Shown: positions 1 to 64,000 of the stretch, in pieces
Layout of the letters: the number at the start of each line of letters is the position of its first letter
Numbering within the stretch: the first letter of the stretch is position 1
From: Candidatus Woykebacteria bacterium
GTDB taxonomy: Bacteria; Patescibacteriota; Microgenomatia; Woykebacterales; RBG-16-39-9b
Assembly (NCBI GenBank): GCA_040876345.1
Contig: JBBDPM010000006.1
Location: 182,431 to 246,430, forward strand
Reading direction: 5' to 3'
Length of the DNA: 64,000 nt
Position numbers and translations under genes: made by a program
The notes under the pieces: generated by a model
Told to the model about the DNA's origin: nothing
The model's input: the letters and a program-made list of their open reading frames with translations, nothing else
Databases searched by the model: none

Positions 1-89
1 TTATCGAAAATATAGCTGTCGCTACCAGTATCTCGATTAAAGAAAACCCTTTTTTTCCAAGGACGAGTCTTTGTTTCATAATTAGTAAC

Positions 90-1481
90 CTAGGGAATAA
101 CTGTAAACCCATTATTTTGAGTTGCCGTTTTACCGCCCGGCTCTGCAACAACTAAATTCCAATTCCCAGCTGCTACCCCAACTAAACTAAACTCCCCTGT
201 AAGTTGGTTGCCACCGCTGCTTATTACACTTGTCCCCACAACATCGGCTTCCCCTCCTTTTTTAAGCCTAACGTCGGTACCAGAAGGCAAATTGGTTCCA
301 TCAATCGTGAAGAAAACTGTAGTGCCAACCTGCCCTGTAGTAGGTGCCATACTCCTTATTGCCGGATAGGCAGCATCTTGGGTAACTACCATATTAACGG
401 TAAGCGTGCTGCCAGCTGGCAAAGACACATTCTGGTAAGGACTAGTGGTCACAATGTAGTAACCCAAAGGCACTGCGATAGAGTAACTATCCCACTCCAT
501 GTTGTTGAGAGTGATTTTTCCCCCGGAATCAGTCGCCACTGTCTGCTGAAACTTTGCTATTGCTGGATCGTCCGGATCTATCTCAAGAAAATAAGTGCGT
601 TTATCACCCCGGATTGTTAAATTAAGGCTGGCAGTAGCAGCTCCAGTCTCATTAACCGCATTTATAATCATTGTCGAGACTAGATCAATGTTCAGGGTCA
701 GGTTAGTAACTTGCTGGGAAATAATATTGAAATCTTCCGGATCTGGATCATAACCTGGAATATTATCTGGATTGGTCCCATCACTGCTAAAACCAGTTTT
801 GGTTACTTCAACATGGTAGCCACTTGAAGAATCTGGCGGCAGAAGCGGAATTTGGACAATACCATTAACATCAGTGTAGGTGGTTATATCAACATCAGGA
901 TTGGGATTGGGATTTGTGAGATGAACCTGGGCATCGGCAACTGGCTGACCTTGGGAATTTAACACTAAAAGGGCTAGGATCCCCGTGTCGCTTGATGTTT
1001 CCGCTGTCTTAGCAGCCACACTTGTAGAAACTTCCGCCAATATTCGAGAGTTTCTAAAATCCTTAATCCGAACCGTGACCTTCTTGTAATCGTAAGGGTA
1101 TAAATCTATCGGTACAGTACCTGCGGCTTTTCCATCAAAGGGATCGTCAAAATAGCTAACTAGGGTGTAAACAAAATAGGTACTGCCTTCAACCTGCATT
1201 TGTTCTTGATCTGGAAGGGTTCCAGGTGGGTAAATTGGGCCGTTGACTGTGGCCAGACTGTCGTAGGGCATGTTTCGAAGTTCCTCAACTTTTTCATTGG
1301 CTAAATTCTGAGCGTGAATTTTATCTCTAGCTAGTTGGAGTACTCTAAGGTATGAGGTTATTGTGGCGATTATTGACAGCCCTGCTAAAGCCACTATTGC
1401 CGCCGCAATCAAAATTTCAACTAAAGTGAACCCTTTTCTAGAATTGCTATGTGCTTTAAATTTAGGCAGGGGCAATTTCAT
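90..1481 (-). CDS. Type IV pilin-like protein (prepilin-type N-terminal cleavage/methylation domain) with C-terminal Ig/IPT-like domain
   Basis: N-terminus KGFTLVEILIAAAIV matches the class III signal peptide / N-methylation motif (G-F-T-L-x-E); 463 aa extracellular-type Ser/Thr/Asn-rich body. Confidence 0.7.
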   Translation of the reverse strand: MKLPLPKFKAHSNSRKGFTLVEILIAAAIVALAGLSIIATITSYLRVLQLARDKIHAQNLANEKVEELRNMPYDSLATVNGPIYPPGTLPDQEQMQVEGSTYFVYTLVSYFDDPFDGKAAGTVPIDLYPYDYKKVTVRIKDFRNSRILAEVSTSVAAKTAETSSDTGILALLVLNSQGQPVADAQVHLTNPNPNPDVDITTYTDVNGIVQIPLLPPDSSSGYHVEVTKTGFSSDGTNPDNIPGYDPDPEDFNIISQQVTNLTLNIDLVSTMIINAVNETGAATASLNLTIRGDKRTYFLEIDPDDPAIAKFQQTVATDSGGKITLNNMEWDSYSIAVPLGYYIVTTSPYQNVSLPAGSTLTVNMVVTQDAAYPAIRSMAPTTGQVGTTVFFTIDGTNLPSGTDVRLKKGGEADVVGTSVISSGGNQLTGEFSLVGVAAGNWNLVVAEPGGKTATQNNGFTVIP

Positions 1482-1542
1482 ATACTTTTAACTCTAGCCT
1501 AATTTTAACTCAAACCAAGCCGAATCTACAACTCGCAATTGA

Positions 1543-2991
1543 CTAGCGACTATCAATTAATTTTTTCAGTTTTGGTCCTTCCTTTGTATCGACCACTTCG
1601 TAGCCGGCTTTTTCGATTTGCCCGCGAATCTGATCTGCCTTTTCAAAATCGCCGGCCTTTCTCACTCCCTCTCTCTCCTCCATCAACCTAGTAACTCCAC
1701 TGGGCACTTTCGACGCCTCTTTAGCTACTTTTTCCAAACCAAGCCCCAAAACAGCATCAAATTTATATAGACTTTCCAATTTTGCACTAGCAGTATTATC
1801 ACTTTTAACAAGTTCCCAAACTACTTCTAAAGCTTTAGGCATATCCATATCGTTATTTATAGCTTCAAGAAAACGGTCCTCGTACTGAGCGCCGCCAACT
1901 TTCGATTCCGATTCCAGCGCGTAACCCGTCACCTCGCGATAAAGATTGTTCAGAGCGTTTTCGGCTGATTCCAGACTAGCCCTAGTAAAATTCAGACGAG
2001 AGCGGTAGTGGGCTGTTAAGCAAAGATAACGGAAGGACAAGGGGTTAAAGTCTTTTTGAGACAAGGTCTCTACTGTATAGACATTTCCTTCCCTTCGCGC
2101 CATTTTTTTGCCCTCCACTAGGAGAAAACCGCCGTGGAGCCAAAAATTGACGAATTTTTTGCCAGTTGCTGATTCACTCTGAGCAATTTCATCTTCATGA
2201 TGGGGGAAAATATTATCTTCCCCACCGGTGTGAATATCGATGGTACGAGCCCTCTCACTAATGAGTCGATCATCTTCAAAAGCTTCACCCAAAAGCTTCA
2301 AGGACATTGCTGAGCATTCAATATGCCAGCCGGGAAAACCCTCTCCCCAAGGGCTAGCCCATTTCATAGTGCGACCAGCCTCGGCCTTTTTCCAAAGGGC
2401 AAAATCAGCTGAATCCTTTTTATCGGTTTCGGATGATACTCGCACGGCTTCAAGAAGCTTAGCCATCTTCTCAACTGTATTACCCGACAGCCGACCATAA
2501 TTAGTAAATTTTTTAACATCGAAGTATATATTACCTTCGGTTTCGTAGGCAAAACCTTTTTCCAAAAGAGCTTTGGTAATCTCAACCATCTCCTTTATAT
2601 ATTCAGTGGCCTTAGGAAAAGTGTCGGCCGGTAAAATATTCAACCTTTTTTCATCATCAAAAAACTGCTTGGTATATCCTTCAGCGATTTCCTGAGGGGT
2701 TTTACCTTGTTTGAGGGCTTCGGCGATCACCGGGTCAATCTGAGTTTGACTGGCCCCGTCAGTACGCATATGGCCAACATCAGTAATATTTTTGATATGG
2801 CGCACTTTATAGCCATTGTAGATAAGGACTCTTTTGAGAATATCGGCAGACAAGTAAGTACGCAGATTTCCAATGTGAATGTCCCGATAAACTGTGGGCC
2901 CACAAGAATAAATTCGAACTTCTGATTTACCAACCGACACAAATTTCTCTTTTTTACGAGTGAGAGTGTTGGTTAGATTAACCTCAACCAT
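1543..2991 (-). CDS. cysS: Cysteinyl-tRNA synthetase
   Basis: [17 protein letters not shown] (HIGH motif), KMARREGN (KMSKS variant), Cys-tRNA synthetase-like layout. Start moved to internal ATG ([17 protein letters not shown]), which matches the canonical CysRS N-terminus; the upstream 24 codons are unlikely. Confidence 0.9.
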
Positions 2992-3076
2992 GAAACTATT
3001 ATACCAACATAAATCACTTTGTGATAATATTTGCTTGACGAGCAAGGAAAGAGCAAGGATCAACAGGAGGAGACCG

Positions 3077-3340
3077 ATGACAAATCAAAACTCACGAGCA
3101 CCGCGTTTCGCGGTCTGGAGTGTCTTCGTGCTATTACCTATGGTCATGGCTCTAGGAGTCCTAGCAATCATGCGGGACGGAACGTTCGGAGACCTACCAG
3201 TCTATGCCTACCCCATCGTCGGGTCAGTACTAGCGGTGGTGGTAGTGGCGATAGCGGCCTTCATGTTCAGGGTCTTCCTGGGAGACTTAGCCCCAGGAGC
3301 GAACAGTAGAACCAAGACGTGCAACGGATCCGCCAGCTAA
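3077..3340 (+). CDS. Small 2-TM membrane protein (hypothetical), on GC-rich island
   Basis: AGGAGG 6 nt upstream of ATG at 3077; two hydrophobic helices (WSVFVLLPMVMALGVLAI / IVGSVLAVVVVAIAAFMF). The ORF-track start at 2960 would overlap cysS. Confidence 0.45.
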   Translation: MTNQNSRAPRFAVWSVFVLLPMVMALGVLAIMRDGTFGDLPVYAYPIVGSVLAVVVVAIAAFMFRVFLGDLAPGANSRTKTCNGSAS

Positions 3341-3364
3341 CGCTGGTTAGGAAGGAGTCGGTCG

Positions 3365-4132
3365 ATGGATTCGCCAATACGACAGGTGGCTGAATTGCTG
3401 AGAGCATCCAGTAGCATCTTGTTCATCACCGGTGCTGGACTTTCGGCAGACTCGGGGCTCCCAACCTACCGAGGAATCGGTGGGTTATACGAGAAGAAAG
3501 TAACCGACGAGAAGATCCCGATCTACGAAGCCCTGTCAGGTAGGATGTTCCGCGAGGATCCAAGCGTGCTCTGGAGATACCTCGCCCAGGTGGAACAACC
3601 AAAGCGCAGTGCCAAACCGAATCGCGGACACGAGGTAATCGCTCAATTCGAGAGTCGAAAAGAGCGGGTGTGGGTCTTGACACAAAACGTCGACGGTTTT
3701 CACACAGCCGCTGGATCAAGAAACGTGATTGAGATCCACGGTAACATACACAACCTGATGTGCACGTCACCATTATGCGCCTACTCTGCACAGGTACAAG
3801 ACTACGCAGCGCTCCTCGAATTACCACCGAAATGTCCAGAGTGCAGAGGAGTCATAAGGCCAGATGTGGTGTTGTTCGGGGAAGAATTACCCGAACGTCA
3901 AGCCGCGGTGATGGAACGGGAGCTGGAGCAGGGCTTCGAAGTCATCGTCTCCGTCGGGACTTCGAGCGTGTTTCCCTACATCTTCGAACCAATTCTCGAG
4001 GCGGAGAGACGCGGTATCAAAACCGCCGAGATAAACCCTGCTGAAACTCAAATGTCGCCACTTGTCGACATCTGGATTGCTGAAAGAGCCGCAAAAGCTC
4101 TAGACGCGATCTGGGAGATCATGCGGAGTTAG
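3365..4132 (+). CDS. Sir2-family NAD-dependent protein deacetylase (CobB-like sirtuin)
   Basis: GAGLSADSGLPTYRG (sirtuin NAD motif), TQNVDGFH, catalytic HG (IEIHGNIH), Zn ribbon CTSPLC...CPECRG; GGAGT RBS; GC-rich. Confidence 0.85.
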   Translation: MDSPIRQVAELLRASSSILFITGAGLSADSGLPTYRGIGGLYEKKVTDEKIPIYEALSGRMFREDPSVLWRYLAQVEQPKRSAKPNRGHEVIAQFESRKERVWVLTQNVDGFHTAAGSRNVIEIHGNIHNLMCTSPLCAYSAQVQDYAALLELPPKCPECRGVIRPDVVLFGEELPERQAAVMERELEQGFEVIVSVGTSSVFPYIFEPILEAERRGIKTAEINPAETQMSPLVDIWIAERAAKALDAIWEIMRS

Positions 4133-4663
4133 TGCGATCTTAAGCCGGTAAGGATTGAGAGCGATGTGGATGCGGGTAAGGGTACTCATCTTACTAGCCT
4201 CATACCTCGGCGGTCAGCATAGGATTCTACACTAACGTACGCGACAAGGATGTGGACAGCTTAGTCCTGTCCTCTATCCTACTGACGGCTCTAATTGCGG
4301 CGGCAACCTGGTTCGTGAAAGACCAGCAGTAACAAACCCAGCCAAGGCTGGAGGAAAGGAGGGATGTGAGACGGGAAAAGTAGATCAACCATCAGGGCTC
4401 CCAAAAGGCTTCATCCCCCAGGAGCTTGCGCGTAGAGTCCGAATCTACCGCAGGATGGGCTACAGCTTTGAGTACATTGCCGACTACGTGTACACAAAGC
4501 GCCTCGGCCGGCCGGTCACGGCTGCTCAGCTTCGCAAGTTGCTGCGCTTTCTTAGGGTGCCCGTCCGAGCCAGTAGCATTAACGGTAAACACCCGCACTA
4601 GGTGCCGCGCGAGTCCCATCCTCTCGCGGCACCCCGTCTTAGATTCCACATCCAAGCTCAAGT

Positions 4664-5581
4664 TCAGAGCCAATGTTTTTTCTTGAGAAAGACAAATGTT
4701 GCAATGAGGAAAAGAAGCATTAGGGCAAGGAGGGCGTCAAAAGCATAAGGGGATTTCTGGAAAGGCAGCGCTACATTCATACTGTATATTCCGTTTATCA
4801 ACACAATGGGGAGAAGTATTAGGTTTATTATGGTGAAAATCTTTATAACTTCGTTGCTAACTGTGTTCAATATCGCTGCATGAGAATCATTCAATCCTTC
4901 CACCACTTCTTTTTGTTCTTCAAGGTTGGTCCAAAGCTTTTCAATGTGGTCCACAAGATCATCGAAATAAATATCCGCAGCCCGCAGCCCCAATTTATCA
5001 ATAGCAGCTTCAAGATTTACAAGGACCACTCGTTGCGGGCTGATAATTTTTCGATAATTTAAAACGTTCCTTCGCTCAATCGCTATCTCTTCAACTAGCT
5101 TTGAGGATCCTCCCTCTTGCTCGAAAATTTTATCTTCCAAAATATCCAAATTTACATCAATTTTATAAAGTATGGGAAACGAGTAATCAAGAAGCGCATT
5201 AAGAATGTTATAAACTAAGTAGCTAACGTCTTTTCCAAATGTCTCACTTCTCTTTTTCTTATCATCTAGAGCGTCCTCCACCAAATTGTTTAAGGGCTTA
5301 AGGCGGCCATCGTGAAGCGTGACTACGTAGTCTTTACCCACGAACATATCTACCTCGGAAGAGATAATTTTACGGCTTCTTTTCTCAAAAACGGGAAAAT
5401 GAAGCACTATAAAAAGGTGGTCGTCAAACTCATCTATTTTTGGTCGTTGGGTTGGCGAGAGAGTATCCTCCAAAGTTAGCGGGTGAAATTGGGGGAATTC
5501 ATTGTGGATTTTCTCAATATCCCCCTTTGAAGGATGCTCAACGTCAATCCAACGAAGGCCTTCACCAATAATCTCGCGCAT
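4664..5581 (-). CDS. corA: CorA-family Mg2+/Co2+ transporter
   Basis: Cytoplasmic N-domain plus two C-terminal TM helices with YSMNV (variant of the CorA YGMNF signature) in the loop before the last helix. Confidence 0.75.
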   Translation of the reverse strand: MREIIGEGLRWIDVEHPSKGDIEKIHNEFPQFHPLTLEDTLSPTQRPKIDEFDDHLFIVLHFPVFEKRSRKIISSEVDMFVGKDYVVTLHDGRLKPLNNLVEDALDDKKKRSETFGKDVSYLVYNILNALLDYSFPILYKIDVNLDILEDKIFEQEGGSSKLVEEIAIERRNVLNYRKIISPQRVVLVNLEAAIDKLGLRAADIYFDDLVDHIEKLWTNLEEQKEVVEGLNDSHAAILNTVSNEVIKIFTIINLILLPIVLINGIYSMNVALPFQKSPYAFDALLALMLLFLIATFVFLKKKHWL

Positions 5582-6692
5582 AATAGCCTCCGTCTAAAAC
5601 TTATCTTAACCTATGAATTATACCCGTTTTATACGCATCAAAGCAAGTTGGGGTTAAAAAATGTGATTTGCGCGAGGCGGGACAAGGTAATTAAACCCAG
5701 TCCTCAACCTCGCGCAGAGTGCGGGGCGCAGTTCACAGGCTAGTGGCCCCGGAATAATCCTGGCGAGGAGCAACCCTTGGAGCCGACACGAAACAGATCG
5801 GGTCACCCCTCGCCTTGGTGGGGACAGATCTTGTAGCCCAGGGGAGATAAAGGCCCAATAATCTGCCCGGTGAGATCACATCCTGGGGCTCCTAGGTCTC
5901 AGAAGTGATCTTCACCTACGGATCAGTGTTCCTCTTTTGGGGCAGTTCTACCTCTCGTGGAGAGGAGTGAGGATCACTAACCCGAGAGCGTGGGTCGGAG
6001 GGCGGTTATACGGTGTCCCCGCGCCACCTAACAACCCACTTCCCCAACAAACTGCGGAGAAAGCTTGCAGCTTCCTTGCAGGTGCTCTCAAATTGATCTC
6101 CCGCCAATAATTACTTATATCTCAATTAAAAAGCTACCACAGGAAAAAGTCAATGATTAGGTTGTTTGGTTGGGGTGTGGGTTTATTTATAACAAGGTGG
6201 TTAAACAAATAGATCGAGGGCAAGCTTCCTGGCGGAGAACTTGCCCCCAAGCGGTCTTTCCTTGACCCAATTTCCTCCGCAACCGTTATGTCACACTACT
6301 TGACTTCCGTTCCATCTATCAGGATGAACGGTTGTGTAACGGCTGCGGCGGCTACGGCGGGCGGGCTAGGTGGCTACGTTGAGGACGAATGCAACGCATA
6401 CCACACCTCCTCTCCTGTGTGATGTCCCAGCGAGAGTGGAGGGGAGATTAGAGCGGTGGCTAAAGATCCCTCTCACTGAGTCGATCTTGATGCACGTAAT
6501 TCGCGGTCAACCTCCTACCGAGAAGTAGTTGTGCTTCCCTGGCTCGGTTCAATGAGGTTCATCTCTCGATGGGCGCACTCCTCCTTTCATCTGCTGCACG
6601 CTTGCCCTTCCTAACAAGACACGCTGCAGAGGGTCAACCTGACTTTACACTTATATTTCTTATGATTATGAAGATCAACGAACAAGATAAAT

Positions 6693-7136
6693 TTAAGAAA
6701 GTTTCTTGCGGACGATGCTGGAAACTGCACCCATGTCTGCTTTCCCTTTGAGGTCTTGGGAAAGCTTACCCATCACCTTACCCATGTCGGCAATTGTAGA
6801 AGACAAAGTTTCTTTAATTGCAGAGACAACCATTTTTTCTATTTCTGAATCTGATATTTGTTCAGGAAGATATTCTTGCAAAATAGCAAGTTCTTGCTTT
6901 TCTTTTTCAGCTAAGTCCTCTCTTCCCCCTTGACTGTAACCCTCAATCGATTCTTTTCTTTGTTTCACTTGTTTTTGGAGTACTTCTAGCACCTCTTCAT
7001 CAGAAAGTTCTCTCCCCTTTTCAATTTTAGCGTTGTGGGCCGCGGAAACTAACAAACGCAGTGTAGAAAGCCTCAATTCGTCTTTCTCTCTGAGAGCTTT
7101 TTTTATGTCTTCTTGAATTTTTTCTAAAAGGTTCAT
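6693..7136 (-). CDS. yqeY: GatB/YqeY domain protein
   Basis: 147 aa; typical YqeY helical-repeat sequence (LRLSTLRLLVSAAHNAKIEKGRELSDEEVLEVLQK...). Confidence 0.75.
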   Translation of the reverse strand: MNLLEKIQEDIKKALREKDELRLSTLRLLVSAAHNAKIEKGRELSDEEVLEVLQKQVKQRKESIEGYSQGGREDLAEKEKQELAILQEYLPEQISDSEIEKMVVSAIKETLSSTIADMGKVMGKLSQDLKGKADMGAVSSIVRKKLS

Positions 7137-7699
7137 ATTTTGTTTAATATTTCGTCAATTTTTATATATAACTCTTTAATTGTACCATCATTTTTCAATT
7201 TAAAATCGGCTATTTGCATCATCTTTAATGTTTGCTGACCAAAATCAAAACTTTCGTCAAGGTCCCTTGTGTCCATTTTCAAAAATTCTTGCCAATTTTT
7301 TGGATCTCTCTCACTGCTCCTTTCTTTCATTCGTTCGAATCGAACTTTTTTTGGTGCGCCGATGGAAATTAAATAGACCCTTCCCTTGCTGCGGAAAAAC
7401 TCTACTTCTCCAGTGTTCCGGAGCCCATCAATTACTACATTTTTATCTTCTTCTTTTATTTTTTCCCAAGTTTCATCTGCTAAAACACTCTGACCAAATT
7501 TTTTGCGCAGGGCATTACCACCATCTTGCAGCTCTTCTCGGCTCATATCTTGCTTTCCATATTTTTCACGAATTACGTTAGAAAGCCGAAAGCTCGTGAA
7601 TCCTTTTTCCGAAACCAAATATTCCACAAGTGTGCTCTTCCCAACACCTAAAGACCCAACAACCCCAATGATCATATTAATATTCTCTACGTCCTTCAA
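7133..7699 (-). CDS. P-loop nucleotide kinase (dephospho-CoA kinase / adenylate kinase-like)
   Basis: Walker A IIGVVGSLGVGKST at N-terminus; 188 aa; overlaps recR stop. Confidence 0.55.
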   Translation of the reverse strand: MKDVENINMIIGVVGSLGVGKSTLVEYLVSEKGFTSFRLSNVIREKYGKQDMSREELQDGGNALRKKFGQSVLADETWEKIKEEDKNVVIDGLRNTGEVEFFRSKGRVYLISIGAPKKVRFERMKERSSERDPKNWQEFLKMDTRDLDESFDFGQQTLKMMQIADFKLKNDGTIKELYIKIDEILNKI

Positions 7700-8273
7700 C
7701 CGCCCGCGTCAATGTAACTTCATCTGCATATTCCAAATCCCCACCAACCGGTAAACCTCGAGCAATACGAGTAACTTGTACTCCAAGAGGAGAGATTAAT
7801 TTTTGGACATACATGGCTGTGGATTCCCCCTCAACCGATGGGTTGGTTGCAAGGATAACTTCTTTCACTTCCCCATTTTTTAATCGTGGCAAAAGTTCCC
7901 TGATGTGAAGTTCATCCGGCCCAATATTGTCAAGTGGAGCGATTGCTCCGTGAAGGACGTGATAAAGGCCGTTGTACGAATGGGAGCGCTCAAGGGCCAA
8001 AACATCTAGCGGCTCTTCCACAACCATTATCTGTGATTTGTCTCTGCCTTTTGATGCGCAAATACTGCACGGGTCTTCCTCGGCGATGTTAAAACAGGTT
8101 GAGCAAATGATTGTATTTTCTTTTAATTCAGCTACAGCAGCTGCTAAGCTTGCGGAAAATTCCTTTGGGGCGTGAAGCAAGTAGTAAGTGAGCCTTTGAG
8201 CAGATTTTGGCCCGATTCCGGGAAGTTTTTCAAACTCGGCAATAGAAGCTTCAACTGATTTTGGAAGTTTCAT
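7677..8273 (-). CDS. recR: Recombination protein RecR
   Basis: HhH N-terminus (LPGIGPKSAQRL), C4 zinc finger CSTCFNIAEEDPCSIC, Toprim domain. Confidence 0.9.
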   Translation of the reverse strand: MKLPKSVEASIAEFEKLPGIGPKSAQRLTYYLLHAPKEFSASLAAAVAELKENTIICSTCFNIAEEDPCSICASKGRDKSQIMVVEEPLDVLALERSHSYNGLYHVLHGAIAPLDNIGPDELHIRELLPRLKNGEVKEVILATNPSVEGESTAMYVQKLISPLGVQVTRIARGLPVGGDLEYADEVTLTRAVEGRREY

Positions 8274-8288
8274 GAAGATAATTATACA

Positions 8289-9212
8289 CTAGCTGTATTT
8301 TTTGGAAAACCATGCATAGACTATTTTTGTGACTCTTAGACCAAATTTCTTCCCTTCTTCGTGGCTAGGATTATTGCGAGAAAAGAAGCTTACTAGGTAC
8401 GAAAAATTATCGGTCTCGACAATTCCTGAGTCGTGAAAAACTTCAGAAGAGACTGCGTCAATGTAGCCTGATTTATGATACAAGGCGTCTCCCTGGGAAG
8501 CATATATTACCTTCACATCTGGCAAGGTTGAATACTGCAGGGCTTTCTTGGTTGAATCTTTGTTTAAAAGCTCCCCTCGATACAATTTTTGCCAAAATAA
8601 ATTGGCATCCCTGGTACTCATTGCGTTTGACCCAATTCTTAATCTGGGCAGGGGGTTTTTAGTACCATCTTCAAAACCATGGATAAAGAGAGTGTCATAC
8701 AGGCCAATTTCCGCAGGTAAAAGCGATAATTTTTCGATACCTACTTCTCTAATTAAAGCGTTTGCTGCTTGGTTGGAAGAAATACTCATCATGCTCTTTA
8801 TCAAAGGAGCAGTCTCTGCAAAACTATATTTACCCTCCTCAATGTCTTTAAAAACACCAACCAATATTAAAAATTTTATAGTGCTTGCCGGGTAAAAACT
8901 CTTATCCTGCCCAACTTCTGCCGAAAATAAACTTTTTAGATCGGTTACCGAAATAGCCACATCTCCTTTATACTTGGCAACTTCAGCCTGCAGGATTTTT
9001 TGTAATGGCAAAAGATCATTTTCAATTATTTGCAGTGGCGCCGAATTTAATACTTGGGTAGGTGAAAGATCGCCATTTTCGACTATTTTTTCTGGTTCTT
9101 TTACCGAGAGCTTAAAAACCAATAATATCAGGAGAAATATTAAGGCAGCGGCAATGAAAATTAATCTGCGAGACATTGAGAAGATTAAACTAGAAAGAAG
9201 CCTAAAAAGCAA
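8289..9212 (-). CDS. Membrane-anchored serine hydrolase, class A beta-lactamase / PBP-like
   Basis: N-terminal TM; SxxK (ASTIKF), SxN (SISSNQ), KSG (HKSGY) motifs. Confidence 0.6.
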   Translation of the reverse strand: MLFRLLSSLIFSMSRRLIFIAAALIFLLILLVFKLSVKEPEKIVENGDLSPTQVLNSAPLQIIENDLLPLQKILQAEVAKYKGDVAISVTDLKSLFSAEVGQDKSFYPASTIKFLILVGVFKDIEEGKYSFAETAPLIKSMMSISSNQAANALIREVGIEKLSLLPAEIGLYDTLFIHGFEDGTKNPLPRLRIGSNAMSTRDANLFWQKLYRGELLNKDSTKKALQYSTLPDVKVIYASQGDALYHKSGYIDAVSSEVFHDSGIVETDNFSYLVSFFSRNNPSHEEGKKFGLRVTKIVYAWFSKKYS

Positions 9213-9278
9213 GAAAGAACGAAGTTAGGCCTCAAATAAACGCCAAAGGGCACCCGAAGCTTTAGCAAAGGGTGCCCC

Positions 9279-10241
9279 TCAAGAACCTTCTGGCCAGACT
9301 CGCGCCATCGGTATCCAACTCTCTGGAGCTTTCCGGATCTGCTCCTCAATTGGAACAAGCATGGCCATCGTTAGTGAAACTGGGTTGTCTTGATACTCGG
9401 CAGGATCGATTGGCGGGTGAAGTGTTGCCCTATATCTCCCCGCATCTTGCCTCTCCCAAGTACCCGGAATTACAAGACAACCTTTTGCCTTTAGGGCGAT
9501 CTTTGCTGCGCCGGTGGGCATTAGAGTAGGGCGGCCAAGAAAGGTCATTTCCGCCCCAGTACCCTGGATATCCCGATCGATCAGCATGACAACCACACCG
9601 CCATCACTGAGGCGCCTTCGCATCTCGACTAAAGTCTGGCGACTTAGGGGTCTAGCCTTGACACCTCCGCAGTTCTGAAGCTCCTCTGCCCTAGCCGCAA
9701 GCCTAGGACTTGGTATAGGCTCTATTGGGCAAAGCAGATCTACCCCCTCGGCCACCAGCTTGTGAGGAATTCTGTAGACACCCGCGAAGTGAGCACCGGC
9801 TATCAGCACTCCCCGCCCGGAAGCCTGAGCCTCTCTGAGGTACTCAATGCCCTCAAGTTGCACATCAGACCGGATACGCTCAAGATCTATCCTGGGAATC
9901 AGACCCATGTCGACCCATGTTCTTGTCGCCGCCCTTTGCGAGGCTCGAGCGCTCCGGCGCCAGGTCGATGGATCCTCAACTCCCTTCCCCTGCCAAACAC
10001 AGGCCATGTTAGCAGTTGTTTCACGGCGAACGGAGGGCGAAAGCCACCAAGTAACCTCGGCTACCACCGGGCAAAGAACTCCGTAGGACAATAGGCTGGG
10101 CAGGTATTCCACCAGGTACGAGAGTAGGTAGATGGCCCAGTTTCGCCAGGCAGCTGTCTGCCTTTTGTTTGCTCCTATCTTCACAGGCAATCCTCCCTTC
10201 CAGAAATGCGTGTCTTTCAGAAAGTTTGCTTGCCTGTGCAA
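9279..10241 (-). CDS. Lysophospholipid acyltransferase superfamily protein (HtrB/LpxL/PatA-like), GC-rich
   Basis: 320 aa; overall similarity to lipid A / PIM late acyltransferases (N-terminal membrane anchor, AGAHFAGVY region). About 57% GC versus about 40% in neighbours. Confidence 0.5.
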   Translation of the reverse strand: MHRQANFLKDTHFWKGGLPVKIGANKRQTAAWRNWAIYLLSYLVEYLPSLLSYGVLCPVVAEVTWWLSPSVRRETTANMACVWQGKGVEDPSTWRRSARASQRAATRTWVDMGLIPRIDLERIRSDVQLEGIEYLREAQASGRGVLIAGAHFAGVYRIPHKLVAEGVDLLCPIEPIPSPRLAARAEELQNCGGVKARPLSRQTLVEMRRRLSDGGVVVMLIDRDIQGTGAEMTFLGRPTLMPTGAAKIALKAKGCLVIPGTWERQDAGRYRATLHPPIDPAEYQDNPVSLTMAMLVPIEEQIRKAPESWIPMARVWPEGS

Positions 10242-10274
10242 ATTATATTAGATTTACTCAAAAAATGGAAACAT

Positions 10275-10556
10275 CTATCCTTTGAGGAGATCTTGAAGAC
10301 CGCCAAGGCCACCCATCATGCCCTGCATTTTTTTGGCTGCCACTTTTTGGGCCTCATCCATGGCCTTGTTAATGGCGTCCTTAAGTTTGTCTGGATCAAT
10401 ATCGGCTGGATATTCTAACTTGAGAATTTTTTGGGCGCCATTTAGCTTAACTTTTACATCCCCATGCTCAACCTCTAAAACTTCGGCCTCCAGCTCTTTC
10501 TTCATCACATCGGCTTGTTTTTTTAGATCGTACATTTGTTTAAGTTTATCGAACAT
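10275..10556 (-). CDS. ybaB: Nucleoid-associated protein YbaB/EbfC
   Basis: 93 aa; MFDKLKQMYDLKKQ...MQGMMGGLGG; conserved position after dnaX. Confidence 0.85.
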   Translation of the reverse strand: MFDKLKQMYDLKKQADVMKKELEAEVLEVEHGDVKVKLNGAQKILKLEYPADIDPDKLKDAINKAMDEAQKVAAKKMQGMMGGLGGLQDLLKG

Positions 10557-10596
10557 TTTTCCTCCTTATAAATTTTTTATTTTGCATTTTAATTTG

Positions 10597-12180
10597 TCAC
10601 TCTATCTTACCAAATATCTCCACCGGGTCGTCGTCACTTTTGGATTCTTTGACTATTTCTGATTCTTTAACTAACTCAACTGGACGCTCGCCCATTATCC
10701 CCTTTATTTTAACACTTGCTGCAACCTCTTTCTCCAAAGCTTCTTCCACTATTTCGCGGTTCCTTGGCTCTTCGACCATATCTTTGTGAAAACGGTAGTA
10801 AAATTTTATAAAAAGGGTGTCTTCCTCAACTTTATCAACTTTAGCTTTCTTCAGAAAAATTTCGAGCGAATTATTCTTTCCCTTTATATCTTTCAGAATC
10901 TTTGACCACGCTTTTTTAATTTTTTCCAAAAGCTTTCCATCGGAGATATTTGGTTTGGCGATGTGGGCCCTAGCAGTGTCTTTATCATTAGTTTGGGTTT
11001 TGGCGCTAACTTCTTGGTTGGCAATTATTTCCTCAACCAAAGTCTCGGGAGCAGAAAACGACTCAGAGGAAGTCTCGGCCTGAAAATCACAAGCCTCAAT
11101 GAAGGCAAGCTCAAGCGGAAGTTGGGGAATAGCACTCATCGCCAGCTCTTCAGCGGATCTTGTAAAAAGCTTAATTAAAAGGTTTAGTCTATCTTGATCA
11201 ATAGTCTCTGAAAGTTTAAAAAACCCTTGGTATATTTCCGGACTAACATCCCTGACAAGTTTTTCCCCTAGACCCACTTTCATTAACAAGATTTTCCGAA
11301 GAGCCTCGACTAAAGACTCATTCAAAACTCTAATATTGCCGCCTTCTTGGGTAAAATCATCCAGAAAAATAAGAGCCTTTTTGGTGTCCTTTTGCTCAAG
11401 AGTTTGTAAAATCACTAAAATTTGGCCCTCTTCCTCCTTGCCGATAAGCTGCAAGATTTCGGCTCGTTTTGCCTTTGGATTTACACCGGCTACTTTCTCC
11501 AGTAGTACTTCGGCATCGCGAAAGGCCGCGCCAGAAGCTTTAGCTATCTCCGAAAGAGAGTCGCTGTCTATTCCCCAGCCTTCTTTTTTAACGATTTCGG
11601 AGAGTTTCTCGACTATTCTTGAGTAATTAGGCCGCCCAAAATCAAACCTTTGGACTCGGGAAAGGATTGTGCCCGGAAGCTTGTGGGGCTCGGTAGTAGC
11701 GAGAATAAAGATAGCGTGGGAGGGGGGCTCTTCCAAAGTTTTAAGAAGAGCGTTAAAGGCTTCTCCAGTGAGCATATGGGCTTCGTCTATGATGTAGACT
11801 TTAAAAAGGCCGCCAGATGGGGAGAGTTTTATCTTCTCCCGAAGATCCCTAATATCATCAATTCCGCGGTTTGAAGCAGCGTCAATTTCGATTAAGTCAA
11901 GGTGACGCCCTTCAGTAATAGATTTACAACTCGCACATTTGTTACAAGGCTCGCCAAATTTCCTTGTCTCTTCTCCCTTGCCACTTGTCGCCAGACAATT
12001 TACGGCTTTGGCGACTATCCTCGCCGTTGAGGTCTTCCCCGTTCCTCTTGGACCAGCAAATAGGTAAGCGTGATGAATTTTCCCAGATTCAAGTTGTTTT
12101 AGAAGAGGGTTGGTAACTTGTTCCTGACCAACTATTTCGGAAAGTTTTTGGGGACGATACTTTCGATATAAAACAGTCAT
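10597..12180 (-). CDS. dnaX: DNA polymerase III subunit gamma/tau
   Basis: AAA+ clamp loader: GPRGTGKTS Walker A, zinc module CLATSGKGEETRKFGEPCNKCASC, SRC/sensor motifs. Confidence 0.9.
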   Translation of the reverse strand: MTVLYRKYRPQKLSEIVGQEQVTNPLLKQLESGKIHHAYLFAGPRGTGKTSTARIVAKAVNCLATSGKGEETRKFGEPCNKCASCKSITEGRHLDLIEIDAASNRGIDDIRDLREKIKLSPSGGLFKVYIIDEAHMLTGEAFNALLKTLEEPPSHAIFILATTEPHKLPGTILSRVQRFDFGRPNYSRIVEKLSEIVKKEGWGIDSDSLSEIAKASGAAFRDAEVLLEKVAGVNPKAKRAEILQLIGKEEEGQILVILQTLEQKDTKKALIFLDDFTQEGGNIRVLNESLVEALRKILLMKVGLGEKLVRDVSPEIYQGFFKLSETIDQDRLNLLIKLFTRSAEELAMSAIPQLPLELAFIEACDFQAETSSESFSAPETLVEEIIANQEVSAKTQTNDKDTARAHIAKPNISDGKLLEKIKKAWSKILKDIKGKNNSLEIFLKKAKVDKVEEDTLFIKFYYRFHKDMVEEPRNREIVEEALEKEVAASVKIKGIMGERPVELVKESEIVKESKSDDDPVEIFGKIE

Positions 12181-12233
12181 TGGCTAAAACATTTTAACTC
12201 CCTACCGTCTCTTTTACAATCTAGTTTTAAACC

Positions 12234-12262
12234 TTGACACTCAGCTACCCAGCTAGTAATAC
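12234..12262 (+). promoter_or_regulatory. Sigma70-like promoter (TTGACA-17-TAATAC), leaderless-type for the 12271 ORF
   Basis: TTGACA at 12234-12239, 17-nt spacer, TAATAC at 12257-12262, ATG at 12271 only 8 nt downstream. Confidence 0.4.
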
Positions 12263-12270
12263 TAAAAATA

Positions 12271-12642
12271 ATGAGCGTTGAACAGGCATTCCAAAAAAGA
12301 GTTTCCAACACTTCCGTTACCGCCAAAGGCAAGATCTCGCGGATTTTGGAAGATGACTCCGGTGAAACCCCGCACCAGCGCTTTGTAGTCGAAGTGCACT
12401 CGGGACACACAGTGTTAGTTGCTCACAATTTGGAAAGAGCCTACCGAGTGCCCGTAAATCTCGGGGATAAAGTAGAAATTCACGGAACTTACGTGTGGAA
12501 TAAATTTGGCGGAATTATCCACAACACTCACCATGATGATCGTGAAGCTTGTCGGAAGGTAATAAATGGTCGTGTAGTCTGCGGCCCATCTCATGAAGAC
12601 GGCTGGATAATATTTGTTGGCAAGAAAAAGCCAGCCTCTTAA
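12271..12642 (+). CDS. Hypothetical protein (123 aa)
   Basis: Clean ORF with consensus promoter; His-rich, no recognised motif. Confidence 0.5.
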   Translation: MSVEQAFQKRVSNTSVTAKGKISRILEDDSGETPHQRFVVEVHSGHTVLVAHNLERAYRVPVNLGDKVEIHGTYVWNKFGGIIHNTHHDDREACRKVINGRVVCGPSHEDGWIIFVGKKKPAS

Positions 12643-12705
12643 GATTTTGGGGTTCGGTGGCCCCATCCTTCAGCTCGCCAGGATAGGGCCCACCTATAAG
12701 TACGC

Positions 12706-13110
12706 TCAGACGTTCGCGAAGAACCTGAGCACGCACTCTTCTGCTTCGGCAAGATCACTCAGTGCCGAAGGTGTGTCACCACTGGCTATGTGTCGATCGG
12801 CGCTCACAAGCAGAGTCATTACCTGGTGCCAGCAGATGCGATGAAGACCCGCAAGCTCACCAGGAACCACCATTCTGCCTGGGCCGGTCTCCCAGCTAAT
12901 CCGATACCAACGTTTGGCCATTTGAGCAAGCCGCCCTCTTTCGGGCTCTGTGAGGCTAGCCTTTTTCAACAACTCTCGGGCGTGCTGTACACCGCTGATT
13001 ACCTCGATCGAGTACTTAATCATTACCTCTCGGTAGCCTGGCCCGATGAGTAAGCGTCGAAGAGCCCAGACTCCTAACACCGCTGCTGCCACGACTAACA
13101 GTTTCCGCAT
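12706..13110 (-). CDS. Hypothetical secreted/membrane protein on GC-rich island
   Basis: N-terminal hydrophobic signal MRKLLVVAAAVLGVWAL; about 60% GC. Confidence 0.35.
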   Translation of the reverse strand: MRKLLVVAAAVLGVWALRRLLIGPGYREVMIKYSIEVISGVQHARELLKKASLTEPERGRLAQMAKRWYRISWETGPGRMVVPGELAGLHRICWHQVMTLLVSADRHIASGDTPSALSDLAEAEECVLRFFANV

Positions 13111-13252
13111 TGCGAGCCCTCCTTTACTTCGAACGTCTCAAACCCTCCCGCTTGTCAGAAAATCACTAGATCTCTTGACTTAGTAAGAAATATACTAAAT
13201 GGAAAAAGGAAAGCAAATTATTCTCCACCTTTGCTACCGAAGCTAGAAGTAA

Positions 13253-15238
13253 TCAAGAGGATTTAAGTTGTTCTACAGCCTGAGACAAAAGCTGCACGTA
13301 AAGTTCAAATCCAACCAGAGCAATATTTCCACTTTGGGCAACTCCCAGAAGATTGCCTGCACCGCGAATTTCCAGATCTTTTTTGGCAATTTTAAACCCT
13401 GCTCCAAGCTCAGTTGCTTCCGCCATAGTAGCCAGCCTTTCTAGAGAGTCGCCGTCTGGCACAAATCCCTTTGGGTAAAAAAGATATGCAAAAGCTTGGC
13501 GCTCGGATCGCCCAACTCTACCCCGCAACTGATAAAGATCTGAGAGTCCAAACTTCTCGGCATTTTCAATAATAATTGAATTGACATTGGGCATATCTAA
13601 ACCAGAGCCAATAATCGTAGTGCAGACTAAAACATCGGCGTTTCCGGAGTAGAACTCTTCCATAACTTTTTCCAAATTCTGAGCTCTGAATCCTGAATTC
13701 TGAATTCGCCTGTCCATCTGCCCATGTGCATAAACTATTTTCGCATTTGGTACCAACTCTTGCACCTCCTTGGTCTTGGCAGCGATGCGTTCGACCCGAT
13801 TGTAAACATAATAAACTTGCCCACCCCTAGAAATCTCTTTTGCGACCACATCCTTAATTTTCTCCGAATCGTACTCACCAACAAAAGTCTCAACCGCCAC
13901 TCTTCCGGAAGGTGGCTCCGAAAGAGTCGAGGAATCGCGAATTTTGGTAAGGGCCATCTGGAGCGTGCGCGGAATTGGGGTGGCACTCATGCTTAGCACA
14001 TCTACACTGTCCCTAGTATTCTTCAATCTCTCTTTTGCCGCCACTCCAAAGCGGTGCTCCTCATCAATTATCAAAAGTCCTAGATTCTTAAACTCGGTGT
14101 CCTTGCTTAAAAGCCTATGGGTACCAACAACTATATCCAATTTTCCAATTTTTAAAGCCCCCAATATTTTCTTTTGCGCCTCTTCATCCCGGAACCGAGA
14201 GAGCATTTCTATCTCAACTGGAAATTTCTCTAGTCTTTTTTTGAAAAGATGGTAGTGCTGCTCGGCCAGAATTGTAGTGGGAACAAGTACGGCAACCTGT
14301 TTTCCGTCTTGAACCACTTTGAAAGCAGCTCTCACCGCTACCTCAGTTTTCCCAAAGCCGACGTCTCCTACCAACAGCCGATCCATCGGATGAGAAGATT
14401 CTAAATCCTTTTTAATCTCGGCTATCGCTCTGATTTGATCCTCTGTTTCAGTAAATTCAAAGCTATCTTCAAGCTGGCTCTGCCACGGGGTGTCAGACCC
14501 AAACGGGGCTCTTTTAACAATCTCTCTTTTAGCGTACAGAGAAAGGAGCTCGCGAGCTGTCTCAACGATTGATTCTTTTACCTTTTGTTTAGTCCGCTCC
14601 CAGCTTTCTGTACCAAGGTAGGAAAGGACACTCTTCCTGCCCGGGCTGCCGATGTACTTTGTTACCCGCTCGATCTGCTCGACTGGTACATAAAGCTTGT
14701 CCCCTTTAGAATACTCTAGAATTAAATAGGTACGGCCGGCCCCTTTTTCAATTTCTCGATATTCCACGGCTAAAAACTTGCCAATACCATGATCGATATG
14801 AACTACTAAATCACCTTTCTCAATCTCCGAAAGAAAAAGCCGCTCGTATTTACCAAGTTGTTTTTTAGCCCAAGTCGGTGCAAAAGTTGGGGTAGATTTA
14901 TAAGGTAGTATAAATAGTTTAATCAGGCTTTTTGCCTTTTCTTGAGTAATAGAGTTGTACAAGTATATTGCTTCTATTTTGTCGCCGATTAGATCGACTC
15001 GAGCCGGCAATTTATAGCGCTCCAGCCAAATATCGACTATGCCGCCCCGACGTGAGAATTGACCGTGTTGATGCACCTGAGAGGATCCAACAGATTCATA
15101 ACCCAGCTCAACTAGCATTTTGGGAATATCTTGAGGGGAAATTTTTTGATTTTGGGACAGCGAAAAGCCTCCCAAACTCTTATCTGAGGGGGTTTCAAAT
15201 CCTATTTCTTGGTTTTGACTATTTGCTTTTGCCTTCAA
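13253..15238 (-). CDS. mfd: Transcription-repair coupling factor Mfd, N-terminally truncated form
   Basis: KLYVPVEQIERVTKYIG (Mfd RNAP-interacting domain), GFGKTEVA Walker A, DEEHRFG, TRG/translocase region ...LEIRGAGNLLG; only 661 aa (UvrB-homology domains D1-D3 absent). Confidence 0.8.
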   Translation of the reverse strand: MKAKANSQNQEIGFETPSDKSLGGFSLSQNQKISPQDIPKMLVELGYESVGSSQVHQHGQFSRRGGIVDIWLERYKLPARVDLIGDKIEAIYLYNSITQEKAKSLIKLFILPYKSTPTFAPTWAKKQLGKYERLFLSEIEKGDLVVHIDHGIGKFLAVEYREIEKGAGRTYLILEYSKGDKLYVPVEQIERVTKYIGSPGRKSVLSYLGTESWERTKQKVKESIVETARELLSLYAKREIVKRAPFGSDTPWQSQLEDSFEFTETEDQIRAIAEIKKDLESSHPMDRLLVGDVGFGKTEVAVRAAFKVVQDGKQVAVLVPTTILAEQHYHLFKKRLEKFPVEIEMLSRFRDEEAQKKILGALKIGKLDIVVGTHRLLSKDTEFKNLGLLIIDEEHRFGVAAKERLKNTRDSVDVLSMSATPIPRTLQMALTKIRDSSTLSEPPSGRVAVETFVGEYDSEKIKDVVAKEISRGGQVYYVYNRVERIAAKTKEVQELVPNAKIVYAHGQMDRRIQNSGFRAQNLEKVMEEFYSGNADVLVCTTIIGSGLDMPNVNSIIIENAEKFGLSDLYQLRGRVGRSERQAFAYLFYPKGFVPDGDSLERLATMAEATELGAGFKIAKKDLEIRGAGNLLGVAQSGNIALVGFELYVQLLSQAVEQLKSS

Positions 15239-15749
15239 GCCAACTAATTATAACTTGAGATGCCCTGTTAGTCACCTCAGCTAACTTTTCCAGTTCCTCA
15301 TCGGAAAAATTTCTAAGGACCCAAGCATCAGTTTCCATATTCTCCGATGGACGACCGATTCCCACTCGCACCCTATTAAATTCACCCGTTCCCAATTTTT
15401 CCATGATAGACTCTACTCCCCTGTGCCCAGCCGCCCCACGAGCAAATTGCTGTTTTATCTCGCCAAAAGATAAATCCACATCATCATGGACCACTAAAGT
15501 GTTTTCTGGTTTAATCTTGTAAAAGCGGACAATATTGGCCACTGGCCCGCCAGAGCGGTTCATAAAGGTTTGAGGTTTGAGTAAAAGCCTCTCTTTATCC
15601 AAATTATAGAGGATCGCCCCAAGTTTTTTATTCGCATGAGGTGAAGCAACGTATCTTTTGATAATTTCATCAAGCACCATAAAACCAATATTGTGCCGCG
15701 TTTCCGCATATCTTTCCCCAGGATTTCCCAAACCTACGACCAGCTTCAT
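15219..15749 (-). CDS. pth: Peptidyl-tRNA hydrolase
   Basis: MKLVVGLGNPGERYAETRHNIGF canonical Pth N-terminus. Confidence 0.9.
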   Translation of the reverse strand: MKLVVGLGNPGERYAETRHNIGFMVLDEIIKRYVASPHANKKLGAILYNLDKERLLLKPQTFMNRSGGPVANIVRFYKIKPENTLVVHDDVDLSFGEIKQQFARGAAGHRGVESIMEKLGTGEFNRVRVGIGRPSENMETDAWVLRNFSDEELEKLAEVTNRASQVIISWLEGKSK

Positions 15750-15850
15750 AACTTTAGCTTAACAGTTAAATGAAGAGACTTTCAATAAGAGGAATCGAAG
15801 GCGAGGGTGCTAATCGAACACACCCACGCCTTATCCTGCTTCGAAGAGTG

Positions 15851-16006
15851 TTAGGGAGATCCCACGTTGACGGGTAACACAGTAATATCGACCGCTATAT
15901 CAACCCGCCCTTTCAGGATCTCCTCCACATCTGCCCCCATCCTCAGCACTCGCTCTACAAAAGCCTCCTTGACATCGTCAGCTAGGCATTCGATGAGCGA
16001 GCACAT
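15851..16006 (-). CDS. Small hypothetical protein (51 aa) on GC-rich island downstream of ybeY
   Basis: GAGGT 6 nt before ATG; MCSLIECLADDVKEAFVERVLRMGADVEEILKGRVDIAVDITVLPVNVGSP; below ORF-track size cutoff. Confidence 0.3.
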   Translation of the reverse strand: MCSLIECLADDVKEAFVERVLRMGADVEEILKGRVDIAVDITVLPVNVGSP

Positions 16007-16038
16007 GTAAGGACCTCGATACCCTAATGGGATAGCAA

Positions 16039-16530
16039 TTATTTTATTATCTCAACAACTTTTTTGGGGGAAAGGGAGTCAAGAATCTCATCTTCCAGTT
16101 TTTCCATATCTCTGGCTTCTTCTGGCTTTTCGTGGTCATATCCAAGGAGGTGCATCGTTCCGTGAACCACCAAAAGATTTGCCATGTCATCCACCAACAT
16201 ATTTTCTTTGGCGGCCCGATCAAGTAGCTGAGGATAAGAAATTAAAAGCTCACCTAAATTTAGATTTTTTTGATCTGGGGGGTTTATAAAATCAGCTGGC
16301 CTTGAATTGTCCAAAGTGTAAGGAAAGGCTAATACATCGGTTGGTGCATCTATACCGCGGAACTCCCGGTTCATTTTCTTCATTTTCCGGTCTCCAATAA
16401 CAGAAATTGCTGCCTCGGCTCTTCCCTTGACATTCATCTTTTCCAGGGTCCGTACACAAGGCAGAATAAGCTGCTTCCGGCTCAGAGGGTAGTGCGGCTC
16501 AACATAAACATCTACTTTATACATAGACAA
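16039..16530 (-). CDS. ybeY: Endoribonuclease YbeY
   Basis: HGTMHLLGYDHE zinc-binding H3xH5xH motif. Confidence 0.85.
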   Translation of the reverse strand: MSMYKVDVYVEPHYPLSRKQLILPCVRTLEKMNVKGRAEAAISVIGDRKMKKMNREFRGIDAPTDVLAFPYTLDNSRPADFINPPDQKNLNLGELLISYPQLLDRAAKENMLVDDMANLLVVHGTMHLLGYDHEKPEEARDMEKLEDEILDSLSPKKVVEIIK

Positions 16531-16582
16531 TAGTGAATAATCAATAACTTATAATTAAGGATTTATTGGGCAGGTGGGAAAC

Positions 16583-16777
16583 TTAAAAGTCGTGAGTTTC
16601 TCGATAGTGTATTTTTCTTTCCCGGGCGGCTTTTTCTTTTTTACGCACCACTGAAGGCTTTTCATAAAACTCACGTTTCTTAAGCTCATTTAAAATGCCC
16701 TCGGATAAAACTTTCTTATTAAATTTTCGAATTAAAACCTCAACAGACTCGCCTTGTTGGGCCTCTACTCTAGTCAT
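16583..16777 (-). CDS. rpsU: 30S ribosomal protein S21
   Basis: 64 aa basic protein, S21-like MTRVEAQQGESVEVLIRKFNKKV... Confidence 0.85.
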   Translation of the reverse strand: MTRVEAQQGESVEVLIRKFNKKVLSEGILNELKKREFYEKPSVVRKKEKAARERKIHYRETHDF

Positions 16778-16846
16778 TAAATTTAAAAAAACACCCCCAG
16801 ACTTTAAATTTCAAATATCAAATTCTAATTTTTGGTTTTTAATTTA

Positions 16847-17158
16847 TTAGTCCCCTAAAAGATGCCAATGCAGGTGGGGCACATGTTGGTACTTACCACC
16901 ATTGAAAACTAGTTGGTAACCCCCCTCCAATTTTTCTTCCCCTATTAATCTTTGTACCACTTTTACCAGTTTTGTCAACAGCAGATATTGACTGCTAGAT
17001 AAATCTAAGAAGCTTTTTATGTGCCCAGAGGGTACTATTAAATAATGCACCCGAGATTTTGGATTTATGTCTTTGAAAACAACAACTTCCCTGTCTTCAT
17101 AGATAAACTCAGTTGGTATTTCTTTATTTATTATTTTGCAGAATAAACAATCTTCCAT
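16847..17158 (-). CDS. HIT family protein (histidine triad hydrolase)
   Basis: HxHxH motif VPHLHWHLL at C-terminus. Confidence 0.8.
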   Translation of the reverse strand: MEDCLFCKIINKEIPTEFIYEDREVVVFKDINPKSRVHYLIVPSGHIKSFLDLSSSQYLLLTKLVKVVQRLIGEEKLEGGYQLVFNGGKYQHVPHLHWHLLGD

Positions 17159-17185
17159 ACTTAATTAAACAACTAAAATTCTGAA

Positions 17186-18115
17186 TCATTTTGAATTATG
17201 GATTCTTAATTTTAAATTCTCAAGAATTTCGTACGGTACTTTAAGATAAAAATCGACGAATCCCAAGTTCTTTCCGGCTGAGCCGAAACCGTGAAAATCG
17301 CTCCCTCCCGTAACTACTAAATTATTTTTTTCTGCAAGTTTAGAAAAGTGCTCCACACATTTTTTAGTATCTTCTTCATTTTCCCGATGCGCAAGAGCTT
17401 CTACCCCATCGATTCCATCTTCCACCAAATCCCCAAACCCCGCATCATCAAACTCTAGTTTTCCTTCTTTCTTTTCAACTAACGTCCAGCATGGGTGAGC
17501 TACTACGGCAATTCCACCTGCTTCATGAATTAGGTCAATCGCTTCTTTCGGTGTCATAGCTTCACGAGCTACATAAGCTGGTGCCCCTGGGATTAAATAC
17601 TTTCTAATAAATTCCCCCGTGTCGGGCACTTGACCAAATTCCTTTTTTAATTTCTTATGATTTTCGGCGTCTCCCACGATACTCCAGGCGATGTGAGGCG
17701 CAACAATTGTTCCGGACGAGAGCGCTTTTACATCTCCGAAATTAATTTGAAACCCAAGGCTGTTTAACTTTTCAATTACTTTTTTCGAACGTTCCTCTCG
17801 AACTCTGCGAATCTTAGCAAGCTCATCTTGTAAGTTTTTGTTTCCGCAATCCACAAAATATCCTAAGATGTGGTGCTCAGTCAGTGGGGTTGGGTAACTT
17901 GTAATCTCCACTGCCGGAACAACTTCAACTCCAAGTTTTTTACCCTTACGAATCGCCTCGTCTACACCATCTGTACTCTCATGATCAGAAACTGCGATAA
18001 CAATGAGACCAATCTCTTTCGCCTTTTCCACAAGTTGCGAAGGTGCCAACCCACCATCAGAATAAATTGTATGGGTATGAAGATCTATATATTTGTTTGA
18101 TTTATCTTTCATCAA
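17186..18115 (-). CDS. PHP-domain metal-dependent phosphoesterase
   Basis: IDLHTHTIYSDGG PHP motif 1 plus downstream His/Asp motifs. Confidence 0.75.
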   Translation of the reverse strand: MMKDKSNKYIDLHTHTIYSDGGLAPSQLVEKAKEIGLIVIAVSDHESTDGVDEAIRKGKKLGVEVVPAVEITSYPTPLTEHHILGYFVDCGNKNLQDELAKIRRVREERSKKVIEKLNSLGFQINFGDVKALSSGTIVAPHIAWSIVGDAENHKKLKKEFGQVPDTGEFIRKYLIPGAPAYVAREAMTPKEAIDLIHEAGGIAVVAHPCWTLVEKKEGKLEFDDAGFGDLVEDGIDGVEALAHRENEEDTKKCVEHFSKLAEKNNLVVTGGSDFHGFGSAGKNLGFVDFYLKVPYEILENLKLRIHNSK

Positions 18116-18139
18116 CTCAAGTTTTCCCTAATTAAGATA

Positions 18140-18205
18140 ACAGCGGATTTTACTACTTTTATATAGTAAAAACAATTGTACTTCCGTGTCCGCTGATTTT
18201 TTTTT
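18140..18205 (+). terminator. Plus-strand intrinsic terminator-like hairpin plus T10 tract between PHP and proS genes
   Basis: CAGCGGA...TCCGCTG stem (with nested hairpin) followed by ATTTTTTTTTT; genes on both sides are minus-strand. Confidence 0.3.
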
Positions 18206-19449
18206 TAAATCTCGGAAATTTTTAGAGGTTTCGTTGTTTCTTCAGAGCGTTTTTTGACTTCAATGGAATTTTCCTTCAAGGTCTTTTCACTTACCACCCA
18301 GCGCTCCGGTAGACCAACTAAATCTGAGTCAGCAAGTTTCACACCTGGAGATTCTTCCCTATCATCGTACAAAACTTCCAAACCTTTTTTCTGCAGGGAC
18401 TCATAAATTTTATCTGCTTCTTCCCTTACTTTTCCATCTCCGATATTAATTAGATAAACTCGGTAAGGGGAGACAGCCTCTGGCCAAATGATTCCTTTAT
18501 CATCACTACTAACTTCAACAACTGCTGCCATCGAGCGGGTTATACCAATACCGTAACTTCCCAAGAAAACTGGCTTCTTTTTCCCATCCTTATCAGTGAA
18601 ATAAAAGTTCATCTGCTTACTCATAACATCTCCAAAGCGGAAAATATTCCCAACTTCAACTGCCCGACCCTCTTTAATAGTCTCGTTGTGGCCAGTCTTA
18701 GCGCATCTTTGACATTTATCCCCGGCTTTAACACTTGCAATTTCTTTGTTTTGAGAAAACCCGCAATTCTCACCCTCGCAATAATAAATTGTATCTTCTC
18801 CACCATCAGCGATAACTTGGAATTCGTGGGTGTTTTCTTTGGTGAAAACACCACCGGCTGCTTCTGTATAAATTGTCGGGAGAGAGAGACGATCAAAAAC
18901 TTTTTTGTAGGCTTTTGCGCAAAGCTCATAATATTCGTCCAGCTCCTCTTTAGAGCGGCAAAAGGAGTAAAGGTCTTTCATCAAAAATTCCCGGCCACGA
19001 ATGAGGCCACTTCGCGGGCGTGGCTCATCTCTAAATTTCGCTTGAATTTGGTAAAGGTAGAGGGGCAAATCTTTATACGAGGTGGCTCTTTCCCGGGCTA
19101 GGGCAGTCATCGGCTCTTCATGAGTGAAACCCAGGCCAAATTCTTTCTCAGAAGAATCCTTAAATTGGTACATCGCCCCCTTTAACTTCTCCCATCTACC
19201 GGTCTCGTCCCAAATCTCCTTTGGCTGAAGAGCACTCATGATAATTTCCTGACCACCAATTTGATTCATTTCTTCCCGGACAATATTGGCTATTTTTTCA
19301 ACGACTCGTTTTCCCAAGGGCAAAATCTCATAAACACCAGCGGCTCTTTTATTAATAAACCCAGCCTTAATCAAATACTTGGCGTTTCTACTGGTTTCCT
19401 CGGCCGGAAAATCTCTTAATGTTTTTCCAAAAAGCTGGCTGTATTTCAT
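18205..19449 (-). CDS. proS: Prolyl-tRNA synthetase, short form lacking INS editing domain
   Basis: Collinear with bacterial ProRS (SQLFGKTLRD, motif 2 FRDEPRPRSGLIRGREF, anticodon-binding C-term). Editing insertion replaced by a short 4-Cys segment CEGENC...CQRC. Confidence 0.85.
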   Translation of the reverse strand: MKYSQLFGKTLRDFPAEETSRNAKYLIKAGFINKRAAGVYEILPLGKRVVEKIANIVREEMNQIGGQEIIMSALQPKEIWDETGRWEKLKGAMYQFKDSSEKEFGLGFTHEEPMTALARERATSYKDLPLYLYQIQAKFRDEPRPRSGLIRGREFLMKDLYSFCRSKEELDEYYELCAKAYKKVFDRLSLPTIYTEAAGGVFTKENTHEFQVIADGGEDTIYYCEGENCGFSQNKEIASVKAGDKCQRCAKTGHNETIKEGRAVEVGNIFRFGDVMSKQMNFYFTDKDGKKKPVFLGSYGIGITRSMAAVVEVSSDDKGIIWPEAVSPYRVYLINIGDGKVREEADKIYESLQKKGLEVLYDDREESPGVKLADSDLVGLPERWVVSEKTLKENSIEVKKRSEETTKPLKISEI

Positions 19450-20570
19450 CTAAGTAGTTTACTTATATCATTAAACGCTACCAAAACAACTAAAGCTAAA
19501 AGAACTATAAAAGCGACTCCATGAATCAATCTTTCCGCCCTAGGATTGACTTTGTAACCGGTTAACCCTTCAATTAATATAAAGAAAAACCTTCCCCCAT
19601 CCAACGCTGGGATCGGAAGTATGTTCACTACTGCCAGTATTAAACTTATTAAGGCCGTGAGGCTAGCTAAGGCCCCAACTGCCGCAAACCCGCCAATACC
19701 TACAAATTGAGCAATTAAGGCAACTATCCCAACTGGACCGGCGACATTTTCGGTGATTGGCTCCGGAGTTTTTTCTTCAAAAGATTGCTTTATTAAACTC
19801 CCAATAGCCACTGCTTGAAATTGCAGAGTGTTAGCACTGTGTAAAAATCCAGCGAAAACTTTCTCCACTCCCTCATAACTTACTGTTGCAAGATCTATTC
19901 CTAAACCAACCCCAACCGACCCTTCCCCTTCCGGCGGCTTTTCTCTCGGCACTAAGCTAACTATCCGAGTATCTTTTTCTTCAATATTTTGAACTGTAAA
20001 GGTCACTTCTTCGCCAAGATTATCGCCAACAAAATCTTGAAGTTCCCTACTAGATTCCATCAACTTCCCGTCTGCCGAAATCACTTTATCCCCAACTTTT
20101 ATACCACTCTTGTCGGCAGGCGAATCCTTGGCGACATCCAAAATAACCGGGGAGTTTTGTTGTTTACCAAAAAAGAAATCTGTCTTTATAGCTGTTTGGT
20201 CAAAATCAAATTTAAAGCCGCTAAAGCCAAGAATTAAGTAGAAAATTAAAACCGCAAGAAGAAAATTGATAATGACACCAGCTGCCACAACCACCGCTCT
20301 TACCCAAGGCCCTTTTTTGGTAAAACTTCGCAGATCGTTTGATTCTTCCTCCTCACCAAGCAAGCGGACGAAACCACCGGCTGGAACTGCATTAATCGAG
20401 TAGATTGTCTCACCTTTTTTCTTGCCCCAAATTCTTGGGGGAAAACCAAATCCAAATTCCTCGACTTTAATTCCAAAAAACTTAGCCGTGGCGAAATGCC
20501 CAAACTCGTGAATGAATACGAGGAAAAGTAAAATAACTATTCCGATAAGAATTGCGAGTATTACTGCCAT
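19446..20570 (-). CDS. rseP: RIP zinc metalloprotease RseP (site-2 protease) with PDZ domain
   Basis: HEFGH, PDZ segment, NxxPxxxLDGG (NILPIPALDGGRF). Confidence 0.85.
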   Translation of the reverse strand: MAVILAILIGIVILLFLVFIHEFGHFATAKFFGIKVEEFGFGFPPRIWGKKKGETIYSINAVPAGGFVRLLGEEEESNDLRSFTKKGPWVRAVVVAAGVIINFLLAVLIFYLILGFSGFKFDFDQTAIKTDFFFGKQQNSPVILDVAKDSPADKSGIKVGDKVISADGKLMESSRELQDFVGDNLGEEVTFTVQNIEEKDTRIVSLVPREKPPEGEGSVGVGLGIDLATVSYEGVEKVFAGFLHSANTLQFQAVAIGSLIKQSFEEKTPEPITENVAGPVGIVALIAQFVGIGGFAAVGALASLTALISLILAVVNILPIPALDGGRFFFILIEGLTGYKVNPRAERLIHGVAFIVLLALVVLVAFNDISKLLR

Positions 20571-21125
20571 TTAGATTTGTGAGAGCTCTGTTTCTTTAAA
20601 TTTTAATGTTTGATCAATTTCTTTGATAACCTCATCGACTGCTTTTTGAACTTCGCCTTCGTAGCGGTGGCGCTCATCTTTAGAGATTAAGCTGCCTTTT
20701 TCATCCTTTTCCAGCTTTTCCATAACTTCCCGACGAACCCCTCTTACTGCCACTTTAGAGTCTTCAACTTTTTCGTGGACCACTTTTACAAGCTCGCGGC
20801 GCCTCTCCTCAGTAAGAGCGGGAATTGGCACCCGGATGACATTATTTTCCTCGGCTGGATTCAATCCTAAACCTGAGTCTCTCAAAGCTTTAACTATCGG
20901 AGCAGTATTGCCCGCATCCCAAGGTTGGACTATTAATAAACGCGGTTCAGGAGCGTTGATGGAAGAAAGGTCACGAAGAGGCATTGTAGATCCATAGGCT
21001 TCGACTTTAAGTTGTTCAACCAAGCCTGGATTCGCCCTACCAGTACGAACACTTGAAAGTTCACTCCTTAAGTGCTCAAGGGCCTTTTGCATTTTTTGTT
21101 TAGTATCGGAGATTAACTGCTCCAT
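20571..21125 (-). CDS. frr: Ribosome recycling factor
   Basis: 184 aa, canonical RRF sequence. Confidence 0.9.
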   Translation of the reverse strand: MEQLISDTKQKMQKALEHLRSELSSVRTGRANPGLVEQLKVEAYGSTMPLRDLSSINAPEPRLLIVQPWDAGNTAPIVKALRDSGLGLNPAEENNVIRVPIPALTEERRRELVKVVHEKVEDSKVAVRGVRREVMEKLEKDEKGSLISKDERHRYEGEVQKAVDEVIKEIDQTLKFKETELSQI

Positions 21126-21156
21126 AGAAATGATTGCGTACAGACTATCAGTCTAA

Positions 21157-21615
21157 CTATTCTCCAAGTGCAAAACGAGCAACTTTCTTAACTTGAATAT
21201 TCTCCCCAGTTTTAGCAATTGTCTCTTCGACCAGTTCTTTAATCTTTTTGCCTGAATCTCTAATATACTCCTGATCTAAAAGTTCCTCGGTGTTTTCTGG
21301 GCTCATCGCCGCTACCTGCATCGCAATCTCCTTGGCGAGAACCTTAAACTCCTCGGTCTTAGCTACGAAGTCGGTCTCACAAGCTAAGTGTACCATCGAT
21401 CCCACTTTACCACCAGCGTGAACATAAGTTTCGATCAATCCTTGGCCAGTTTCGCGAGCCGCCTTTTTGGCCACAATTTCGGCTCCCTTTTTCTTCAGAA
21501 TTTCCTTGGCTTTATCAAGATTACCCTCTGCTTCAAGCAGGGCGCGTCTTGCATCCATCACCGGAGCACCTGTCTCGTCTCTTAATTTTTTAACTTGGGT
21601 AGCGGTTATTTCCAT
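21157..21615 (-). CDS. tsf: Elongation factor Ts (short form)
   Basis: N-terminal UBA-like ITATQVKKLRDETGAPVMDARRAL; conserved rpsB-tsf-frr order. Confidence 0.85.
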   Translation of the reverse strand: MEITATQVKKLRDETGAPVMDARRALLEAEGNLDKAKEILKKKGAEIVAKKAARETGQGLIETYVHAGGKVGSMVHLACETDFVAKTEEFKVLAKEIAMQVAAMSPENTEELLDQEYIRDSGKKIKELVEETIAKTGENIQVKKVARFALGE

Positions 21616-21617
21616 TT

Positions 21618-22430
21618 TTAGGATTTATCCTCCTTAACATTTTTCGCCCGAGTAGCACTAGCCTTAACTTCTTCTTTAGCAGATTTCAACTCGGCTGATT
21701 CTTGAAGAGCTTTTTCTTTTTCTTCTCTTTTCAATTCCTTCTTTTCCCAAAGCTTACGGCCCTCTTCATACGAATCCGCCATGGCTTTGACGATGATCGA
21801 TATGGATTTTATCGCATCATCATTAGCTGGGATCGGGTAAGTCACTTTAGTAGGGTCGGCGTTAGTATCCACCACCGCTATCACCGGAACCCCCATTTTA
21901 TTTGCTTCGGCGACGGCATTTGCTTCTTTCCGAGAATCCACCACAAAAAGAGTATCTGGTCGTCTTTCAAGGTTGCGGATACCGCCGATAAAGGTTGTTA
22001 ATTTATCAATTTCCCGCTGAATTAAAAGCTGTTCTTTTTTTGTTAAATCTTTTTCTTTTGCTTCCCTTAGTTCTTCCTCAAGCCGAGGAAGCTTAAGGAT
22101 AGTCTTCTGGACAGATTCCCAGTTAGTAAGAAGTCCACCAACCCAGCGATGGGTAAGGTGCATGGCGCCAGCTCTTTCCGCCTCGCCTTTGACAATTTCT
22201 GCTCCTTGCTTCTTGGTGGCGACAAAGATCACGCTACCGCCTCTTGCAGCTACTTCTTTCAAAAATTCGGCAGCTTCCTTAAGGAGTTTTTCAGTTTTTT
22301 CCAAATCAATTATATGAATGCCCTCTTTGGAAGTGAAGATATACGGAGTCATTTTTGGATTCCACCTTTTTGTCAGGTGCCCAAAATGCGCCCCAGATTC
22401 TAATAATTCTTGTATTGTTGGTAACTTCAT
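21618..22430 (-). CDS. rpsB: 30S ribosomal protein S2
   Basis: LLESGAHFGH... canonical S2. Confidence 0.9.
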   Translation of the reverse strand: MKLPTIQELLESGAHFGHLTKRWNPKMTPYIFTSKEGIHIIDLEKTEKLLKEAAEFLKEVAARGGSVIFVATKKQGAEIVKGEAERAGAMHLTHRWVGGLLTNWESVQKTILKLPRLEEELREAKEKDLTKKEQLLIQREIDKLTTFIGGIRNLERRPDTLFVVDSRKEANAVAEANKMGVPVIAVVDTNADPTKVTYPIPANDDAIKSISIIVKAMADSYEEGRKLWEKKELKREEKEKALQESAELKSAKEEVKASATRAKNVKEDKS

Positions 22431-22516
22431 TTTTTACTTGAAAACAACCCTTTTTGACCTCCGCCTGAAATCCAGCTGCTGCCAGAGGGTTTAAACGTCA
22501 GGCGTGTGAAATCGAT

Positions 22517-23212
22517 TTAAGTATAATCTATACTGTCAAACATGACAATTTTATGCTTTTTGAGAATGCCGACAATCTCTTTATTAATAGAGTCTTTTGA
22601 TCTCATAACGCCATTATTACCCACACAACTTACTTTCACCCAATGTTTAAATCGTTTTGATAATAGATCGTACATTTTTTCTGTTTTGGTAAGGTATTCA
22701 AAGTTCTCTTCGTGAATATCACTTTTTCGGCCTCGGCCTTTAATTAAAACCTTAGCAACAGCAACCGGTACGTGAAGGTAGATTACTAAATCTTCTTTGG
22801 GTATTTTATTTACCTTGTACTCAAGCTCCAAAAGCCAGTGTAAAAATTTGTCTTTCTCAGGGTCTGGAATATTTGCACCAGAATAGGCCATGTTGCTTGT
22901 TGCGTAGCGATTAGCTAACACTATTTTTCCAGCTCGCAACCAAGCGTTCATTTCACGCTTGGCCGTTACCCGGTCTAAAGAATAGGCTAAAGACACTAAA
23001 TAAGGGCTAACTTTAGCCACTTCTCCAAATTCACCCTTCAGATAGCGCTCAATAGTCTTGCCGTGAAAGCTTTCTTTATAGCGGGGAAACTCAATTGATT
23101 CGACTGGATAATTCTTTTGTGCAAGAGCCGATTTTAAAAGAGAGGCTTGAGTAGCTTTTCCACTACCGTCTGTGCCTTCGATGACGATTAATTTGCCAGG
23201 CCGCTTTTGCAT
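22517..23212 (-). CDS. tmk: Thymidylate kinase
   Basis: P-loop IVIEGTDGSGKAT, DRY-type motif (ANRYATS), lid region. Confidence 0.65.
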   Translation of the reverse strand: MQKRPGKLIVIEGTDGSGKATQASLLKSALAQKNYPVESIEFPRYKESFHGKTIERYLKGEFGEVAKVSPYLVSLAYSLDRVTAKREMNAWLRAGKIVLANRYATSNMAYSGANIPDPEKDKFLHWLLELEYKVNKIPKEDLVIYLHVPVAVAKVLIKGRGRKSDIHEENFEYLTKTEKMYDLLSKRFKHWVKVSCVGNNGVMRSKDSINKEIVGILKKHKIVMFDSIDYT

Positions 23213-23425
23213 GGTGCTATTCTAACTTGAAATTGGCAAAGATTCAATAAAGGGGTGTGGGCAGGGATTGCCTCACAGCTCGCCAATTTCCCCCGTGAAG
23301 GTCATACCGCTCCTCCTCACTCCCGTTATCAGATAACCGCCGCTCTCCTTTTCCGACACATGAACCGCCCGCACTCTCTTGACCTCCACAACCACACCGT
23401 CTGGCACTACCGAGTATGAGTCAAT

Positions 23426-23794
23426 CTAGCCATTACTTGGGCTGGTATCTATCGGCTTTTCGAAGTAGTAGGTTAACCCGCCAGTCGTGCAATCGCCACA
23501 CGCCAGTGTGACTGACCAGACTGCGTAAAGAGTACCGTCGCTCCGCAACTCGGCGGTGTTCCAGAGCGGCGGCGCTGATCTCGAATCGAAGAGCTTCGGT
23601 TCCACCCCTTCAGGATCGAAGGATAGGGCGAGGCTCTTTGTCAGATCCTCCGAGAGCTGCGGCACGCGGATTTGTTCCACTCGCTGAACCTTCTCAGGGT
23701 ACCGCTCCAAGTTAAGGAGCGTAACGAGTGCTAACGGTATCAGAATGGAGAGGGCCAGAACAGGACCAATCCCACCCAAGCCTGTGGGTTTCAT
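23426..23794 (-). CDS. Hypothetical membrane/secreted protein on GC-rich island
   Basis: N-terminal TM GPVLALSILIPLALVTLL; about 58% GC. Confidence 0.35.
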   Translation of the reverse strand: MKPTGLGGIGPVLALSILIPLALVTLLNLERYPEKVQRVEQIRVPQLSEDLTKSLALSFDPEGVEPKLFDSRSAPPLWNTAELRSDGTLYAVWSVTLACGDCTTGGLTYYFEKPIDTSPSNG

Positions 23795-23812
23795 ACTGCA
23801 TAACCGTCCCTC

Positions 23813-23989
23813 CTACTGTCTTCTCTGACCGGGTGAGTTGCGAGCGCGGTTTTGGTGTCTGTCCCGCCGACTCACCCGAGCTTGTGTGTCTCTCCTGTTG
23901 TTGCCGTTGGTAGTCCCCCGATTCGGCTTCTGGCCCCTGCGACCCCTCTTCGCCGGAACCTTCAGGCCACCTTTCTTACGCTTCTGCAT
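23813..23989 (-). CDS. Small highly basic peptide (58 aa), hypothetical
   Basis: GGAGG RBS immediately upstream of ATG at 23989; MQKRKKGGLKVPAKRGRRGQKPNRG...; 19 nt upstream of the 23794 gene. Confidence 0.3.
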   Translation of the reverse strand: MQKRKKGGLKVPAKRGRRGQKPNRGTTNGNNRRDTQARVSRRDRHQNRARNSPGQRRQ

Positions 23990-24071
23990 GGAACCTCCTT
24001 CTCCTTCCGTGCTGGTTGTTAGCTTGCGCTATTATATTGTTAACTGGGATTTTTTGTCAAACAAAGGGGAA

Positions 24072-24512
24072 TTACAGATTTCTTGGGTTTTTCAATCCAG
24101 CGTGAATTGCATTTTTGACATTAGGTAAGAGGTTGTATTTATCCAAATCTTCAATTCGAATCCATTCAGGGGTTGATTCTGGTGAGGAGACAAGCTCTCC
24201 CTCAAAATCTTTAGAAAGAAAAACTTTCATAGAAAACTTTTTCACTGTGCCGTCTTTTCTTTTAACATCTGCTTTATAAAAATTTTCTGGAAACTCCAAA
24301 AGATCTTTTTCATCTTTTATGAACCCAGTTTCTTCCTTAAGTTCCCTTACAGCTGCTGCCTTTTCCTCTTCTTTCTCTTCCAATGTGCCTGATGGGAGAC
24401 CATAAGTACCAGGCTCATGCCCAGCATCCTCTTCATGCTTCACCAAAAGCACTTTCTTATCTTTAATAATCAACACAGCAACTGTAGGAATTACGTTGGG
24501 GCTTGAGTTCAT
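24072..24512 (-). CDS. NUDIX hydrolase
   Basis: Nudix box GLPSGTLEEKEEEKAAAVRELKEETGF. Confidence 0.8.
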   Translation of the reverse strand: MNSSPNVIPTVAVLIIKDKKVLLVKHEEDAGHEPGTYGLPSGTLEEKEEEKAAAVRELKEETGFIKDEKDLLEFPENFYKADVKRKDGTVKKFSMKVFLSKDFEGELVSSPESTPEWIRIEDLDKYNLLPNVKNAIHAGLKNPRNL

Positions 24513-24520
24513 AAATTAAC

Positions 24521-25471
24521 CTAAAACCCGCCGACAACTGTCACTTCAGCTTTTATTGTCGGGTGGGGATCATAGTCTTCAAGAGTAAAATCTTCAAAAA
24601 TAAAATCATCAATTTTTTTGACTTTAGGATTCAGCTTCATCTTGGGAAAGGGTTTTGGTTTCCTCTTTAGCTGCTCGCGTACTGCATCAAAATGGTTTTC
24701 ATAAATGTGGACGTCTCCCCAGGTTAGAATAAACTCGCCCGGCTTAAATCCAGTCACCTGGGCAATCATCAAAAGAAGCAGGGAGTAGCTGGCAATGTTA
24801 AAAGGAACTCCGAGGAAAATATCGGCACTTCTCATGTAAAGTTCTAGTGAAAGCTTCCCCTCATCATCCACATTAAGCTGGAAAAAGGTATGACAGGCAG
24901 GAAGTACGACGGATTTTCCAGGCAGCGCCATCTCGTAAATATACTCCGGGTTCCAAGCAGAAATCACCACGTGTTTACGCTGGGGAGTTTTTTTCAGTTT
25001 TTCAATTGCCCAAGCAAGCTGGTCGATTTCTCGTCCGTCAGAAGCAGGCCAGCGCCGCCAGTTCACCCCATAAACTGGTCCAAGCTCGCCCCACTTCTTG
25101 GCAAACTTTGGCTCCTCCGCAATTTTTTGAACGAATTCCTCCTCCTCCATTTTTGGTACTTTTCCTTTTTCCATTTCCTTTAGATAGATCTTGTACGCCC
25201 ATTCATCCCAAATGTGCACGTTATTATCCACCAAATATTTAATATTAGAATCCCCCTTCAAAAACCAAAGCAGCTCATGGATAACTCCTCTTATAAAAAC
25301 TTTTTTGGTGGTGAGTAAAGGAAAACCCTGGGAAAGATCAAAGCGAATCATTCGGCCTAAAACACTCTTAATTCCAATTCCAGAATTAAATTCACGTTTC
25401 AGATGACCATTTTTTAAGATGTCTCTCAATAAATCTAAGTATTGTTGTTCAGGATGAGACTTATCAGTCAT
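24521..25471 (-). CDS. thyA: Thymidylate synthase (ThyA)
   Basis: Active-site region PACHTFFQLNV, RSADIFLGVPFNIASY. Confidence 0.9.
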   Translation of the reverse strand: MTDKSHPEQQYLDLLRDILKNGHLKREFNSGIGIKSVLGRMIRFDLSQGFPLLTTKKVFIRGVIHELLWFLKGDSNIKYLVDNNVHIWDEWAYKIYLKEMEKGKVPKMEEEEFVQKIAEEPKFAKKWGELGPVYGVNWRRWPASDGREIDQLAWAIEKLKKTPQRKHVVISAWNPEYIYEMALPGKSVVLPACHTFFQLNVDDEGKLSLELYMRSADIFLGVPFNIASYSLLLLMIAQVTGFKPGEFILTWGDVHIYENHFDAVREQLKRKPKPFPKMKLNPKVKKIDDFIFEDFTLEDYDPHPTIKAEVTVVGGF

Positions 25472-25495
25472 ATTTCTCCCTTTCTTGACACAAAT

Positions 25496-26035
25496 TCAAA
25501 CCTGCTTCTCCTCCCCTTCAGTTGTAACTCTTCCTCCTTGCCACTGGCCTCGGTAGGAAGCTCCTTTCCCTGCAATTTCAGAAAATATTATGTGAGCGAC
25601 TCTGGCTCCCATCTCGACTTTAAAATTCGAATTTCCCATATTTTTCAAGCCAAAAGTCAAAATCCCTTTATATCCAGGGGCTACTTGAGTTGAAAGTAAC
25701 CACATACCGCTTCGTAAAAGTGTTGAGCGTGGGTATGGGATCGCAACAATGTTGTCAGATAGATTGACCGACTCTACAGTTTGCATCAGGTAAAACTCGG
25801 CTGGTTTTATTGTAAAAGTAGAGGATTTCTTCGAATCGTATTTCGCAACCGAAGTATGATCGACGGTGTTCCTTTTTTCGACCCCCAAAAAAGTCTCTCC
25901 TTTTATTTTAAATAACTCGCCTAGCCGAAGATCAAGACCCACTCCTTCAGGATTAGTAAGCTCACGCTCGCTTAGGCCTTCAACCAGCTTTGAAGTCTGT
26001 ATTAATTCCTTTATTTTCTCCTGACTTAGTACCAT
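25496..26035 (-). CDS. dCTP deaminase / dUTPase-family paralog 3
   Basis: 179 aa, beta-clip dUTPase-superfamily pattern; third of three tandem paralogs. Confidence 0.65.
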   Translation of the reverse strand: MVLSQEKIKELIQTSKLVEGLSERELTNPEGVGLDLRLGELFKIKGETFLGVEKRNTVDHTSVAKYDSKKSSTFTIKPAEFYLMQTVESVNLSDNIVAIPYPRSTLLRSGMWLLSTQVAPGYKGILTFGLKNMGNSNFKVEMGARVAHIIFSEIAGKGASYRGQWQGGRVTTEGEEKQV

Positions 26036-26160
26036 GACTTTTTAATTATAGCCCACACGGTGGGAGCAGAACGCGGGAGTACTCAAATTTTGAGTTCGGC
26101 GATAAAATTTGATTACGGAGCGTTCTATTTTTTTGATTGTCTCCTGAGAAAGCACCATAA

Positions 26161-26634
26161 TTAAAGCTTGCTCTTTTCGGGCTTATTGTGATCGTAACTT
26201 GACCGATACCCCGCAACGCTTTTGTCTACCTCCTCAAAAATTACCTGACAAACTGGCAAACCTGCGCTCAGAAGGACTGGCTTTTTGGAAAGATTTTTCA
26301 GGGTTAAAATTGGCTTCCCTGAATAATTTGGGGGCAAAAGATCGGCTTCAAAAGTTGTCAAAATACCAAGCCTGGCGATGGACGAGCGGGAAACAACTCT
26401 GCCCATTATATTTTCTGGAAGGCTTATGTGCTCGGCCGTGTTAGTCAGCAAAAATTCATCAAGTGAGAGGTGGTAATCAGCAAGATCTATCTCTTCCCCG
26501 CTATCTGGATTCAAGGCTTGACTGCCTAAATGTAGATCCACGCTAATTGCCCCGACCTTCGCTTCCTCAAACGGATCGATTTTAATCTTCCCAGTCTTTA
26601 TTAGGTTTTTGATAGTCTGTCCCGATAAAACCAT
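26161..26634 (-). CDS. dCTP deaminase / dUTPase-family paralog 2 (short, Dut-like)
   Basis: 157 aa; N-terminus MVLSGQTIKNLIKTGKIKIDPF mirrors Dcd. Confidence 0.65.
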   Translation of the reverse strand: MVLSGQTIKNLIKTGKIKIDPFEEAKVGAISVDLHLGSQALNPDSGEEIDLADYHLSLDEFLLTNTAEHISLPENIMGRVVSRSSIARLGILTTFEADLLPPNYSGKPILTLKNLSKKPVLLSAGLPVCQVIFEEVDKSVAGYRSSYDHNKPEKSKL

Positions 26635-26638
26635 AATA

Positions 26639-27259
26639 CTAAACCCTCACCGATTTTTTCCCGTGCCGGACATATCTGGCTTCTTTCTTACCTGACATTT
26701 CCTCCCCTAATTTACTTGCCAATGGACTTTCCTGGCCTGCATACTTAGCTCCTTTCTTCTTACGATAGGGATTATCTACTGGAGAAGAAACTTGTTCAAA
26801 AGTGAAAGAACATATTCTCATGCCAGGGTAAAGTGCTACGGGCATTACCCCAATGTTGCCAAGCTCCATTACTGGCTTGCCCACCCAACCCGGATCAAAA
26901 CGAGCAGCGGTTGAGTGAACAATTATTCCAAGACGTCCTAGGCTGCTTCTTCCTTCTAAGCGGCCGAGCAGGTCATCAGAAATCTCCAAATGCTCAACTG
27001 TCGTTGCCAGGCAAAACTCCCCCGGCCGCATAATGAAAGACTCATCCCCTTGCACAACAATGTCTTTCATCACATCTCCAGAAGTAGTACTGCGTGGATC
27101 AATATAAGGATATTTTGAATGGTTAAATATTTTAAAAGTGTTACCCAGGTGAAAATCAATGGAACAGGAGCCAAGTTGAACTTCAAGGTCTGGCGAAGGT
27201 GTAATTTTTATCTTACCCGAATCTATATATTCGCGAATATCTCTATCAGAAAGAATCAT
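26639..27259 (-). CDS. dcd: dCTP deaminase
   Basis: MILSDRDIREYIDSGKIKITP Dcd N-terminus, 206 aa typical size. Confidence 0.8.
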   Translation of the reverse strand: MILSDRDIREYIDSGKIKITPSPDLEVQLGSCSIDFHLGNTFKIFNHSKYPYIDPRSTTSGDVMKDIVVQGDESFIMRPGEFCLATTVEHLEISDDLLGRLEGRSSLGRLGIIVHSTAARFDPGWVGKPVMELGNIGVMPVALYPGMRICSFTFEQVSSPVDNPYRKKKGAKYAGQESPLASKLGEEMSGKKEARYVRHGKKSVRV

Positions 27260-27527
27260 AGGGACGGCGAACCCCGTGAAAGTTTAACTGAAGTGGGGCC
27301 CCTCCTTTTCGCATTCCATAATATCAGCGGAATAAATCAAAAACAAGAGGATCAAAATAGGTCACTCTGTAGGATGTGTGGAGGACCGGGGCGCGCTAGG
27401 ACGGTTGTCCGCAAACAGCGCGTCCCGGTCCTCAAGGCGGGGGAGGGAATGTCTTTCTAGTTGTGCCCCTACCCCCACCAGTACCATGATGTTGGTGTGT
27501 TCCAGGTTGGCGCGGAAGTTTGCTGCT

Positions 27528-27851
27528 TTACTGCTTTGGGGCAGTGTAAATGGCGTGCGGACCATCTAGTCCAGCACCTTCCCTACCAACCACGATGATC
27601 TCCTCGCCCCTTTCGGCTGCTTCTGTGAACCTACTCAATAGACCCTTGCTCCGCCATTCGACTTCTGCTCTAGAGTCTATCAGGTTATAGTGAGTTGCTA
27701 CCCTACCATCTGGAAGAGTCACTCTACTCCACACCCGCGCAGGATGAAGAGGGGCTTGAAAGTAGCGGACCGCGCAGGTTCCTTCTGGCAATTCAACAAT
27801 GAGAACGCCGCTCTTCTCATCGCTAAGTTGCGGTGGTTCGTCTGTGCCCAC
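27528..27851 (-). CDS. Hypothetical protein (GC-rich island), in frame with the upstream ORF across a single TAA
   Basis: GTG start directly after the TAA of 27852..28169 in the same frame; protein-like composition. Confidence 0.25.
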   Translation of the reverse strand: MGTDEPPQLSDEKSGVLIVELPEGTCAVRYFQAPLHPARVWSRVTLPDGRVATHYNLIDSRAEVEWRSKGLLSRFTEAAERGEEIIVVGREGAGLDGPHAIYTAPKQ

Positions 27852-28169
27852 TTACCATCGCCTCCCATATCCATAAACGGCCATCTGCCGCGCTCCAAGA
27901 GCACCACCAACTCGAGCGTGTGTGCTCGCCAAGATCACTCTTGTCCACTCATTTTGTGCCGCCGCGACGCTTCTCGCCATCGCTGCGTTGAAGCTCTCGT
28001 CTCCCTCCTGGTGCACTTCGTTGAAGTGAGTCCACACCCCACTACTGTGAGGAAAGTGGTATGTCGGTGGTGGCGGCCACAGTATACCACCACGATAGCG
28101 GATACGGTCTTTCCTCCCATCCACCGAGGAAACTACAACCCTGCCGCGTCCACGATTCCTGGATGCCAA
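27852..28169 (-). CDS. Hypothetical protein (GC-rich island)
   Basis: 105-aa ORF; possibly the N-terminal part of a disrupted 211-aa gene. Confidence 0.25.
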   Translation of the reverse strand: MASRNRGRGRVVVSSVDGRKDRIRYRGGILWPPPPTYHFPHSSGVWTHFNEVHQEGDESFNAAMARSVAAAQNEWTRVILASTHARVGGALGARQMAVYGYGRRW

Positions 28170-28654
28170 CTACGAACCTCCCTTTCGTTCGCGCTGATCC
28201 CTACCTGGGGTCCTTCCCGATCAAGGCTTTAATAGCCCGATTTGGATCTCTCAAAAAACAAATCGCGCCCTTCAAGCGCTTTATTAAAATTATAACGAAA
28301 AATCCCCAGGCGTTCAACAACTCAAGCTTGGGTTCGGCGAACCGCGGTAAGAGTTTCCATTCTCTTGCCGCGGCTCAGTCCACGCATCATCCCCAACTAA
28401 CGGATGTGCCCTTCCGCCAATTAGGAGACTGGCTGCCGACGAGAAGCTAATCTGACAGCCTCATCAACAGCCCAGTCTCCGATCTTCCTTGGTGCTGCAA
28501 CACACAGAAAGAAGCTCGGATCTTCCTTCCATGGGCTTCATGCGATGGATTTCCCCTCCCCATCTCCGGTCTCTTTGATCCGCCAGAGCTGTTTTTGAAC
28601 CCTCAAAAACAGATCCCGCTTATCAATCTTTGTTTTGTATATTACACCTCTCTG

Positions 28655-28712
28655 TCCAAAAAATCCAAAACCCCGAGGACTTATGCAGGCAATGCCCACG
28701 GCCTCGGGGTTT
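28655..28712 (-). terminator. Rho-independent terminator (minus strand)
   Basis: 11-bp perfect inverted repeat AAACCCCGAGG/CCTCGGGGTTT followed on the minus strand by TTTTGGATTTTTTGG, 27 nt after the stop of the 28739 gene. Confidence 0.5.
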
Positions 28713-28738
28713 GGCAGCTGACTTCTCTCCCACGTTCC

Positions 28739-29152
28739 TCACTCTTTCACGCCGATTGCAACCATCCCACCCGGCAATAGAACGGCGCAGGTCTCGTCCT
28801 TCCTCGTCTTCCGAAGAGCAAACGCCGCCACACTGACCAAGTCGTCGCCATTGGCCATTGTCGGCACCTGTGCGACTAGCAAGCACTTGAAGACGCCTGG
28901 CCCAGGAATCTCGATCGTGTCGCCGATCTCCATTTCCCGATCGTAGCTCGCAAACCGTACCCGTCGGCCGGTTATAGTGATCGAGCTAACACCCGTCAGT
29001 GGCTTGACCACATGAAGGCTTGACCGGTGCAAGCTTGGACTGGTCTCACCAGTTCCTTGCAAAAGCCTAGTTAAGGGGCCCATCTCCACCCTCCTTTCCA
29101 ATGTATTACTACTCTCACCTTGAGCAGTCCAACCTGCCTTCAACAAAAGCAA
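28739..29152 (-). CDS. Hypothetical protein (GC-rich island)
   Basis: ORF with downstream terminator; possible shorter start at MGPLTRLL. Confidence 0.35.
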   Translation of the reverse strand: MLLLKAGWTAQGESSNTLERRVEMGPLTRLLQGTGETSPSLHRSSLHVVKPLTGVSSITITGRRVRFASYDREMEIGDTIEIPGPGVFKCLLVAQVPTMANGDDLVSVAAFALRKTRKDETCAVLLPGGMVAIGVKE

Positions 29153-29236
29153 GTTGCACTAATCAAGTAAGGATCGACGGAGCCACACCTGGTGAAACAC
29201 CATGCGTGGCTCCGCAGAAGTGACCTGGGGTCTGGG

Positions 29237-29599
29237 TTAGCCGGTTGCGGGCATAGGCGCGACAGCGATCCTCGTACCGCGGGCGGTGGTCTCAATAATG
29301 ACGGCCACCACCTTGCGGAGCTGCTCGAAGCGTTCGAGAAGCTGGCGAACGATGTCTGGCTGCGTCGTACAGCTCACCTCGACAACATGCTCGCATCGCA
29401 GCCCGTTGCCCTCGAAGACGATGCCACCACCCACTTCCAGGGCGCCCTTCTTCTCAGGCTCCGCGAAGACGACCGTCAGACCTCCCATAGTGATGGATGC
29501 CCCCGGGCCCTGCCGATTCACTTTCAGTGCCAAACGTTCCCTCCTCCATGAGTTACCGGAGACTAGCGCTGCGGGTCCTTCTACCCCACATCTCTGCAC
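29237..29599 (-). CDS. Hypothetical protein (GC-rich island)
   Basis: Protein-like composition, AT-rich promoter region upstream (29600-29800). Confidence 0.35.
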   Translation of the reverse strand: MQRCGVEGPAALVSGNSWRRERLALKVNRQGPGASITMGGLTVVFAEPEKKGALEVGGGIVFEGNGLRCEHVVEVSCTTQPDIVRQLLERFEQLRKVVAVIIETTARGTRIAVAPMPATG

Positions 29600-29815
29600 T
29601 CCGAAGGCTTTGACTAGCCCAAGCTACCTTTTAGGTAATCCTAAAAAACAGTTTGCACAAGTCAAACATTCTGTATTTTACACTAATTTGTAAAGTAATA
29701 TGCAAAAACCTAAAATTCCCCCCAATCTTTAAACAAACTCAGCCCAAATAAGCAAGAAGGGCAGGGGAATATTTCATCTCTCTGCCCTTCCGGGAATCCT
29801 TTCCGTAGAGTGTGG

Positions 29816-29974
29816 CTACCTTGCCTTGTCAGCGCCTTCCATCAACCCTTCCACTTTGCTTATTGCATCCATGGCTGGGTCTAGGAAGACAGGGAGCGCG
29901 AAAACGGCGATGATGACTGCTAATGCTAGCAGCAATCCAACCGTCAACAGTCCCCCTGAGGAACCACTTCTCAC
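29816..29974 (-). CDS. Small membrane protein (52 aa)
   Basis: GGAGG then 8 nt then GTG; single TM GLLTVGLLLALAVIIAVFALPVF; below ORF-track cutoff. Confidence 0.35.
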   Translation of the reverse strand: MRSGSSGGLLTVGLLLALAVIIAVFALPVFLDPAMDAISKVEGLMEGADKAR

Positions 29975-30116
29975 GGTATTCACCTCCAGAAAAAGTAGTG
30001 TCGAATTTCTTCGACCCTCGACTGAAATCCACCTTCCAGAAGATGGCCTTCAGTTGAGCCCTGGGGGAACACGCATCCGAAGATTTGTGTCCCCCAGGGC
30101 GGCGGCAGGAAGTTGT

Positions 30117-30710
30117 CTACTGGCTGGGGGCGGCGGTCGGCTGGACGGGTTTGTTGAAGCGCCTCCGCAGTGCGGAAAAGAACGCCTTCAACCCAGTCCG
30201 TATTCCATACCTGTACCGGTGGACGACCACACCCGCCCCAAACGCGACGATACTTGCGGCTGCGAGGGCGGTTCTCCAGTGTGGCCAATCGTTGTCGGTT
30301 GGGACCCGAACGGCCCGAACCACAACCGGTTGACCGACCCACTGCCACGGAATCTCGAGCTCCACACCCGGCAGAAGTGGGCAATTCCCGAAGGGAATCC
30401 CCGTCTGCTGGGCAGCCCGAGAGATCGTCTCGACGTTGTTGCCGGTATAGAGCAGCTGATGCCACTCTCCCGGCCTACCAAGCGCCGTGGCGATCCTCGA
30501 GCATGTATCGTTGTCACCGACGACCCACGTGCCGCCGGGCGGCAGCATGCCGCCGAGCACCTCGTCCTCCTGGTTCTCCTGCGCACTCGCGCTGTGGGCG
30601 AAAGTGAACAGGATGATGATGAGCGCTACTAACCCCACGATCAGCGCGAGTAGCAGGGCTCCATTCCCTCTCTGGTAACCCGGTTGGCGCATGTAACCTC
30701 CTTGCTGCAT
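30117..30710 (-). CDS. LysM-domain membrane protein
   Basis: N-terminal TM, LysM-like WVVGDNDTCSRIATALGRPGEWHQLLYTGNNVE, C-terminal TM. Confidence 0.45.
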   Translation of the reverse strand: MQQGGYMRQPGYQRGNGALLLALIVGLVALIIILFTFAHSASAQENQEDEVLGGMLPPGGTWVVGDNDTCSRIATALGRPGEWHQLLYTGNNVETISRAAQQTGIPFGNCPLLPGVELEIPWQWVGQPVVVRAVRVPTDNDWPHWRTALAAASIVAFGAGVVVHRYRYGIRTGLKAFFSALRRRFNKPVQPTAAPSQ

Positions 30711-31109
30711 ACTTCCTGCCTGCCGAAACTAATTACCAGATATCCTGATAGCCAGATTCGGCAGACAAACTTAATTTTCAAAGAACGAAAGCTCTTATCT
30801 TACAGCAATGGACATTATCTGCTAAATCACCCTGGTGACTCGGCCTCAAATGCCCACGAAATAGTACCTATTATATCAGAAAATGCTGGAAAAGTCAAAT
30901 ACTATAAGTCGCTACATAACTTCGAGACCAGCGAGCTTCTTGTAGCTCAAGGAGTGATCGCAGAGCGCGAAGCGATCTATTTATCAGGTATTCTCGCGCC
31001 TTGCGCTAGCCAACTTTTGGCTAGATAAGGACTCTTATTGAAGGGCTAGTAGTGGTGGGGTGGCGCGCTTCCTCAGATGCTACGCGCCTGCCCCAAAATG
31101 ACCTCCGCC

Positions 31110-31583
31110 TCACTTCTCCTGAGCTTCTCCCCTGATCGCGATGGCGTAGAGAAGATCGTCGACTTGCCGCTCACTCTCCGGGTCCGGACCAGTCTGCCCT
31201 ACCTCGAGATAGTTCCTCAGCCTCTGCACTCGAGGCGCTAAGTCCGCATCCGTAACACCCTTTCCCAGAGTAACCGCAGTGCTCAGGTATCGGAGGACGA
31301 GGAACACTCGCTCCCTATCGAGAGCATCGTAGTAATGGTAAACCCCATCTTCCCGATCCGCCTCGATCATCAGCATCGTGCGATCGAAGACACCAAGCGC
31401 CCAGTTCGCCGTCTTTTCATCAAACTGCAACTGGATCAAGTGACCAACGTTGATTGCTTCGCTTTCTAGGCGGAGCTCCTCCCTGAGTTGGATGTTTTCC
31501 TGCCGCGTGTCATGCCAGGCAACCCCGAAGATAATTGCGCTGGCAGTTGTGATTGCCGCCAACGCTGATAGGAACAGGCTCAT
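31110..31583 (-). CDS. Hypothetical membrane-anchored protein (GC-rich island)
   Basis: N-terminal TM MSLFLSALAAITTASAIIFGVAW, 157 aa. Confidence 0.4.
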   Translation of the reverse strand: MSLFLSALAAITTASAIIFGVAWHDTRQENIQLREELRLESEAINVGHLIQLQFDEKTANWALGVFDRTMLMIEADREDGVYHYYDALDRERVFLVLRYLSTAVTLGKGVTDADLAPRVQRLRNYLEVGQTGPDPESERQVDDLLYAIAIRGEAQEK

Positions 31584-31960
31584 CGTTGTTTCCCTCCTTC
31601 CGTGAACCAGTCCCCGCCGTCCAGGACGTTTGAAAGAATATTAACGCTTATGCACTTAATGGTCAAGAAATTCATTAATAGAAAAATGGTGAAAAAAGCT
31701 GTAGGCGGCGCGTGCTCCGTGAGGAAACTCGCGCCGCACCAAACGTTGCTGGCCAGGTTTTCAGAAGGTAGTTCCGTCAGACGCACCTTCGGGGACCGGA
31801 GTCGGCGTTTCGTACGCGGCGCAGGGATCGAATATAGGTCAAGAGATTGGTTTGGCTACGTTTGGGGCACTTCTTCTTTAGTCTGAGGCTTTGTCCGAGC
31901 TCATCCACTTACTTAAATACTCTTATTTACTTTTATTCTTCGCTGATTTATACTTTTGTC

Positions 31961-32197
31961 ATGAATTTCCGCGTTTTTATTACTCAAGATGAAAGTGGTG
32001 TTTATGTAGCCTCTGTTCCAAGCCTTCCGGGCTGCCACAGTCAAGGTAAGAGCGTTGAAGAAGCCACTAAAAACATTAGGGAGGCTATTACTGGGTGGAT
32101 CGACGTGGCTAAGGAATTTGGTGATCCAATACCTTCTGACGATACGGAAGTAATTGAACTAAACGTAAAAGTTGCCGAACCTGCAACATCTCAATGA
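31961..32197 (+). CDS. hicB: Type II antitoxin HicB (UPF0150)
   Basis: MNFRVFITQDESGVYVASVPSLPGCHSQGKSVEEATKNIREAI is the classic HicB/UPF0150 pattern; start set to the internal ATG. Confidence 0.8.
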   Translation: MNFRVFITQDESGVYVASVPSLPGCHSQGKSVEEATKNIREAITGWIDVAKEFGDPIPSDDTEVIELNVKVAEPATSQ

Positions 32198-32415
32198 AAC
32201 TTCCAGTCGTATCTGGTAACGAGTTTGTGAAACGAGTGAAGAGTAAAGGTTTTATCTTTGAAAAACAAGAGGGCTCGCACATGATGTTGCGCCTCACCCA
32301 ACACCCATTCACTAAATTATCCGTACCGAGACATAAAGAACTTAGTAAAGGCCTGCTGCGTCGTCTATTACGAGATGCGGATATTACAGTTGAAGAGTTT
32401 GGAAAGCTCAAATAA
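32194..32415 (+). CDS. hicA: Type II toxin HicA (mRNA interferase)
   Basis: MKLPVVSGNEFVKRVKSKGFIFEKQEGSHMML: YcfA/HicA fold with conserved GSH; 4-nt overlap with hicB. Confidence 0.8.
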   Translation: MKLPVVSGNEFVKRVKSKGFIFEKQEGSHMMLRLTQHPFTKLSVPRHKELSKGLLRRLLRDADITVEEFGKLK

Positions 32416-32421
32416 AATTCA

Positions 32422-34485
32422 TTAAGTTTCCGTTTTTACAGCCTGCACCTCCGGCTTTGTCCAGCTCATCCATTTGCATTTGGGGTAGCCGGAACAGCCG
32501 TAAAAAGGTCTGCCCTTTCGGGTTCGTTTGATAACGACTGGATCGCCAGACTCTGGACATTTGGCGTCTATTTTTTCTTCAAAAGCCTTTGTGTATTTGT
32601 GTTCGGGGAATTTTTCGCAGGCTAAAAATTTGCCAAAACGGCCGTAGCGAATTACAAGGGGATGACCATCTGGGCATTTCTCATCTGTAAGCTCGGCAAA
32701 CACCTTTACTCTTTCTGCCTCGGCCGTTACTTTATCCAAATGCTCTGCGAAAGGATCGTAAAACTCTCGAATCATCGGTACCCATTCCCTTCTGCCGTTT
32801 GCAATTTCATCTAGTTCATCTTCTCTTTTGGCGGTAAACCCAGGGTCAAGCTCTTCTGAAAAATTTTTAACAAGAAAATCATTGGTGGCTGCTCCCAAAG
32901 GAGTTGGCCGAAGTTTCCGATCTTCTCGCTCAACGTAGTGGCGATCTAAGATTGTGGAAATAATCGGCGCATAAGTACTTGGCCGACCAATCCCTCGCTC
33001 CTCCAAAGCTTTGATCAGGGAAGCCTCTGTATATCTTGGTGGAGGCTCGGTGAAATGTTGGCTTGGCAAAAGCTTGCTTAAATCAAGATCGGTTCCTTCT
33101 GGAAGTGGTGGAACTTTTTTCTCTTCATCCCCAATTGCTTCCCCTTCCTCCCTACCATAAACTTTCTTCCAGCCTGGGAATTTTATAATCGATCCAACTG
33201 CCCTAAATAGATATTGGATTTTAGATTTAGGATTTTGGGCTGAGATATCCAAACTAACTTGATCGTAAACAGCATCTGCCATCTGCCCCGCCACAAATCT
33301 GCTCCAAATCAACCCATAAAGTTTTTTGTGATCATTTGGCATTTGAATTTTGGCATTTGACATCCCCACGTCAGTGGGCCTTATTGCCTCGTGCGCTTCC
33401 TGTGCTGACCTTGATTTAGTTTTGTAAACTCTTGCAGAAGGCGGTAAATAATCTTTGCCAAACTCTTTTTCGATGAATTTCCTGGCTGCCGAAAGAGCTA
33501 CTGGCGCAAGATTGAAAGAATCAGTGCGGTGGTAAGTAATTATTCCTTCTTCATAAAGATCTTGGGCAAGCTTCATTGTTTTTTTCGAGGTAAAGCCGAA
33601 GGTATTAGCCGCTCCCTGAGTCATCGTCGAAGTGGTAAAAGGCGGGTAAGGAGCCTTCCTAACATCTTTTTGTTCTGACCGAATTACTTTCCAGGCTGTA
33701 TCTTTTGATTCTAAGTCTGAGGTAATTTCTTTCGACTCCTTTTCATTCTTAACCTCTGCCTTCTTGTCCCCAGTCTTAACCAAACCCGCCAAAAAATCCT
33801 CTTTTTGGCTTTTGGCTTTTGGCTTTTGACTCAATAGTGCTTCAATATTCCAGTACTCCACCGCCACAAACTGCTCAATCTCCCGCTCTCGTTCGACTAT
33901 CAAACGGACCGCAACTGATTGCACTCTTCCCGCCGAGAGCCCCCGTTTTACCTTCCTCCAAAGCAATGGGGAAAGTTTATAGCCTACTAAACGGTCTAAC
34001 ACTCTCCGGGCGGTTTGAGCATCAACCAGCTGGAAATCTATATCCCGTGGGGCTCTGAGAGCTTCAAGAATGGCTTCTTTAGTTATCTCATGGAAAACAA
34101 TACGCTTCGTAATAAGTGGGGCCTTAACAGCCACAGGTTTTTTATCATTTTTTTCTTTCTTGGAGCTTGTTACTTGGGTCTTGTTACTTATTAATTGACT
34201 AATATGCCAAGCGATTGCCTCTCCTTCCCTGTCTGGGTCGGTCGCTAAAAGTACTTGTTCAGATTTTTCCGATAAGTGCTTGAGACTCTCGACCGTCTTC
34301 CTTTTATCTTTCGGAATAACATAATCTGGCTCAAAATTATGATCAGTATCTACCCCAAGCTTTGATTTGGGCAAATCGCGCACGTGCCCCATTGAGGCCT
34401 CGATTTGATAATTTTTATCTAAAAATCGGGAAAGTGTACGTGCTTTTGTTGGGCTTTCGACTATAACCAAGATTTTTGGCATCAT
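32422..34485 (-). CDS. topA: DNA topoisomerase I
   Basis: Toprim ILVIVESPTKA, catalytic Tyr region ITYHRTDS, C-terminal C4 zinc ribbons. Confidence 0.9.
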   Translation of the reverse strand: MMPKILVIVESPTKARTLSRFLDKNYQIEASMGHVRDLPKSKLGVDTDHNFEPDYVIPKDKRKTVESLKHLSEKSEQVLLATDPDREGEAIAWHISQLISNKTQVTSSKKEKNDKKPVAVKAPLITKRIVFHEITKEAILEALRAPRDIDFQLVDAQTARRVLDRLVGYKLSPLLWRKVKRGLSAGRVQSVAVRLIVEREREIEQFVAVEYWNIEALLSQKPKAKSQKEDFLAGLVKTGDKKAEVKNEKESKEITSDLESKDTAWKVIRSEQKDVRKAPYPPFTTSTMTQGAANTFGFTSKKTMKLAQDLYEEGIITYHRTDSFNLAPVALSAARKFIEKEFGKDYLPPSARVYKTKSRSAQEAHEAIRPTDVGMSNAKIQMPNDHKKLYGLIWSRFVAGQMADAVYDQVSLDISAQNPKSKIQYLFRAVGSIIKFPGWKKVYGREEGEAIGDEEKKVPPLPEGTDLDLSKLLPSQHFTEPPPRYTEASLIKALEERGIGRPSTYAPIISTILDRHYVEREDRKLRPTPLGAATNDFLVKNFSEELDPGFTAKREDELDEIANGRREWVPMIREFYDPFAEHLDKVTAEAERVKVFAELTDEKCPDGHPLVIRYGRFGKFLACEKFPEHKYTKAFEEKIDAKCPESGDPVVIKRTRKGRPFYGCSGYPKCKWMSWTKPEVQAVKTET

Positions 34486-34606
34486 TTAAATATTAACAGT
34501 TCTGTAAAGGATTAAAACCCAACTCTCTTGACTAGCCGTTGCTTGCACGCTAAAATGTTTGCCGGAAACGGCATCGTAAAGAGATCTGGAAGAGCAAGGA
34601 GGATCT

Positions 34607-35278
34607 GTGGTCCAGCAAAGCATCCCTAAAACTCGACGGCAAGACCTTTTCGTTCGCAACGGCAACACTGCCCCCACAACTCCAACACTGCTACAGCTGG
34701 CGGGGGAACCTGACGGACTCCGCGAGGACCTTTTCACCGATTTCTGGAGGCCATGGATCGCTTTCGGATGCGGAGATGGACGTTGGGTAGCCATAACGGA
34801 TTTCATGGTGGCTGCTCGGAACGCTGGCGGTACTGATCAACCCTCACCACTGGGCGGAATTCGCAAAGTGGCGGAGTACCTACGGGCAGGTGATAAATCA
34901 GCCTTAAGGCTGGTCGTGGACGAGATTGACTTCGCTCATGATCACCACGGAGTAGTTGCAGTTCAACTCATTGCTCACCCACTCTGTGGAGCGACAAGAG
35001 TTGAGGTCTGTAAAGCAATTCCTGAGGCAAGCTCGATCTACAGGAGCCCAACGAAGGGCGATCCCCAACTCTTTTACTCCACCATGATGGCGGAGCTGGG
35101 AATACAACGGTCTGACTTCGACAAGGTGCGGCGCTGGATATTCCAAACCTTCCCGTTCATCGTCGCTGTCCAGTACCTCAGAGTCACTAAGTATCGTCTG
35201 ACCCTCTTCAGCGACCACGAACTCGCAGTCGCAAAGGCTGTGCAGGAACTCAAGTCGCAAGGCAACTGGACGGAGTAG
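34607..35278 (+). CDS. Hypothetical protein (223 aa) on GC-rich island
   Basis: Protein-like composition; followed by a 13-bp perfect hairpin at 35296-35327. Confidence 0.35.
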   Translation: MVQQSIPKTRRQDLFVRNGNTAPTTPTLLQLAGEPDGLREDLFTDFWRPWIAFGCGDGRWVAITDFMVAARNAGGTDQPSPLGGIRKVAEYLRAGDKSALRLVVDEIDFAHDHHGVVAVQLIAHPLCGATRVEVCKAIPEASSIYRSPTKGDPQLFYSTMMAELGIQRSDFDKVRRWIFQTFPFIVAVQYLRVTKYRLTLFSDHELAVAKAVQELKSQGNWTE

Positions 35279-35295
35279 AGGTAGGTAGCGTGGGG

Positions 35296-35327
35296 GCATG
35301 GTGTTTTTAGCGGAAAACACCATGCCT
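35296..35327 (+). terminator. Hairpin terminator after the island gene
   Basis: GGCATGGTGTTTT-TAGCGG-AAAACACCATGCC perfect 13-bp stem. Confidence 0.35.
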
Positions 35328-35552
35328 CAGGTCCGTACCTGTTTAGATTGAACAAACCAAAACCCAAAACTTTTACTTCGTTTTTATACCCATCAAAGAA
35401 AGCAGCGACCCCACTTTTGCAGCCTCAATTCCCAGAACAGCAGCCAAAGACATACTATGGGCGGAGATCAAGTTTGATCTCCTGTCAATGACAAAATTTC
35501 CGATCGTGAAAAGTGTCATGACTAGGTATAGATTTTGGACTCTTGGTAAAAA

Positions 35553-37079
35553 CTATTCGTACTCTATCGTCGCTGGGGGTTTTTGGGTGACGTCGTAAAC
35601 TACTCGATTTACTCCTTTGACTTCATTGACTATCCGACTCGAGATTTTCTCAAGCACATCATGGGGCATTTTGAACCAATCCGCAGTCATTCCATCCACG
35701 CTCGTCACTGCTCGAAGAGTGATAATATATTGATAAGTTCGCAAGTCCCCCATCACCCCGACAGTTTTAATTGGCAAAAGCGCAGCAAAAGCCTGCCAAA
35801 TTTTATCGTAAAGCTTGGTTTTCTTTAGCTCTTCTATATAAACTGCGTCTGCTTCCCGAAGAATTTCGAGCCGCTCGGGCGTGACCTCCCCAACAATTCG
35901 AACCGCAAGGCCAGGCCCCGGAAATGGATGGCGAAACAAAGCTTCGGTGGGAAGCCGAAGCTGCATCCCAAGGGAACGTACCTCATCCTTATAGAAGTTT
36001 CGGAGTGGCTCGACAACCTGAAATTTGAGCTTTTCCGGCAAAGTTAGATTGTGATGGCTTTTTATTTTGGTGCTCTGCTTGCTAGTCGAAGCAGACTCCA
36101 CTCTGTCTGGGTAGATTGTCCCTTGAGCAAAAAAGCGAATTTTTTCCTTTTTTTCTAGCGAGGCTGCTACATCCTCAAAAACTTTAATGAAAGTGTGGCC
36201 AATTATTTTTCTTTTTTCCTCTGGATCCTCAATTTTTTTTAATTTTCTTAAGAAGATATTTGAAGCGTCTACTTTAATAAAATTTGCAAACCTTTGTTTT
36301 CTGAATAAAAATTCCACCTCCTCCGCCTCATTTTTTCGAAGTAGCCCAGTGTCGATGAAAACAGCAAAAAGATTATCTCCAATTGCTTTATAAAGAAGGT
36401 TGGAAGCTACCAGGGAGTCCACTCCACCAGAAACACCAATAAGAACTTTTTCCTCGCCTAGATTTTCCTTAAGATTCTTGATTAGCTCTTTGGTTATATC
36501 TTTGATTTGCCAGCTTTTTTTAGCCTTGCAAATCCCAAAAACGAAGTTTTTCAAAATCGCCTGTCCATACTCGGTGTGGGCAACTTCAGGGTGAAACTGC
36601 ACTGCGTATATTTTTTGTTCAATATTGGAGAAAGCGCTGATAGGGCAATAGTTACTCCTTGCTATTATTTCAAAATCTGCTGGGAGTTTTTTGACCAAAT
36701 CCCCGTGAGATAGCCAAACTGTTTGGCTATCTGAAAGCCCTTTAAAAAGCAGGCTTTTAGTGTTTAATTTAATCCTTTCTTTCCCATATTCCCTACTCCT
36801 TCCTTCTTCAACCTCTCCCCCTTTTTCTTTTGCTAGAAGTTGTAGTCCGTAACAAATGCCGAGGATTGGAATATTAAGATCAAATACCTTTGGATTAAGC
36901 TTGGGGGAACCTTTTCCATAAACAGAGGAGGGCCCGCCGGAAAGAATAACACCCTCAAGAGTATTAAGCCCGCCAAGGTCCACTTTTGGGCCAAAAATTT
37001 CGGCCGCTACCCCAAGCTCTCGAATTCTCCGAGAAATAAGATGAGTATATTGGCTACCATAATCCAAAACTGCAATCAT
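35553..37079 (-). CDS. guaA: GMP synthase (glutamine-hydrolysing)
   Basis: GATase domain with catalytic Cys (GICYGLQ), ATP-PPase SGGVDS motif. Confidence 0.9.
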   Translation of the reverse strand: MIAVLDYGSQYTHLISRRIRELGVAAEIFGPKVDLGGLNTLEGVILSGGPSSVYGKGSPKLNPKVFDLNIPILGICYGLQLLAKEKGGEVEEGRSREYGKERIKLNTKSLLFKGLSDSQTVWLSHGDLVKKLPADFEIIARSNYCPISAFSNIEQKIYAVQFHPEVAHTEYGQAILKNFVFGICKAKKSWQIKDITKELIKNLKENLGEEKVLIGVSGGVDSLVASNLLYKAIGDNLFAVFIDTGLLRKNEAEEVEFLFRKQRFANFIKVDASNIFLRKLKKIEDPEEKRKIIGHTFIKVFEDVAASLEKKEKIRFFAQGTIYPDRVESASTSKQSTKIKSHHNLTLPEKLKFQVVEPLRNFYKDEVRSLGMQLRLPTEALFRHPFPGPGLAVRIVGEVTPERLEILREADAVYIEELKKTKLYDKIWQAFAALLPIKTVGVMGDLRTYQYIITLRAVTSVDGMTADWFKMPHDVLEKISSRIVNEVKGVNRVVYDVTQKPPATIEYE

Positions 37080-37141
37080 CCAAAGAATTATAGCAGACTG
37101 CGCTTAGGCTGGGAATGAGAGAAAAGAGGGCTTCCTAAAAC

Positions 37142-38311
37142 CTAGAGGTTAGTATCAACTTCTTCTTTCGAACGGGTTAATCGGCCTCGGAACATGAAGA
37201 GTATAAAAGCGACCAAAACTGCTATTCCAATAAGGCCCAAACCAAGCATCTGGGTTGTAGTTAAACCTTGTAGCGCCAGCGCCCCGGCAACTTTCACTTC
37301 AAATGTTTGTACCCCATCTTTCTGGGCAACCTTGACAATTTGAGAGATACTTTTACCTTGATAATCAACTAAAACAGCTCTTTCACCATCCTCCACGTCT
37401 TTATAATTAGCTGCCCCTTTTTCATCGGTACCAACTTCTCCATACGATACTAAAGTAACTTTAGCTCCTTCAATTGGAACTCCATCTTTGTCGACAACTT
37501 TAATCTGAACTTGATATCCGGGCACTGTAAAGCTTTGATCAGTTGATACTCCCTTATTACCAGAGCCATCCTTACTTATCACTCTGTAATGAACGGCAGT
37601 ACCAGGCTCCAAAAGCCTTTTATCAAGGGCGATGGCGTGGCTTTTCGTAAGCTTGCTACTAGCTGCAATAATGCCGTATTTACTAGTTGGTCCCCATTCA
37701 ACCGTAGAATCTGAATCTTCATTTGTCGCCCAGGCTATAGTAGCACTTGTCCGGGTAAGCTTAGTAACCTTGACGCTAGAGACTTTTGGCGCTGTTTTAT
37801 CCTGAGCTTTAGGTTTTGGCGGTGGTGGCGCAGCTTTAAAAGTGTAGGTTCCGCCTGCTACACTAGTCAAAAGGTTTGCGCCACTTCCACTACCTGCCAA
37901 ACCTGATCCAGACTTGTTGATGCTAACTGAAGCTGTACCAGAGCTAACTTTGGCTCTGAATTTAATAGTAGCAACTAAATTGCTGCCAGATTTACCAGAT
38001 CCTGACACTCCTGCAACAACATAAATCGATCCACTACCGCCCTTAGATAAATCATACAAAGTAAAAGAACCGTTCCCGAAACCAAGGAAATCCAACTTAT
38101 TAGCTGGGTAAGTTATCCTTGTCTCAATTGCGTTTACTTTGGACCCACTACTCACCCTTAAAGAAACTGTAAAATCGCTGCCTTGAGTTACTGTAGAGCT
38201 CGAGGGAGAAAGAGAAAGGCTACCAGCACCTAGAACTGGCTTTGTAACAAGGAAAGAAAAAATTCCGAGGAAAAAAATTACGGTTAGGAATCTGGACAGA
38301 ATCTTTATCAT
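37142..38311 (-). CDS. Membrane-anchored cohesin-like domain protein with FN3 domain (putative dockerin receptor / scaffoldin)
   Basis: Signal peptide, about 140-aa beta-sandwich with a cohesin-like pattern (TVSLRVSSGSKVNAIETRITYPANKLDFLGF...ATIKFRAKVSSGTASV), Pro-rich linker, FN3 (SATIAWAT...EWG...YRV), C-terminal TM anchor. Confidence 0.5.
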   Translation of the reverse strand: MIKILSRFLTVIFFLGIFSFLVTKPVLGAGSLSLSPSSSTVTQGSDFTVSLRVSSGSKVNAIETRITYPANKLDFLGFGNGSFTLYDLSKGGSGSIYVVAGVSGSGKSGSNLVATIKFRAKVSSGTASVSINKSGSGLAGSGSGANLLTSVAGGTYTFKAAPPPPKPKAQDKTAPKVSSVKVTKLTRTSATIAWATNEDSDSTVEWGPTSKYGIIAASSKLTKSHAIALDKRLLEPGTAVHYRVISKDGSGNKGVSTDQSFTVPGYQVQIKVVDKDGVPIEGAKVTLVSYGEVGTDEKGAANYKDVEDGERAVLVDYQGKSISQIVKVAQKDGVQTFEVKVAGALALQGLTTTQMLGLGLIGIAVLVAFILFMFRGRLTRSKEEVDTNL

Positions 38312-38356
38312 CTATATTAAATATAAGGTGTAGGCGCTTTACTTGTCAATTTTAAT

Positions 38357-41300
38357 TTAACTCCCCCAATTAGATAGCAGTATTGAGAGATCAAAGATAT
38401 CTACTCTACCACGTCCATCTAGGTTAGAGGCTTGATCAGTAGTTCCCCATTTGGAAAGAAGGAAGGAAAGGTCAAAGATGTTTACCTTCCCGTCACCATC
38501 TAGATCCCCTATCTTACCCTTTCTTACTCCAGTATTCGAGGTAGTCACTGTTAGGATAGACGATACACCTTGGTTAGTAGCAGCATCATAGGCTTTGGCC
38601 TGGAGGGTGTGTTTGGCATTGGTGTACTTGGTTGTGTCCCAAGAGTAGGTGTAGGAAGAGGTTGTGTCAGAGCCTACTGGTTTACCATCAATGAAAAACT
38701 CTACCTTGGCAACCCCGACGTTGTCAGAAGCAGCAGCTGATACGATCACTGTCTTAGAGACTGTTGCTCCAGAAGCTGGTGAGGTGATCGAAACAGTTGG
38801 TTTAGCGCTGTCTCCGGAAGGCGGAGGGGATACATTACTCACCGTCACAGTAACTGAGGCTGTTGCATTCATTCCAGCAGCATCTGAAGCTTTAGCTTTA
38901 AGGGTGTGGGAGCCATTAGTTAGTTTAGTGGTATCAATGCTACAGGTATATGTAGAAGTAGTGTCTGTACAGGTAGCGGTACTGGCATTGTCGATGAAGA
39001 ACTCTACCTTGGTAACACCCACATTGTCAGAAGTAGTTGCCGCCACGTTGACTGTGCTAGATACTGTGGCCCCATTGGCTGGGGAGGTGATTGAGACAGT
39101 TGGGTTAGTGGTGTCTCCAGGTGGTGGTGTGGTGCCACCTGAGGAGACAGTTAGTACTAGATTGTCAAAGTTAGTATCCCAACCATTGGAGCTCATGACC
39201 GTCACATTCGTACAGGGGGTGATCCAACCAGTCTCAATAATTGATATTGTCTTGGAAGGTACACTTACTTGTTTATCTGGATTACCAGAACACTTCAAAG
39301 TGACTGTGCTGGAAGAGCCTCCACCGTTATCAGCATCAATTGAGTCAAAAATAGCTGTTTTTAGTATTGTAAAGGAGGCTTGGGTAAGACTTGCTCCATT
39401 AAAAGAGATACTGTTGCTATTAAACTTATCAAAAGGACCCGAGAGTACCCAATTCCCTGTTCCCCAGTCGATGAGACCAGAGGGGTGCTGACCAGAAAGT
39501 GGAGGGTTTCCGGAAGAAACGGTAATGGTATTGAAATCTACGATCACTTTCTGGGGAGGGTTGTCTACTTCAACTTTTACGGCGCTACTTGTGGAGGAGT
39601 TCCCAGACCCATCCGTAGCCTTGGCCGTAAGGGTGTGATCCCCGTTAGTAACACTGGTGGAATCCCAACTTATGGTAAAGATACCGTTAGTTTGCGTGTC
39701 TGTCTCTTTGATAGGGCTACCATCTACCAAAAGCTCTACCTTGGAGACTACCGAGTCATCAGTAGCCGATACACTAACATCCACCTGTCCCCTAGCAAGA
39801 CCGTTATCTAGAGGTGAGATAATACTAACACTTGGCGGACCTAAATCTCCGGCCATTCCTGTCGGTATGAAGCCCGTGTCGTTGGTGACTAGGACTTTAT
39901 CTATCTTTGCACCAGCTTCTCTACCGATGATGTTAAGGGTGTGAGTACCCTCTGTGAGGTTTAGGGATATCTTGCTGCTAGTGTTCCCATCTTTATGATC
40001 TACCCATTGGTAGGAGCCAAAGGTAACTCCACCATTACCTACTATAATGCCAGGTTTAGTATCAACTCGTAGCCAAAAGGAGTCGCTACTTGCATTAGCG
40101 GCTAACATCCTTGTCCAAATATTGTAACTACCCGCCTCTGGAACTGAGAACTGTATTGTTGAAGAGCCAGTGTTAGTTGGCAGGGGTGGGTTAGAATTGC
40201 TGGTGCTGATCGTTATGTTAGCCGAGTTTTTGTTACCTAGCTTATCAAATGCTTGGGCCATTAAGGTGTGACTGCCATCAAAAAGCTCAGCTGTGTCTAA
40301 AGTAAATTTGTATGGAGAAGCAGCTGGAAAGGAGTGGATAATCCCATCCACGTAAAATTCTACGAGGGCAATACCAGAAGCGTCCGATGCTGAAGCTTCA
40401 ACATTTATTGTATCAGAAACCGTCGCTCCATTGGCAGGGCTGATGAAATTGACTGTTGGTGGTATAGTCTCGGGTGGGTCTTTTTCGTCAATATCGCTGG
40501 CGCTAGTACAGCCAGGGTCGGCAGGGAAATCTATCTTGCCATCAGAGTCATTATCGATAGTGTCTGAACAGGCAGGACCAAGGGGTGTAGCTGTGCTCCA
40601 GATATGGACATCAAAGAAGGTAGGCCAGATATTGCGGAATCTCACCTCCTTTACACCTTCCGGAATTGGCACCATGACCGTACCCAAATATGTTTTTGTA
40701 GCCTGCTGAAGAGTTGGGGTATGCCAGGTATTAAACCCCTCAACATCAAGAGCATATTGCGGTATCTTATCAACTTTGGCAAAACGGAGATACGAGTTTG
40801 GTGGCGAAGGTCTTTCAAAATTTACTGTGGCGCTTAGGCTTGGATCCTTAAAGATTGAATTGGCGCGGCACGTATTATCCCTTTGTTCTAAACAGCTGTG
40901 AATCACCGTAAAAGGAATCGCCGGGGAAAGACTTACGTCATCAATGTGCCAGGTATTCTCATGCATGGGCTCACACGGATCGTCTATACAAGAGCCTTTA
41001 CCACTATTGTAAGCAAGCTGCATAAATTGCACGGTTGCGTTGGTCCAGGAAAGCGCTGGAATATCATCATTGAAAAAACAGTGGTTGTATTCCGGCATAC
41101 AAAGTGAGAGATGAGTGCGGCTCATTTTCATCACAAACAAATCCCTGCGTGTGGCTGAAGGCGTGAGGAATGAATTCCATCCACTAGTGCGATTGTGCAA
41201 GACATTAACGCCTCCATTGAAAACCTTTAAATTCCAAAGACCATTTCCCAGCATTTCTATTCCAAGAGATTCTGAAGGAGGTCCTTGGTCATCAAAAAAG

Positions 41301-42049
41301 GGGTACATAAGAGTGCGGTCAAAGTCACGATGACCACTCTGGTAACCAGGGGTGAGTACTACTGCTGGCCATTCCCTATCACTGCCTCGCTCAGTGCTCA
41401 TGCGCCAGCTAAAAGTTGCTTCTCCTTGGGACCAATCAAGTAAGGCCGCTGGAGTCATAACCACAACTGGGAAGTTTTCAAACCCACCAGCAGACGTCAT
41501 AATATGGTTTCGGCAGTTAAACATCATATTTTCCCGCATATCAACCATATGGGTAGCCGGCGGCGGTCCACAATCAGAGCCGTGTTGCGCCATGATATGT
41601 CCTTCGGTCCCAAAATTATCACTATTAACATCCATTGACCAGTTTTGGCGACGGTACATTGATTCTGGCGCTGCCGGTGTTCCATCGAAGGTGTCTAGAA
41701 AGGAGTTGCCACTTGTAGCCTGGAGGACTTTGGTAGGAGATTCTCCTTGGGCTGTATTAGTAATTGTGGAAGAAACATATTTCCCTCCCGAAGCATTGGT
41801 GTCATTGCCCGCTGTCATTGGGGCTGTAAGTTGGCCGTTCTCCCCTTCTAACCAGATCTTGGAGATTACTGCTGCTCTTCCGCCAAGGTTTACTCCCTTG
41901 AAAGCAAGTAATACTGTAGCCGGAATTGCTACGAGAATTAATACGGTGGCTAGAACAACTAAGTAGTCTCTGCCTTTATATGGGGGATTAATAGATTTAC
42001 GGTAGTGTTTGAACAGATCAGTGGCTCTCATAGGTAGAGAAAACTTCAT
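38357..42049 (-). CDS. Giant surface protein (1230 aa): N-terminal anchor, unknown 500-aa domain, multiple Ig-like domains, C-terminal double dockerin repeat
   Basis: N-term MRATDLFKHYRKSINPPYKGRD plus TM; repeated Ig-like modules (TVSITSPANGATVS...VGVTKVEFFIDG...YSWDTT); C-term DLDGDGKVNIFDLSFLLSKWG...DGRGRVDIFDLSILLSNWG. Confidence 0.75.
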   Translation of the reverse strand: MKFSLPMRATDLFKHYRKSINPPYKGRDYLVVLATVLILVAIPATVLLAFKGVNLGGRAAVISKIWLEGENGQLTAPMTAGNDTNASGGKYVSSTITNTAQGESPTKVLQATSGNSFLDTFDGTPAAPESMYRRQNWSMDVNSDNFGTEGHIMAQHGSDCGPPPATHMVDMRENMMFNCRNHIMTSAGGFENFPVVVMTPAALLDWSQGEATFSWRMSTERGSDREWPAVVLTPGYQSGHRDFDRTLMYPFFDDQGPPSESLGIEMLGNGLWNLKVFNGGVNVLHNRTSGWNSFLTPSATRRDLFVMKMSRTHLSLCMPEYNHCFFNDDIPALSWTNATVQFMQLAYNSGKGSCIDDPCEPMHENTWHIDDVSLSPAIPFTVIHSCLEQRDNTCRANSIFKDPSLSATVNFERPSPPNSYLRFAKVDKIPQYALDVEGFNTWHTPTLQQATKTYLGTVMVPIPEGVKEVRFRNIWPTFFDVHIWSTATPLGPACSDTIDNDSDGKIDFPADPGCTSASDIDEKDPPETIPPTVNFISPANGATVSDTINVEASASDASGIALVEFYVDGIIHSFPAASPYKFTLDTAELFDGSHTLMAQAFDKLGNKNSANITISTSNSNPPLPTNTGSSTIQFSVPEAGSYNIWTRMLAANASSDSFWLRVDTKPGIIVGNGGVTFGSYQWVDHKDGNTSSKISLNLTEGTHTLNIIGREAGAKIDKVLVTNDTGFIPTGMAGDLGPPSVSIISPLDNGLARGQVDVSVSATDDSVVSKVELLVDGSPIKETDTQTNGIFTISWDSTSVTNGDHTLTAKATDGSGNSSTSSAVKVEVDNPPQKVIVDFNTITVSSGNPPLSGQHPSGLIDWGTGNWVLSGPFDKFNSNSISFNGASLTQASFTILKTAIFDSIDADNGGGSSSTVTLKCSGNPDKQVSVPSKTISIIETGWITPCTNVTVMSSNGWDTNFDNLVLTVSSGGTTPPPGDTTNPTVSITSPANGATVSSTVNVAATTSDNVGVTKVEFFIDNASTATCTDTTSTYTCSIDTTKLTNGSHTLKAKASDAAGMNATASVTVTVSNVSPPPSGDSAKPTVSITSPASGATVSKTVIVSAAASDNVGVAKVEFFIDGKPVGSDTTSSYTYSWDTTKYTNAKHTLQAKAYDAATNQGVSSILTVTTSNTGVRKGKIGDLDGDGKVNIFDLSFLLSKWGTTDQASNLDGRGRVDIFDLSILLSNWGS

Positions 42050-42133
42050 TGGTAACCAAAATTTATAATATTAGTAATTTGATTATCCTGTCTCCCAACA
42101 AACAAGTCAATAGTACTAAAGTACTAAATCGTG

Positions 42134-45100
42134 TTACTTACCCCATCTGGAAAGCAGAATCGATAAATCAAATATATTAACCTTTCCTTTATCATCTAGA
42201 TTGGAGTTTGGATCGCTTGTATTCCAGTCGGCAAGTAATATTGAAAGATCAAAAATATTAATCTTTGTATCTCCATTAAGATCCGCATATTTAAGTGTTC
42301 GCACAGCAACTCCTGAAGATCTGGCTGATTCATTACCGGCAGCATCATAAGCAGATACCTGATAAGTGTAAGCTGTGTAAGATTTCAGGCCGATATCAGT
42401 GTAGGAAGTACTGCTAACAGACTGTATTCTCACGTTGTTACGATAAATGTGATAGCCTTTGACTCCAACATTATCGGTTGAGGCTTTCCAAGCAATTTTA
42501 GTCTCGGAATCCGAAATAGCCTGCCCAGTAGAAACAGTTGGTACTGATGGTTTCTGGATATCTCCCACTGGTTGGTTTGAAACATTGACACTAATTTGAG
42601 CACTTCCCTCATTTGGCTTGGCATCAAAGGCCTTCACTAAAATTGTGTGGGAACCATTACCTATTATAGTTGTATCCCAACTATAAACATATGGGGAGGC
42701 GGTATCGGTAAATTTCCGAGCTCCGTCAATATTAAACTCAACTGATGAAACAGTACCTGAGTCATCAGTAGCTGTGGCTTGGATATTGACTCTATCAATA
42801 ACCGTCTGACCATTTAATGGGTTCGTTATAGTAACAACTGGCGCCGTTGTATCCTGCGGAGGTATTATTTCTTGGTAAGTTGCGGTGTAGGTAGTATTTG
42901 AAGCTAGCGTATCAATATTATGAGTAGCGGCTCCTGCGTCTGACCAACTTACAAATTGGTAGTTTTTACCTGCCAAAGTTTGGTTAGAGGCGGCGCCTAA
43001 GATACGGGTAAAGCCAACCACACTATCTGTAGAGTAAGGAGCTGTTCTTGGTTGTCCGTCTAAGGTAACCTGCAAACCGGCTGGCGAAGAATTAATTGTA
43101 ATAGTTGATTTTCGGGGAATAACGTCAACGAAGGTTGTATTTTGTAAGCCTTTAGAATCGGTTACCTTCAAGTGAACTCTGTACCACACATTAGCCGATG
43201 ACTCCCCTACCTTTGGTATTGTAAGGGAGCCTGTTTTAGTGCCGTCATTAAGGGGTGGGTCCAGAAATGGATGGGTGTGGGTGTCGTGATGAAAAACAAT
43301 TGTCCAACTGAAGGCACTAGCTGCCAGTGTCCCATCCTCCGGATCAGTACCGCTACCTGAAAAGTTGATCATTCCCCCCGCTGAATATAAAGTTTGGTCA
43401 GCTGGAGCGGTAATTGTTGCCGTTGGCGGAAGATTAGGAGTCCCGGTACCAGCGTCAAAAACAAAATTATCAAAATTAGTATCCCAACCATTGCTACTTC
43501 CAATTGTTACGGTGGTACAATTATTGTTCCAGCCAGTTTGAATTGTAGTTAATAAATTGGCGGACACGTTGCGGGTGATGGTGGTATTACCAGCGCAGCT
43601 TATTGTAATTGTGCTGTTACTTACCCCAGAAATATCAACGCTGAGAAGTCTCTTTGGGCTCACAAATGTAAAAGTAGCCGAAGTTGGCCCAGCCCCGTTG
43701 AAAGCTATACTGTTATCGGGGAAGGAAGCAAAAGCTGCCCCAACCAACCACTTATTACTTCCCCAATCAGCTATACCAGTTGGGTATTGGCCATTAAGAA
43801 TCCCGGTTGGTCGATCGTTGAAACTAATTATCCCCGCATTACCGACATTTATGCTGATCGGGCTTGAATTATTTGATACATTATTGCTATTAGTAACCGT
43901 CAGAATGGCTTGAAAAATTCCGTTTGAATTGTAAGTATGATTAGCTAAAAGGCCTGTCCCTACAGCCCCATCCCCAAAATCCCATGAATAAGTAAGGGCT
44001 AGACCATTAGGATCGGTGCTGCCTAATCCGGAAAAGCTCACCGTCAACGGAGCATTTCCCGAAGTTAGATTAGCGTTAGCTACCGCCGTTGGGGCCCCTT
44101 TTTGAATTTTGTAGACTGTTCCATCGGATATATCCAAATAATACAAAGACCCGTCTGGACCAATTTTTAGATCCACTGGATTGGAAGCGCCGGTTGCAAA
44201 ACTAGTGACCTGATTATTGGATGGCTCAAGCTTCCTGATAAAATTCTGGATGTAGTCAGCAAAGAAATAATCGCCGTCAAAATCGGCTGGAAACTGAGTC
44301 CCACGGTAAAAGGTACCCCCTGTTATCGCCGAAGACCCGCTGTGAGGGTAGGAGTAGATTGGATAAGTGAAGGCTGAATTATTGCAACTCCCTACGCCTG
44401 AGCCTTGCGGACCTTCACAGTTTGGCCAACCGTAATTTTTACCCTTTTGGATGTCATTTACCTCTTCCCAAGCCCCTGCTCCAACATCATTCAAGAATAT
44501 TTTGCCAGTGGCTGGGTCTACAGCAAAAGTAAATGGGTTACGAAGCCCATAAGCCCATATTTCACCTCGCTGACCGGATTGACCAACAAAAGGATTATCC
44601 GAAGGAATAGTCCCATCTTTATTTATCCTTAGAATTTTACCAGATAGATTGCTAAGGTCTTGGGAATTTGTGGCAACTGATCCTCCATCGCCCGCGGTTA
44701 TGTAAAGTTTCCCATCAGTACCAAAGTGAACCGCTCCAGCATTGTGATTTCCAGCATCCGAAGCGATATTATCAACCAATACTGTCTCGCTTCCAGCCTC
44801 GACAATGTCTGGGTTTGTAGCACTTGCTCGAAAACGACTGACCCTATTTTTCACCGGGCTAGAGCGTGTGTAATATACATATATATAGCGATTGTTTTGA
44901 AAATCAGGGTCAAAAGCTATACCAAGCAGTCCCCTTTCGGAAACTGTATTAACCGAGACTGTCAAAAACGGGGTTGAGAGTAAGTTACCATTTTTAATAA
45001 CCCGCAAGCTTCCCCCTTTTTCAGAAACAAAAAGCCTGCCATCTGGTGCAAACTCCATGGCAGTCGGGATTGACAAACCAGATACTAGAGGAGTTTCAGC

Positions 45101-45286
45101 ATAACCGGAAGGAACTGTGGTCGCTGCTTGAGGAGATTTTATTGGGTCCTCGCTTTTTAAAGCAAGTCGGACTGTTAAAGGTATCGCGACAATAAGTAAA
45201 ATAAGTGCAAGCAAGGATACAACGTGCGAGGGTTTCTTGTGATTGAATTTTTTTATCACGGCAGGCATATTATCCAAATTTACCAA
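42134..45286 (-). CDS. PQQ-dependent sugar (glucose/sorbosone) dehydrogenase-family beta-propeller protein with PKD, Ig-like, FN3 domains and C-terminal dockerin
   Basis: GSDH-family motifs GLLGIAFDPDF, HNAGAVHFGTDGKLYIT, GLRNPF, NYGWP; PKD WDFGDG; FN3; C-term DLNGDTKINIFDLSILLADW...KGKVNIFDLSILLSRWG. Confidence 0.75.
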   Translation of the reverse strand: MVNLDNMPAVIKKFNHKKPSHVVSLLALILLIVAIPLTVRLALKSEDPIKSPQAATTVPSGYAETPLVSGLSIPTAMEFAPDGRLFVSEKGGSLRVIKNGNLLSTPFLTVSVNTVSERGLLGIAFDPDFQNNRYIYVYYTRSSPVKNRVSRFRASATNPDIVEAGSETVLVDNIASDAGNHNAGAVHFGTDGKLYITAGDGGSVATNSQDLSNLSGKILRINKDGTIPSDNPFVGQSGQRGEIWAYGLRNPFTFAVDPATGKIFLNDVGAGAWEEVNDIQKGKNYGWPNCEGPQGSGVGSCNNSAFTYPIYSYPHSGSSAITGGTFYRGTQFPADFDGDYFFADYIQNFIRKLEPSNNQVTSFATGASNPVDLKIGPDGSLYYLDISDGTVYKIQKGAPTAVANANLTSGNAPLTVSFSGLGSTDPNGLALTYSWDFGDGAVGTGLLANHTYNSNGIFQAILTVTNSNNVSNNSSPISINVGNAGIISFNDRPTGILNGQYPTGIADWGSNKWLVGAAFASFPDNSIAFNGAGPTSATFTFVSPKRLLSVDISGVSNSTITISCAGNTTITRNVSANLLTTIQTGWNNNCTTVTIGSSNGWDTNFDNFVFDAGTGTPNLPPTATITAPADQTLYSAGGMINFSGSGTDPEDGTLAASAFSWTIVFHHDTHTHPFLDPPLNDGTKTGSLTIPKVGESSANVWYRVHLKVTDSKGLQNTTFVDVIPRKSTITINSSPAGLQVTLDGQPRTAPYSTDSVVGFTRILGAASNQTLAGKNYQFVSWSDAGAATHNIDTLASNTTYTATYQEIIPPQDTTAPVVTITNPLNGQTVIDRVNIQATATDDSGTVSSVEFNIDGARKFTDTASPYVYSWDTTIIGNGSHTILVKAFDAKPNEGSAQISVNVSNQPVGDIQKPSVPTVSTGQAISDSETKIAWKASTDNVGVKGYHIYRNNVRIQSVSSTSYTDIGLKSYTAYTYQVSAYDAAGNESARSSGVAVRTLKYADLNGDTKINIFDLSILLADWNTSDPNSNLDDKGKVNIFDLSILLSRWGK

Positions 45287-45316
45287 CCTTGGCCATTCCT
45301 AAAAATTTAGACAAAA

Positions 45317-47410
45317 CTAACCCCAATTAGATAAAAGTATAGATAAATCAAATATATCAACTTTTTCTTCATCATTCAAGTTGGAGGCGGAATCTGTTGT
45401 TGCCCATTTTGAGAGTAAAATAGACAGATCAAAGATATTTACTTTTCCATCAATATTAATATCTCCTTTCCTTCCGACTCTTACAGCCACGCTATCCGAA
45501 TCTGATCCACCGGATCCAGAGCAAGTTAACGAAAAAGTTTTGTTGGATTTAATCCTACTGATTACAGCTGAACCATTAGCAGCCTTGCTGCCTGACCAAC
45601 CACCAGAAGCAGCGCAAGATGAGGCACCAGATGAGGACCAAGATAAAGTAGCTGAAGTGTTGTAAATTATAGTAACTGGGCCGTTTGAACCGTTTGCTTT
45701 TATGTCAACTGAGGGTGGTGTTGGTGTCCCAACATCATTGGAAACAAAAACAGTTATGATGGTTGACTCTCCGATGTTAGGGACTGCGTCGTGAGCTTTC
45801 GCTTGCAAGGTGTGGGAACCGTTGCTAACACTTTTTGTATCCCAACTAAAAGAATAAGGATCGAGCGAAGTATCCGTTGATTTTAAAGCTCCATCGACAT
45901 AAAACTCCACTTTCGTGACGCCGATGTTATCGGATGCTGTAGCTATTACGGAAACAGTATTTGATACCGTTTGGTTTTGTGGGGGTGATTGTATAGAAAC
46001 CGACGGCTTTTCTGTGTCTGGTATAGGGTTGTTTACATTAACAGAAACTGTTTGGGAAGCTTGGTTGTTAGCTGCGTCATACGCTTTCGTAGCTACTGTG
46101 TGGTTACCATTAGTTACACTTCGACTATCCCAACTGCATGTATACGGAGCGGTCGTGTCTGTGCAGAGAGCTGCTCCGCTGTTATCTAAATAAAACTCCA
46201 CTCTTGTCACCCCAACGTTGTCGGTTGCGGTAGTGGAAATATTCACTGTACCCGAAACAGTTGTCCCATTTGTTGGAGAGGTTATTGTTAGCTGAGGTAG
46301 TTCTGCATCGCCAGGCGGTGCAGCAGTTCTAGGACCAATATCGCTTTTCCCTTGGGCGAAAGTTTTTGCGGCTGCAAGATCAATTTGCAACCGATCGCCA
46401 GTGTGATCGTAAAAGAGCGACCAGGCAAATCCCCCAGCATAACCTTTATTGTACCAATCTGTGAAACGCTGCAAGGGGTTTGCATCAGATCCTGCATAAA
46501 ACTCCCCAATCACCAGTGGTGCATCAAGATTATATCTTGCCTTAACCGTATTATAATCTGTACAACGCGCGCACCAATTACCACTACTCATATAATCGTA
46601 CCAGTGGGCTGTGTAGTAATCCAACCCTTGCCCAACCCAAAAGGGCAATCCGTCCAAATGGGCAGAGCCAACCGAAACGTAGGCGTTCGAATTTGCGTGG
46701 ACCGAAGCGGCCACTTCTCGAACTAATGCCTGAGTTCCGGCTCTGTCAACTGTATTGTTCCACATATCCCACTCTGGTTCATTAAATATCTGCCAGGTAA
46801 GTACCCTAGGGTTGTTTCGATAACGACTAAACAACTGACCCAAGACGCTCGCAAGTTGAGCGCGTTGAGTAGAATTGTTTATCCAAGAACTTGGGATGTG
46901 GCTGGGTGCAGAAAAAAGAGTAAAAACATAGTACATATCGTGCTTTTCGGCTAGCTCTAGAGCAGAATCAAAATCCTGATAAATTGCGCTGTTTAATCCG
47001 GTTGGGGCACCAGAAGCATCTTTAGTAATCTGCCAAGGGTCTCCTGGAAACACCCACCAACGGGCAACGTGCATACCGGAGTCTTTTGCCTGTACGAACC
47101 GGCTGTCAATGTCGTTATTCACGCTGGTACTACTCACGCCACTTCCTGTACCACATCCAAAATCACAACCCCAGTTGTACCAAGGCATATTAAATCCGTG
47201 TAAATACCAGTCTCCACCCTGCCAGGGAACACGAGTCCCAGGAGGAACTGCCGCTTTGCTCTTTAACCTCAATCCTTGACCAACCAAAACGACCGTTAAT
47301 GGTATTGAGAACAAAACAAAAATTGTAACCAAAATTATTAGGGTGTCTCTTCGATTGTACGGAGGATTAATGGACTTGCGGTATTGTTTGAATAAATCAG
47401 TAGCTCTCAT
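45317..47410 (-). CDS. Glycoside hydrolase family 5-like enzyme with two Ig-like domains and C-terminal dockerin
   Basis: N-term anchor MRATDLFKQYRKSINPPYNRRD; GH5 acid/base motif LTWQIFNEPE and nucleophile region VIGEFY; C-term GDINIDGKVNIFDLSILLSKW...EKVDIFDLSILLSNWG. Confidence 0.7.
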   Translation of the reverse strand: MRATDLFKQYRKSINPPYNRRDTLIILVTIFVLFSIPLTVVLVGQGLRLKSKAAVPPGTRVPWQGGDWYLHGFNMPWYNWGCDFGCGTGSGVSSTSVNNDIDSRFVQAKDSGMHVARWWVFPGDPWQITKDASGAPTGLNSAIYQDFDSALELAEKHDMYYVFTLFSAPSHIPSSWINNSTQRAQLASVLGQLFSRYRNNPRVLTWQIFNEPEWDMWNNTVDRAGTQALVREVAASVHANSNAYVSVGSAHLDGLPFWVGQGLDYYTAHWYDYMSSGNWCARCTDYNTVKARYNLDAPLVIGEFYAGSDANPLQRFTDWYNKGYAGGFAWSLFYDHTGDRLQIDLAAAKTFAQGKSDIGPRTAAPPGDAELPQLTITSPTNGTTVSGTVNISTTATDNVGVTRVEFYLDNSGAALCTDTTAPYTCSWDSRSVTNGNHTVATKAYDAANNQASQTVSVNVNNPIPDTEKPSVSIQSPPQNQTVSNTVSVIATASDNIGVTKVEFYVDGALKSTDTSLDPYSFSWDTKSVSNGSHTLQAKAHDAVPNIGESTIITVFVSNDVGTPTPPSVDIKANGSNGPVTIIYNTSATLSWSSSGASSCAASGGWSGSKAANGSAVISRIKSNKTFSLTCSGSGGSDSDSVAVRVGRKGDINIDGKVNIFDLSILLSKWATTDSASNLNDEEKVDIFDLSILLSNWG

Positions 47411-47466
47411 TTGGCAGGATGTAACTAAATTATGACTTTAGTGATTAGCTTGTGTCAACGAATAGT

Positions 47467-50400
47467 TTACTTGGTATTGATAACAAGCTTAGGAGAAAAG
47501 CTAGATCCTGACTCTTTAGATGAATAAACAACCCCATCGGAGCTAGTCGAAGCTATAGCTAAACTCAATACCCCATCCCCCTTAACTACATTGGTTAGAT
47601 TTATCGAATAGGTCTTGGCGCACGATACCTTGCCTAAGGAAGCTACTTTACTTCCTGTAGAAGGAGCTGTATTCCAGGTAATTGTTTCTTCTTCCCAATT
47701 ACCCGCTTTGTAAAAGGCACCACCTATTGGGCCGGGGTTGGTACAATAGAGTCTAAGATAGGCTGAAGTGATTGGTCTCCCCACTACCCCCAACACCTGA
47801 AATTTAAGTAAAGAGTTTCTTCTTGGAGCGTAGTCCACCACCAAGGATTTACTGGATCCATAACTAGTGTTGGGGTAGGATTTGGCTATTGTGGCATCAT
47901 CTACTGGGGTAAAGGTGAGGGTTTTTGAGTAATTAATCACAGTGGTATAAATCTGGGAGTTGTCAAAATTACCTCCTGAATCATAAGCTTTTATTAATAA
48001 ACCATAAGTTTTATTGCTGTCTAAAGTAGTATTCCAAGAATAAGAGTAAGGAGAAGCTGTGTCGATTGCCTTTAAAACCCCATCGACATAAAATTCTACT
48101 TTCGTAACCCCAGTATTATCGATAGCACTTGCAGCTACCGCAACTGTCCCAGAAACTGTTCCTCCATCGGATGGTGACGTAACAGAAACAGTCGGACTCT
48201 CTGTGTCTTGGGGTGTGATTGGCCGCTTATAGATAAGCACTCTTCCCCGATTTAAATCCGCTACATAAAGATTGTCATTTTCATCAAAAGTGGCTGAAAA
48301 CGCCATCGAGTAGAAATCCTTTAGGGATCCGTCAGGAGCGGTAGATGCGCCTAAAGGATCACGATAGATCCCTACAAACCGATGGTTTGGCGAACCAATA
48401 CTACCAGCGTGATAGGCGTTGTATCCTACTACCATTTGATTTTTCGAATCAAACGCTGGTTTCCAGGTAGCAACGTCTGGAAATATTTTCGATGCTGCAA
48501 CCGCAAAGAGAACACTTGTATTATTGGTCGGGAAAAGATCCTTGTTGAACACAAGGAGCCGGAAGTTTCCCTGTACTTCTAACGAGTGATCGGAGACAAA
48601 TAAATTACCGAGTCGGTCTAAGGCCAAAGCCCCTGGAGATCCTAGTGTTGTAGCACTTGGGCTACCACTCTGATTTGGTTGTTTGCCAGTAATGCTAGTT
48701 TGACCCAAAACCACATCCACTAAGGGGTTGGTCAGCGGATTGCGAATCCGTAACACCCGATGGTTATCGGTATCCGACACCCAAAGGAACTCACTACCAT
48801 CTGTCGCGGCAATTCCCCAGATGATTCCAAGTGATACAGTTCCACCACCCAACACTGGAAGAGTGGTAAACGTTCCACCAGGACTGCTGCCAATTACTTT
48901 CAAAGGTTGGGCTTTATTTGTCAGTGGCATCTGGTATGCAAAGATCTTTCCAAGAGCAGCATACAGACGATGATTAGCATCTGCTGTCATCACCGGGTTC
49001 CAACCATTAACCTTATCGCTGAAGCTATTAATTGAAAAACCCGGGTAGCCAATAAAACCATCGGCGTCTTTCCCATTAGTCAAGCTAATAGGATTATTCC
49101 AGTATAATATCCGTCCATCTCCACCAACAATAAGCTGATTGTCTGACGCGACTACTCCGGTAACCTGAGCACCAAGATCACTCGGGCCCATTAAATTTCC
49201 ACTATTGGAGTTGGTCCCAAAAAACTGCTTGGAAGGATATCGAATTCGTCCTGCGTCGATATCTTGCTTAAGGTAAACAGCGTAATCATAACCTGGAGCT
49301 GTCGCGATAATATTACCCGCAGTGTCAATTCCAATCGACCCCGTCGTATCTCCAAGAACATTACCGTCTCCTCTCACACCCAGCTCTAAAATTCGGCTCT
49401 GGGTATCTTCGTCCCAAAGCTCGAGAACATGAGCACCTTTGTTTGCGACCCATACCTTCCCTGGTCTTGTAGGATCGAAATCAATACCATGCGGAATTGA
49501 AAATCCAGAACCAAAAATTTCGCCATTCATGCCGTTTGTAAATGGTGCCTTAAACCTCATCACGCGACTGTTGCCCTCATCAGTAACATAGACCGAGCCG
49601 CTGCTATTTACTCTGACCACACTAGGGGTGGAGAGCCGATTCAACCCACTACCGGCACTTCGAGAGGTAAAGCCAGATTGCCCCAAAACTAAATCAGCTG
49701 TATTGGAACCAGCCGGAAATCGCAGTACCCGATGATTACCACTATCGGCTATCCAAACATTTCCAGTAGCATCAACATCAACTCCGGCTAAAAAGGCATT
49801 AACGCAGCAGGGGTCGAAACGCAGACTAGTAGAATCAGGTGATGAGGCACCTTTGTTTGGTTGGTTTCCAGTAAAATCGCTTTGCCCCCAAACGTCATCA
49901 GCTACCGTATCAGTTTCAAAGGGCCGGATATATTTTAAGACGCGGTGGTTAAAATAATCAGTGACATAAAGATTCCCAACTAAATCCACCGCCATGCTCG
50001 CTCCCATTATTGATTCCTGTATACTAATCGAAGACTCATTTAGTGAGCACAGGCTTGAAGCACTAGCTGCCGCTCTAACCGGGTGGTTCTGAAAGGCTGA
50101 ATCTCCATTACAGGCCGACGAATTCATGTTTGGCTGCCCTATAACGAGAGAGGGTGTGCAGTTAAGGGGGTTTGTGGTTGAAGCAATACACTGATCCCAG
50201 CTAAATCCCAAAATACGGCTGTTGCCGGCATCGAATACATAAAGCCTTTGGGAGCTTGAAGTCCGATCAATTATTGCACCGTGGGGGTTAAATAGTTTGT
50301 TCGGTACAACCTTATTGGGTGTAATTTCCGAAAAATCAGGCTGCCCAACAATCACATCTGGCCACTCATCCCCTACTATACCCCGAGGAGCTAGACTAGA

Positions 50401-50568
50401 CTGGGCTTGGGCGTATTCTATTGACTCTTTAACTTGAAAAATTGAAAAAGTCAGTGGTATTGCAAGAATTGTTAATAATGCACAGAATACGATTATAACA
50501 TCTTTTTTTCTATAAGGAGAAGTTATAGCTTCACGGCATTTTTTAATGCGGCGGTTTAATTTTTCCAT
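47467..50568 (-). CDS. NHL-repeat beta-propeller surface protein with Ig-like domains (1033 aa)
   Basis: Repeated NHRVL motifs (NHRVLKY, NHRVLRF, NHRVLRI); Ig-like module (PTVSVTSPSDGGTVSGTVAVAASAIDNTGVTKVEFYVDG); same N-terminal anchor architecture; no dockerin. Confidence 0.7.
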   Translation of the reverse strand: MEKLNRRIKKCREAITSPYRKKDVIIVFCALLTILAIPLTFSIFQVKESIEYAQAQSSLAPRGIVGDEWPDVIVGQPDFSEITPNKVVPNKLFNPHGAIIDRTSSSQRLYVFDAGNSRILGFSWDQCIASTTNPLNCTPSLVIGQPNMNSSACNGDSAFQNHPVRAAASASSLCSLNESSISIQESIMGASMAVDLVGNLYVTDYFNHRVLKYIRPFETDTVADDVWGQSDFTGNQPNKGASSPDSTSLRFDPCCVNAFLAGVDVDATGNVWIADSGNHRVLRFPAGSNTADLVLGQSGFTSRSAGSGLNRLSTPSVVRVNSSGSVYVTDEGNSRVMRFKAPFTNGMNGEIFGSGFSIPHGIDFDPTRPGKVWVANKGAHVLELWDEDTQSRILELGVRGDGNVLGDTTGSIGIDTAGNIIATAPGYDYAVYLKQDIDAGRIRYPSKQFFGTNSNSGNLMGPSDLGAQVTGVVASDNQLIVGGDGRILYWNNPISLTNGKDADGFIGYPGFSINSFSDKVNGWNPVMTADANHRLYAALGKIFAYQMPLTNKAQPLKVIGSSPGGTFTTLPVLGGGTVSLGIIWGIAATDGSEFLWVSDTDNHRVLRIRNPLTNPLVDVVLGQTSITGKQPNQSGSPSATTLGSPGALALDRLGNLFVSDHSLEVQGNFRLLVFNKDLFPTNNTSVLFAVAASKIFPDVATWKPAFDSKNQMVVGYNAYHAGSIGSPNHRFVGIYRDPLGASTAPDGSLKDFYSMAFSATFDENDNLYVADLNRGRVLIYKRPITPQDTESPTVSVTSPSDGGTVSGTVAVAASAIDNTGVTKVEFYVDGVLKAIDTASPYSYSWNTTLDSNKTYGLLIKAYDSGGNFDNSQIYTTVINYSKTLTFTPVDDATIAKSYPNTSYGSSKSLVVDYAPRRNSLLKFQVLGVVGRPITSAYLRLYCTNPGPIGGAFYKAGNWEEETITWNTAPSTGSKVASLGKVSCAKTYSINLTNVVKGDGVLSLAIASTSSDGVVYSSKESGSSFSPKLVINTK

Positions 50569-50631
50569 AGGCAGGAATTAATTAAATTATGGGTTTGTTA
50601 GGTACAAATGTCAAATTATGAAAAATTTACT

Positions 50632-51015
50632 TTAAGAGCCAATTACAAATTTTTCAAAATCTTCATCAAAAGCAAAGGATTGGTCAATATTATAATACCT
50701 CATTACAGCAAAGGAGGTACAATACGAAACATTTTTAGATTTTATTCCTTTAAAAATTTTCCAAGCCGCTCCTTCCAGATCTTCATCAATACTTATCAAC
50801 TTAATTCTAGGATCAAACTCTTCTCCGAAAGCTATCAATCTATCTTTACTTACCTTTTGAGAAATTACTGTGTAAGTTTCCGCAAGAATATAATTGGTAG
50901 TTATGAGGCTGTCTTCACGCTTTTCAAGCTGAAAGGCAACTTCGTGGGCTTTTTTATGATTTGGATCAGCTGGACTCCTGAGGGCAACGAAAGCACTAGT
51001 GTCAACAAAAATCAT
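50632..51015 (-). CDS. vapC: PIN-domain toxin VapC
   Basis: MIFVDTSAFVAL N-terminal acidic motif; 127 aa; conserved PIN acidic positions. Confidence 0.8.
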   Translation of the reverse strand: MIFVDTSAFVALRSPADPNHKKAHEVAFQLEKREDSLITTNYILAETYTVISQKVSKDRLIAFGEEFDPRIKLISIDEDLEGAAWKIFKGIKSKNVSYCTSFAVMRYYNIDQSFAFDEDFEKFVIGS

Positions 51016-51301
51016 TTCTTCTTTTTCTTATCTTGCCTATAAAGATAGCCCCCTTTAGGAGATTTCCGGCCATATAAATACTCATCGTGATTATCAGATA
51101 AATCGGCTGGGCCTTTTATCCCTTCTTGCTCTGCCTGCAGGGCGAGTTTTACTAGAAAACTAGCTCCACTACCTCCCTCTTCTTTTAACTTTACTCGACA
51201 CTTTCTCTGACAATATCAGAAACAGTTTTTTTAGTTTCTTTTGCCTCTCTTTTTAAAATCTCTAAAGTTTTTTCTGGAAAATAAAGCTGGGTTCTTTTCA
51301 T
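51012..51301 (-). pseudogene. vapB: RHH (CopG/VapB-like) antitoxin gene disrupted by a frameshift
   Basis: ATG 51301 encodes MKRTQLYFPEKTLEILKREAKETKKTVSDIVRESVE then TAA at 51191. The other frame continues ...KLKEEGGSGASFLVKLALQAEQEGIKGPADLSDNHDEYLYGRKSPKGG... and ends in TGA overlapping the vapC ATG (ATGA). Confidence 0.45.
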
Positions 51302-51373
51302 GGTGTATATAACATACACCACCATTTAGGGTTTGTCGAACACATATAGTATCGACCCCAGGGGTCAAAAAGT

Positions 51374-53266
51374 TCATGGTCGGCGTCCAAACCACCACTC
51401 AAAAATCTCTTTTGTTGCGGGGGCACTCACTTCTGAGCCGTGGCCGGCATGCTCTCCCATTACCGTGACCACTATCTCTGGATCTTCATACGGAGCAAAC
51501 CCCGTGTACCAAGCGTGGGGTCGGCTGTCGCCAGATTCGGCCGTGCCGGTTTTTCCAGCCGATTTAACCTTAAAAGAATTAAACAAATAACTAACATTTC
51601 CATCACCGACTGTGTTTTGGTACATTCCTTCCCGCACTACTTCGACAGTTTCATCATTTAAAAATTTTGGGATCAACACTGTCTCCTCACCCTTTAAAAT
51701 CGTTGGTTTCACGAGTGAGCCCCCGTTTGCGTAAAAAGCAGCGATTCTTGAGAGTTGGATTGGTGAGACCAAAAGATCCCCTTGGCCGATGGCAAGATTC
51801 AAGGTTTCTCCTGGAAACCAAATTTCGCCCTTTGTTTTTAGCTTCCACTCTGAAGACGGAACAAGACCCAAAGCTTCTCCTGGTAAGTTGACTCCGGTAG
51901 CTTCTCCAAGCGAGAATTTTTTAGCCATCTCTACAATCGCATCTTCCCCGATTTTTTGCCCCAACTTAAAGAAAAAAGTGTCGTTTGATCGGGAAAGGGC
52001 CCGAACAACGTTAATTGCACCTTCCCGGCGGTGATGATCAAGCCAAAGCCAATTGTTAAAAACTTGGTTTCCAAGCTTAATAAATCCGGTATCGACAATT
52101 TCCGTATCCTTTGTTATCGCTCCTTTCTCTAATCCGGCGGCGGCGGTAACTAATTTAAAAGTTGATCCTGGTGGGTAAGCTGCCCCAATTACTCTGGACA
52201 GAAGTGGTTTTGTCGTGTTTTTCAAAAGTCTATCGTATTCTTTCTGGGTAAGACCCGCCTCGAAAGAATTGTTGTCAAAGGCGGGTATTGAGACTAGGGC
52301 AAGGATCTCGCCAGTTTTTGGATCGATCGCAACGGCTGATCCTGCCTTGCTACCAGCTTTTTTTAACCATTTTTTGGTTATCACGTAAACTTTTTTCTGT
52401 AGCTCTATATCAATACTTATGGTGATGTCGCCCCCGGCCACAGGCTTTGTAGTTAAAAGGCTCCCCAGCTTTTTGCCAGCTGCGTCCACCTTGGCAAGAT
52501 CGTATCCATTAGCACCGCGAAGAATATTTTCAAATTCCTGCTCAACACCGGCTCTACCTACCCTATCTCCCAATTGATAGGTACTAGTTGGATTTTTAAG
52601 TTCCTCTTTTGAAACTTCGCTAGTATAACCAATTACGTGGGCTAAAATTTCTTTATAGGGGTACTCTCTTTTTGGTCGAATTTCAACCTCGACCCCAGGA
52701 ATAGCTGATGATTGAAGGCGCAGAGCTTCCTCGTGAGAAGCATCCTCCTTAATTGTTATTGGATCAGAAGATCCTGACCCTTTTTCCTTTAACTTATCTT
52801 TAATACTAGAGCCGGAAACACCAATAATTTTGGAAAGTTTATTTATAGCATCCTCCCTCTTTTCATCTGTAATAAGGCCCTCGTCCAAAGAGACGCGAAA
52901 TGTTGGAACATTTCTTGCCAAAACTTGCCCATTTCTATCGTAAATCACCCCTCGGGGGGCATGATTAGTTGTGACTTTGTACCGGTTATCTTCTGCCCTA
53001 CCCAAGAAACTATCTCCCTCAATTACCTGAAGCTCAAAGGAGCGTGAAAACAAAATTACAAACGCGAGAATAAAAGCTAAGTAAAAAAACAAACGCCGAC
53101 TACCAGAAATCTTGGTTTTTGAAATATCTAAATCTTCATCCAAAAAACCTTTTCCGATCCAGCTCTCGGCCCTTTTAAGCATTTCGTGACTAGCAGCTCT
53201 CCTTTTCGATTTGTTTTTTTGAAAATTTTCGCCAAAGAGAGGCCCCAAAAATGAGTTTTTTTTCAT
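51374..53266 (-). CDS. mrdA: Penicillin-binding protein 2 (peptidoglycan D,D-transpeptidase)
   Basis: SxxK (GSTFKL), SxN (SRSNDT), KTGT (AGKTGTAE); N-terminal TM; follows mreBCD. Confidence 0.85.
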   Translation of the reverse strand: MKKNSFLGPLFGENFQKNKSKRRAASHEMLKRAESWIGKGFLDEDLDISKTKISGSRRLFFYLAFILAFVILFSRSFELQVIEGDSFLGRAEDNRYKVTTNHAPRGVIYDRNGQVLARNVPTFRVSLDEGLITDEKREDAINKLSKIIGVSGSSIKDKLKEKGSGSSDPITIKEDASHEEALRLQSSAIPGVEVEIRPKREYPYKEILAHVIGYTSEVSKEELKNPTSTYQLGDRVGRAGVEQEFENILRGANGYDLAKVDAAGKKLGSLLTTKPVAGGDITISIDIELQKKVYVITKKWLKKAGSKAGSAVAIDPKTGEILALVSIPAFDNNSFEAGLTQKEYDRLLKNTTKPLLSRVIGAAYPPGSTFKLVTAAAGLEKGAITKDTEIVDTGFIKLGNQVFNNWLWLDHHRREGAINVVRALSRSNDTFFFKLGQKIGEDAIVEMAKKFSLGEATGVNLPGEALGLVPSSEWKLKTKGEIWFPGETLNLAIGQGDLLVSPIQLSRIAAFYANGGSLVKPTILKGEETVLIPKFLNDETVEVVREGMYQNTVGDGNVSYLFNSFKVKSAGKTGTAESGDSRPHAWYTGFAPYEDPEIVVTVMGEHAGHGSEVSAPATKEIFEWWFGRRP

Positions 53267-53267
53267 C

Positions 53268-53615
53268 TTAAAAAACCTTTGAATAAACTAAAAGTTCCCC
53301 TCTTATAATGATTTCCCAAATAATAAGAGTAAGAATTAGCATCGAAAAGCCAAAAATACCTCTTTCCGGCAAAGCTTTTTTTAGTAACATAAATGCACCA
53401 ATGCACAGACTAAAACCTATCAAAACAAGCCCAAAATTTAAATCCCCAAAAATGGCCGTGAAAAAACTTGCTCCCATTACTAAAACTAAAATTTTTCCCG
53501 ATTTAGCTTTAAAAACCCACATCGGAAGCGCCAAAAGAGTTAAATTTATTGGTAAAAACACCGTTGGAATAAGAGAAAGAAGGGCTAGTAACAGCAACTG
53601 GAGAATCCAAATCAC
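53268..53615 (-). CDS. mreD: Rod shape-determining protein MreD
   Basis: 115-aa polytopic membrane protein directly after mreC. Confidence 0.55.
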   Translation of the reverse strand: MIWILQLLLLALLSLIPTVFLPINLTLLALPMWVFKAKSGKILVLVMGASFFTAIFGDLNFGLVLIGFSLCIGAFMLLKKALPERGIFGFSMLILTLIIWEIIIRGELLVYSKVF

Positions 53616-54412
53616 GGCTCCCCCACCACAAAAACGGTTGCTAACTTGTCTACATCAAGAAGTGGTGCAATCTTAGCTTTCTGGAAGAGCTCTTTTTCCA
53701 CCTTAATAACGCTCTCTATCTCCCCCATTACTAAACCAGCCGGTATAACCCCCTCACCAACTGTCAATACAAGATCCCTCTTTTCAAGATTCTCTCCCTG
53801 AACAACTTCAGAGAGTTCAATTTCGGCTCCAAACTGGCCTTTAACTACTCCTCTCACTTTTTTGTTGGTAACAGCAGCAATACTGGAGTCAGGATCCGAG
53901 ATTAGCTCTACTGAGCTTACTCTTTCCGATGCTTCAAAAACTCTCCCGATCAAAATATTTTTCACCACCACAATCATTCCGCTCCGTACTCCGTGAACCC
54001 TACCTTTATCTATTAGCAGAAGTCTCTTGGTAGCAAGGGGCGAAAAACCAAGGGTGGAGGCTGGAATCAAACTCTCTTTTTTGAAAGCGGTTACTCCAAT
54101 TTGCGCTCTTAAGGCCTCGTTTTCCTCTTTCAGCCCCCGTAGTTCCTCATTTTCAGCCTTAAGTAGAGCATTTTCTTCGGAAAGATTCGAATTTTTGGAC
54201 CTGAGATTTTTTACATCGGCAACCGTCGAAAAGCCTTCCTTAAGTCGGTTACTAAATTTATAGGCACCTAGTTGTAACGGGACGGTGATTTTCTGAATTG
54301 GGCCTTTTACCGGGGCAAAAATGCCAAACCTTTCCAAGGGCACCAACAAAAGACCTAGGAATAAAAGTATTAAGATAATCCTAAAACTAGCAAATTTATT
54401 GGAAATCTTCAC
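53612..54412 (-). CDS. mreC: Rod shape-determining protein MreC
   Basis: N-terminal TM, coiled-coil ENALLKAENEELRGLKEENEALRAQ, beta-domain. Confidence 0.8.
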   Translation of the reverse strand: MKISNKFASFRIILILLFLGLLLVPLERFGIFAPVKGPIQKITVPLQLGAYKFSNRLKEGFSTVADVKNLRSKNSNLSEENALLKAENEELRGLKEENEALRAQIGVTAFKKESLIPASTLGFSPLATKRLLLIDKGRVHGVRSGMIVVVKNILIGRVFEASERVSSVELISDPDSSIAAVTNKKVRGVVKGQFGAEIELSEVVQGENLEKRDLVLTVGEGVIPAGLVMGEIESVIKVEKELFQKAKIAPLLDVDKLATVFVVGEP

Positions 54413-55461
54413 GGGACACCTTGAGTAATTTTAACTTTCTCAAGTAACTCCACATTGTCTAAAACTTTACCAGCACCCATAACAACAGTGGTGAGCGGGT
54501 CTTTAGTAAGAATGGTGGGTATTTTTGTTTCCTTGGAAATAAGCTCAGGTAAGCCAGAAAGCAAGGAGCCACCACCAGTCAAATAGATTCCCCGCTCGTA
54601 AATATCCGAGACAAGCTCTGGCGGAGTCTCTTCAATCGTGTCTTTAATTACCCCAATTATCGTCTGGATAGTGCTACTCAGGGCTTCTCTAATTTCGGAT
54701 GAGCCGATATTAATTGTGGCTGGCAAACCTGTGGCTAAGTCTCTTCCGCGAAGCGGCATTCTAATTTCTTCCCCAACTGGAAAAGCGGAGCCAGCTTCGA
54801 TTTTTACCTGCTCAGCAGTTTTTTCGCCAACTAAGAGATTGTAACGGGCTCTTGCATAATTAACTATATCCTGATCCATTTCATCACCGGCTATCCTCAC
54901 GGAGTGGTTGACGACTATTCCACCGAGTGAAATAACCGCAATCTCGCTGGTACCACCACCGATATCAACTATCATGTTACCAGCTGCTTCTTCGATTGGT
55001 AGCTCTGCCCCGATTGCCGCTGCCACACCCTCTTCAATGAGAAAAACCTCTCTGGCTCCTGAGTTCAAAGCAGCCTCCTGAACGGCTCGTCTCTCAACCT
55101 CGGTAACGTCCGACGGAATGCCAATTACTACTCTTGGTCTTGGAATTTTAGGTAAGCCCTGAGAGTCACCATGAACCTTTTTAATAAAATGTTTCAAAAT
55201 TGCCTCCGCTGCCTCAAGATCATTTATCACCCCATCCTTCAAGGGTTTTTGGGCCACTATTGAGGCCGGGGTTCTACCGACCATTTTTTTTGCCTCTGTC
55301 CCAATGGCCAAAACATTTTTAGTTTTTTTGTGAATTGCAACAACGGAGGGTTCGCGGATCATAATGCCTTTTCCGCGAACTAAAACGAGCGTATTTGCAG
55401 TCCCAAGATCGATTGCTAAATCGTGGGAAAATGTTCCAAAGAATTGATCAATTATAAACAT
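54409..55461 (-). CDS. mreB: Rod shape-determining protein MreB
   Basis: Actin-fold motifs DLGTANTLV, DIGGGTSE. Confidence 0.9.
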   Translation of the reverse strand: MFIIDQFFGTFSHDLAIDLGTANTLVLVRGKGIMIREPSVVAIHKKTKNVLAIGTEAKKMVGRTPASIVAQKPLKDGVINDLEAAEAILKHFIKKVHGDSQGLPKIPRPRVVIGIPSDVTEVERRAVQEAALNSGAREVFLIEEGVAAAIGAELPIEEAAGNMIVDIGGGTSEIAVISLGGIVVNHSVRIAGDEMDQDIVNYARARYNLLVGEKTAEQVKIEAGSAFPVGEEIRMPLRGRDLATGLPATINIGSSEIREALSSTIQTIIGVIKDTIEETPPELVSDIYERGIYLTGGGSLLSGLPELISKETKIPTILTKDPLTTVVMGAGKVLDNVELLEKVKITQGVP

Positions 55462-55882
55462 ACACCTGCTTTATCCCCCGTAGCTTGCTTGACCCACGAA
55501 GCTTTAGGCGAATGGGGACTGTCCTTCGTTTTTGACCTAACTTGTTAATAATGTAACACCCTAAAATTTGAATATCAACCAGCAGATTTTTGAACTAGAT
55601 CTAAACTCAGCTAAATAGGGCTAAAATAGATCATTTTTAAATTAATTGACTCTTGGTGTTACCCTATAAAAAGTTTGGCGGTTGCACGATACCGATAAAC
55701 CCCCACCAGCGCAGGAAGGAGACTTATCATGGAAGAACCAGAAACTGCGGAACAATTGCTCGAGAGGCGTCTCGATTAGATAACTGAGCAAAAGCGACAA
55801 GGACATCCTCGAGCGCTCAACCCGACCACTGCCGCTGCAAGTTGAGCTCGGCGAACTACTCGTCCAAGCCGATAAGGATCAT

Positions 55883-56176
55883 GTGAGAGAGCACTGGGCA
55901 AAAACGCTGCTTTGGTTCTTGTCCATCGCGTCACTGATGAACATCTTTGCGTGGCTGGGGCTTCCGAACCTGGATAAACTTTTCAGTGGAACGGCCTTGA
56001 TCACTAACGAAGCGGACTCAGTTGCCGCGGCAACAATAATGCCTTTCGCGATTGGCGCCATTCTTGCCTTCGCGATTTACATCCCGAGTCTGTTACCAGG
56101 AAGTGAAGGCCGACACCTTAGGCAACTACTAGCGCCGAGGGATCCCGAGAAGGAAGAGGCACCGAAGTCTGACTAA
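55883..56176 (+). CDS. Hypothetical membrane protein on GC-rich island (start uncertain, possibly frameshifted)
   Basis: Two TM helices. The reading frame is open from 55784 with no ATG. A strong AGGAAGGAG RBS precedes ATG 55729 in another frame, which encodes only 16 aa. Confidence 0.3.
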   Translation: MREHWAKTLLWFLSIASLMNIFAWLGLPNLDKLFSGTALITNEADSVAAATIMPFAIGAILAFAIYIPSLLPGSEGRHLRQLLAPRDPEKEEAPKSD

Positions 56177-56487
56177 GCCCCAAACCTAGATCAGACGCTA
56201 GTCAATACAGCCCTAGAACAGCCAACAGCAAAACCAACACAGGTCCGTGCGAGCGAACTTCGCAAGCACGGCTCTGCTCTTTCTCACTTTTTCCATCAAT
56301 TATTGATACTAATTAAAAAACTCAAAAAGCCCTGACACATAAATCAAGGCTGGCAATAACAATGAAAATATTATGACAATATATCCGATCGTAGTTTTTG
56401 TCATAATATAATCTAATACCCAGGCTAATTATAAATTTTTTGAGGGTGGTATTTTTAACTAATAATTTATGCTATTATCATCTGGAT

Positions 56488-58620
56488 ATGGATGGCCGCT
56501 CTCTTCCCGACATAGTCATCGAATACTCCTTCTACCTTCTTATCTTCCTCGTTCCTATCATTTGGCTTCCCGTAAACTACGAGCTTTTTGAGTTTAATAA
56601 GATGACGCTCACCTACATATTAGCAACGGCGATTTTTGGTGCCTGGATTTTTAAAGGAATCTCGGAGCGCAGGCTCTATATAAAAAGGACACCTTTAGAT
56701 CTAGTTTTACTTCTTTTCCTAGCTGGAAATATCCTCGCAACAATTTTTTCGAATGATCCTCACATGTCTATCTTTGGTTACTATTCAAGATTCAATGGCG
56801 GTCTTTTATCGACTGTTACCTACATTTTCCTCTACTACGCCCTTGTTACGCATCTTGACAAAGAAAAAGCGATTAAATTACTACTGGTCGGCTTTGCTTC
56901 AAGTGTTTTGGTGGCGATCTACGCTATTATCCAGCATCCAACCCCCCTCTTCCGTAACCCAGACGGTTCTTTCCGGGGTATAGACGCCGGTTACTGGGAC
57001 CAGAATGGAGAGGTTCGTGCTTTTTCTACACTCGGTCAGCCCAATTGGCTTGCAGCTTACATGGCCATGTTTTTCTTCATAGGTACATCTTTTCTTCTAA
57101 CTCTTGAGAAAAACTGGCAGAAATTACTGATTTTATCTGGTCTTGCTCTTATTTTTCTAGGATTCACTTTCACCTACTCTCGAGGCGGAACGCTCGGGTT
57201 CGTAGCGGGAGGTATATTATTTCTCATGTTACTTTTTTTAAGCAAGCCAACGTTTCTCGAAAAAATCCACGACCGAATTCTTTTTGTCAGACGACATATT
57301 AGAGTGCCAAAGCTTGGCAACGACTGGCGATGGTTTTTTGGGGTTATCGCAATAATTGTAGTGTCTAACCTAGCCTTCGGAAATGCTTTTACTAAAAGGG
57401 GCGCTGCTTTTGACGTTAGTGGCTCAGTAACTCAACTTGAAATTGAGGGTGAACAAACTGGTCAGATACGTCTTATCGTCTGGAAAGGAGCTCTTAATAC
57501 ATTCAAACACTACCCCATATTTGGTACCGGAGTCGAAACCTTTGCCGTAAGCTATTACAAATTCCGCCCGCCGGAACACAATGAGACAGGGGAGTGGGAT
57601 TTTCTTTATAACAAAGCGCATAACGAATACCTAAACTACCTATCCACCACTGGTATTGTTGGCACTCTACCATACTTAGCGTTAATTATTGCGTTCCTAT
57701 TTATAGTTGTTGGGTGGCTTTACTTCAGTACTGAGAATAAAGAAAAGTTACTTTCCCTGGGGTTAGTTTCTGCTTATGTAAGTTACCTTGTACAAAATGT
57801 CTTTGGCTTTTCCGTTGTTATCATCGCTATTTTATTTTTTCTCATCCCCGGATTTTTTTTCATAATCTCTGATTTAGAAAAAAGCAGGAACTTCGTTTTA
57901 CTATCTGAAAAAAATCTCAAACTTCTCTCCGCCCACCCATTATGGGAGTACTCTTCGAAGTTAGCTGTAGTGATATTAACAGCTGCCTTAGTACTTTTAG
58001 CAATTAATTCCTGGGTTGCGGATTACTATTTCGCTAAGGGAATCTCCGGAAATACCGCCGATGTTGTCTATACTAATCTTTCTTCCGCCACGAGACTTCG
58101 GCCTGATGAGCCGCTTTTTGTCTCCGAACTTGCCGCAGCTGAGGCAAACCTTTCTCACCAAGTTGAAGATAAAGATTTTGCAAAGAAAATGGAAGAAAAC
58201 TCCTTGAAACATATAGAAAAGGCTCTTTCAATTAGCCCAAATAACCTAGGAGTCTGGAGAAATAAATTAAGAGTGCTTTTTGAGCTTGTGAAAGTGGACC
58301 ACGACCGCTATCTACCTGATGCAATAAAAACAGCTGAAAAAGTTGGGGAGCTTGCGCCAACCGATGCGAAAACACAATACAACATAGCCCTGTTTTACCT
58401 TTTGAGAGACGATCCTGATTATGAAAAGGCTAACGATATCCTCAAGAAAGTAGTGTCTTGGAGGCCACAATATCTTGAAGCAAGGAAGCAACTTGTCGAA
58501 AATTATATAGATCAGGGAAAGAATAAAGAAGCGAAGGAACAACTTAACTATCTACTAACTGAAAACCCAGATGATGAAAAAAGCTTAAAGCTTTTAAAAC
58601 AATTAACTAAGTCAGATTAA
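56488..58620 (+). CDS. O-antigen ligase/polymerase-like polytopic membrane protein with C-terminal TPR repeats
   Basis: More than 10 TM helices (Wzy_C-like loop region), C-terminal TPR-like helical repeats. Start set to the in-frame ATG at 56488 rather than the TTG at 56440. Confidence 0.65.
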   Translation: MDGRSLPDIVIEYSFYLLIFLVPIIWLPVNYELFEFNKMTLTYILATAIFGAWIFKGISERRLYIKRTPLDLVLLLFLAGNILATIFSNDPHMSIFGYYSRFNGGLLSTVTYIFLYYALVTHLDKEKAIKLLLVGFASSVLVAIYAIIQHPTPLFRNPDGSFRGIDAGYWDQNGEVRAFSTLGQPNWLAAYMAMFFFIGTSFLLTLEKNWQKLLILSGLALIFLGFTFTYSRGGTLGFVAGGILFLMLLFLSKPTFLEKIHDRILFVRRHIRVPKLGNDWRWFFGVIAIIVVSNLAFGNAFTKRGAAFDVSGSVTQLEIEGEQTGQIRLIVWKGALNTFKHYPIFGTGVETFAVSYYKFRPPEHNETGEWDFLYNKAHNEYLNYLSTTGIVGTLPYLALIIAFLFIVVGWLYFSTENKEKLLSLGLVSAYVSYLVQNVFGFSVVIIAILFFLIPGFFFIISDLEKSRNFVLLSEKNLKLLSAHPLWEYSSKLAVVILTAALVLLAINSWVADYYFAKGISGNTADVVYTNLSSATRLRPDEPLFVSELAAAEANLSHQVEDKDFAKKMEENSLKHIEKALSISPNNLGVWRNKLRVLFELVKVDHDRYLPDAIKTAEKVGELAPTDAKTQYNIALFYLLRDDPDYEKANDILKKVVSWRPQYLEARKQLVENYIDQGKNKEAKEQLNYLLTENPDDEKSLKLLKQLTKSD

Positions 58621-58637
58621 TATATCAAAATATAAAT

Positions 58638-58961
58638 ATGACTATCAAAAGTAAACCCTATGATACAGAAAAAGCCGGGTTTAAAAAAATTGGCGACGTA
58701 ATTAAAGAGAGAATTGAGAAAAAAGGCCCAGTTTACGCAAAATATGAGTTCCAAGACTACGGCGTGAGGCTTTCGGAAGAATTGCACGACCAAAAGCACA
58801 AAGCCCTCTATATTAAATTTGCCAAAGAAAAGCCCCGCCCGCTTCTGGAAGAAGCCAGAGCGTTTGCCCGCGATTACAATACCAAATCTCTAAACCGCGG
58901 CAAAATCTTCATGTGGAAGCTAGCGGATCTTGAGAAAGGCGCAAAAACTAAAAAGCGTTAA
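58638..58961 (+). CDS. Hypothetical protein (107 aa)
   Basis: Clean ORF, Lys-rich, no motif recognised. Confidence 0.45.
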   Translation: MTIKSKPYDTEKAGFKKIGDVIKERIEKKGPVYAKYEFQDYGVRLSEELHDQKHKALYIKFAKEKPRPLLEEARAFARDYNTKSLNRGKIFMWKLADLEKGAKTKKR

Positions 58962-59234
58962 AGAGCACGACCCTACTCCTAGAGTCACGCTCCCTCCCAA
59001 GAAAACCTTGCTTCGACAAACTCAGGATAAACAAGATTTGCTTAGGGAATAGAACCGCCTAAGGCCAGATTGCGGTTCTCACTATTTACTGCTGGCACAG
59101 TTTCCCTACTCGCCGGCGATGCCAGTATCGCTGACAGAGATATTGTTAACCTCAACCCGACAAAATTCCTGGATCGTCTCGAGGACCAGATGTTCGACCA
59201 GCCTGTTGAAGGGGTCGAACAGCCCAAAGGCTGA

Positions 59235-59835
59235 CACAACGATCCCGCTGTTCACGATACCACCGGGGTTTTAAGAAGGTTTAATCTAACCAGAAAGAAA
59301 AGACAGGCTAAGTACTACATCCCACTCCCAAGACCACTCTCAAATTGTCCAGGAGCCTTAGTGGAGGTGGACACCATCCACTTCGTTAGACCAAACACTA
59401 GTCGGTTTTATATCTACACTTTAATTGATGTTTATTCCCGGTTAGCTTATGCGGAGTACCCTCCTAAGCTTTCTCAGAAAAACTCTCTAAAATTTGTTAA
59501 GGCGGCTCAGAAGAAGTTTGTCTTTAAGTTCTTTACAGTCCAAACCGACAATGGACCAGAGTTTAAGGACCACTTTAACATTGAGCTTAAGAGAAACAAG
59601 ATTACTTTAAGACATTCCCGGGTCAGGACCCCTAACGATAATGCCCATCTGGAGAGATTTAACCGCACTTTACAAGAAGAGTGTTTCCAAGGAAGACGAC
59701 CTAATGAAGAAGGGCTAACGGGCAACTCAGGTCCTATTTAACTTATTACAACAATGTTAGACTACACCTATTAATTAACCTTCAGACACCTACTCAATTT
59801 GTTTCTAAGGTCCTGACGTAATTACGTATAATTAG
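59235..59835 (+). mobile_element. Degraded IS transposase (rve/DDE integrase core) remnant with frameshifts
   Basis: DDE core: ALVEVDTIHF (D), VQTDNGPEF (D), NAHLERFNRTLQEE (E). N-terminal HTH region missing. C-terminal YYNNVRLHLLINLQTPTQFVSKVL lies in a different frame. Confidence 0.6.
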
Positions 59836-59874
59836 TTCTTGTCGTAGCTTTGTTTGAACGCTATAATAGCTCGA

Positions 59875-61227
59875 ATGATTCTAAAGATAACCAAAAACAC
59901 AGATTCTATCTGGAAACAAAAATTTAAAAACGTCTCTCAGGTGGATTCTGAAACTCGGAAAATTGTCGCCGATATGAAGGAGACTCTGGAGTTTACCGGC
60001 GGTGTTGGCCTAGCTGCTCCCCAAGTGGATATTCCCTTCAATATCTTTATCGCCAACTTTGGAAAGCTAAACGAAGTTTTTATTAATCCAAAAATTGTTA
60101 GCCAATCCAAGGAAACCGGCGAAGGCGAGGAAGGATGTCTCTCTGTTCCAGGCTTTCGAGGGCTTCTAAACCGATCGAGCGAACTAGTAATTAACTATAT
60201 CGACCTCAAGGGACGCAAAAAAACCGCTTCTCTTTCTGGCTTTTATGCAAGGATCATCCAACATGAGTACGATCACTTAAAATCCACTTTTTACATCGAC
60301 AAAATAGTCGATAAAAAGGAAAAAGTGGTTCATTTTAAGCCAACTAAACTTGTTTTCTTTGGCACTCCGAAGTTTGGAGCGACAATTTTAAAAAGCATTA
60401 TCGGGCAACAAGTAGTCGGCGAATATAAAGTTCTTCTAGTGGTAACCCAACCTGATCAACCCTTCGGTCGAGGCCAAGAGGTTAAAAAGTCTGCCGTTAA
60501 ACAGCTTGCCGAGCAATTTGGCATTAGAGTAATTGAGCCGACAAAACTTGATCAAAAAGAAGTTGTAAAAACCCTTCAAAAGCTAAACCCCGACGTGTTC
60601 GTAGTTGCCTCCTATGGCCAAATACTACCAAAAGACGTCTTAAATATACCAAAATACGGCTCTTTAAACTTGCATGCAAGCCTTTTACCAAAGTATCGAG
60701 GTGCCTCCCCTATTCAGGGGGCTATATTGAACAAGGAAAAATACACAGGGGTAACAATTATGCTTATGAATGAGAGGCTGGATGAAGGCGAAATTTTGGC
60801 TGAAGCAAAAGTTAAAATTAGTCCCAAAGACACGTTTATCTCCCTTCATGACAAGCTTGCAAAAGTTGGTTCAGAGCTCCTTCACCAAGTAATATATCTT
60901 TGGATAAACAAGCGTATCAAACCCAGGCGCCAAACTGCCTCTAAATCCAAAGCAACCTATACACCCCGTCTGACCCGTGATTCAGGTTTCATCGACGCTC
61001 TTAGGCCTCCAAAAAATCTTGAGACTATGATCCGCGCTTACCATCCTTGGCCAGGGGTTTGGACCCGCCTGGCAGCGCCTGATGGCGCAGCCTCTGGCGG
61101 GCAGGCAAAAAATCAAGGAAAAGTATTAAAACTGCTGCCGAATCGAATGGTGCAACTTGAGGGAAAGTCCCCAGTTTCTTTGAAAGACTTCAAACAAGGT
61201 CATAAAGATTTTGATTTGAGTTGGTGA
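59875..61227 (+). CDS. Bifunctional peptide deformylase / methionyl-tRNA formyltransferase fusion protein
   Basis: PDF motifs GVGLAAPQV, EGCLSVPG, HEYDHL in residues about 1-160. Then Fmt domain LVFFGTPKFGATIL...HASLLPKYRGASPIQ plus Fmt C-terminal domain. Single continuous ORF. Confidence 0.8.
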   Translation: MILKITKNTDSIWKQKFKNVSQVDSETRKIVADMKETLEFTGGVGLAAPQVDIPFNIFIANFGKLNEVFINPKIVSQSKETGEGEEGCLSVPGFRGLLNRSSELVINYIDLKGRKKTASLSGFYARIIQHEYDHLKSTFYIDKIVDKKEKVVHFKPTKLVFFGTPKFGATILKSIIGQQVVGEYKVLLVVTQPDQPFGRGQEVKKSAVKQLAEQFGIRVIEPTKLDQKEVVKTLQKLNPDVFVVASYGQILPKDVLNIPKYGSLNLHASLLPKYRGASPIQGAILNKEKYTGVTIMLMNERLDEGEILAEAKVKISPKDTFISLHDKLAKVGSELLHQVIYLWINKRIKPRRQTASKSKATYTPRLTRDSGFIDALRPPKNLETMIRAYHPWPGVWTRLAAPDGAASGGQAKNQGKVLKLLPNRMVQLEGKSPVSLKDFKQGHKDFDLSW

Positions 61228-61234
61228 GGGGCTG

Positions 61235-61546
61235 TTATGTCACTTCGGCTGGTTCTTTTTCTTTATTATCAACCGCTTTTTGGATAGCTTCAGATAACAT
61301 CGAGGATTCCTTTTTTACTTCTCGTTCAACTACGGGTACTACCTCAACTTTCCTGGCCGCATTAGGAAAATCTTCCTTCATTATCCGAAGGCATTTAGTA
61401 CAAAGGCGCAATCCCAAGCTTCGGCCACCAATAAAGAGGGTAGTTTTGTGAAGATTTGGCTTACTTCTTTTTTTTGTCCTTCGGTGGGAATGCGATACAT
61501 TCATCCCTACCTGAGACCCTTTTCCACAACGATCACATACGTACAT
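61235..61546 (-). CDS. rpmB: 50S ribosomal protein L28 with C-terminal extension
   Basis: CDRCGKGSQVGMNVSHSHRRTKKRSKPNLHKTT matches the L28 core. Confidence 0.75.
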   Translation of the reverse strand: MYVCDRCGKGSQVGMNVSHSHRRTKKRSKPNLHKTTLFIGGRSLGLRLCTKCLRIMKEDFPNAARKVEVVPVVEREVKKESSMLSEAIQKAVDNKEKEPAEVT

Positions 61547-61655
61547 AGTTTTAGTTAACAGTCGACAATTGACACGTAACGATTAAAAACTAACATGTTA
61601 CTTGTCACCTGCAACTTGTTGCTGTTAAACTATACCAGATCAGTCAAATATTTCT

Positions 61656-62321
61656 ATGGATTTTCTTTATACAAACAATCCTGTCTCTATTTTTGCTGCG
61701 ATAAGCATATTTCTAGGCACAATAATAGCTCTCGTAAGTGTTCACGAAGCCTCTCATGCTTGGATGGCTAATAAACTTGGTGACCCAACTGCTAAATATC
61801 AAGGAAGGATAAGTCTAAACCCTCAAGTTCACATCGATCCTTTAGGAACTGTTATTCTACCTTTGTTTCTTATAGTCACTAGTGTATTAACCGGTGGCGG
61901 ACTTCTCTTGTTTGGTTGGGCAAAGCCGACTCCTTTTAACCCTTGGAATCTTAAAAATCCAAGGCGCGATGCCGCTCTTATATCCTTCGCCGGGCCGGTC
62001 TCCAACTTCGCAGTTGCAATAATAATCGCTTTGATAATCAGAGTTGTCTCGACCTCAGCTCCAGATCTTATATTAGTTTACCTACAATTTTTATTAAACT
62101 TAACCTTGGTTCTTGGAATATTTAATCTTATCCCAATAGCCCCTTTGGATGGCTTTAAAGTAGTAGCCGGAATATTACCCAGAGACTTAGCAACGCGTTG
62201 GGAAGAATTGGAAAGAATCGGGCCTTTTTTACTCATTTTTATTATCTTCTTTGGTGGGAGTATATTGCAGCCATTGATTTCAAATATCCTCTCCTTCTTT
62301 TTGAAAATTCTAGTTGGCTGA
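61656..62321 (+). CDS. M50-family (site-2 protease-like) membrane zinc metallopeptidase
   Basis: HEASHAW HExxH in TM helix, polytopic, LDG motif (IAPLDGFKV). Confidence 0.8.
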   Translation: MDFLYTNNPVSIFAAISIFLGTIIALVSVHEASHAWMANKLGDPTAKYQGRISLNPQVHIDPLGTVILPLFLIVTSVLTGGGLLLFGWAKPTPFNPWNLKNPRRDAALISFAGPVSNFAVAIIIALIIRVVSTSAPDLILVYLQFLLNLTLVLGIFNLIPIAPLDGFKVVAGILPRDLATRWEELERIGPFLLIFIIFFGGSILQPLISNILSFFLKILVG

Positions 62322-62584
62322 GCTAAAGTATTAAGGCTCGCTTGCTACTTGATCTCTTGTGTACTCGGGAATATAATATAACTGATCCCGTAGGTACGGG
62401 AGCACCCTACTTTGAAGGGTAAGCGGGGTGAAGATTTTTCTTCCGCTAATTTCCTTCTACTTTGGGTTGACTCGGAGTTTCGGCTCACCTTGGTGAGCTG
62501 AACAGGGTTCCCACCTAAGCGTTTTGGGAGGAATAACTTCACACTTCCTTCATTGTAGGGCTGGACTTAATCTTTAAAGAGAAA

Positions 62585-62616
62585 CTCACCCTGAGCGGCT
62601 CGTAGGGTGAGTTTTT
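62585..62616 (+). terminator. Rho-independent terminator
   Basis: CTCACCCT-GAGCGGCTCGT-AGGGTGAG followed by TTTTTC. Confidence 0.55.
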
Positions 62617-62893
62617 CGTCTAATTGAACCCCTAAGGACTTTTTGATATAATCTCAACGTTTTGATATAGTTTGCTGGGAGATAACGCTCTGGGTTCTGC
62701 GCTGTTGCTAAGCACTTTCCGTAACCAAATTCATCCGCCAGATGGCGGAAGTAATTTGGGTACTCCCGAGTGCAGCGCTCCATCGGCAGCGGAGCTAATG
62801 CTCAGTGGTAGGACACTAAAGCATCCTGCGAATATTTTATGTTCTAAAAGCAACGATTTTTAGTCACTCTAGTGGCCTAAGGCATTAAGCCAG

Positions 62894-62968
62894 GCCGTCC
62901 TAGCTCAACGGTAGAGCAGCTGTTTTGTAAACAGCAGGTTGTCGGTTCGAATCCGACGGACGGCTCCA
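62894..62968 (+). tRNA. tRNA-Thr (anticodon TGT)
   Basis: Cloverleaf: acceptor GCCGTCC/GGACGGC, D-arm GCTCAACGGTAGAGC, anticodon stem GCTGT/ACAGC with loop TTTGTAA, T-arm GTCGGTTCGAATCCGAC, CCA encoded. Confidence 0.85.
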
Positions 62969-63077
62969 GAAGATTGAGTAGACTCAAAATTCAAAGAATT
63001 TTGAAGAGGAGGGCTAACGAAGCGCTAAAATTTGCTTCTTCAGAAGCAAATGATAAGAGTGCAGTCCAGCCCGACGC

Positions 63078-63164
63078 GCTGGGGTAGCGAAGTGGTTAAA
63101 CGTACCTGACTGTAAATCAGGCGGCCTTGTGCCTTCGGGGGTTCGAATCCCTCCCCCAGCACCA
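63078..63164 (+). tRNA. tRNA-Tyr (anticodon GTA), long variable arm
   Basis: Acceptor GCTGGGG/CCCCAGC, anticodon stem CCTGA/TCAGG with loop CTGTAAA, long variable arm, T-loop TTCGAAT, CCA encoded. Confidence 0.85.
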
Positions 63165-63165
63165 C

Positions 63166-63219
63166 GCCCAGATAGTTCAGTGGTAGCACGCTAAAGCGTG
63201 TGCGCCCGATCACTCGGGC
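63166..63219 (+). other. tRNA-like fragment (acceptor plus D-arm consensus) followed by two short hairpins; probable decayed tRNA at the glyT-equivalent position
   Basis: GCCCAGATAGTTCAGTGGTAGCAC resembles a tRNA 5' half; no anticodon or T-arm can be folded; hairpins GCACGC-TAAA-GCGTGT and GCCCGA-TCAC-TCGGGC. Confidence 0.35.
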
Positions 63220-63244
63220 TAGGAATGCAGATCTAATGATATAG

Positions 63245-63319
63245 GCCGACGTGGCTCAGTGGCAGAGCACTTTCTTGGTAAGAAAGGGGTCGTGGGTTCG
63301 ACTCCCACCGTCGGCTCCA
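63245..63319 (+). tRNA. tRNA-Thr (anticodon GGT)
   Basis: Acceptor GCCGACG/CGTCGGC, D-arm GCTCAGTGGCAGAGC, anticodon stem CTTTC/GAAAG with loop TTGGTAA, T-arm GTGGGTTCGACTCCCAC, CCA encoded. Confidence 0.85.
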
Positions 63320-63388
63320 TATAATTGATATATAAATAAATATTTATTAGTTTAGCACTAATAACTGTCGATTGACAAAGGAGGTTTT

Positions 63389-63553
63389 ATGGCTAAAAAA
63401 GGTAAAATAATTATAATCAATCTAGAATGTACTGTTTGCAAAAACCAAAATTACGTAACTGAAAAAAGTAAGGTCAACGATCCTGAGCGACTGTTAACTA
63501 GGAAGTTTTGTAAACATTGCCGTAAGGTAACTGAGCACAAAGAAGTAAAGTAG
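63389..63553 (+). CDS. rpmG: 50S ribosomal protein L33
   Basis: GGAGG RBS; [54 protein letters not shown] matches L33 including the Cys4 zinc ribbon; 54 aa (below ORF-track cutoff). Confidence 0.85.
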
Positions 63554-63667
63554 CACTCTAGGTGACCAAATCCATTCGCTAACTCTCAAGTTATTTGGGT
63601 AATCTCGAGTGCTGCCCCAGGCATCTTAATTCCTGGCTAAGACCTTAATTTGAATTTAATCCATCTT

Positions 63668-63741
63668 AGGGGTGTCGGTTAATGGTAAACCACGGGTCTC
63701 CAAAACCCGGACTGGGAGTTCGATTCTCCCCACCCCTGCCA
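63668..63741 (+). tRNA. tRNA-Trp (anticodon CCA)
   Basis: Acceptor AGGGGTG/CACCCCT, D-arm GGTTAATGGTAAACC, anticodon stem CGGGT/ACCCG with loop CTCCAAA, T-arm GGGAGTTCGATTCTCCC, CCA encoded. Confidence 0.85.
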
Positions 63742-63795
63742 TTTTAAGAAACTTGCTTTTAATTACTGCCCGATTTGTTTATAATAAATCTTATA

Positions 63796-64000
63796 TGGAA
63801 CAGGAGAAAAGAATTTTGTTGGTTGATGATGATTCCTCATTCACCGATCTTTACAGTGCGGTGTTCAATAATTTTGGATTTAAATATTCTGTTGCCCAGA
63901 ATGGTGCTGTGGCCTTGGAAACGGCTTCTCAGGAAAAACCTTCTCTTCTGCTCCTTGACGTCATGCTTGCCGATATGAACGGTTTTGAAGTGTTAAAAAA
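63796..64000 (+). CDS. Response regulator receiver domain protein (partial, runs off window)
   Basis: MEQEKRILLVDDDSSFTDLY...LLLLDVMLADMNGFEVLK is a CheY-like receiver (DD pair, phospho-acceptor D in LLDVML). The ORF-track entry 63775..63978 is a different, spurious frame. Confidence 0.7.

What the first reader, a model, noticed from the sequence alone, without database searches (positions are those of the whole stretch)
3060..59240. At least nine discrete GC-rich islands interrupt an AT-rich housekeeping backbone
Backbone genes (cysS, corA, dnaX, mfd, rpsB, topA, guaA and others) are about 38-42% GC. Interspersed intergenic blocks are about 55-60% GC, each wedged between conserved backbone genes: 3060-4700 (2-TM protein plus Sir2), 5745-6600, 9230-10245 (acyltransferase between ybaB and recR), 12650-13150, 15760-16010, 23220-24060, 27260-31600, 34490-35550 (between topA and guaA), 55700-56300 (after mreB). 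They encode mainly small membrane or hypothetical proteins and generate spurious overlapping ORFs on both strands. Such a regular mosaic is atypical. It implies either repeated horizontal acquisition from a high-GC donor into intergenic sites, or a chimeric assembly.
Basis: seen in the sequence. Interest (0 to 1): 0.6.

Follow-up and report, generated by a model that had tools for sequence, protein, structure and literature searches.

The report
GC-rich accessory islets, Woykebacteria chromosome
The GC-rich blocks are real parts of one chromosome of an uncultured, small-genome bacterium (Candidatus Woykebacteria): small accessory inserts in a few permissive gaps between AT-rich core genes, found in relatives too, so not an assembly error, though why they stay GC-rich is unexplained.

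Summary
A two-state segmentation finds ten GC-rich segments (54-60% GC) in a 39-43% GC backbone. Eight of the nine listed blocks are confirmed; 15760-16010 is not GC-rich.

The window is from a 586-kb contig of a Candidatus Woykebacteria MAG. An independent Logan assembly is identical over 20.6 kb that includes the largest island. Relatives from six other samples carry GC-elevated DNA in the same gaps between core genes. Two relatives have empty gaps. A chimeric assembly is effectively excluded.

The islands hold three kinds of content:
- a CobB/Sir2 deacylase whose nearest homologues are in 64%-GC Phycisphaerae, so horizontal transfer is supported;
- clade-restricted envelope proteins (an acyltransferase, a LysM membrane protein, small TM proteins);
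- gene-free, hairpin-rich stretches, one about 1 kb long with strand-specific folding (z = -8.7).

No integrase, att repeats, phage or plasmid similarity, or Rfam hit was found.

One result does not fit simple transfer. The LysM protein sits in the same slot in two further genomes and stays GC-rich there, although synonymous sites are saturated. The islands also share one dinucleotide signature. Recent transfer followed by decay toward host composition therefore does not explain everything. Moderately interesting.

The parts
3091..4638 (.). Island 1 (55.0% GC), in the gap between cysS and corA.
   Evidence: HMM segmentation. The same gap is GC-elevated in L083, L084, L092 and L125.
3077..3340 (+). 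Small two-TM protein (87 aa), no family hit.
   Evidence: ORF and translation. No Pfam, PHROG, PADLOC or NCBIfam hit. L092 has an 83-aa two-TM ORF at the same position, with no detectable sequence similarity.
3365..4132 (+). CobB-type Sir2 NAD-dependent protein deacylase (255 aa), GC3 0.59.
   Evidence: PF02146, E = 4e-41. NF001753, 273.6 bits against a cutoff of 243. Best outside hits are 57-63% identical, from Phycisphaerae and Omnitrophota. The nearest homologue lies in a 64%-GC genome. L092 carries a Sir2 in the same slot, 56% identical over 84 aa.
4133..4663 (.). Gene-free GC-rich tail of island 1. Codon-like GC periodicity in two phases but no intact ORF. Possible gene remnant.
   Evidence: No gene called. 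Frame plot spread 0.23-0.28 with a phase change near 4373.
5670..6643 (-). Island 2: 974-nt non-coding stretch between yqeY and corA. Candidate structured RNA on the minus strand.
   Evidence: No ORF over 78 aa, and none appears under any single stop reassignment. No codon periodicity. No Pfam hit in six frames. No Rfam hit at E<=1. Whole-stretch fold z = -8.67 on the minus strand against -2.46 on the plus strand. Sub-stretch 5669-6000, minus strand: z = -5.4, 0 of 100 shuffles as stable.
6650..6678 (-). Promoter-like TTGATC-17-TATAAG just after the yqeY stop codon, at the AT-to-GC boundary of island 2.
   Evidence: Read from the sequence. Inference only. The consensus scan did not list it because position 6 of the -10 hexamer is G.
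5656..5715 (-). Terminal GC-rich hairpin of island 2 (GCGCGAGG...CCTCGCGC, 5715-5670), followed by a T-run (5661-5656).
   Evidence: Relatives have a hairpin plus T-run at the same place, just upstream of the corA promoter (alignment A2).
5617..5646 (-). corA promoter (TTGCTT-18-TATAAT), conserved in all six aligned genomes. It shows that island 2 lies outside the corA transcription unit.
   Evidence: Alignment A2: invariant CTTG...TATAAT columns. Coordinates.
9241..10162 (.). Island 3 (56.7% GC). Essentially one gene.
9279..10184 (-). Lysophospholipid / lipid-A-type acyltransferase (301 aa), GC3 0.55.
   Evidence: PF03279, E = 3e-26. Best NCBIfam match is phosphatidylinositol mannoside acyltransferase, E = 1e-28, below the cutoff. 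Only 2 homologues at E<=1e-8 among 5.8e9 proteins. Present next to recR in L083 (43% aa identity) and L125.
12649..13151 (.). Island 4 (56.7% GC), between mfd and DUF3465. Contains the ORF 12706-13110 (minus strand, 134 aa).
   Evidence: The ORF has coding-like GC1/2/3 of 0.63/0.46/0.58 but NCBI did not call it. The same slot holds small GC-elevated ORFs in L083, L084 and L124.
23252..24029 (.). Island 5 (57.3% GC), between tmk and a NUDIX gene. Contains the ORF 23426-23794 (minus strand, 122 aa, N-terminal TM segment).
   Evidence: Called as a gene by Logan but not by NCBI. Fold z is near 0, as for coding sequence.
27360..31830 (.). Island 6: a composite of three GC-rich blocks (27360-29628, 29778-30725, 30923-31830) separated by AT-rich spacers, lying between dcd and HicB/topA. 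It has five small minus-strand genes (27528-27851, 28739-28933, 29237-29533, 30117-30710, 31110-31583) and hairpin-rich spacers.
   Evidence: About 42% of the island is in called genes. There are 16 inverted repeats, with arms up to 27 nt. Windows with z from -4 to -8.6 occur in the spacers.
30117..30710 (-). Membrane-anchored LysM-like protein (197 aa), GC3 0.75. A clade-restricted family.
   Evidence: 11 hits in 1.84e9 representatives, of which about 8 are true family members. The alignment has invariant Cys70 and Cys110. AlphaFold model: pLDDT 92-96 for residues 60-125; top PDB fold hits are LysM domains, probability 0.96-0.97, weak E of about 0.08. Family members sit in the same topA-dcd slot in L128 and L129.
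34561..35341 (.). Island 7 (54.9% GC), between topA and guaA. Two mutually exclusive overlapping ORFs: 34904-35314 (minus, 136 aa) and 34607-35278 (plus, 223 aa).
   Evidence: NCBI calls the minus-strand ORF and Logan calls the plus-strand ORF. No family hit.
55677..56279 (.). Island 8 (53.7% GC), after mreB. Contains the ORF 55883-56176 (plus strand, 97 aa, TM protein).
15750..16040 (-). A 290-nt gene-free gap between ybeY and pth that folds into three long hairpins.
   Evidence: Fold z = -4.14, 0 of 200 shuffles as stable. No Rfam hit. The same gap is 48 nt in L124.

Best explanation
The blocks are genuine, contiguous parts of a Candidatus Woykebacteria (Patescibacteria/CPR) chromosome. They are small accessory ('flexible-genome') islets that occupy a limited set of permissive gaps between conserved core operons: mfd|DUF3465, ybaB|recR, yqeY|corA, corA|cysS, tmk|NUDIX, dcd|topA, topA|guaA and after mreB.

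Each islet is made of its own small transcription units. These are GC-rich bodies separated by AT-rich spacers that look like promoters, with hairpin terminators. They encode mostly envelope-type accessory proteins (a LysM membrane protein, an acyltransferase, small TM proteins) plus a CobB/Sir2 deacylase. They also contain gene-free, hairpin-rich stretches.

The most likely source of the GC-richness is foreign origin. DNA from GC-richer donors is captured at sites where insertion does not break a gene, and is then gained, lost or replaced lineage by lineage. Some of it decays into non-coding remnants.

Shown: contiguity, the slot structure, presence/absence among relatives, foreign-like composition, and non-CPR nearest relatives for Sir2. 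Inferred: that transfer explains the GC-richness of all islands, and the route of entry (no mobility machinery is present; uptake by natural competence followed by illegitimate or flank-homology recombination is a guess).
For: Contiguity: the Logan contig is identical to the NCBI contig over 20.6 kb.

Taxon and synteny: the CorA hit is named Woykebacteria. Gene order is conserved in L083, L084, L085, L092, L124, L125, L128 and L129.

Same slots, different contents: blastn and tblastx align only the core genes. L083 and L084 are 80-85% identical in core DNA, yet ybaB|recR holds the acyltransferase plus a Clp_N protein in one and three small ORFs in the other.

Empty sites: the yqeY|corA gap is 34 nt in L089. 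ybaB|recR is 3 nt, yqeY|corA 153 nt and corA|cysS 123 nt in L124.

Foreign-like composition: pooled dinucleotide distance between islands and backbone is 118, against a null maximum of 60. Island genes have GC1/2/3 of 61.5/45.4/61.7 against 51.6/39.1/38.8 for the backbone. The genome GC implied by position 2 (69%) exceeds that implied by position 3 (55%), as expected for a gene from a GC-rich donor drifting toward host composition (amelioration).

Core composition is uniform: core GC3 is 0.33-0.43 whatever the expected expression level, and that includes the giant clade-specific surface proteins. So 0.39 looks like the genome's own equilibrium.

Sir2: nearest homologues are Phycisphaerae and Omnitrophota at 57-63% identity. 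The donor-like context is 64% GC with GC3 0.87, against 0.59 here and 0.39 in the core.

Literature: Patescibacteria MAGs are reported to carry hundreds of genomic islands and transferred genes (up to 13% of genome length), with Omnitrophota among the partners (PMC12455944).
Against: No integrase, transposase, tRNA target, or flanking direct or inverted repeat above chance. No PHROG or PADLOC hit. No nucleotide match to phages or plasmids. No viral-contig relative.

Most island ORFs have no homologue outside the clade.

The LysM family sits in the same topA-dcd slot in three genomes. There, 4-fold sites are at random identity (0.09-0.32 against 0.25-0.28 expected) yet stay GC-rich (GC4 0.55-0.70, against 0.41-0.45 in topA). 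A long-resident gene should have converged on core composition.

Individual islands are more alike in dinucleotide signature than equal-sized backbone chunks are (94 against 124; island-backbone 154). That is not expected from many unrelated donors.

For Sir2, the window copy is not closer to the Woykebacteria copy in L092 (56.6%) than to Phycisphaerae (60%) over the 85 aa available. One versus several acquisitions is therefore unresolved.
Confidence: 0.5

Rival explanations
1. Endogenous two-compartment composition. The islands are long-term native DNA of the clade. A local force keeps these transcription units GC-rich against the genome's AT-biased equilibrium. Candidate forces are GC-biased gene conversion at recombination-prone accessory slots, or selection on the transcripts, such as for RNA structure or stability, or for rare-codon use that keeps envelope proteins at low expression.
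For: LysM-family members lie in the same slot in the window, L128 and L129. They keep GC3 of 0.75, 0.56 and 0.62 although synonymous sites are saturated. The acyltransferase lies next to recR in the window, L083 and L125. The islands share one dinucleotide signature. GC-elevated slot genes occur in every Woykebacteria locus examined. Bacterial gBGC has been proposed (PMC4450053).
Against: Boundaries are sharp and coincide with gene ends. AT-rich spacers persist inside island 6. Core genes flanking the slots are not GC-enriched. Fast-evolving giant surface proteins have core-like GC3. The L125 acyltransferase has GC3 of only 0.43. Sir2 has clear non-CPR relatives. No known bacterial mechanism produces 15-20 point GC differences at a 0.5-2 kb scale.
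Confidence: 0.27
2. The gene-free GC-rich parts are genes for structured non-coding RNAs, or long structured 3' extensions of the upstream operon. This applies above all to island 2 (5670-6643, minus strand) and the spacers of island 6. It is the same logic as searching for 'GC-rich intergenic regions in an AT-rich genome'. This reading is compatible with either origin above. It covers only about a third of the island DNA.
For: Non-coding island windows have a mean minimum z of -3.5 and 56% are below -3. The backbone gives -0.71 and 5%, island coding sequence -1.26, and ordinary 64%-GC coding DNA -0.86 and 2%. Island 2 is strand-specific: -8.67 on the minus strand against -2.46 on the plus strand. 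The yqeY|corA gaps of L083, L084 and L085 are also structured on the sense strand only, with z from -3.7 to -6.1. Island 2 is bracketed by a promoter-like site and a hairpin plus T-run, and relatives show a terminator at the same place. Long GC-rich IGRs are an established predictor of ncRNAs (PMC6429828, PMC11109978).
Against: No Rfam family at E<=1. There is no sequence conservation between relatives beyond the roughly 200-nt corA promoter region, so no covariation test is possible. No shared motif among the gene-free stretches. The slot is empty in L089, L124 and L125, so any function is dispensable. In island 6 both strands fold about equally well, as expected for simple terminator hairpins. 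The 5' half of island 2 is only weakly structured, z = -2.4.
Confidence: 0.35
3. Chimeric assembly or contamination: GC-rich reads from another organism were spliced into a Woykebacteria contig.
For: Only the abrupt compositional switches themselves.
Against: Two assemblers give the identical sequence over 20.6 kb, covering 6 junctions. About 20 junctions all fall between intact, syntenic core genes. Six other samples show the same slots occupied by GC-elevated DNA. Island genes have positional homologues in relatives.
Confidence: 0.02
4. Remnants of integrated prophages, plasmids or other mobile elements, possibly using a different genetic code, which would explain the apparent lack of genes.
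For: A HicAB toxin-antitoxin pair abuts island 6. Small ORFan genes are typical of mobile DNA.
Against: No PHROG hits. No match in phage or plasmid collections. No viral-contig relatives. No integrase or repeats. The islands share no sequence with each other. Reassigning TGA, TAG or TAA opens no long ORF in island 2.
Confidence: 0.06

Closest known systems
Genomic islands and islets at HGT hotspots between core genes. Reported for Patescibacteria in PMC12455944. The hotspot concept in other bacteria is recalled from memory.
   Same: Atypical composition. Located between conserved core genes. Presence and absence, and different cargo, in the same slot among relatives. Accessory and envelope functions. 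One gene with out-of-phylum nearest relatives.
   Different: Very small (0.5-4.5 kb) and very dense (about 16% of 64 kb). No integrase, tRNA or att repeats. GC-richer than the host, whereas acquired DNA is usually AT-richer. Low coding density. Some cargo is clade-restricted, old, and still not converged on host composition.
GC-rich intergenic regions as predictors of structured ncRNAs in AT-rich genomes. This is the GC-IGR pipeline (PMC6429828, PMC11109978). The earlier work on AT-rich hyperthermophiles is recalled from memory.
   Same: Island 2 is a 1.1-kb gene-free IGR that is 10-15 points GC-richer than the genome. It has strongly negative, strand-specific folding z-scores.
   Different: No conservation or covariation is available. 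No Rfam family matches. Most of the island DNA is protein-coding, so this explains only part of the mosaic.
Amelioration of horizontally acquired genes: the gradual drift of a foreign gene toward host base composition (Lawrence & Ochman model, recalled from memory).
   Same: Sir2 GC3 (0.59) lies between the donor-like value (0.87) and the host value (0.39). Pooled island GC2 implies a richer source than GC3 does.
   Different: LysM-family members in the same slot remain GC-rich in three genomes despite saturated synonymous sites. The model does not predict this.
GC-biased gene conversion in bacteria (PMC4450053).
   Same: It would raise GC at synonymous and non-coding sites in recombination-prone regions, and it would give all islands one common signature.
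   Different: Reported effects are a few GC3 points, not 20. Recombination rates were not measured here. Flanking core genes are unaffected.

Membership tests
Horizontally acquired genomic island | Base composition and oligonucleotide signature differ from the host genome | tested here: met
   54-60% GC against 39-43%. Pooled dinucleotide distance 118 against a null maximum of 60. GC3 0.62 against 0.39.
Horizontally acquired genomic island | Sporadic presence among close relatives at the same chromosomal site | tested here: met
   Empty slots in L089 and L124. Different cargo in L083 and L084, which are 80-85% identical in core DNA.
Horizontally acquired genomic island | Mobility or integration signatures (integrase or transposase, tRNA target, flanking direct repeats) | tested here: not met
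   No such genes. The tRNAs lie only at 62.9-63.7 kb. Flanking repeats are no longer than the chance expectation.
Horizontally acquired genomic island | Cargo genes have nearest relatives outside the host lineage | tested here: inconclusive
   Met for Sir2 (Phycisphaerae and Omnitrophota, 57-63% identity). Not met for the acyltransferase and the LysM family, which appear clade-restricted. The other ORFs have no homologues to test.
Structured non-coding RNA gene (GC-rich IGR type) | Long region without coding potential | tested here: met
   Island 2: no ORF, no codon periodicity, no six-frame Pfam hit, no gain from recoding.
Structured non-coding RNA gene (GC-rich IGR type) | Folding significantly more stable than shuffled controls, and strand-specific | tested here: met
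   z = -8.67 (minus strand) against -2.46 (plus strand). Sub-stretch 5669-6000: z = -5.4. A GC-rich coding control shows no such effect.
Structured non-coding RNA gene (GC-rich IGR type) | Conserved structure supported by covariation across homologues | not testable with these tools
   No alignable homologues. Relatives' gaps share only the corA promoter region.
Structured non-coding RNA gene (GC-rich IGR type) | Match to a described RNA family | tested here: not met
   Rfam 15 at gathering thresholds, and at E<=1 over the regions containing islands 1-7: only tRNAs and chance-level hits.
Structured non-coding RNA gene (GC-rich IGR type) | Evidence of transcription | not testable with these tools
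   Only sequence-level promoter-like and terminator-like sites.
Assembly chimera | Junctions not reproduced by independent assemblies or in related genomes | tested here: not met
   Logan and NCBI contigs are identical over 20.6 kb. Slots are occupied in relatives from six other samples.
Assembly chimera | Coverage or read-pair discontinuity at the junctions | not testable with these tools
   No read data were available.
Prophage or plasmid remnant | Homology to phage or plasmid proteins or DNA | tested here: not met

The most novel reading that the evidence does not exclude
Woykebacteria chromosomes keep two base-composition compartments over long evolutionary time. One is an AT-rich core at about 40% GC. 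The other is a set of small accessory transcription units at 50-60% GC that share one dinucleotide signature. The GC-rich compartment would be held up by a local force, either GC-biased gene conversion at recombination-prone slots or selection on the transcripts, rather than by recent import. Some of these units, such as the ~1-kb unit at 5670-6643, would be fast-evolving structured RNAs of a new kind. That would amount to a bacterial, kilobase-scale analogue of isochores.
Probability: 0.2. Interest if true: 0.75.

Novelty: new variant of a known kind. Interest (0 to 1): 0.48.

Why it matters
Patescibacteria have tiny genomes that are assumed to be streamlined. Here about one sixth of a 64-kb stretch is accessory DNA that is compositionally foreign and partly non-coding, packed into a handful of reusable gaps between core operons.

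If the islands are imports, they map where and how these presumed symbiont bacteria take in foreign DNA without any visible mobility machinery.

If the GC-richness is maintained locally, as the LysM-family members in the same slot suggest, the locus gives a clean natural test of what sets GC content in bacteria: mutation, selection or biased conversion. Core genes a few hundred bases away serve as internal controls.

The gene-free, strongly folding stretches are also concrete candidates for new large RNAs in a phylum whose RNA repertoire is poorly known.

Tried and rejected
- rRNA or other known RNAs as the cause of the GC-rich blocks. Rfam at gathering thresholds and at E<=1, plus ARAGORN, found only 4 tRNAs outside the islands.
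- A repeated mobile element. The islands share no nucleotide or translated similarity and no enriched k-mers.
- att sites or target-site duplications. The longest flanking direct or inverted matches are 7-9 nt, against a null mean of 8.9 and a null maximum of 14.
- Alternative genetic code. Reassigning TGA, TAG or TAA does not open long ORFs in island 2.
- Pseudogene relics in island 2. A six-frame Pfam scan was empty (one search failed on stop codons).
- Defence systems around Sir2. No PADLOC hit; the protein is an ordinary CobB-type deacylase.
- Phage or plasmid origin. PHROGs, blastn against phages and plasmids, and two IMG/VR scans were all negative.
- Core AT-richness caused by translational selection. 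Core GC3 is uniform across genes expected to be highly and lowly expressed.
- The genome-contig scan with RecR was a poor choice. RecR is so conserved that the 80 loci returned came from many phyla, and only distant relatives were useful.
- The metagenome scan with CorA added just four useful loci: L089, L090, L092 and L093.
- A conserved RNA in the yqeY|corA gap. The alignment showed only the corA promoter, 5' UTR and an upstream terminator to be conserved.

Full report
OBSERVATION. The window is 44.6% GC. A two-state HMM, consistent with the sliding profile, separates a backbone at 39-43% GC from ten GC-rich segments at 54-60%. These are 3091-4638, 5670-6643, 9241-10162, 12649-13151, 23252-24029, 27360-29628, 29778-30725, 30923-31830, 34561-35341 and 55677-56279. 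Together they cover about 10.2 kb, or 16% of the window. An eleventh segment (63057-63318) is two of the four tRNA genes found at 62.9-63.7 kb. His 27260-31600 block is three sub-blocks split by AT-rich spacers. His 15760-16010 block is not GC-rich (46-48%). The overlapping ORFs on both strands are real and are what GC-rich DNA produces by chance.

SOURCE AND ASSEMBLY. Exact-protein look-ups place the window on NCBI GCA_040881185.1, contig JBBEDR010000006.1 (586 kb). The CorA protein is named Candidatus Woykebacteria. A Logan assembly of run SRR27977661 (135-kb contig) is base-for-base identical over 20,621 bp spanning island 6, island 5 and their junctions. Every junction lies at the end of an intact core gene. 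Read-level evidence could not be examined. A chimera that reproduces about 20 junctions in two assemblers, and that mirrors the layout of relatives, is not credible.

RELATIVES. CorA homologues led to syntenic loci from other samples:
- L083 (JGI 3300041077), L084 and L128 (GCA_004196275.1), L085 (SRR24804371);
- L089 and L092 (Ga0209542), L124 (GCA_040876265.1);
- L125 (ERZ27256953), L129 (ERZ28564264).

Gene order is conserved: mfd-DUF3465-dnaX-ybaB-recR-AAA kinase-yqeY-corA-cysS-pilins, and topA...dcd-dcd-dcd-thyA. In most of these genomes the same gaps contain GC-elevated DNA (0.50-0.64) against cores of 0.35-0.45. Only core genes align between the window and its relatives, whether by blastn or by tblastx. 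The one exception is the acyltransferase. L083 and L084 are 80-85% identical in core DNA yet differ completely in slot cargo. Some relatives have empty slots: yqeY|corA is 34 nt in L089, and ybaB|recR is 3 nt in L124. One caution applies. Even between L083 and L084, 4-fold sites are only 50-55% identical. Unalignable non-coding DNA therefore cannot by itself separate replacement from divergence. The differences in gene content can.

WHAT THE ISLANDS CONTAIN.
(a) Recognisable genes. There is a CobB-type Sir2 deacylase (PF02146; NF001753 above its cutoff). There is also a lysophospholipid / lipid-A-type acyltransferase (PF03279).
(b) Small proteins without family hits. Many have TM segments. The largest, at 197 aa, belongs to a real but tiny family: 11 hits, about 8 true members, in 1.84e9 representatives. 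It has invariant cysteines and a confidently modelled central domain. The best PDB matches of that domain are LysM domains, with probability 0.96-0.97 but weak E-values. It is read here as a membrane-anchored LysM protein.
(c) Gene-free DNA. This comprises 4133-4663, 5582-6692, and more than half of island 6.

Island genes show coding-type GC1/2/3 patterns. Island 2 shows none.

COMPOSITION. Pooled island genes have GC1/2/3 of 61.5/45.4/61.7, against 51.6/39.1/38.8 for 37 backbone genes. Backbone GC3 is uniform at 0.33-0.43. This holds for ribosomal and translation genes, for repair genes, and for the four giant clade-specific surface proteins alike. About 0.39 therefore looks like the genome's own synonymous equilibrium, and the islands look foreign to it. 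The dinucleotide signature separates pooled islands from the backbone (118, against a null mean of 31 and maximum of 60). Individual islands resemble each other more than equal-sized backbone pieces do (94 against 124; island-backbone 154).

ORIGIN. Sir2 is the clear case for transfer. Its best hits outside the clade are 57-63% identical proteins of Phycisphaerae and Omnitrophota. The nearest sits among ordinary metabolic genes in a 64%-GC genome with GC3 0.87. The window copy (GC3 0.59) lies between that value and the core. A Sir2 also sits in the same slot in L092, but only 85 aa are available there, and they do not resolve one acquisition from two.

The rest is less simple. The acyltransferase has only two homologues at E<=1e-8 among 5.8e9 proteins. 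It lies next to recR in the window, L083 and L125. LysM-family members lie in the same topA-dcd slot in the window, L128 and L129. Between these genomes, 4-fold sites of both topA and the LysM gene are at random identity. Even so, the LysM gene keeps GC4 at 0.55-0.70 while topA stays at 0.41-0.45. If these genes were inherited vertically, their GC-richness is a maintained state and not a fading import.

No integrase, att repeat, phage, plasmid or defence signature was found.

STRUCTURE IN THE GENE-FREE PARTS. I scanned 300-nt windows on both strands against dinucleotide shuffles. The results:
- non-coding island windows: mean minimum z = -3.5, with 56% below -3;
- backbone: -0.71, with 5% below -3;
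- island coding sequence: -1.26;
- ordinary 64%-GC coding DNA: -0.86, with 2% below -3.

Island 2 is the strongest case. The whole 974 nt gives z = -8.67 on the minus strand against -2.46 on the plus strand. The 3' third (5669-6000) forms five long hairpins with z = -5.4. The 5' half is weak, at -2.4. The island begins at a promoter-like TTGATC-17-TATAAG just after the yqeY stop codon. It ends in a GC-rich hairpin plus T-run, immediately before the corA promoter, which is conserved in six genomes. The equivalent gaps in L083, L084 and L085 also fold strongly on the sense strand only, and they end in terminator-like hairpins. No Rfam family matches, no motif is shared, and no covariation test is possible. 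In island 6 both strands fold equally well, and the signal comes from local inverted repeats that look like terminators between small genes.

INTERPRETATION. Three things are firm. The mosaic is real. It is a property of the lineage and not of this assembly. The islands are accessory transcription units in permissive gaps between core operons.

Most likely (about 0.5), their composition reflects foreign origin with lineage-specific gain, loss and decay. This matches what is reported for Patescibacteria in general (PMC12455944). The main rival (about 0.27) is a local force that keeps these units GC-rich. It is suggested by the LysM-family members in the same slot and by the common signature. 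gBGC (PMC4450053) or selection on the transcripts are the candidates. The structured-RNA reading (about 0.35 for island 2) is compatible with either origin.

VERDICT. This is a real and moderately unusual feature. It is a new variant of the familiar genomic-islet pattern: very small, dense and GC-richer than the host, without mobility genes, partly non-coding and strongly folding. One result is truly puzzling, namely persistent GC-richness at saturated synonymous sites, and it deserves a population-genetic test.

Noticed in passing
window 5582-5660 (minus strand); L083 9880-10000, L084 9880-10000, L092 2440-2565: The corA genes of six Woykebacteria share a promoter (CTTGCTTT-N17/18-TATAAT). 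In the relatives, but not in the window, there is also a 5' UTR hairpin GACACATC...GATGTGTC just before the Shine-Dalgarno sequence. This may be a Mg2+-responsive or attenuator-type leader.
   Followed up: partly
window 15750-16040 (minus strand): The 290-nt gene-free gap between ybeY and pth folds into three long hairpins (z = -4.1, 0 of 200 shuffles as stable). There is no Rfam hit. The same gap is 48 nt in L124.
   Followed up: partly
window 25496-27259: Three tandem dCTP deaminase/dUTPase-family genes (179, 157 and 206 aa) lie next to thyA, a NUDIX gene and tmk. The triple dcd-thyA arrangement is conserved in L129.
   Followed up: no
window 31961-32415 (plus strand): A HicB/HicA toxin-antitoxin pair lies between island 6 and topA. 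In relatives (L084, L124) the pair sits at a different place.
   Followed up: no
window 34607-35314: Two long ORFs overlap on opposite strands (223 aa on plus, 136 aa on minus). NCBI annotates one and the Logan gene caller the other. Both have coding-like GC phase, so the true gene is undecided.
   Followed up: partly
window 38357-50568 (minus strand): Four consecutive giant proteins (1230, 1050, 697 and 1033 aa, with Big_7/Big_13-type domains). Their GC2 is unusually high (0.47-0.49) but their GC3 is core-like.
   Followed up: no
L083 2810-3169: An AT-rich gene of the '23S rRNA intervening sequence protein' family (PF05635) is inserted between dnaX and ybaB in this relative only.
   Followed up: no
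window 50401-51000 and 16800-17400: Strongly AT-rich stretches (30-33% GC). They are the opposite extreme of the islands. One contains overlapping 144-aa and 127-aa ORFs on opposite strands.
   Followed up: no
window 8289-9212 and L083 4955-5941: The ybaB|recR slot also holds a core-like (AT-rich) beta-lactamase-family gene in the window, and a GC-rich Clp_N-domain protein in L083. The slot therefore mixes both compositions.
   Followed up: no

Follow-up and report, generated by a model that had tools for sequence, protein, structure and literature searches.

The 1111-nt gap between the corA and yqeY genes of a Candidatus Woykebacteria genome holds, as we read it with about even confidence, two independent candidate non-coding RNA (ncRNA) genes in tandem on the minus strand, named unit A and unit B, each with a sigma-70-type promoter, a GC-rich RNA of 440–460 nt and a hairpin terminator. 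The gap belongs to the window, i.e., the whole 64,000-nt stretch of DNA that was analyzed, and the MAG annotation calls no gene there. The annotated MAG is GCA_040881185.1, and an identical corA contig is present in SRR27977663. The GC-rich block within it (5745–6600) is real and non-coding, and both units lie outside the known RNA families of Rfam 15. Unit A is most likely, as judged from alignment with relatives, the window copy of group X, a unit type persisting across the subclade, while unit B would be a lineage-specific partner RNA.

A sequence-only reading of the window had described the block as devoid of open reading frames (ORFs) of 60 aa or more at about 56% GC. The first statement is borne out, the longest ORF within 5745–6600 being of 57 aa (5937–6110, plus strand); two plus-strand ORFs of at least 60 aa that clip the edges (5534–5743, 69 aa, and 6569–6751, 60 aa) are antisense shadows of the flanking genes. 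This lack of ORFs goes only mildly beyond chance: 5–7% of 1000 dinucleotide shuffles also have no ORF of at least 60 aa, and the longest ORF averages 92 aa in 1000 dinucleotide shuffles of the block. The GC value was overstated, as the block measures 53.3%. Two GC-rich pieces, 5621–6130 (53.5%) and 6211–6650 (55.2%), flank a spacer of about 34–44% GC at ~6110–6200, and the neighboring genes have a GC content of about 35–44%. Other GC-rich patches of the window, at 12643–13252, 23213–24071 and 27.3–31.9 kb, carry Pfam-less ORFan genes and look like acquired ORFan genes, so that GC-richness alone is no evidence for RNA.

Protein searches of the block gave no coding signal: its six frames, with stops masked, matched 0 Pfam families at E ≤ 10, and the six-frame concatenate, compared with 5.8 billion proteins, matched none of them at E ≤ 10. 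Among the homologous gaps of relatives, tblastx found no common peptide except in the corA-proximal promoter region of two lineages (L006 and L008), and no small ORF linked to a Shine-Dalgarno (SD) sequence is conserved across lineages. Since all three stop codons are present in every frame of the block, recoding by an alternative genetic code is ruled out; with read-through of a single stop, the longest run is 133 codons, and at most 116 in the minus frames. The idea of a decayed element or frameshifted pseudogene found no support, the Pfam and protein searches and those of phage and plasmid DNA being all empty (blastn, 50,697 phage and 72,556 plasmid records). A mobile element or a phage or plasmid remnant was likewise rejected, given no DNA similarity and no second copy of the block in the 64-kb window, which is part of a 586-kb contig; five exact 16-mer matches to viral contigs are assumed to be due to chance.

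A scan of the whole window with Rfam 15 at gathering thresholds returned only four tRNAs, at 62.9–63.7 kb, and a permissive scan of 5400–6900 gave chance-level matches only, the best reaching 18.6 bits against a threshold of 90. None of the candidates named in the sequence-only reading, GOLLD, ROOL, HEARO/omega RNA, group I and II introns and RNase P, matches even at E ≤ 10. The block does not reach the gathering threshold of the OLE, raiA, tmRNA, SRP, 6S and M-box models, ARAGORN detects no tRNA or tmRNA gene in 5400–6900, and the gaps of five homologous loci (L006, L007, L008, L090 and L096) contain no Rfam match at gathering threshold or at E ≤ 5. Nothing specific was found in the literature on ncRNAs of CPR bacteria or Woykebacteria. 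A tandem-repeat RNA array (CRISPR or ToxI-like) was rejected, as there are no repeat families beyond chance pairs of 9–16 nt; TRF reports only the 21-nt CGGCTACGG in 2.3 copies. A type I toxin-antitoxin system was rejected too, SD-linked short ORFs on either strand being neither hydrophobic nor conserved and the promoter-like sites lying nearly all on one strand.

Table 1. Features of the corA–yqeY gap (window positions; promoters, terminators and RNA ends are predicted)
Feature	Position	Strand	Description and basis
Whole gene-free gap	5582..6692 (1111 nt)	-	between corA (4664-5581, -) and yqeY (6693-7136, -)
Gap in record	JBBEDR010000006.1 366871-367981		record position = 373563 - window position
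Unit A promoter-like site	6650..6678	-	TTGATC / 17-nt spacer / TATAAG; regex scan
Unit A predicted RNA body	6201..6643	-	~440 nt; group X member; fold, alignment
Conserved motif ACTTCTCGGTAGGAGGT	6510..6526	-	17/17 identical to L007 7677-7693
Group X core	6386..6478	-	~90 nt; helix P1, loop ending CUCCCCUCC, purine block GGAGAGGAGG, ATGCGT
Helix P1	5' arm 6476-6470; 3' arm 6436-6430	-	GTGAGAG; CTCTCGC
Putative tiny uORF	6399		SD + ATG CGT..., gives MRCIRPQRSHLARPP; considered under the cis-acting leader alternative
Unit A terminator-like end	6201..6248	-	16-pair hairpin 6248-6216 (GGGGGCAAG...CUUGCCCUC), tail GAUCUAUUUGUUU; fold
Unit B promoter-like site	6125..6153	-	TTGACT / 17-nt spacer / TTTAAT; sequence reading
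Unit B predicted RNA body	5656..6118	-	~460 nt; fold
Unit B terminator-like end	5656..5716	-	hairpin 5716-5669 (UGCGCGAGG...CCUCGCGCA), 7-nt spacer, U6 5661-5656; inverted repeat, folds
corA promoter-like site	5617..5646	-	TTGCTT / 18-nt spacer / TATAAT; sequence reading; downstream limit of RNA units

The single 850-nt RNA proposed earlier is replaced by two minus-strand units of ~450 nt, each with promoter-like and terminator-like signals (Table 1). Unit A has its promoter-like site 15 nt past the stop codon of yqeY; a standard scanner misses this site because its -10 hexamer ends in G. The terminator of this unit is only near-canonical, its U-run being interrupted. In unit B, the match of the -10 hexamer is weak on account of the T at its second position. 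The promoter-like site of unit B is preceded by an A/C-rich stretch, CCAACCAAACAACC, and the same layout, AACAAACAA followed by TTGAC, is seen before two units of relatives (L007_4 and L008_3) and before their corA promoters. Both -10 hexamers of the window are thus off consensus at a critical position (TATAAG and TTTAAT) and both terminator-like ends are non-canonical; the standard scanner reports neither promoter nor terminator for units A and B. The sense strand of seven gaps has 1.55 sites of the form TTGAyn-17-TAnnn[T/G] per kb, the antisense strand 0.26 per kb and the remainder of these loci 0.10 per kb; the sites are co-oriented and 15-fold enriched in the gaps. In the L007 gap, a promoter scan gives six sites, five of them on the sense strand, against 1.8 ± 1.3 expected. 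The ends of the units carry strong GC-rich hairpins, followed by a U-rich tail at roughly 9 of 12 ends.

On both strands, the fold of the entire region is better than that of its shuffles, with z-scores of -4.5 (plus) and -5.7 (minus), the latter for the whole 981-nt minus strand. Unit B is predicted to fold on the minus strand (5650–6112) at -201.4 kcal/mol (z -6.0, plus strand z -4.0) and unit A (6195–6645) at -163.1 kcal/mol (z -2.5, plus strand z -0.9), and in both cases 0 of 100 shuffles folded as well. Sliding 200-nt windows over 5600–6100 give minus-strand z-scores of -2.6 to -4.2. The property extends to relatives: all 10 units of at least 340 nt in four genomes have a sense-strand z-score of -2.4 to -12.7 (20 shuffles each), compared with -0.9 to +0.6 for six control segments of coding sequence, of which four are GC-rich, and the sense z-score is lower than the antisense one in 10 of 11 units. 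The notion of a structured RNA therefore stands as far as foldability beyond shuffles on the strand of the neighboring genes, promoter-like and terminator-like signals, the lack of coding signal and partial conservation in diverged relatives are concerned, but not as a single RNA.

The complementary segments quoted in the sequence-only reading hold in part. CCGTTA (6283–6288) pairs with TAACGG (6337–6342) in the predicted fold, albeit as a local helix of segments ~50 nt apart and not as a long-range one, while GCTTGCAG (6063–6070) and CTTGCAGG (6075–6082) form a 7-nt direct repeat with no complementarity. Longer-range complementarity does exist, between 6033–6052 and 6164–6183 (20 nt, 80%) and between 5688–5709 and 6168–6189 (22 nt, 82%). 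Spanning the two halves of the block, it could speak, along with the good fold of the entire minus strand, for one large structured RNA of 850–1000 nt, and the interrupted U-run of terminator A makes some read-through plausible. We nevertheless hold such a continuous RNA to be highly improbable: the AT-rich spacer, with its strong hairpin, U-rich tail and subsequent TTGACT-17-TTTAAT, divides the block, no large-RNA family matches, and relatives have the same unit types either alone (L096) or combined differently (L006, L007 and L008), which argues for the halves being separable modules.

A large gap between corA and yqeY is also present in six other Woykebacteria-like lineages (L006, L007, L008, L090, L096 and L104), with one to four units each, and YqeY identity among the seven lineages is 61–82%. 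The length and content of the insert vary, from 570 to 2137 nt, and blastn between the gaps matched almost nothing; homology was found after the gaps had been cut into units and the units compared by local alignment against shuffles. No similarity was detected between the units of one locus. In several sister lineages yqeY and corA are only 34–170 nt apart and have no insert, which is hence dispensable. An apparent gap of 1.3–1.7 kb in L094 was discarded, as corA is uncalled there owing to a run of N and the true gap is ~170 nt. Searching metagenomes with the YqeY alignment yielded 80 loci, nearly all distant (43–58% identity) and gapless; the only one with a gap, L010, is identical to L006. 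A CorA search of genome contigs gave two distant CorA genes only (29–31% identity).

These variations could also be explained if the gap were non-functional DNA, a fast-decaying relic of foreign or ORFan DNA inserted at a variable site, whose signals would be fossils or chance. The insert-free sister lineages, the changing length and content, the almost nil sequence similarity between lineages and the marginal ORF depletion are all consistent with such a relic, and the other GC-rich ORFan patches in the window fit repeated uptake of higher-GC DNA. We consider this explanation unlikely, since the inserts leave no protein trace in six frames, in Pfam or among the 5.8 billion sequences, their foldability above shuffles is strand-biased in every lineage and is not shared by GC-rich coding controls, and their promoter-like sites are enriched in one orientation. 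Moreover, the group X blocks are kept across lineages with YqeY 61–71% identical, where neutral DNA would presumably be randomized. CPR bacteria are reported to have streamlined genomes of ~1 Mb with little spare DNA, and would hardly be expected to keep 1–2 kb of junk at one site in at least six lineages. Indeed, the retention at one site of 0.6–2 kb of foldable, promoter-equipped non-coding DNA across lineages with YqeY 61–82% identical suggests a function.

Unit A aligns locally with the third unit of L007 at a z-score of 9.2, and the z-scores within group X range from 9.2 to 10.9. The members have in common a CTTCTCGGTAGGAGG motif, an enrichment in GGAGG and a core of ~90 nt, with a helix kept in six sequences. 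The conserved 17-nt motif has variants in L090 and L104 and two each in L008 and L096; it can be read as a CUUCUC/GGAGG mini-hairpin, similar to a Shine-Dalgarno sequence bound to its complement. The core is 87–93 nt long in all five lineages. Its helix P1 forms 7 of 7 pairs in each of six sequences, and five positions show double changes, in a hand alignment whose pairs were counted by script. From the MAFFT alignment, RNAalifold derives another, weak 7-pair helix instead, between the pyrimidine and the purine block, with a covariation term of +0.24, which means no covariation support. Global MAFFT alignments, whether of the core or of entire units, misplace the 5' arm of P1, so that pair counting or a covariance model cannot be applied to this helix, hence the use of the hand alignment. 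With nhmmer, the window core scores 28.9 bits when included in the training set; in leave-one-out searches, the L007, L008 and L090 cores are the top non-training matches in 524 kb (E 0.03–0.13), and the window and L096 copies are not recovered. The sequence evidence for the window copy of group X is thin, and the conservation of structure among homologs is weak.

The GGAGG enrichment is limited to group X units (z 2.8–4.0), with four occurrences in unit A against 0.7 expected. Bare GGA is enriched in unit A only (15 against 9.3 expected, z 2.4), with no such excess in unit B or in most of the others; the motif enriched in group X is GGAGG rather than GGA by itself. A CsrB/RsmZ-like GGA sponge was discarded as a general explanation. 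Alternatively, each unit could be the mRNA of one or more micro-proteins of 10–50 aa missed by gene callers and databases, and the GGAGG enrichment of group X would be in keeping with this. Acceptable SD spacing is found at 6399 in the window (AGGAGG, 6 nt, ATG, 15 aa) and at 7394 (26 aa) and 7120 (24 aa) in L008; in three lineages, one frame crosses the conserved 17-mer (..LLGRR..) and, by eye, meets a stop 16–17 codons on; and other GC-rich patches of the genome hold small uncalled ORFs with good SDs. Micro-protein genes appear very unlikely to us, as no peptide is conserved between lineages, matches a database protein or is hydrophobic or signal-like as toxins or secreted peptides would be. 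The conserved islands are identical in nucleotides while the flanking codons are scrambled, which fits an RNA or DNA motif and not a protein, and a 15-aa ORF needs far less than a highly structured transcript of 450 nt.

The position of the units raises the question of a cis-acting leader or attenuator: transcription of unit A, possibly of unit B too, would run towards corA, and a tiny uORF or alternative helices would decide between termination and read-through, in the way that leader peptides control Mg2+ transporter genes. The units occupy the position immediately upstream of corA and point the same way, which places them, like the Salmonella mgtA-mgtL leader and the M-box/ykoK leader (RF00380), upstream of a Mg2+/Co2+ channel gene. 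They also resemble these leaders in the succession of a short uORF after an SD-like block, alternative helices and a terminator: an SD-like purine block precedes ATGCGT in five of the six group X copies, opening ORFs of 5–35 codons that start with M-R/H, and the P1 3' arm and pyrimidine tract can pair with the 5' arm or the purine block in a switch-like layout. In addition, the A/C-rich AACAAACAA is found ahead of the -35 hexamer in several units and in corA promoters. However, corA has its own promoter-like site downstream of the units, and relatives, whether or not they have the insert, carry an equivalent TTGnnn-17/18-TATAAT equally far from corA. Nor are the units always beside corA, the group X unit of L007 being followed by another unit and a DUF1003 gene. 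The uORF is not universal, as its ATG is not kept in L104; the peptides are alike in their first three to four codons only, vary sevenfold in length and have poor SD-to-start spacing in several copies; and neither the M-box nor any other riboswitch model matches. A leader acting on corA is therefore, in our estimation, quite unlikely.

We return to the reading of two separate ncRNA genes. Units A and B would be part of a variable cluster of one to four units per genome, located between yqeY and the corA promoter in one Candidatus Woykebacteria subclade. The conserved parts of group X are a hairpin with a loop that ends in a pyrimidine tract of CCUCC type, the CUUCUC-GGAGG mini-hairpin and several purine tracts of GGAGG type. 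Our best guess is that the group X RNA might base-pair through these SD-like and anti-SD-like tracts, either acting on the ribosome-binding sites of target mRNAs or alternating between the two helices that these tracts can form, which exclude each other. More broadly, and as a tentative proposal that we hold to be possible rather than probable, this CPR subclade would keep at one fixed site one to four separately transcribed structured RNAs of 350–500 nt, among which group X would be an ancient, undescribed class of large ncRNA with paired SD-like and anti-SD-like tracts acting on translation or the ribosome, and the others, including unit B, fast-evolving partners. Bacterial ncRNAs longer than ~300 nt are rare, and the functions known for some of them are sophisticated. 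Confirmation of transcription and covariation would make group X a new CPR-specific RNA class and unit B a case of large RNAs that evolve fast, and would turn both into testable starting points for RNA biology in as yet uncultured organisms; failing this, the locus would be merely a variable acquired spacer.

Comparison with known systems reveals partial likenesses. The units are similar to OLE, GOLLD, ROOL, HEARO and raiA in their length of several hundred nucleotides, their many hairpins, GC-richness and lack of coding capacity, the promoters and terminators being predicted here; they differ in that these covariance models do not match them even at E ≤ 10, in their restriction to one narrow CPR subclade as opposed to many phyla, in a far weaker conservation of the primary sequence and in forming a tandem cluster of unrelated modules. 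The Listeria LhrC1-5 and Firmicute RsaE/RoxS sRNAs, ~100 nt long and present as paralogous tandem copies, pair C/U-rich loops with Shine-Dalgarno regions. Head-to-tail genes, each with a promoter and terminator (predicted for the units), and a pyrimidine tract in a hairpin loop, conserved and of CCUCC type in group X, are shared with these sRNAs, whereas the units are four to five times longer and show no similarity within one locus. A further parallel is with the GC-IGR/DIMPL candidates of the Breaker laboratory (PMC8632094, PMC11109978, PMC8723152), which the block resembles as a long ORF-free intergenic region with a GC content above that of a low-GC genome and stable predicted folds. In these pipelines, a motif is accepted only once covariation is seen in many homologs (PMC8632094, PMC11109978, PMC8723152); as the comparison here covers just six copies of unit A, all diverged, and unit B has none, the units remain candidates by this standard.

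Unit B has no detectable homolog among the other units or in the rest of the 64-kb window, so that the backing for its structure is thermodynamic alone. One of its hairpins, GGCGAGGGG...CUCCUCGCC, resembles P1, yet paralogy with group X was rejected, as nhmmer gives no support. In its predicted fold, unit B strings together five or six imperfect hairpins, each 45–65 nt long. The unit contains seven GATC sites against 1.8 expected, an excess that was considered as a Dam or origin signal and judged to be a by-product of the palindromic hairpin arms.

The minus-strand genes corA and yqeY are separated by 1111 nt (5582-6692) with zero called genes in the deposited annotation (JBBEDR010000006.1, 586 kb, from the Candidatus Woykebacteria (CPR/Patescibacteria) MAG GCA_040881185.1; record position = 373563 - w for window position w, on the opposite strand). 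The sequence-only reading had described 5745-6600 as a block of about 56% GC devoid of ORFs of 60 aa or more. No such ORF exists there, the longest being of 57 aa, but this shortage is only mildly unusual, since 5-7% of dinucleotide shuffles likewise lack an ORF ≥60 aa; the measured GC content is 53.3%. The GC-rich pieces are 5621-6130 and 6211-6650, with an AT-rich spacer of ~80 nt between them. As for the two complementary pairs put forward, the first is a genuine local helix (6283-6288 with 6337-6342) and the second is a direct repeat rather than a complement, while better long-range complements are present elsewhere in the region.

The block is no known RNA. Rfam 15 at gathering thresholds matches, in the whole window, only four tRNA genes clustered on the plus strand at 62894-63738, far from the block; a permissive Rfam scan of 5400-6900 gives chance-level matches only, ARAGORN finds zero genes in this interval, and Rfam is likewise empty for the counterpart regions in five related loci. 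The proposed decayed element finds no support, six-frame and DNA searches giving no sign of a dead gene: Pfam at E≤10 retrieves zero families from six-frame translations with stops masked, and a concatenate of the six frames matches none of 5.8 billion protein clusters at E≤10, a search able to catch spurious ORF calls of close relatives too. A recoded ORF is ruled out, as each of the three stop codons is present in each frame and an alternative genetic code therefore opens none. The block has no DNA similarity to phage and plasmid records and no second copy within the 64-kb window.

On the minus strand the gap can be divided into two units, A then B, each with a promoter-like site and a terminator-like end, instead of the single 850-nt RNA suggested earlier. 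These putative signals are consensus matches only; neither unit's signals were called in a standard promoter/terminator scan of the window, the reasons being a departure from consensus at one key position of each -10 hexamer and long terminator loops or spacers. We predict, with about even confidence, that the gap holds two structured ncRNA genes in tandem, each transcribed independently. A single RNA of ~1 kb, which would have to run through the internal terminator-like end and promoter-like site, is highly improbable. That the gap acts in cis on corA, as an attenuator or leader, is also quite unlikely, as corA has a promoter-like site of its own 3' of unit B.

Features of the corA-yqeY interval, in window coordinates
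Feature	Position	Strand	Description	Basis
yqeY	6693-7136	-	one flank of the gap	
Unit A promoter-like site	6678-6650	-	TTGATC-17-TATAAG	consensus match
Unit A body	~6643-6201	-		predicted
Unit A terminator-like end	6248-6216 (hairpin)	-	16-pair hairpin, tail GAUCUAUUUGUUU	consensus match
A/C-rich spacer		-	3' of unit A	
Unit B promoter-like site	6153-6125	-	TTGACT-17-TTTAAT	consensus match
Unit B body	~6118-5656	-		predicted
Unit B terminator-like end	5716-5669 (hairpin)	-	hairpin, then U6 at 5661-5656	consensus match
corA promoter-like site	5646-5617	-	TTGCTT-18-TATAAT, 3' of unit B	consensus match
corA	4664-5581	-	other flank of the gap	

On the minus strand, unit B (5650-6112) folds at -201.4 kcal/mol (z -6.0, 0/100 shuffles as good; plus strand, z -4.0) and unit A (6195-6645) at z -2.5 (0/100 shuffles as good; plus strand, z -0.9, 15/100). 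In sliding 200-nt windows the fold signal is restricted to the gap and stronger on the minus than on the plus strand, the flanking genes having z ~0 with the exception of one window at the corA start. Across the units, those of related loci included, sense-strand z ranges from -2.4 to -12.7 in all ten of at least 340 nt (rough values, 20 shuffles each) and lies below the antisense value in 10 of 11; z is between -0.9 and +0.6 in six segments of coding sequence used as controls, four of which are GC-rich (SIR2, acyltransferase, an ORFan).

No YqeY homologue in the protein collection exceeds 69% identity, so that all comparisons are with deeply diverged lineages. A large gene-free gap follows yqeY in the related loci L006 (819 nt), L007 (2137 nt, then DUF1003), L008/L009 (1404 nt), L090 (at least 1050 nt), L096 (~570 nt) and L104 (at least 651 nt), with corA usually the next gene, whereas yqeY and corA are spaced by 34 nt in L091-93, 129 nt in L097/98, ~170 nt in L094 and ~170-240 nt in L016 and L054. 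An apparent large gap in L094 was false: a scaffold N-run inside corA (L094 ~6480-6580) hid that gene from the caller. The insert is thus clade-restricted and dispensable, and its bearers cover most of the clade's YqeY diversity (61-82% pairwise identity). The gaps are modular in all insert-bearing lineages. TTGAyn-17-TAnnn[T/G] sites recur once per 370-560 nt, nearly all on the yqeY strand (1.55/kb sense vs 0.26/kb antisense and 0.10/kb elsewhere in these loci). A promoter scan of the L007 gap gave 6 sites vs 1.8±1.3 expected, five on the sense strand; the site count in the L008 gap was not significant. Strong GC-rich hairpins at unit ends carry a canonical U-run in four cases, a near-canonical one in about five and none in two. 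Non-functional acquired spacer DNA would suit a dispensable insert but is unlikely; the evidence for ncRNA genes consists of the foldability of the sequence, its strand bias, the orientation of the transcription signals and the persistence of the units in synteny.

Plain blastn finds almost no similarity between gaps. Local alignment with shuffles matches window unit A to the third unit of the L007 gap (z 9.2) and to L008 unit 2, a set that we call group X and that L096 and L090a also match (z 7.9-10.9); L006 unit 2 and L008 unit 3 form a separate pair. Unit B has no relative detectable by local alignment, window search or nhmmer. Group X has in common the motif CTTCTCGGTAGGAGG (1-2 per unit; window 6526-6510 is identical to L007 at 17/17 positions), and GGAGG is enriched in its units only (3-4 copies vs 0.7-0.8 expected). 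The core of 87-93 nt comprises a hairpin, P1, whose loop ends with a tract of the CCCCUCC type, then a short spacer, the purine block (GGAGnGGnG) and lastly ATGCGT. When six sequences are aligned by hand, P1 keeps 7/7 pairs in them, with both-side changes at five positions. MAFFT does not reproduce this register; run on its alignment, RNAalifold places the pyrimidine tract opposite the purine block in a different helix, which lacks covariation support and is mutually exclusive with P1. In leave-one-out nhmmer searches (524 kb), L007, L008 and L090 were the best non-training matches (E 0.03-0.13) and the window and L096 copies were not recovered, so the window's membership rests on the 17-mer, the local alignment, motif order and synteny.

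Micro-protein mRNAs would account for the SD-linked short ORFs present (e.g. window 6399: AGGAGG, 6 nt, ATG, 15 aa, MRCIRPQRSHLARPP), the SD-like block and ATGCGT being retained in five of six group-X cores. The L104 core is without the ATG, the peptides (5-35 aa) have only their first 3-4 codons in common, and tblastx between homologous gaps finds no conserved peptide; we consider this reading very unlikely, although a leader-peptide role for the mini-ORF is conceivable. The conserved islands, nucleotide-identical amid scrambled codons, point to an RNA-level motif. Units A and B would belong to a variable cluster of RNA genes, located after yqeY and before the promoter of corA. Because SD-like and anti-SD-like tracts are conserved and two helices compete, the RNA may act by base-pairing at ribosome-binding-site-type sequences, or as a conformational switch. 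Bacterial structured ncRNA genes are a known kind, of which the units are a candidate new family, with weak covariation and few homologues; this family is absent from Rfam 15, and a literature search found no report of it.

The other GC-rich patches of the genome look mostly like acquired ORFan genes, which makes GC-richness alone weak evidence for RNA. The island at 27300-31900 (4.6 kb, 0.53-0.58 GC), possibly acquired or mobile, has five small called genes, all Pfam-less, together with numerous ORFs that overlap one another on the two strands, and adjoins a HicA/HicB toxin-antitoxin pair (~31960-32415). The 859-nt stretch at 23213-24071, without a called gene, carries a TTGACA-17-TATAAT promoter, a very basic 58-aa ORF with a strong SD and a 122-aa ORF (23426-23794, -) whose N-terminus resembles a membrane anchor, probably unannotated ORFan genes. 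The uncalled gap at 12643-13252 holds a likely missed gene of 134 aa (12706-13110, -), whose SD is AAGGAGG, whose N-terminus is hydrophobic and which has a terminator hairpin. The topA-guaA interval (34486-35552, ~1.07 kb, 0.54 GC) has a sole called ORF, of 136 aa, Pfam-less and on the opposite strand. Two bona fide genes, of the SIR2 (3365-4132) and lipid A biosynthesis acyltransferase (9279-10241) families, are as GC-rich as the non-coding block (0.54-0.57 vs ~43% for the genome), which suggests a mosaic composition through horizontal acquisition.

Another GC-rich gap free of genes (4133-4663; 532 nt, 0.56 GC) separates corA from the SIR2-family gene, and its folding is moderately more stable than that of shuffles on either strand (z -2.7 and -2.2); in relatives, the 0.8-1.4 kb from corA to cysS hold only Pfam-less small ORFs. 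The corA 5' UTR of relatives carries an attenuator-like element in which a U-run comes after the conserved hairpin (A/G)RCACATC ... GRTGTGYC (L006 7195-7245; L008 7700-7830; L096 ~4510-4555; L094 5540-5590; the corA leaders of L016 and L054), which has no Rfam match and is absent from the window's corA leader (~27 nt). Gene orientation switches at 55500-56400, from nearly all minus on the left to plus on the right, around a GC-rich gene-poor stretch (55681-56290) that could mark a replication origin. Four very large genes at 38357-50568 (1230, 1050, 697 and 1033 aa), with Big_7/PKD-type domains in the annotated ones and with internal repeats in common (50-148 nt long, 60-78% identical), look like a family of surface-protein paralogues.

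What the first reader, a model, noticed from the sequence alone, without database searches (positions are those of the whole stretch)
27260..31600. 4.3-kb GC-rich island of membrane/LysM/hypothetical proteins
Minus-strand string: a TM protein (31110..31583), a LysM protein with N- and C-terminal TM helices (30117..30710), a 52-aa TM peptide with a strong RBS (29816..29974), and two soluble hypothetical proteins (29237..29599, 28739..29152) followed by a clear terminator. Two further ORFs (27852..28169 and 27528..27851) lie in the same frame separated only by TAA. The island sits directly upstream of the dcd/thyA nucleotide cluster and downstream of the hicBA module. The function is unknown, possibly a cell-envelope or phage-related module. 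Opposite-strand ORFs here (for example 29826..30632) appear spurious.
Basis: partly seen in the sequence, partly recalled or inferred. Interest (0 to 1): 0.5.

Follow-up and report, generated by a model that had tools for sequence, protein, structure and literature searches.

The report
GC-rich orphan-gene island at hotspot
A 4.6-kb stretch between the topoisomerase I gene and the dcd/thyA operon of a Woykebacteria (Patescibacteria) genome holds seven or eight small, real but orphan genes whose composition and translation signals differ from the core genome; four are preceded by copies of a new stem-loop, and their function is unknown.

Summary
Window 27.4-31.9 kb has GC 0.53-0.63 against about 0.43. 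It carries a minus-strand string of small ORFs (A-G) between hicBA/topA and dcd1. The ORFs look real: all seven have a strong Shine-Dalgarno site, coding-type codon-position composition, and identical copies in three MAGs. A also has two remote homologues.

The "LysM" label for B found no support. F and G look like two coupled genes rather than one broken gene.

No ORF matches Pfam, PHROGs, PADLOC, PDB, phage, plasmid or IMG/VR data. B and G are orphans among 5.8 billion proteins.

The topA-dcd1 interval is a conserved hotspot. Relatives keep the flanks but hold different small genes that are also GC-rich and SD-led. The nearest relative (L002) shares only a B-like architecture, a G orthologue and one leader element.

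New here is a 65-nt stem-loop (R1), present four times in the island and nowhere else in the window. It shows compensatory changes and lies just upstream of D, E, a 25-codon mini-ORF and F.

Best reading: a composite accessory island, part ancestral and part acquired or duplicated, encoding envelope-anchored and small soluble proteins. Function is unresolved. It is an ordinary kind of feature with one new cis element.

The parts
27318..27364 (-). Conserved dcd1 promoter region. It marks the left edge of the variable interval and is not part of the island.
   Evidence: 87% identical over 47 nt to L002 14030-14076; alignment.
27381..27433 (-). 17-bp hairpin downstream of G. It is terminator-like but has no immediate U-run.
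   Evidence: the repeat finder I4, 94% complementary; 150-nt window z = -6.3.
27528..27851 (-). G: a 107-aa soluble protein with a GTG start directly after F's TAA.
   Evidence: SD GGGAGG 9 nt upstream. Called in 3 MAGs. The only relative is the positional orthologue in L002 and P0016 (pairwise E 2e-4, HPARVW and VVG..DGP motifs).
27852..28169 (-). F: a 105-aa basic (pI 11.3) ORF with a TTG start. Its coding status is uncertain.
   Evidence: SD GGGAGG 7 nt upstream; purine at codon position 1 is 0.62. But GC1/2/3 is flat at 0.60/0.56/0.56, no pipeline called it, and L002 has no counterpart.
28219..28282 (-). R1 stem-loop, copy 4, 50 nt upstream of the F start.
   Evidence: cmsearch 67.9 bits. 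Preceded by TTGAAC-17-TATAAT at 28289-28317. Homologous to L002 13519-13583.
28325..28475 (-). Strongly structured spacer of three long hairpins, overlapping the 3' end of the mini-ORF.
   Evidence: z = -6.0 and -4.6 in 150-nt windows. The whole 569-nt E-F spacer has z = -6.4. No Rfam match.
28464..28541 (-). 25-codon mini-ORF (MKPMEGRSELLSVCCSTKEDRRLGC). Candidate only.
   Evidence: ATG preceded by GGGGAGGGG, and 25 nt downstream of R1 copy 3. No other evidence.
28566..28633 (-). R1 stem-loop, copy 3.
   Evidence: cmsearch 75.0 bits; the repeat finder I1.
28655..28712 (-). Intrinsic terminator after E.
   Evidence: Hairpin with 20-nt arms at 28668-28712 (I5), followed by TTTTGGATTTTTT.
28739..29083 (-). 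E: a 114-aa soluble protein. The ORF extends to 29152.
   Evidence: SD AAGGAGGG before the ATG at 29083. Called as 114 aa by Logan. GC3 0.65. Weak paralogy to D (Smith-Waterman score 47 against 27 +/- 4.6 in shuffles).
29111..29173 (-). R1 stem-loop, copy 2, 28 nt upstream of the E start.
   Evidence: cmsearch 36.8 bits, E 3e-7. This copy was not used to build the model.
29237..29533 (-). D: a 98-aa soluble protein. The ORF extends to 29599.
   Evidence: SD GGAGGAGGG before the TTG at 29533. Called as 98 aa in NCBI MAGs. GC3 0.69.
29601..29672 (-). R1 stem-loop, copy 1, 68 nt upstream of the D start.
   Evidence: cmsearch 75.4 bits.
29746..29790 (-). Terminator-like hairpin after C (GAAGGGCAG / CTGCCCTTC, then TTGCTTATTT).
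   Evidence: Read from the sequence.
29816..29974 (-). C: a 52-aa single-pass membrane peptide.
   Evidence: SD GGAGGTG 7 nt before the GTG. Hydrophobic segment at residues 6-42. Called by Logan.
30117..30692 (-). B: a 191-aa bitopic envelope protein. It has a signal-peptide-like N-terminus (…HSASA/QE), an ectodomain of about 100 aa with two Cys, a C-terminal TM helix and a basic tail.
   Evidence: SD AAGGAGG. TM segments. GC3 0.75. Only itself among 5.8e9 proteins. No LysM match. The L002 203-aa positional analogue has the same architecture and an FGAG(V/I)V motif.
30717..30767 (-). Leader hairpin directly upstream of B.
   Evidence: the repeat finder I3, 23-nt arms; z = -3.3.
30870..30898 (-). 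Strong promoter-like site for B-C (TTGACT-17-TATAAT with TG).
   Evidence: 11 of 12 matches.
31110..31583 (-). A: a 157-aa protein with an N-terminal membrane anchor and a four-helix bundle.
31961..32415 (+). hicB (31961-32197) and hicA (32194-32415), a toxin-antitoxin pair with host-like GC. They fill the rest of the variable interval up to the topA stop codon.
   Evidence: Pfam HicB_lk_antitox and HicA_toxin on the called genes. Absent from this position in L002.

Best explanation
The interval between topA and the dcd-thyA operon is a gene-turnover hotspot in this Woykebacteria-like clade. In this genome it holds a composite accessory island, not a single recent insert.

Shared with the nearest relative (L002):
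- a B-type envelope protein (signal peptide, small Cys-containing ectodomain, C-terminal anchor);
- G;
- one R1 leader stem-loop.

Specific to this lineage:
- hicBA and the membrane-anchored helical-bundle protein A;
- three more copies of the unit 'promoter + R1 leader + SD + small ORF', giving D, E, a mini-ORF and F.

The peptide C has no detectable counterpart in L002. L002 carries an unrelated 67-aa, two-TM peptide at the same place.

Shown: the genes are real and are transcribed as four or five short minus-strand units with their own promoter-like and terminator-like sites. They start translation from strong Shine-Dalgarno sites, whereas most core genes of this genome have none. Their GC3 of 0.5-0.75 contrasts with a core value of about 0.4.

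Inferred:
- This signature points to origin in, or exchange with, a GC-richer, SD-using gene pool.
- R1 acts in the mRNA 5' leader to co-regulate or stabilise the D, E, mini-ORF and F-G transcripts.
- The products form a dispensable, fast-evolving module of the cell envelope (A, B, C) plus small cytoplasmic partners (D, E, F, G). Such a module might serve the cell's interaction with its host or with phages.

F and G are two translationally coupled genes, not one broken gene.
For: Real genes:
- SD sites in 7 of 7 ORFs, P about 8e-10.
- Codon-position GC and G1/R1 patterns typical of coding sequence.
- Identical products in three NCBI MAGs plus Logan assemblies.
- A has remote homologues and a confident fold.

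Hotspot: the topA-to-dcd1 order is kept in L002, L007, L008, L048, L084, L085, L089 and L095, with gaps of 2.0-4.5 kb. The gap contents share no BLAST-level similarity with the window.

Composite origin:
- G has an orthologue in L002.
- The R1 leader and the dcd1 promoter are conserved with L002.
- The B-like architecture is present in L002.
- hicBA, A, D, E and F are absent there.
- D and E are weakly similar.

Distinct gene class:
- In the window, 9 of 13 ORFs with GC at or above 0.50 have an SD, against 4 of 45 of the rest (p = 3.5e-5).
- In 17 related loci, the figures are 23 of 34 against 38 of 201 (p = 3e-8).
- The gap genes of L002, L007, L008 and L048 show the same GC excess and mostly carry AAGGAGG-type SD sites.

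R1:
- Four copies in the island and one in L002. There is none elsewhere in the window or in the 97 loci searched, 1.39 Mb in all.
- 94% of cells are paired, 7 of 17 pairs have compensatory changes, and 0 of 500 shuffles reach the observed score. Slid controls give 28-51% pairing.
- G-U pairs and much lower reverse-strand scores favour an RNA on the gene strand.

Context: genomic islands are common in Patescibacteria (PMC12455944).
Against: - No function is demonstrated for any product. Every family, fold and defence search was negative.
- There is no expression data.
- No donor was identified. The GC-rich signature is also present in relatives, so vertical descent with rapid divergence cannot be separated from repeated acquisition.
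- F has flat codon-position GC and was never called as a gene.
- R1 rests on five sequences, four of them from one genome. In L002 and in the copy upstream of D, a sigma-70-like -35/-10 pair lies inside the element. Transcription from there would start within the 3' arm and the RNA stem could not form.
- The ORF sets used for the SD statistics came from a crude heuristic, which picked some wrong frames.
Confidence: 0.6

Rival explanations
1. The island is a remnant of a prophage or other integrated mobile element, for example a lysis or superinfection-exclusion cassette made of a peptidoglycan-binding membrane protein and small holin-like peptides, stabilised by hicBA.
For: It has small single-pass membrane proteins next to a toxin-antitoxin pair. 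Its composition and SD use look foreign. Its content varies between relatives.
Against: There is no integrase, no tRNA and no flanking direct repeat. There is no significant PHROG hit; the best is E = 0.022. INPHARED and PLSDB DNA searches found nothing. IMG/VR has no relative of A, B, D, E or G. BFVD fold matches have E of 0.06 or worse. No catalytic lysis domain is present. Part of the content (the B-like protein, G and R1) is shared in place with a relative whose topA is only 74% identical.
Confidence: 0.12
2. The island is a native, vertically inherited locus whose genes simply evolve very fast, and no horizontal transfer is involved. High GC and strong SD sites would then be selected properties of this gene class, for instance for expression level or mRNA structure.
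For: The same locus in relatives also holds GC-rich, SD-led small membrane genes. G, the R1 leader and the B architecture are shared with L002. AT-rich spacers with host-type promoters lie between the GC-rich ORFs.
Against: A, D, E and F have no counterpart at the locus in any relative. A's only homologues are on unrelated contigs of about 50% GC. GC3 as high as 0.75 in a genome with core GC3 of about 0.4 is hard to maintain without recent import.
Confidence: 0.2
3. The D-F part is an integron-like cassette array (a CALIN), in which the R1 palindromes are attC-type recombination sites separating captured ORFs.
For: Imperfect palindromes of about 65 nt, with conserved structure but variable loops, separate small orphan ORFs that share one orientation, and a toxin-antitoxin pair lies nearby.
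Against: There is no integron integrase within 64 kb. None of the five copies has the RYYYAAC/GTTRRRY core on either strand (alignments). The copies lie 25-68 nt upstream of start codons and next to promoter-like sites rather than just after stop codons. G-U pairs favour the sense-strand RNA. There are only four copies, all local.
Confidence: 0.04
4. The ORFs are spurious: this is non-coding, GC-rich DNA, either junk or a large structured RNA.
For: In GC-rich DNA long ORFs appear on both strands. Several segments fold far better than shuffles. Most of the ORFs are orphans.
Against: SD sites occur in 7 of 7 ORFs, and only on one strand. The frames show coding-type periodicity. The hydrophobic helices are well formed. 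A has homologues and a confident fold. G has an orthologue. Rfam finds nothing. The strongly folding parts are mostly the spacers, although one lies within the B coding sequence (30275-30499).
Confidence: 0.04

Closest known systems
Genomic islands of Patescibacteria / CPR (PMC12455944)
   Same: A compositionally deviant, strain- or species-specific block of mostly hypothetical genes in a streamlined genome. It sits next to a toxin-antitoxin pair and varies between relatives at a fixed site.
   Different: It has no mobility gene, tRNA or direct repeats. It is internally composite, with host-like AT-rich spacers. Part of it is shared with a distant relative. Its genes also differ from the core in translation initiation, since they are SD-led.
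LysM-domain membrane proteins (Pfam PF01476)
   Same: B's ectodomain loosely follows the LysM pattern by eye (V..GD.T...IA..LG....W..L...N … L.PG..L.IP). The poor model shows two or three short helices between single-residue strands.
   Different: Pfam gives no match for B, for its isolated ectodomain or for the L002 analogue. No PDB LysM chain is found, and no fold match either. It cannot be filed as LysM.
5'-UTR stem-loops that stabilise or regulate mRNAs, and repeated extragenic palindromes (REP/BIME)
   Same: R1 is a repeated imperfect palindrome of about 65 nt in the spacers between genes. Its stem is kept by compensatory changes, and it lies between the promoter and the SD.
   Different: It is not in Rfam. 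It is confined to one locus, with 4 copies there and none in the remaining 60 kb or in 97 other loci, whereas REPs are spread over the genome. No RAYT transposase is present. Its function has not been tested.
Integron cassette arrays / CALINs
   Same: A tandem run of small orphan ORFs separated by structured palindromes, with a toxin-antitoxin pair nearby.
   Different: It has no integrase and no R'/R'' core sites. The palindromes are promoter-proximal leaders on the sense strand.
HicAB type II toxin-antitoxin module
   Same: hicB and hicA on the plus strand at 31961-32415 match HicB_lk_antitox and HicA_toxin.
   Different: The pair is an ordinary neighbour with host-like GC (0.41-0.44). Nothing links it functionally to A-G.

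Membership tests
LysM domain (PF01476), for protein B | Significant match to the family HMM | tested here: not met
   No LysM hit for B at E <= 1. None for the 79-aa ectodomain alone or for the L002 analogue at E <= 10. HMMER's filters hide most matches above about 0.1, so the safe statement is that there is no match better than about 0.1.
LysM domain (PF01476), for protein B | beta-alpha-alpha-beta fold | tested here: inconclusive
   The single-sequence AlphaFold model has pLDDT 57 overall and 37-64 in the ectodomain. Foldseek against the PDB gives no match with E < 0.7.
LysM domain (PF01476), for protein B | Binding of peptidoglycan or chitin | not testable with these tools
   This needs a binding assay with the purified ectodomain.
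Genomic island | Composition deviating from the host genome | tested here: met
   GC 0.53-0.63 and GC3 0.48-0.75, against core values of 0.42-0.44 and 0.37-0.46.
Genomic island | Variable presence or content among related genomes at a conserved site | tested here: met
   The topA and dcd1 flanks are conserved in 8 related loci, and the gap contents are not homologous.
Genomic island | Mobility hallmarks (integrase or transposase, tRNA target, flanking direct repeats) | tested here: not met
   No such gene is among the called genes or ORFs. The nearest tRNA is at 62.9 kb. No flanking repeats were found.
Prophage or phage-derived cassette | Homology to phage proteins or phage DNA | tested here: not met
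   Best PHROG hit E = 0.022. INPHARED blastn found nothing. Five IMG/VR scans found nothing. BFVD fold search E >= 0.06.
Integron cassette array / CALIN | attC sites with an RYYYAAC … GTTRRRY core | tested here: not met
   The five aligned R1 copies lack these cores on either strand.
Integron cassette array / CALIN | IntI integrase nearby | tested here: not met
   None within the 64-kb window. The rest of the genome was not examined.
Known anti-phage defence systems (PADLOC) | Match to a defence protein model | tested here: not met
   No hit for A-G.
Rfam RNA families (for R1 and the structured spacers) | Match to a curated covariance model | tested here: not met
   At gathering score only tRNAs are found. 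With the E-value threshold only chance-level miRNA and snoRNA hits appear.
Conserved RNA stem-loop (R1 as a structural element) | Base pairs maintained by compensatory changes, beyond controls | tested here: met
   94% of cells are paired, 7 of 17 pairs have double changes, and 0 of 500 shuffles reach the score. Slid registers give 28-51% pairing. One copy (29111-29173) was found by the model and had not been used to build it. Caveat: only five sequences, four of them from one genome.

The most novel reading that the evidence does not exclude
The topA-dcd interval of this clade could be a dedicated gene-innovation site. New small ORFs, GC-rich and SD-led, would be recruited or born there and spread locally as 'promoter + R1 leader + SD + ORF' units. 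R1 would then be a previously undescribed riboregulatory element, possibly bound by one of the small proteins, that co-controls a fast-turning-over set of envelope and partner proteins used in the episymbiotic lifestyle.
Probability: 0.12. Interest if true: 0.6.

Novelty: new member of a known kind. Interest (0 to 1): 0.33.

Why it matters
Patescibacteria carry many orphan membrane proteins, and these are thought to mediate attachment to hosts. Hardly any of them has a known function or known regulation. This locus gives a compact, well-delimited example for three reasons. It is a fixed hotspot with conserved flanks, so turnover can be compared across genomes. Its genes form a class recognisable by GC content and Shine-Dalgarno use in an otherwise SD-poor genome. 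It also has a locus-specific stem-loop with covariation support, which could be tested as a regulator. None of this overturns current views. The value is as a tractable case and as a practical marker, GC plus SD, for accessory genes in this clade.

Tried and rejected
**Family searches.** Pfam, PHROGs and PADLOC were run on all island ORFs, on alternative-frame ORFs and on gap ORFs of relatives. Nothing significant came up.

**PDB sequence searches.** B, E and the A-family profile gave only chance hits.

**Homologue searches.**
- B matches only itself.
- The G + L002 profile finds only the two known members.
It did not even return the self hits, so it says nothing about D, E, F or C.

**DNA searches.** blastn of the island against the phage and plasmid collections found no match. 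IMG/VR scans for A, B, D, E and G found none.

**Paralogues.** None of the island proteins has a paralogue elsewhere in the window.

**Other tests.**
- Similarity of A to the L008 183-aa protein, and of B to the L002 203-aa protein by BLAST, is not significant.
- The spacer between hicB and A (31584-31960) was considered as an sRNA. Its fold z-score is 0.09, so this was rejected.
- The plus-strand ORF at 30684-31028 has host-like composition, but no family hit and no SD.
- A literature search on SD use in CPR found nothing relevant.

Full report
**Source and setting.** An exact look-up of protein B places the window on contig JBBEDR010000006.1 (586 kb) of GCA_040881185.1, annotated as Candidatus Woykebacteria. 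The island lies between topA (32422-34485, minus strand) and a run of three dcd paralogues followed by thyA (24521-27259, minus strand). hicB and hicA lie on the plus strand directly after the topA stop codon.

**Checking the observation.**
- From 27.5 to 31.5 kb, 500-nt windows have GC 0.48-0.62, against 0.38-0.45 on either side. This is the longest GC-rich run in the window, though shorter patches exist elsewhere.
- Hydrophobicity scans confirm an N-terminal helix in A, hydrophobic segments at both ends of B and one in C. D-G have none.
- The terminator after E is a hairpin with 20-nt arms followed by a T-run (I5).
- F and G share a frame and are separated only by TAA.

**Which ORFs are real?** ORF length does not decide. 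The island has 8 minus-strand and 7 plus-strand ORFs of at least 100 aa, against about 2 per strand in shuffles. This is the pattern expected from GC-rich coding DNA and its antisense shadows. Three other features do decide.
- Every one of A, B, C, D, E, F and G has GGAGG or GGGAG 5-9 nt before a start codon. Only 5% of all start triplets on that strand do (P about 8e-10), and no alternative-frame ORF does.
- A-G have G-rich and purine-rich first codon positions (purine 0.59-0.70). A, B, D and E also have the GC3 > GC2 pattern. F is flat.
- A, B, C, D, E and G were called independently and are identical in three NCBI MAGs and in Logan assemblies. This also rules out misassembly.

The SD positions and the independent gene calls move four starts: B to 30692, C to 29974, D to 29533 and E to 29083.

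**F and G.** The 107-aa G product is identical in all assemblies. G has its own SD inside the 3' end of F. The orthologue in the nearest relative is a stand-alone protein of about 112 aa that follows its leader directly, with no F. So TAA-GTG is a stop-start junction of two coupled genes, not a sequencing error or a broken gene. F itself remains the weakest ORF, because its codon-position GC is flat and it was never called as a gene.

**What the proteins are.**
- No island ORF matches Pfam, PHROGs or PADLOC.
- B's 'LysM' rests on a pattern seen by eye. The HMM finds nothing for B, for its isolated ectodomain or for the L002 analogue. PDB sequences give no LysM chain. The AlphaFold model is too poor to judge.
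- From its sequence, B looks like a type I membrane protein. It has a signal peptide ending in ASA/Q, an ectodomain of about 100 aa with two cysteines, a C-terminal helix and a basic tail. This is inference.
- B has no relative among 5.8 billion proteins.
- An exhaustive HMMER search for A found two real remote homologues of similar length (36% and 34% identity), both on contigs under 1 kb with about 50% GC.
- With that small alignment, A folds confidently (pLDDT 77) as a long N-terminal helix plus a four-helix bundle. Fold searches return only generic helical proteins.
- G's family consists of this protein and the L002-type orthologue only.
- D and E are weakly similar (Smith-Waterman score 47 against 27 +/- 4.6 in shuffles).
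- The homologue search for C, D, E and F was not informative. Their 90%-identity clusters hold only this organism.

**The locus in relatives.**
- A topA scan of GTDB genomes and a dcd1 scan of metagenomes gave 97 loci.
- The topA-to-dcd1 order is kept in eight Woykebacteria-like loci, with gaps of 2.0-4.5 kb.
- The gap contents fall into several unrelated sets. One set has a 410-aa gene. Another has a Ser/Asn-rich membrane protein plus a small HTH protein. None is similar to A-G at BLAST level.
- L002 is the nearest relative, with topA 74% identical. There the gap holds a 203-aa protein with B's architecture and a shared FGAG(V/I)V motif, a 67-aa two-TM peptide and the G orthologue.
- DNA similarity between the window and L002 is limited to the dcd1 promoter (27318-27364) and a 60-nt leader upstream of F.
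- So the island is composite. The B type, G and the leader are old. hicBA, A, D, E, the mini-ORF and F belong to this lineage.

**A distinct gene class.**
- Most core genes in the window have no SD, and some have a -10-like box 7-10 nt before the start codon.
- GC-rich ORFs carry SD sites in 9 of 13 cases, against 4 of 45 for the rest (p = 3.5e-5).
- The same association holds in 17 related loci (23 of 34 against 38 of 201, p = 3e-8). It does not hold in 74 more distant Microgenomates loci.
- The gap genes of L002, L007, L008 and L048 are all 0.04-0.15 above their genome's GC, and most have AAGGAGG-type SD sites.
- The ORF picking was heuristic, so these numbers are approximate.
- The signature fits import from a GC-richer, SD-using gene pool. 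Because it recurs at the same locus in relatives, a selected native property cannot be excluded.

**The R1 stem-loop.**
- The 569-nt E-F spacer folds far better than shuffles (z = -6.4). Sliding windows show that the strongest structures lie mostly in the spacers, with one inside the B coding sequence at 30275-30499.
- Three spacer segments and the conserved L002 leader align to one imperfect palindrome.
- A covariance model built from them found a fourth window copy upstream of E (36.8 bits, E 3e-7). It found nothing else in the 64-kb window (next best E = 0.17) or in the 97 loci searched, 1.39 Mb in all.
- Over the five copies, 94% of cells pair, 7 of 17 pairs show compensatory double changes and no shuffle reaches the score. 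Slid registers give 28-51% pairing.
- G-U pairs and much lower reverse-strand scores point to an RNA on the gene strand.
- The copies lie 68, 28, 25 and 50 nt upstream of the starts of D, E, a 25-codon mini-ORF with its own SD, and F. The F copy follows a TTGAAC-17-TATAAT site.
- I read R1 as a 5'-leader element of a duplicated 'promoter + leader + SD + small ORF' unit.
- Caveat: in L002 and in the D copy, a sigma-70-like -35/-10 pair lies inside the element. In that case the RNA stem could not form, and a DNA-level role would have to be considered.
- R1 lacks integron attC core sites and has no Rfam match.

**Mobile-element tests.** The window has no integrase, no nearby tRNA and no flanking repeats. 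The island has no similarity to phage or plasmid DNA and no IMG/VR relatives. The prophage reading is therefore weak.

**Verdict.**
- The LysM and phage suggestions are not supported, and the TAA is not an error.
- This is an accessory island at a clade-wide hotspot in a Patescibacteria genome, which is a known kind of feature (PMC12455944).
- Two aspects are worth recording: the coupling of high GC with SD-led translation in an SD-poor genome, and a locus-specific stem-loop family with covariation support.
- The function of the proteins remains unresolved. The envelope-module reading is an inference from topology alone.

Noticed in passing
window 30935-30997 (A-B spacer); L005 7686-7748; L004 543-561; L085 436-454: A motif of 22-63 nt (…AAATAGATCGCTTCGCGCTCTGCGA…) is shared with unrelated places in three other genomes. 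In L005 it lies inside the topA coding sequence, within an in-frame insertion of about 57 nt flanked by the 12-nt direct repeat CAAATGCCAAAT. That pattern suggests a tiny mobile insertion.
   Followed up: partly
whole window, e.g. starts of 13253-15238, 25496-26035, 35553-37079, 7677-8273: Most core genes lack a Shine-Dalgarno site (4 of 45). About a quarter have a TATAAT-like box ending 7-10 nt before the start codon, which suggests leaderless or near-leaderless mRNAs.
   Followed up: partly
window 2960-4673, 9279-10241, 12706-13110, 23426-23794, 34607-35278, 55883-56176: Other short GC-rich patches (0.50-0.59) are mostly SD-led. They include a sirtuin-like gene (3365-4132), an acyltransferase-like gene (9279-10241) and orphans. 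The ORF at 34868-35278 has a homologue at the same position next to topA in L048.
   Followed up: partly
window 24072-27259 and 22517-23212: Three tandem dCTP-deaminase/dUTPase-family paralogues, then thyA, a NUDIX gene and a dNK/thymidylate-kinase gene. The dcd-thyA order is conserved in relatives, although dcd3 or thyA is missing or weakly matched in some loci. The block resembles the nucleotide-modification modules of phages, but here it appears to be a core salvage cluster.
   Followed up: no
window 27260-27317: Compared with L002, the dcd1 5' region carries about 42 extra nucleotides (GGGGCCCCACTTCAG…GGGGTTCGCCGTCCCT) between the conserved promoter and the ATG.
   Followed up: no
L007 2593-3825, L087, L089, L091, L092, L095; L008 12228-12968, L048, L084, L085: In other relatives the same gap holds one of two conserved sets. 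One is a 410-aa membrane protein gene just after topA. The other is a Ser/Asn-rich membrane protein of 165-246 aa on the opposite strand, together with (in three of the four loci) a small HTH protein just upstream of dcd1. Neither set is present in the window.
   Followed up: partly
window 28464-28541 and 28325-28475: A 25-codon Cys-rich mini-ORF (MKPMEGRSELLSVCCSTKEDRRLGC) has an SD and sits behind an R1 copy. It runs into three long hairpins (z about -6). This could be a small peptide gene or a small RNA.
   Followed up: partly
window 30684-31028 (+): A 114-aa plus-strand ORF in the AT-rich A-B spacer has host-like composition (GC 0.44, GC1 > GC3 > GC2). It has no SD and no family match, and it overlaps the start of the longer 197-aa B ORF at 30710. 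It may be a gene remnant.
   Followed up: partly
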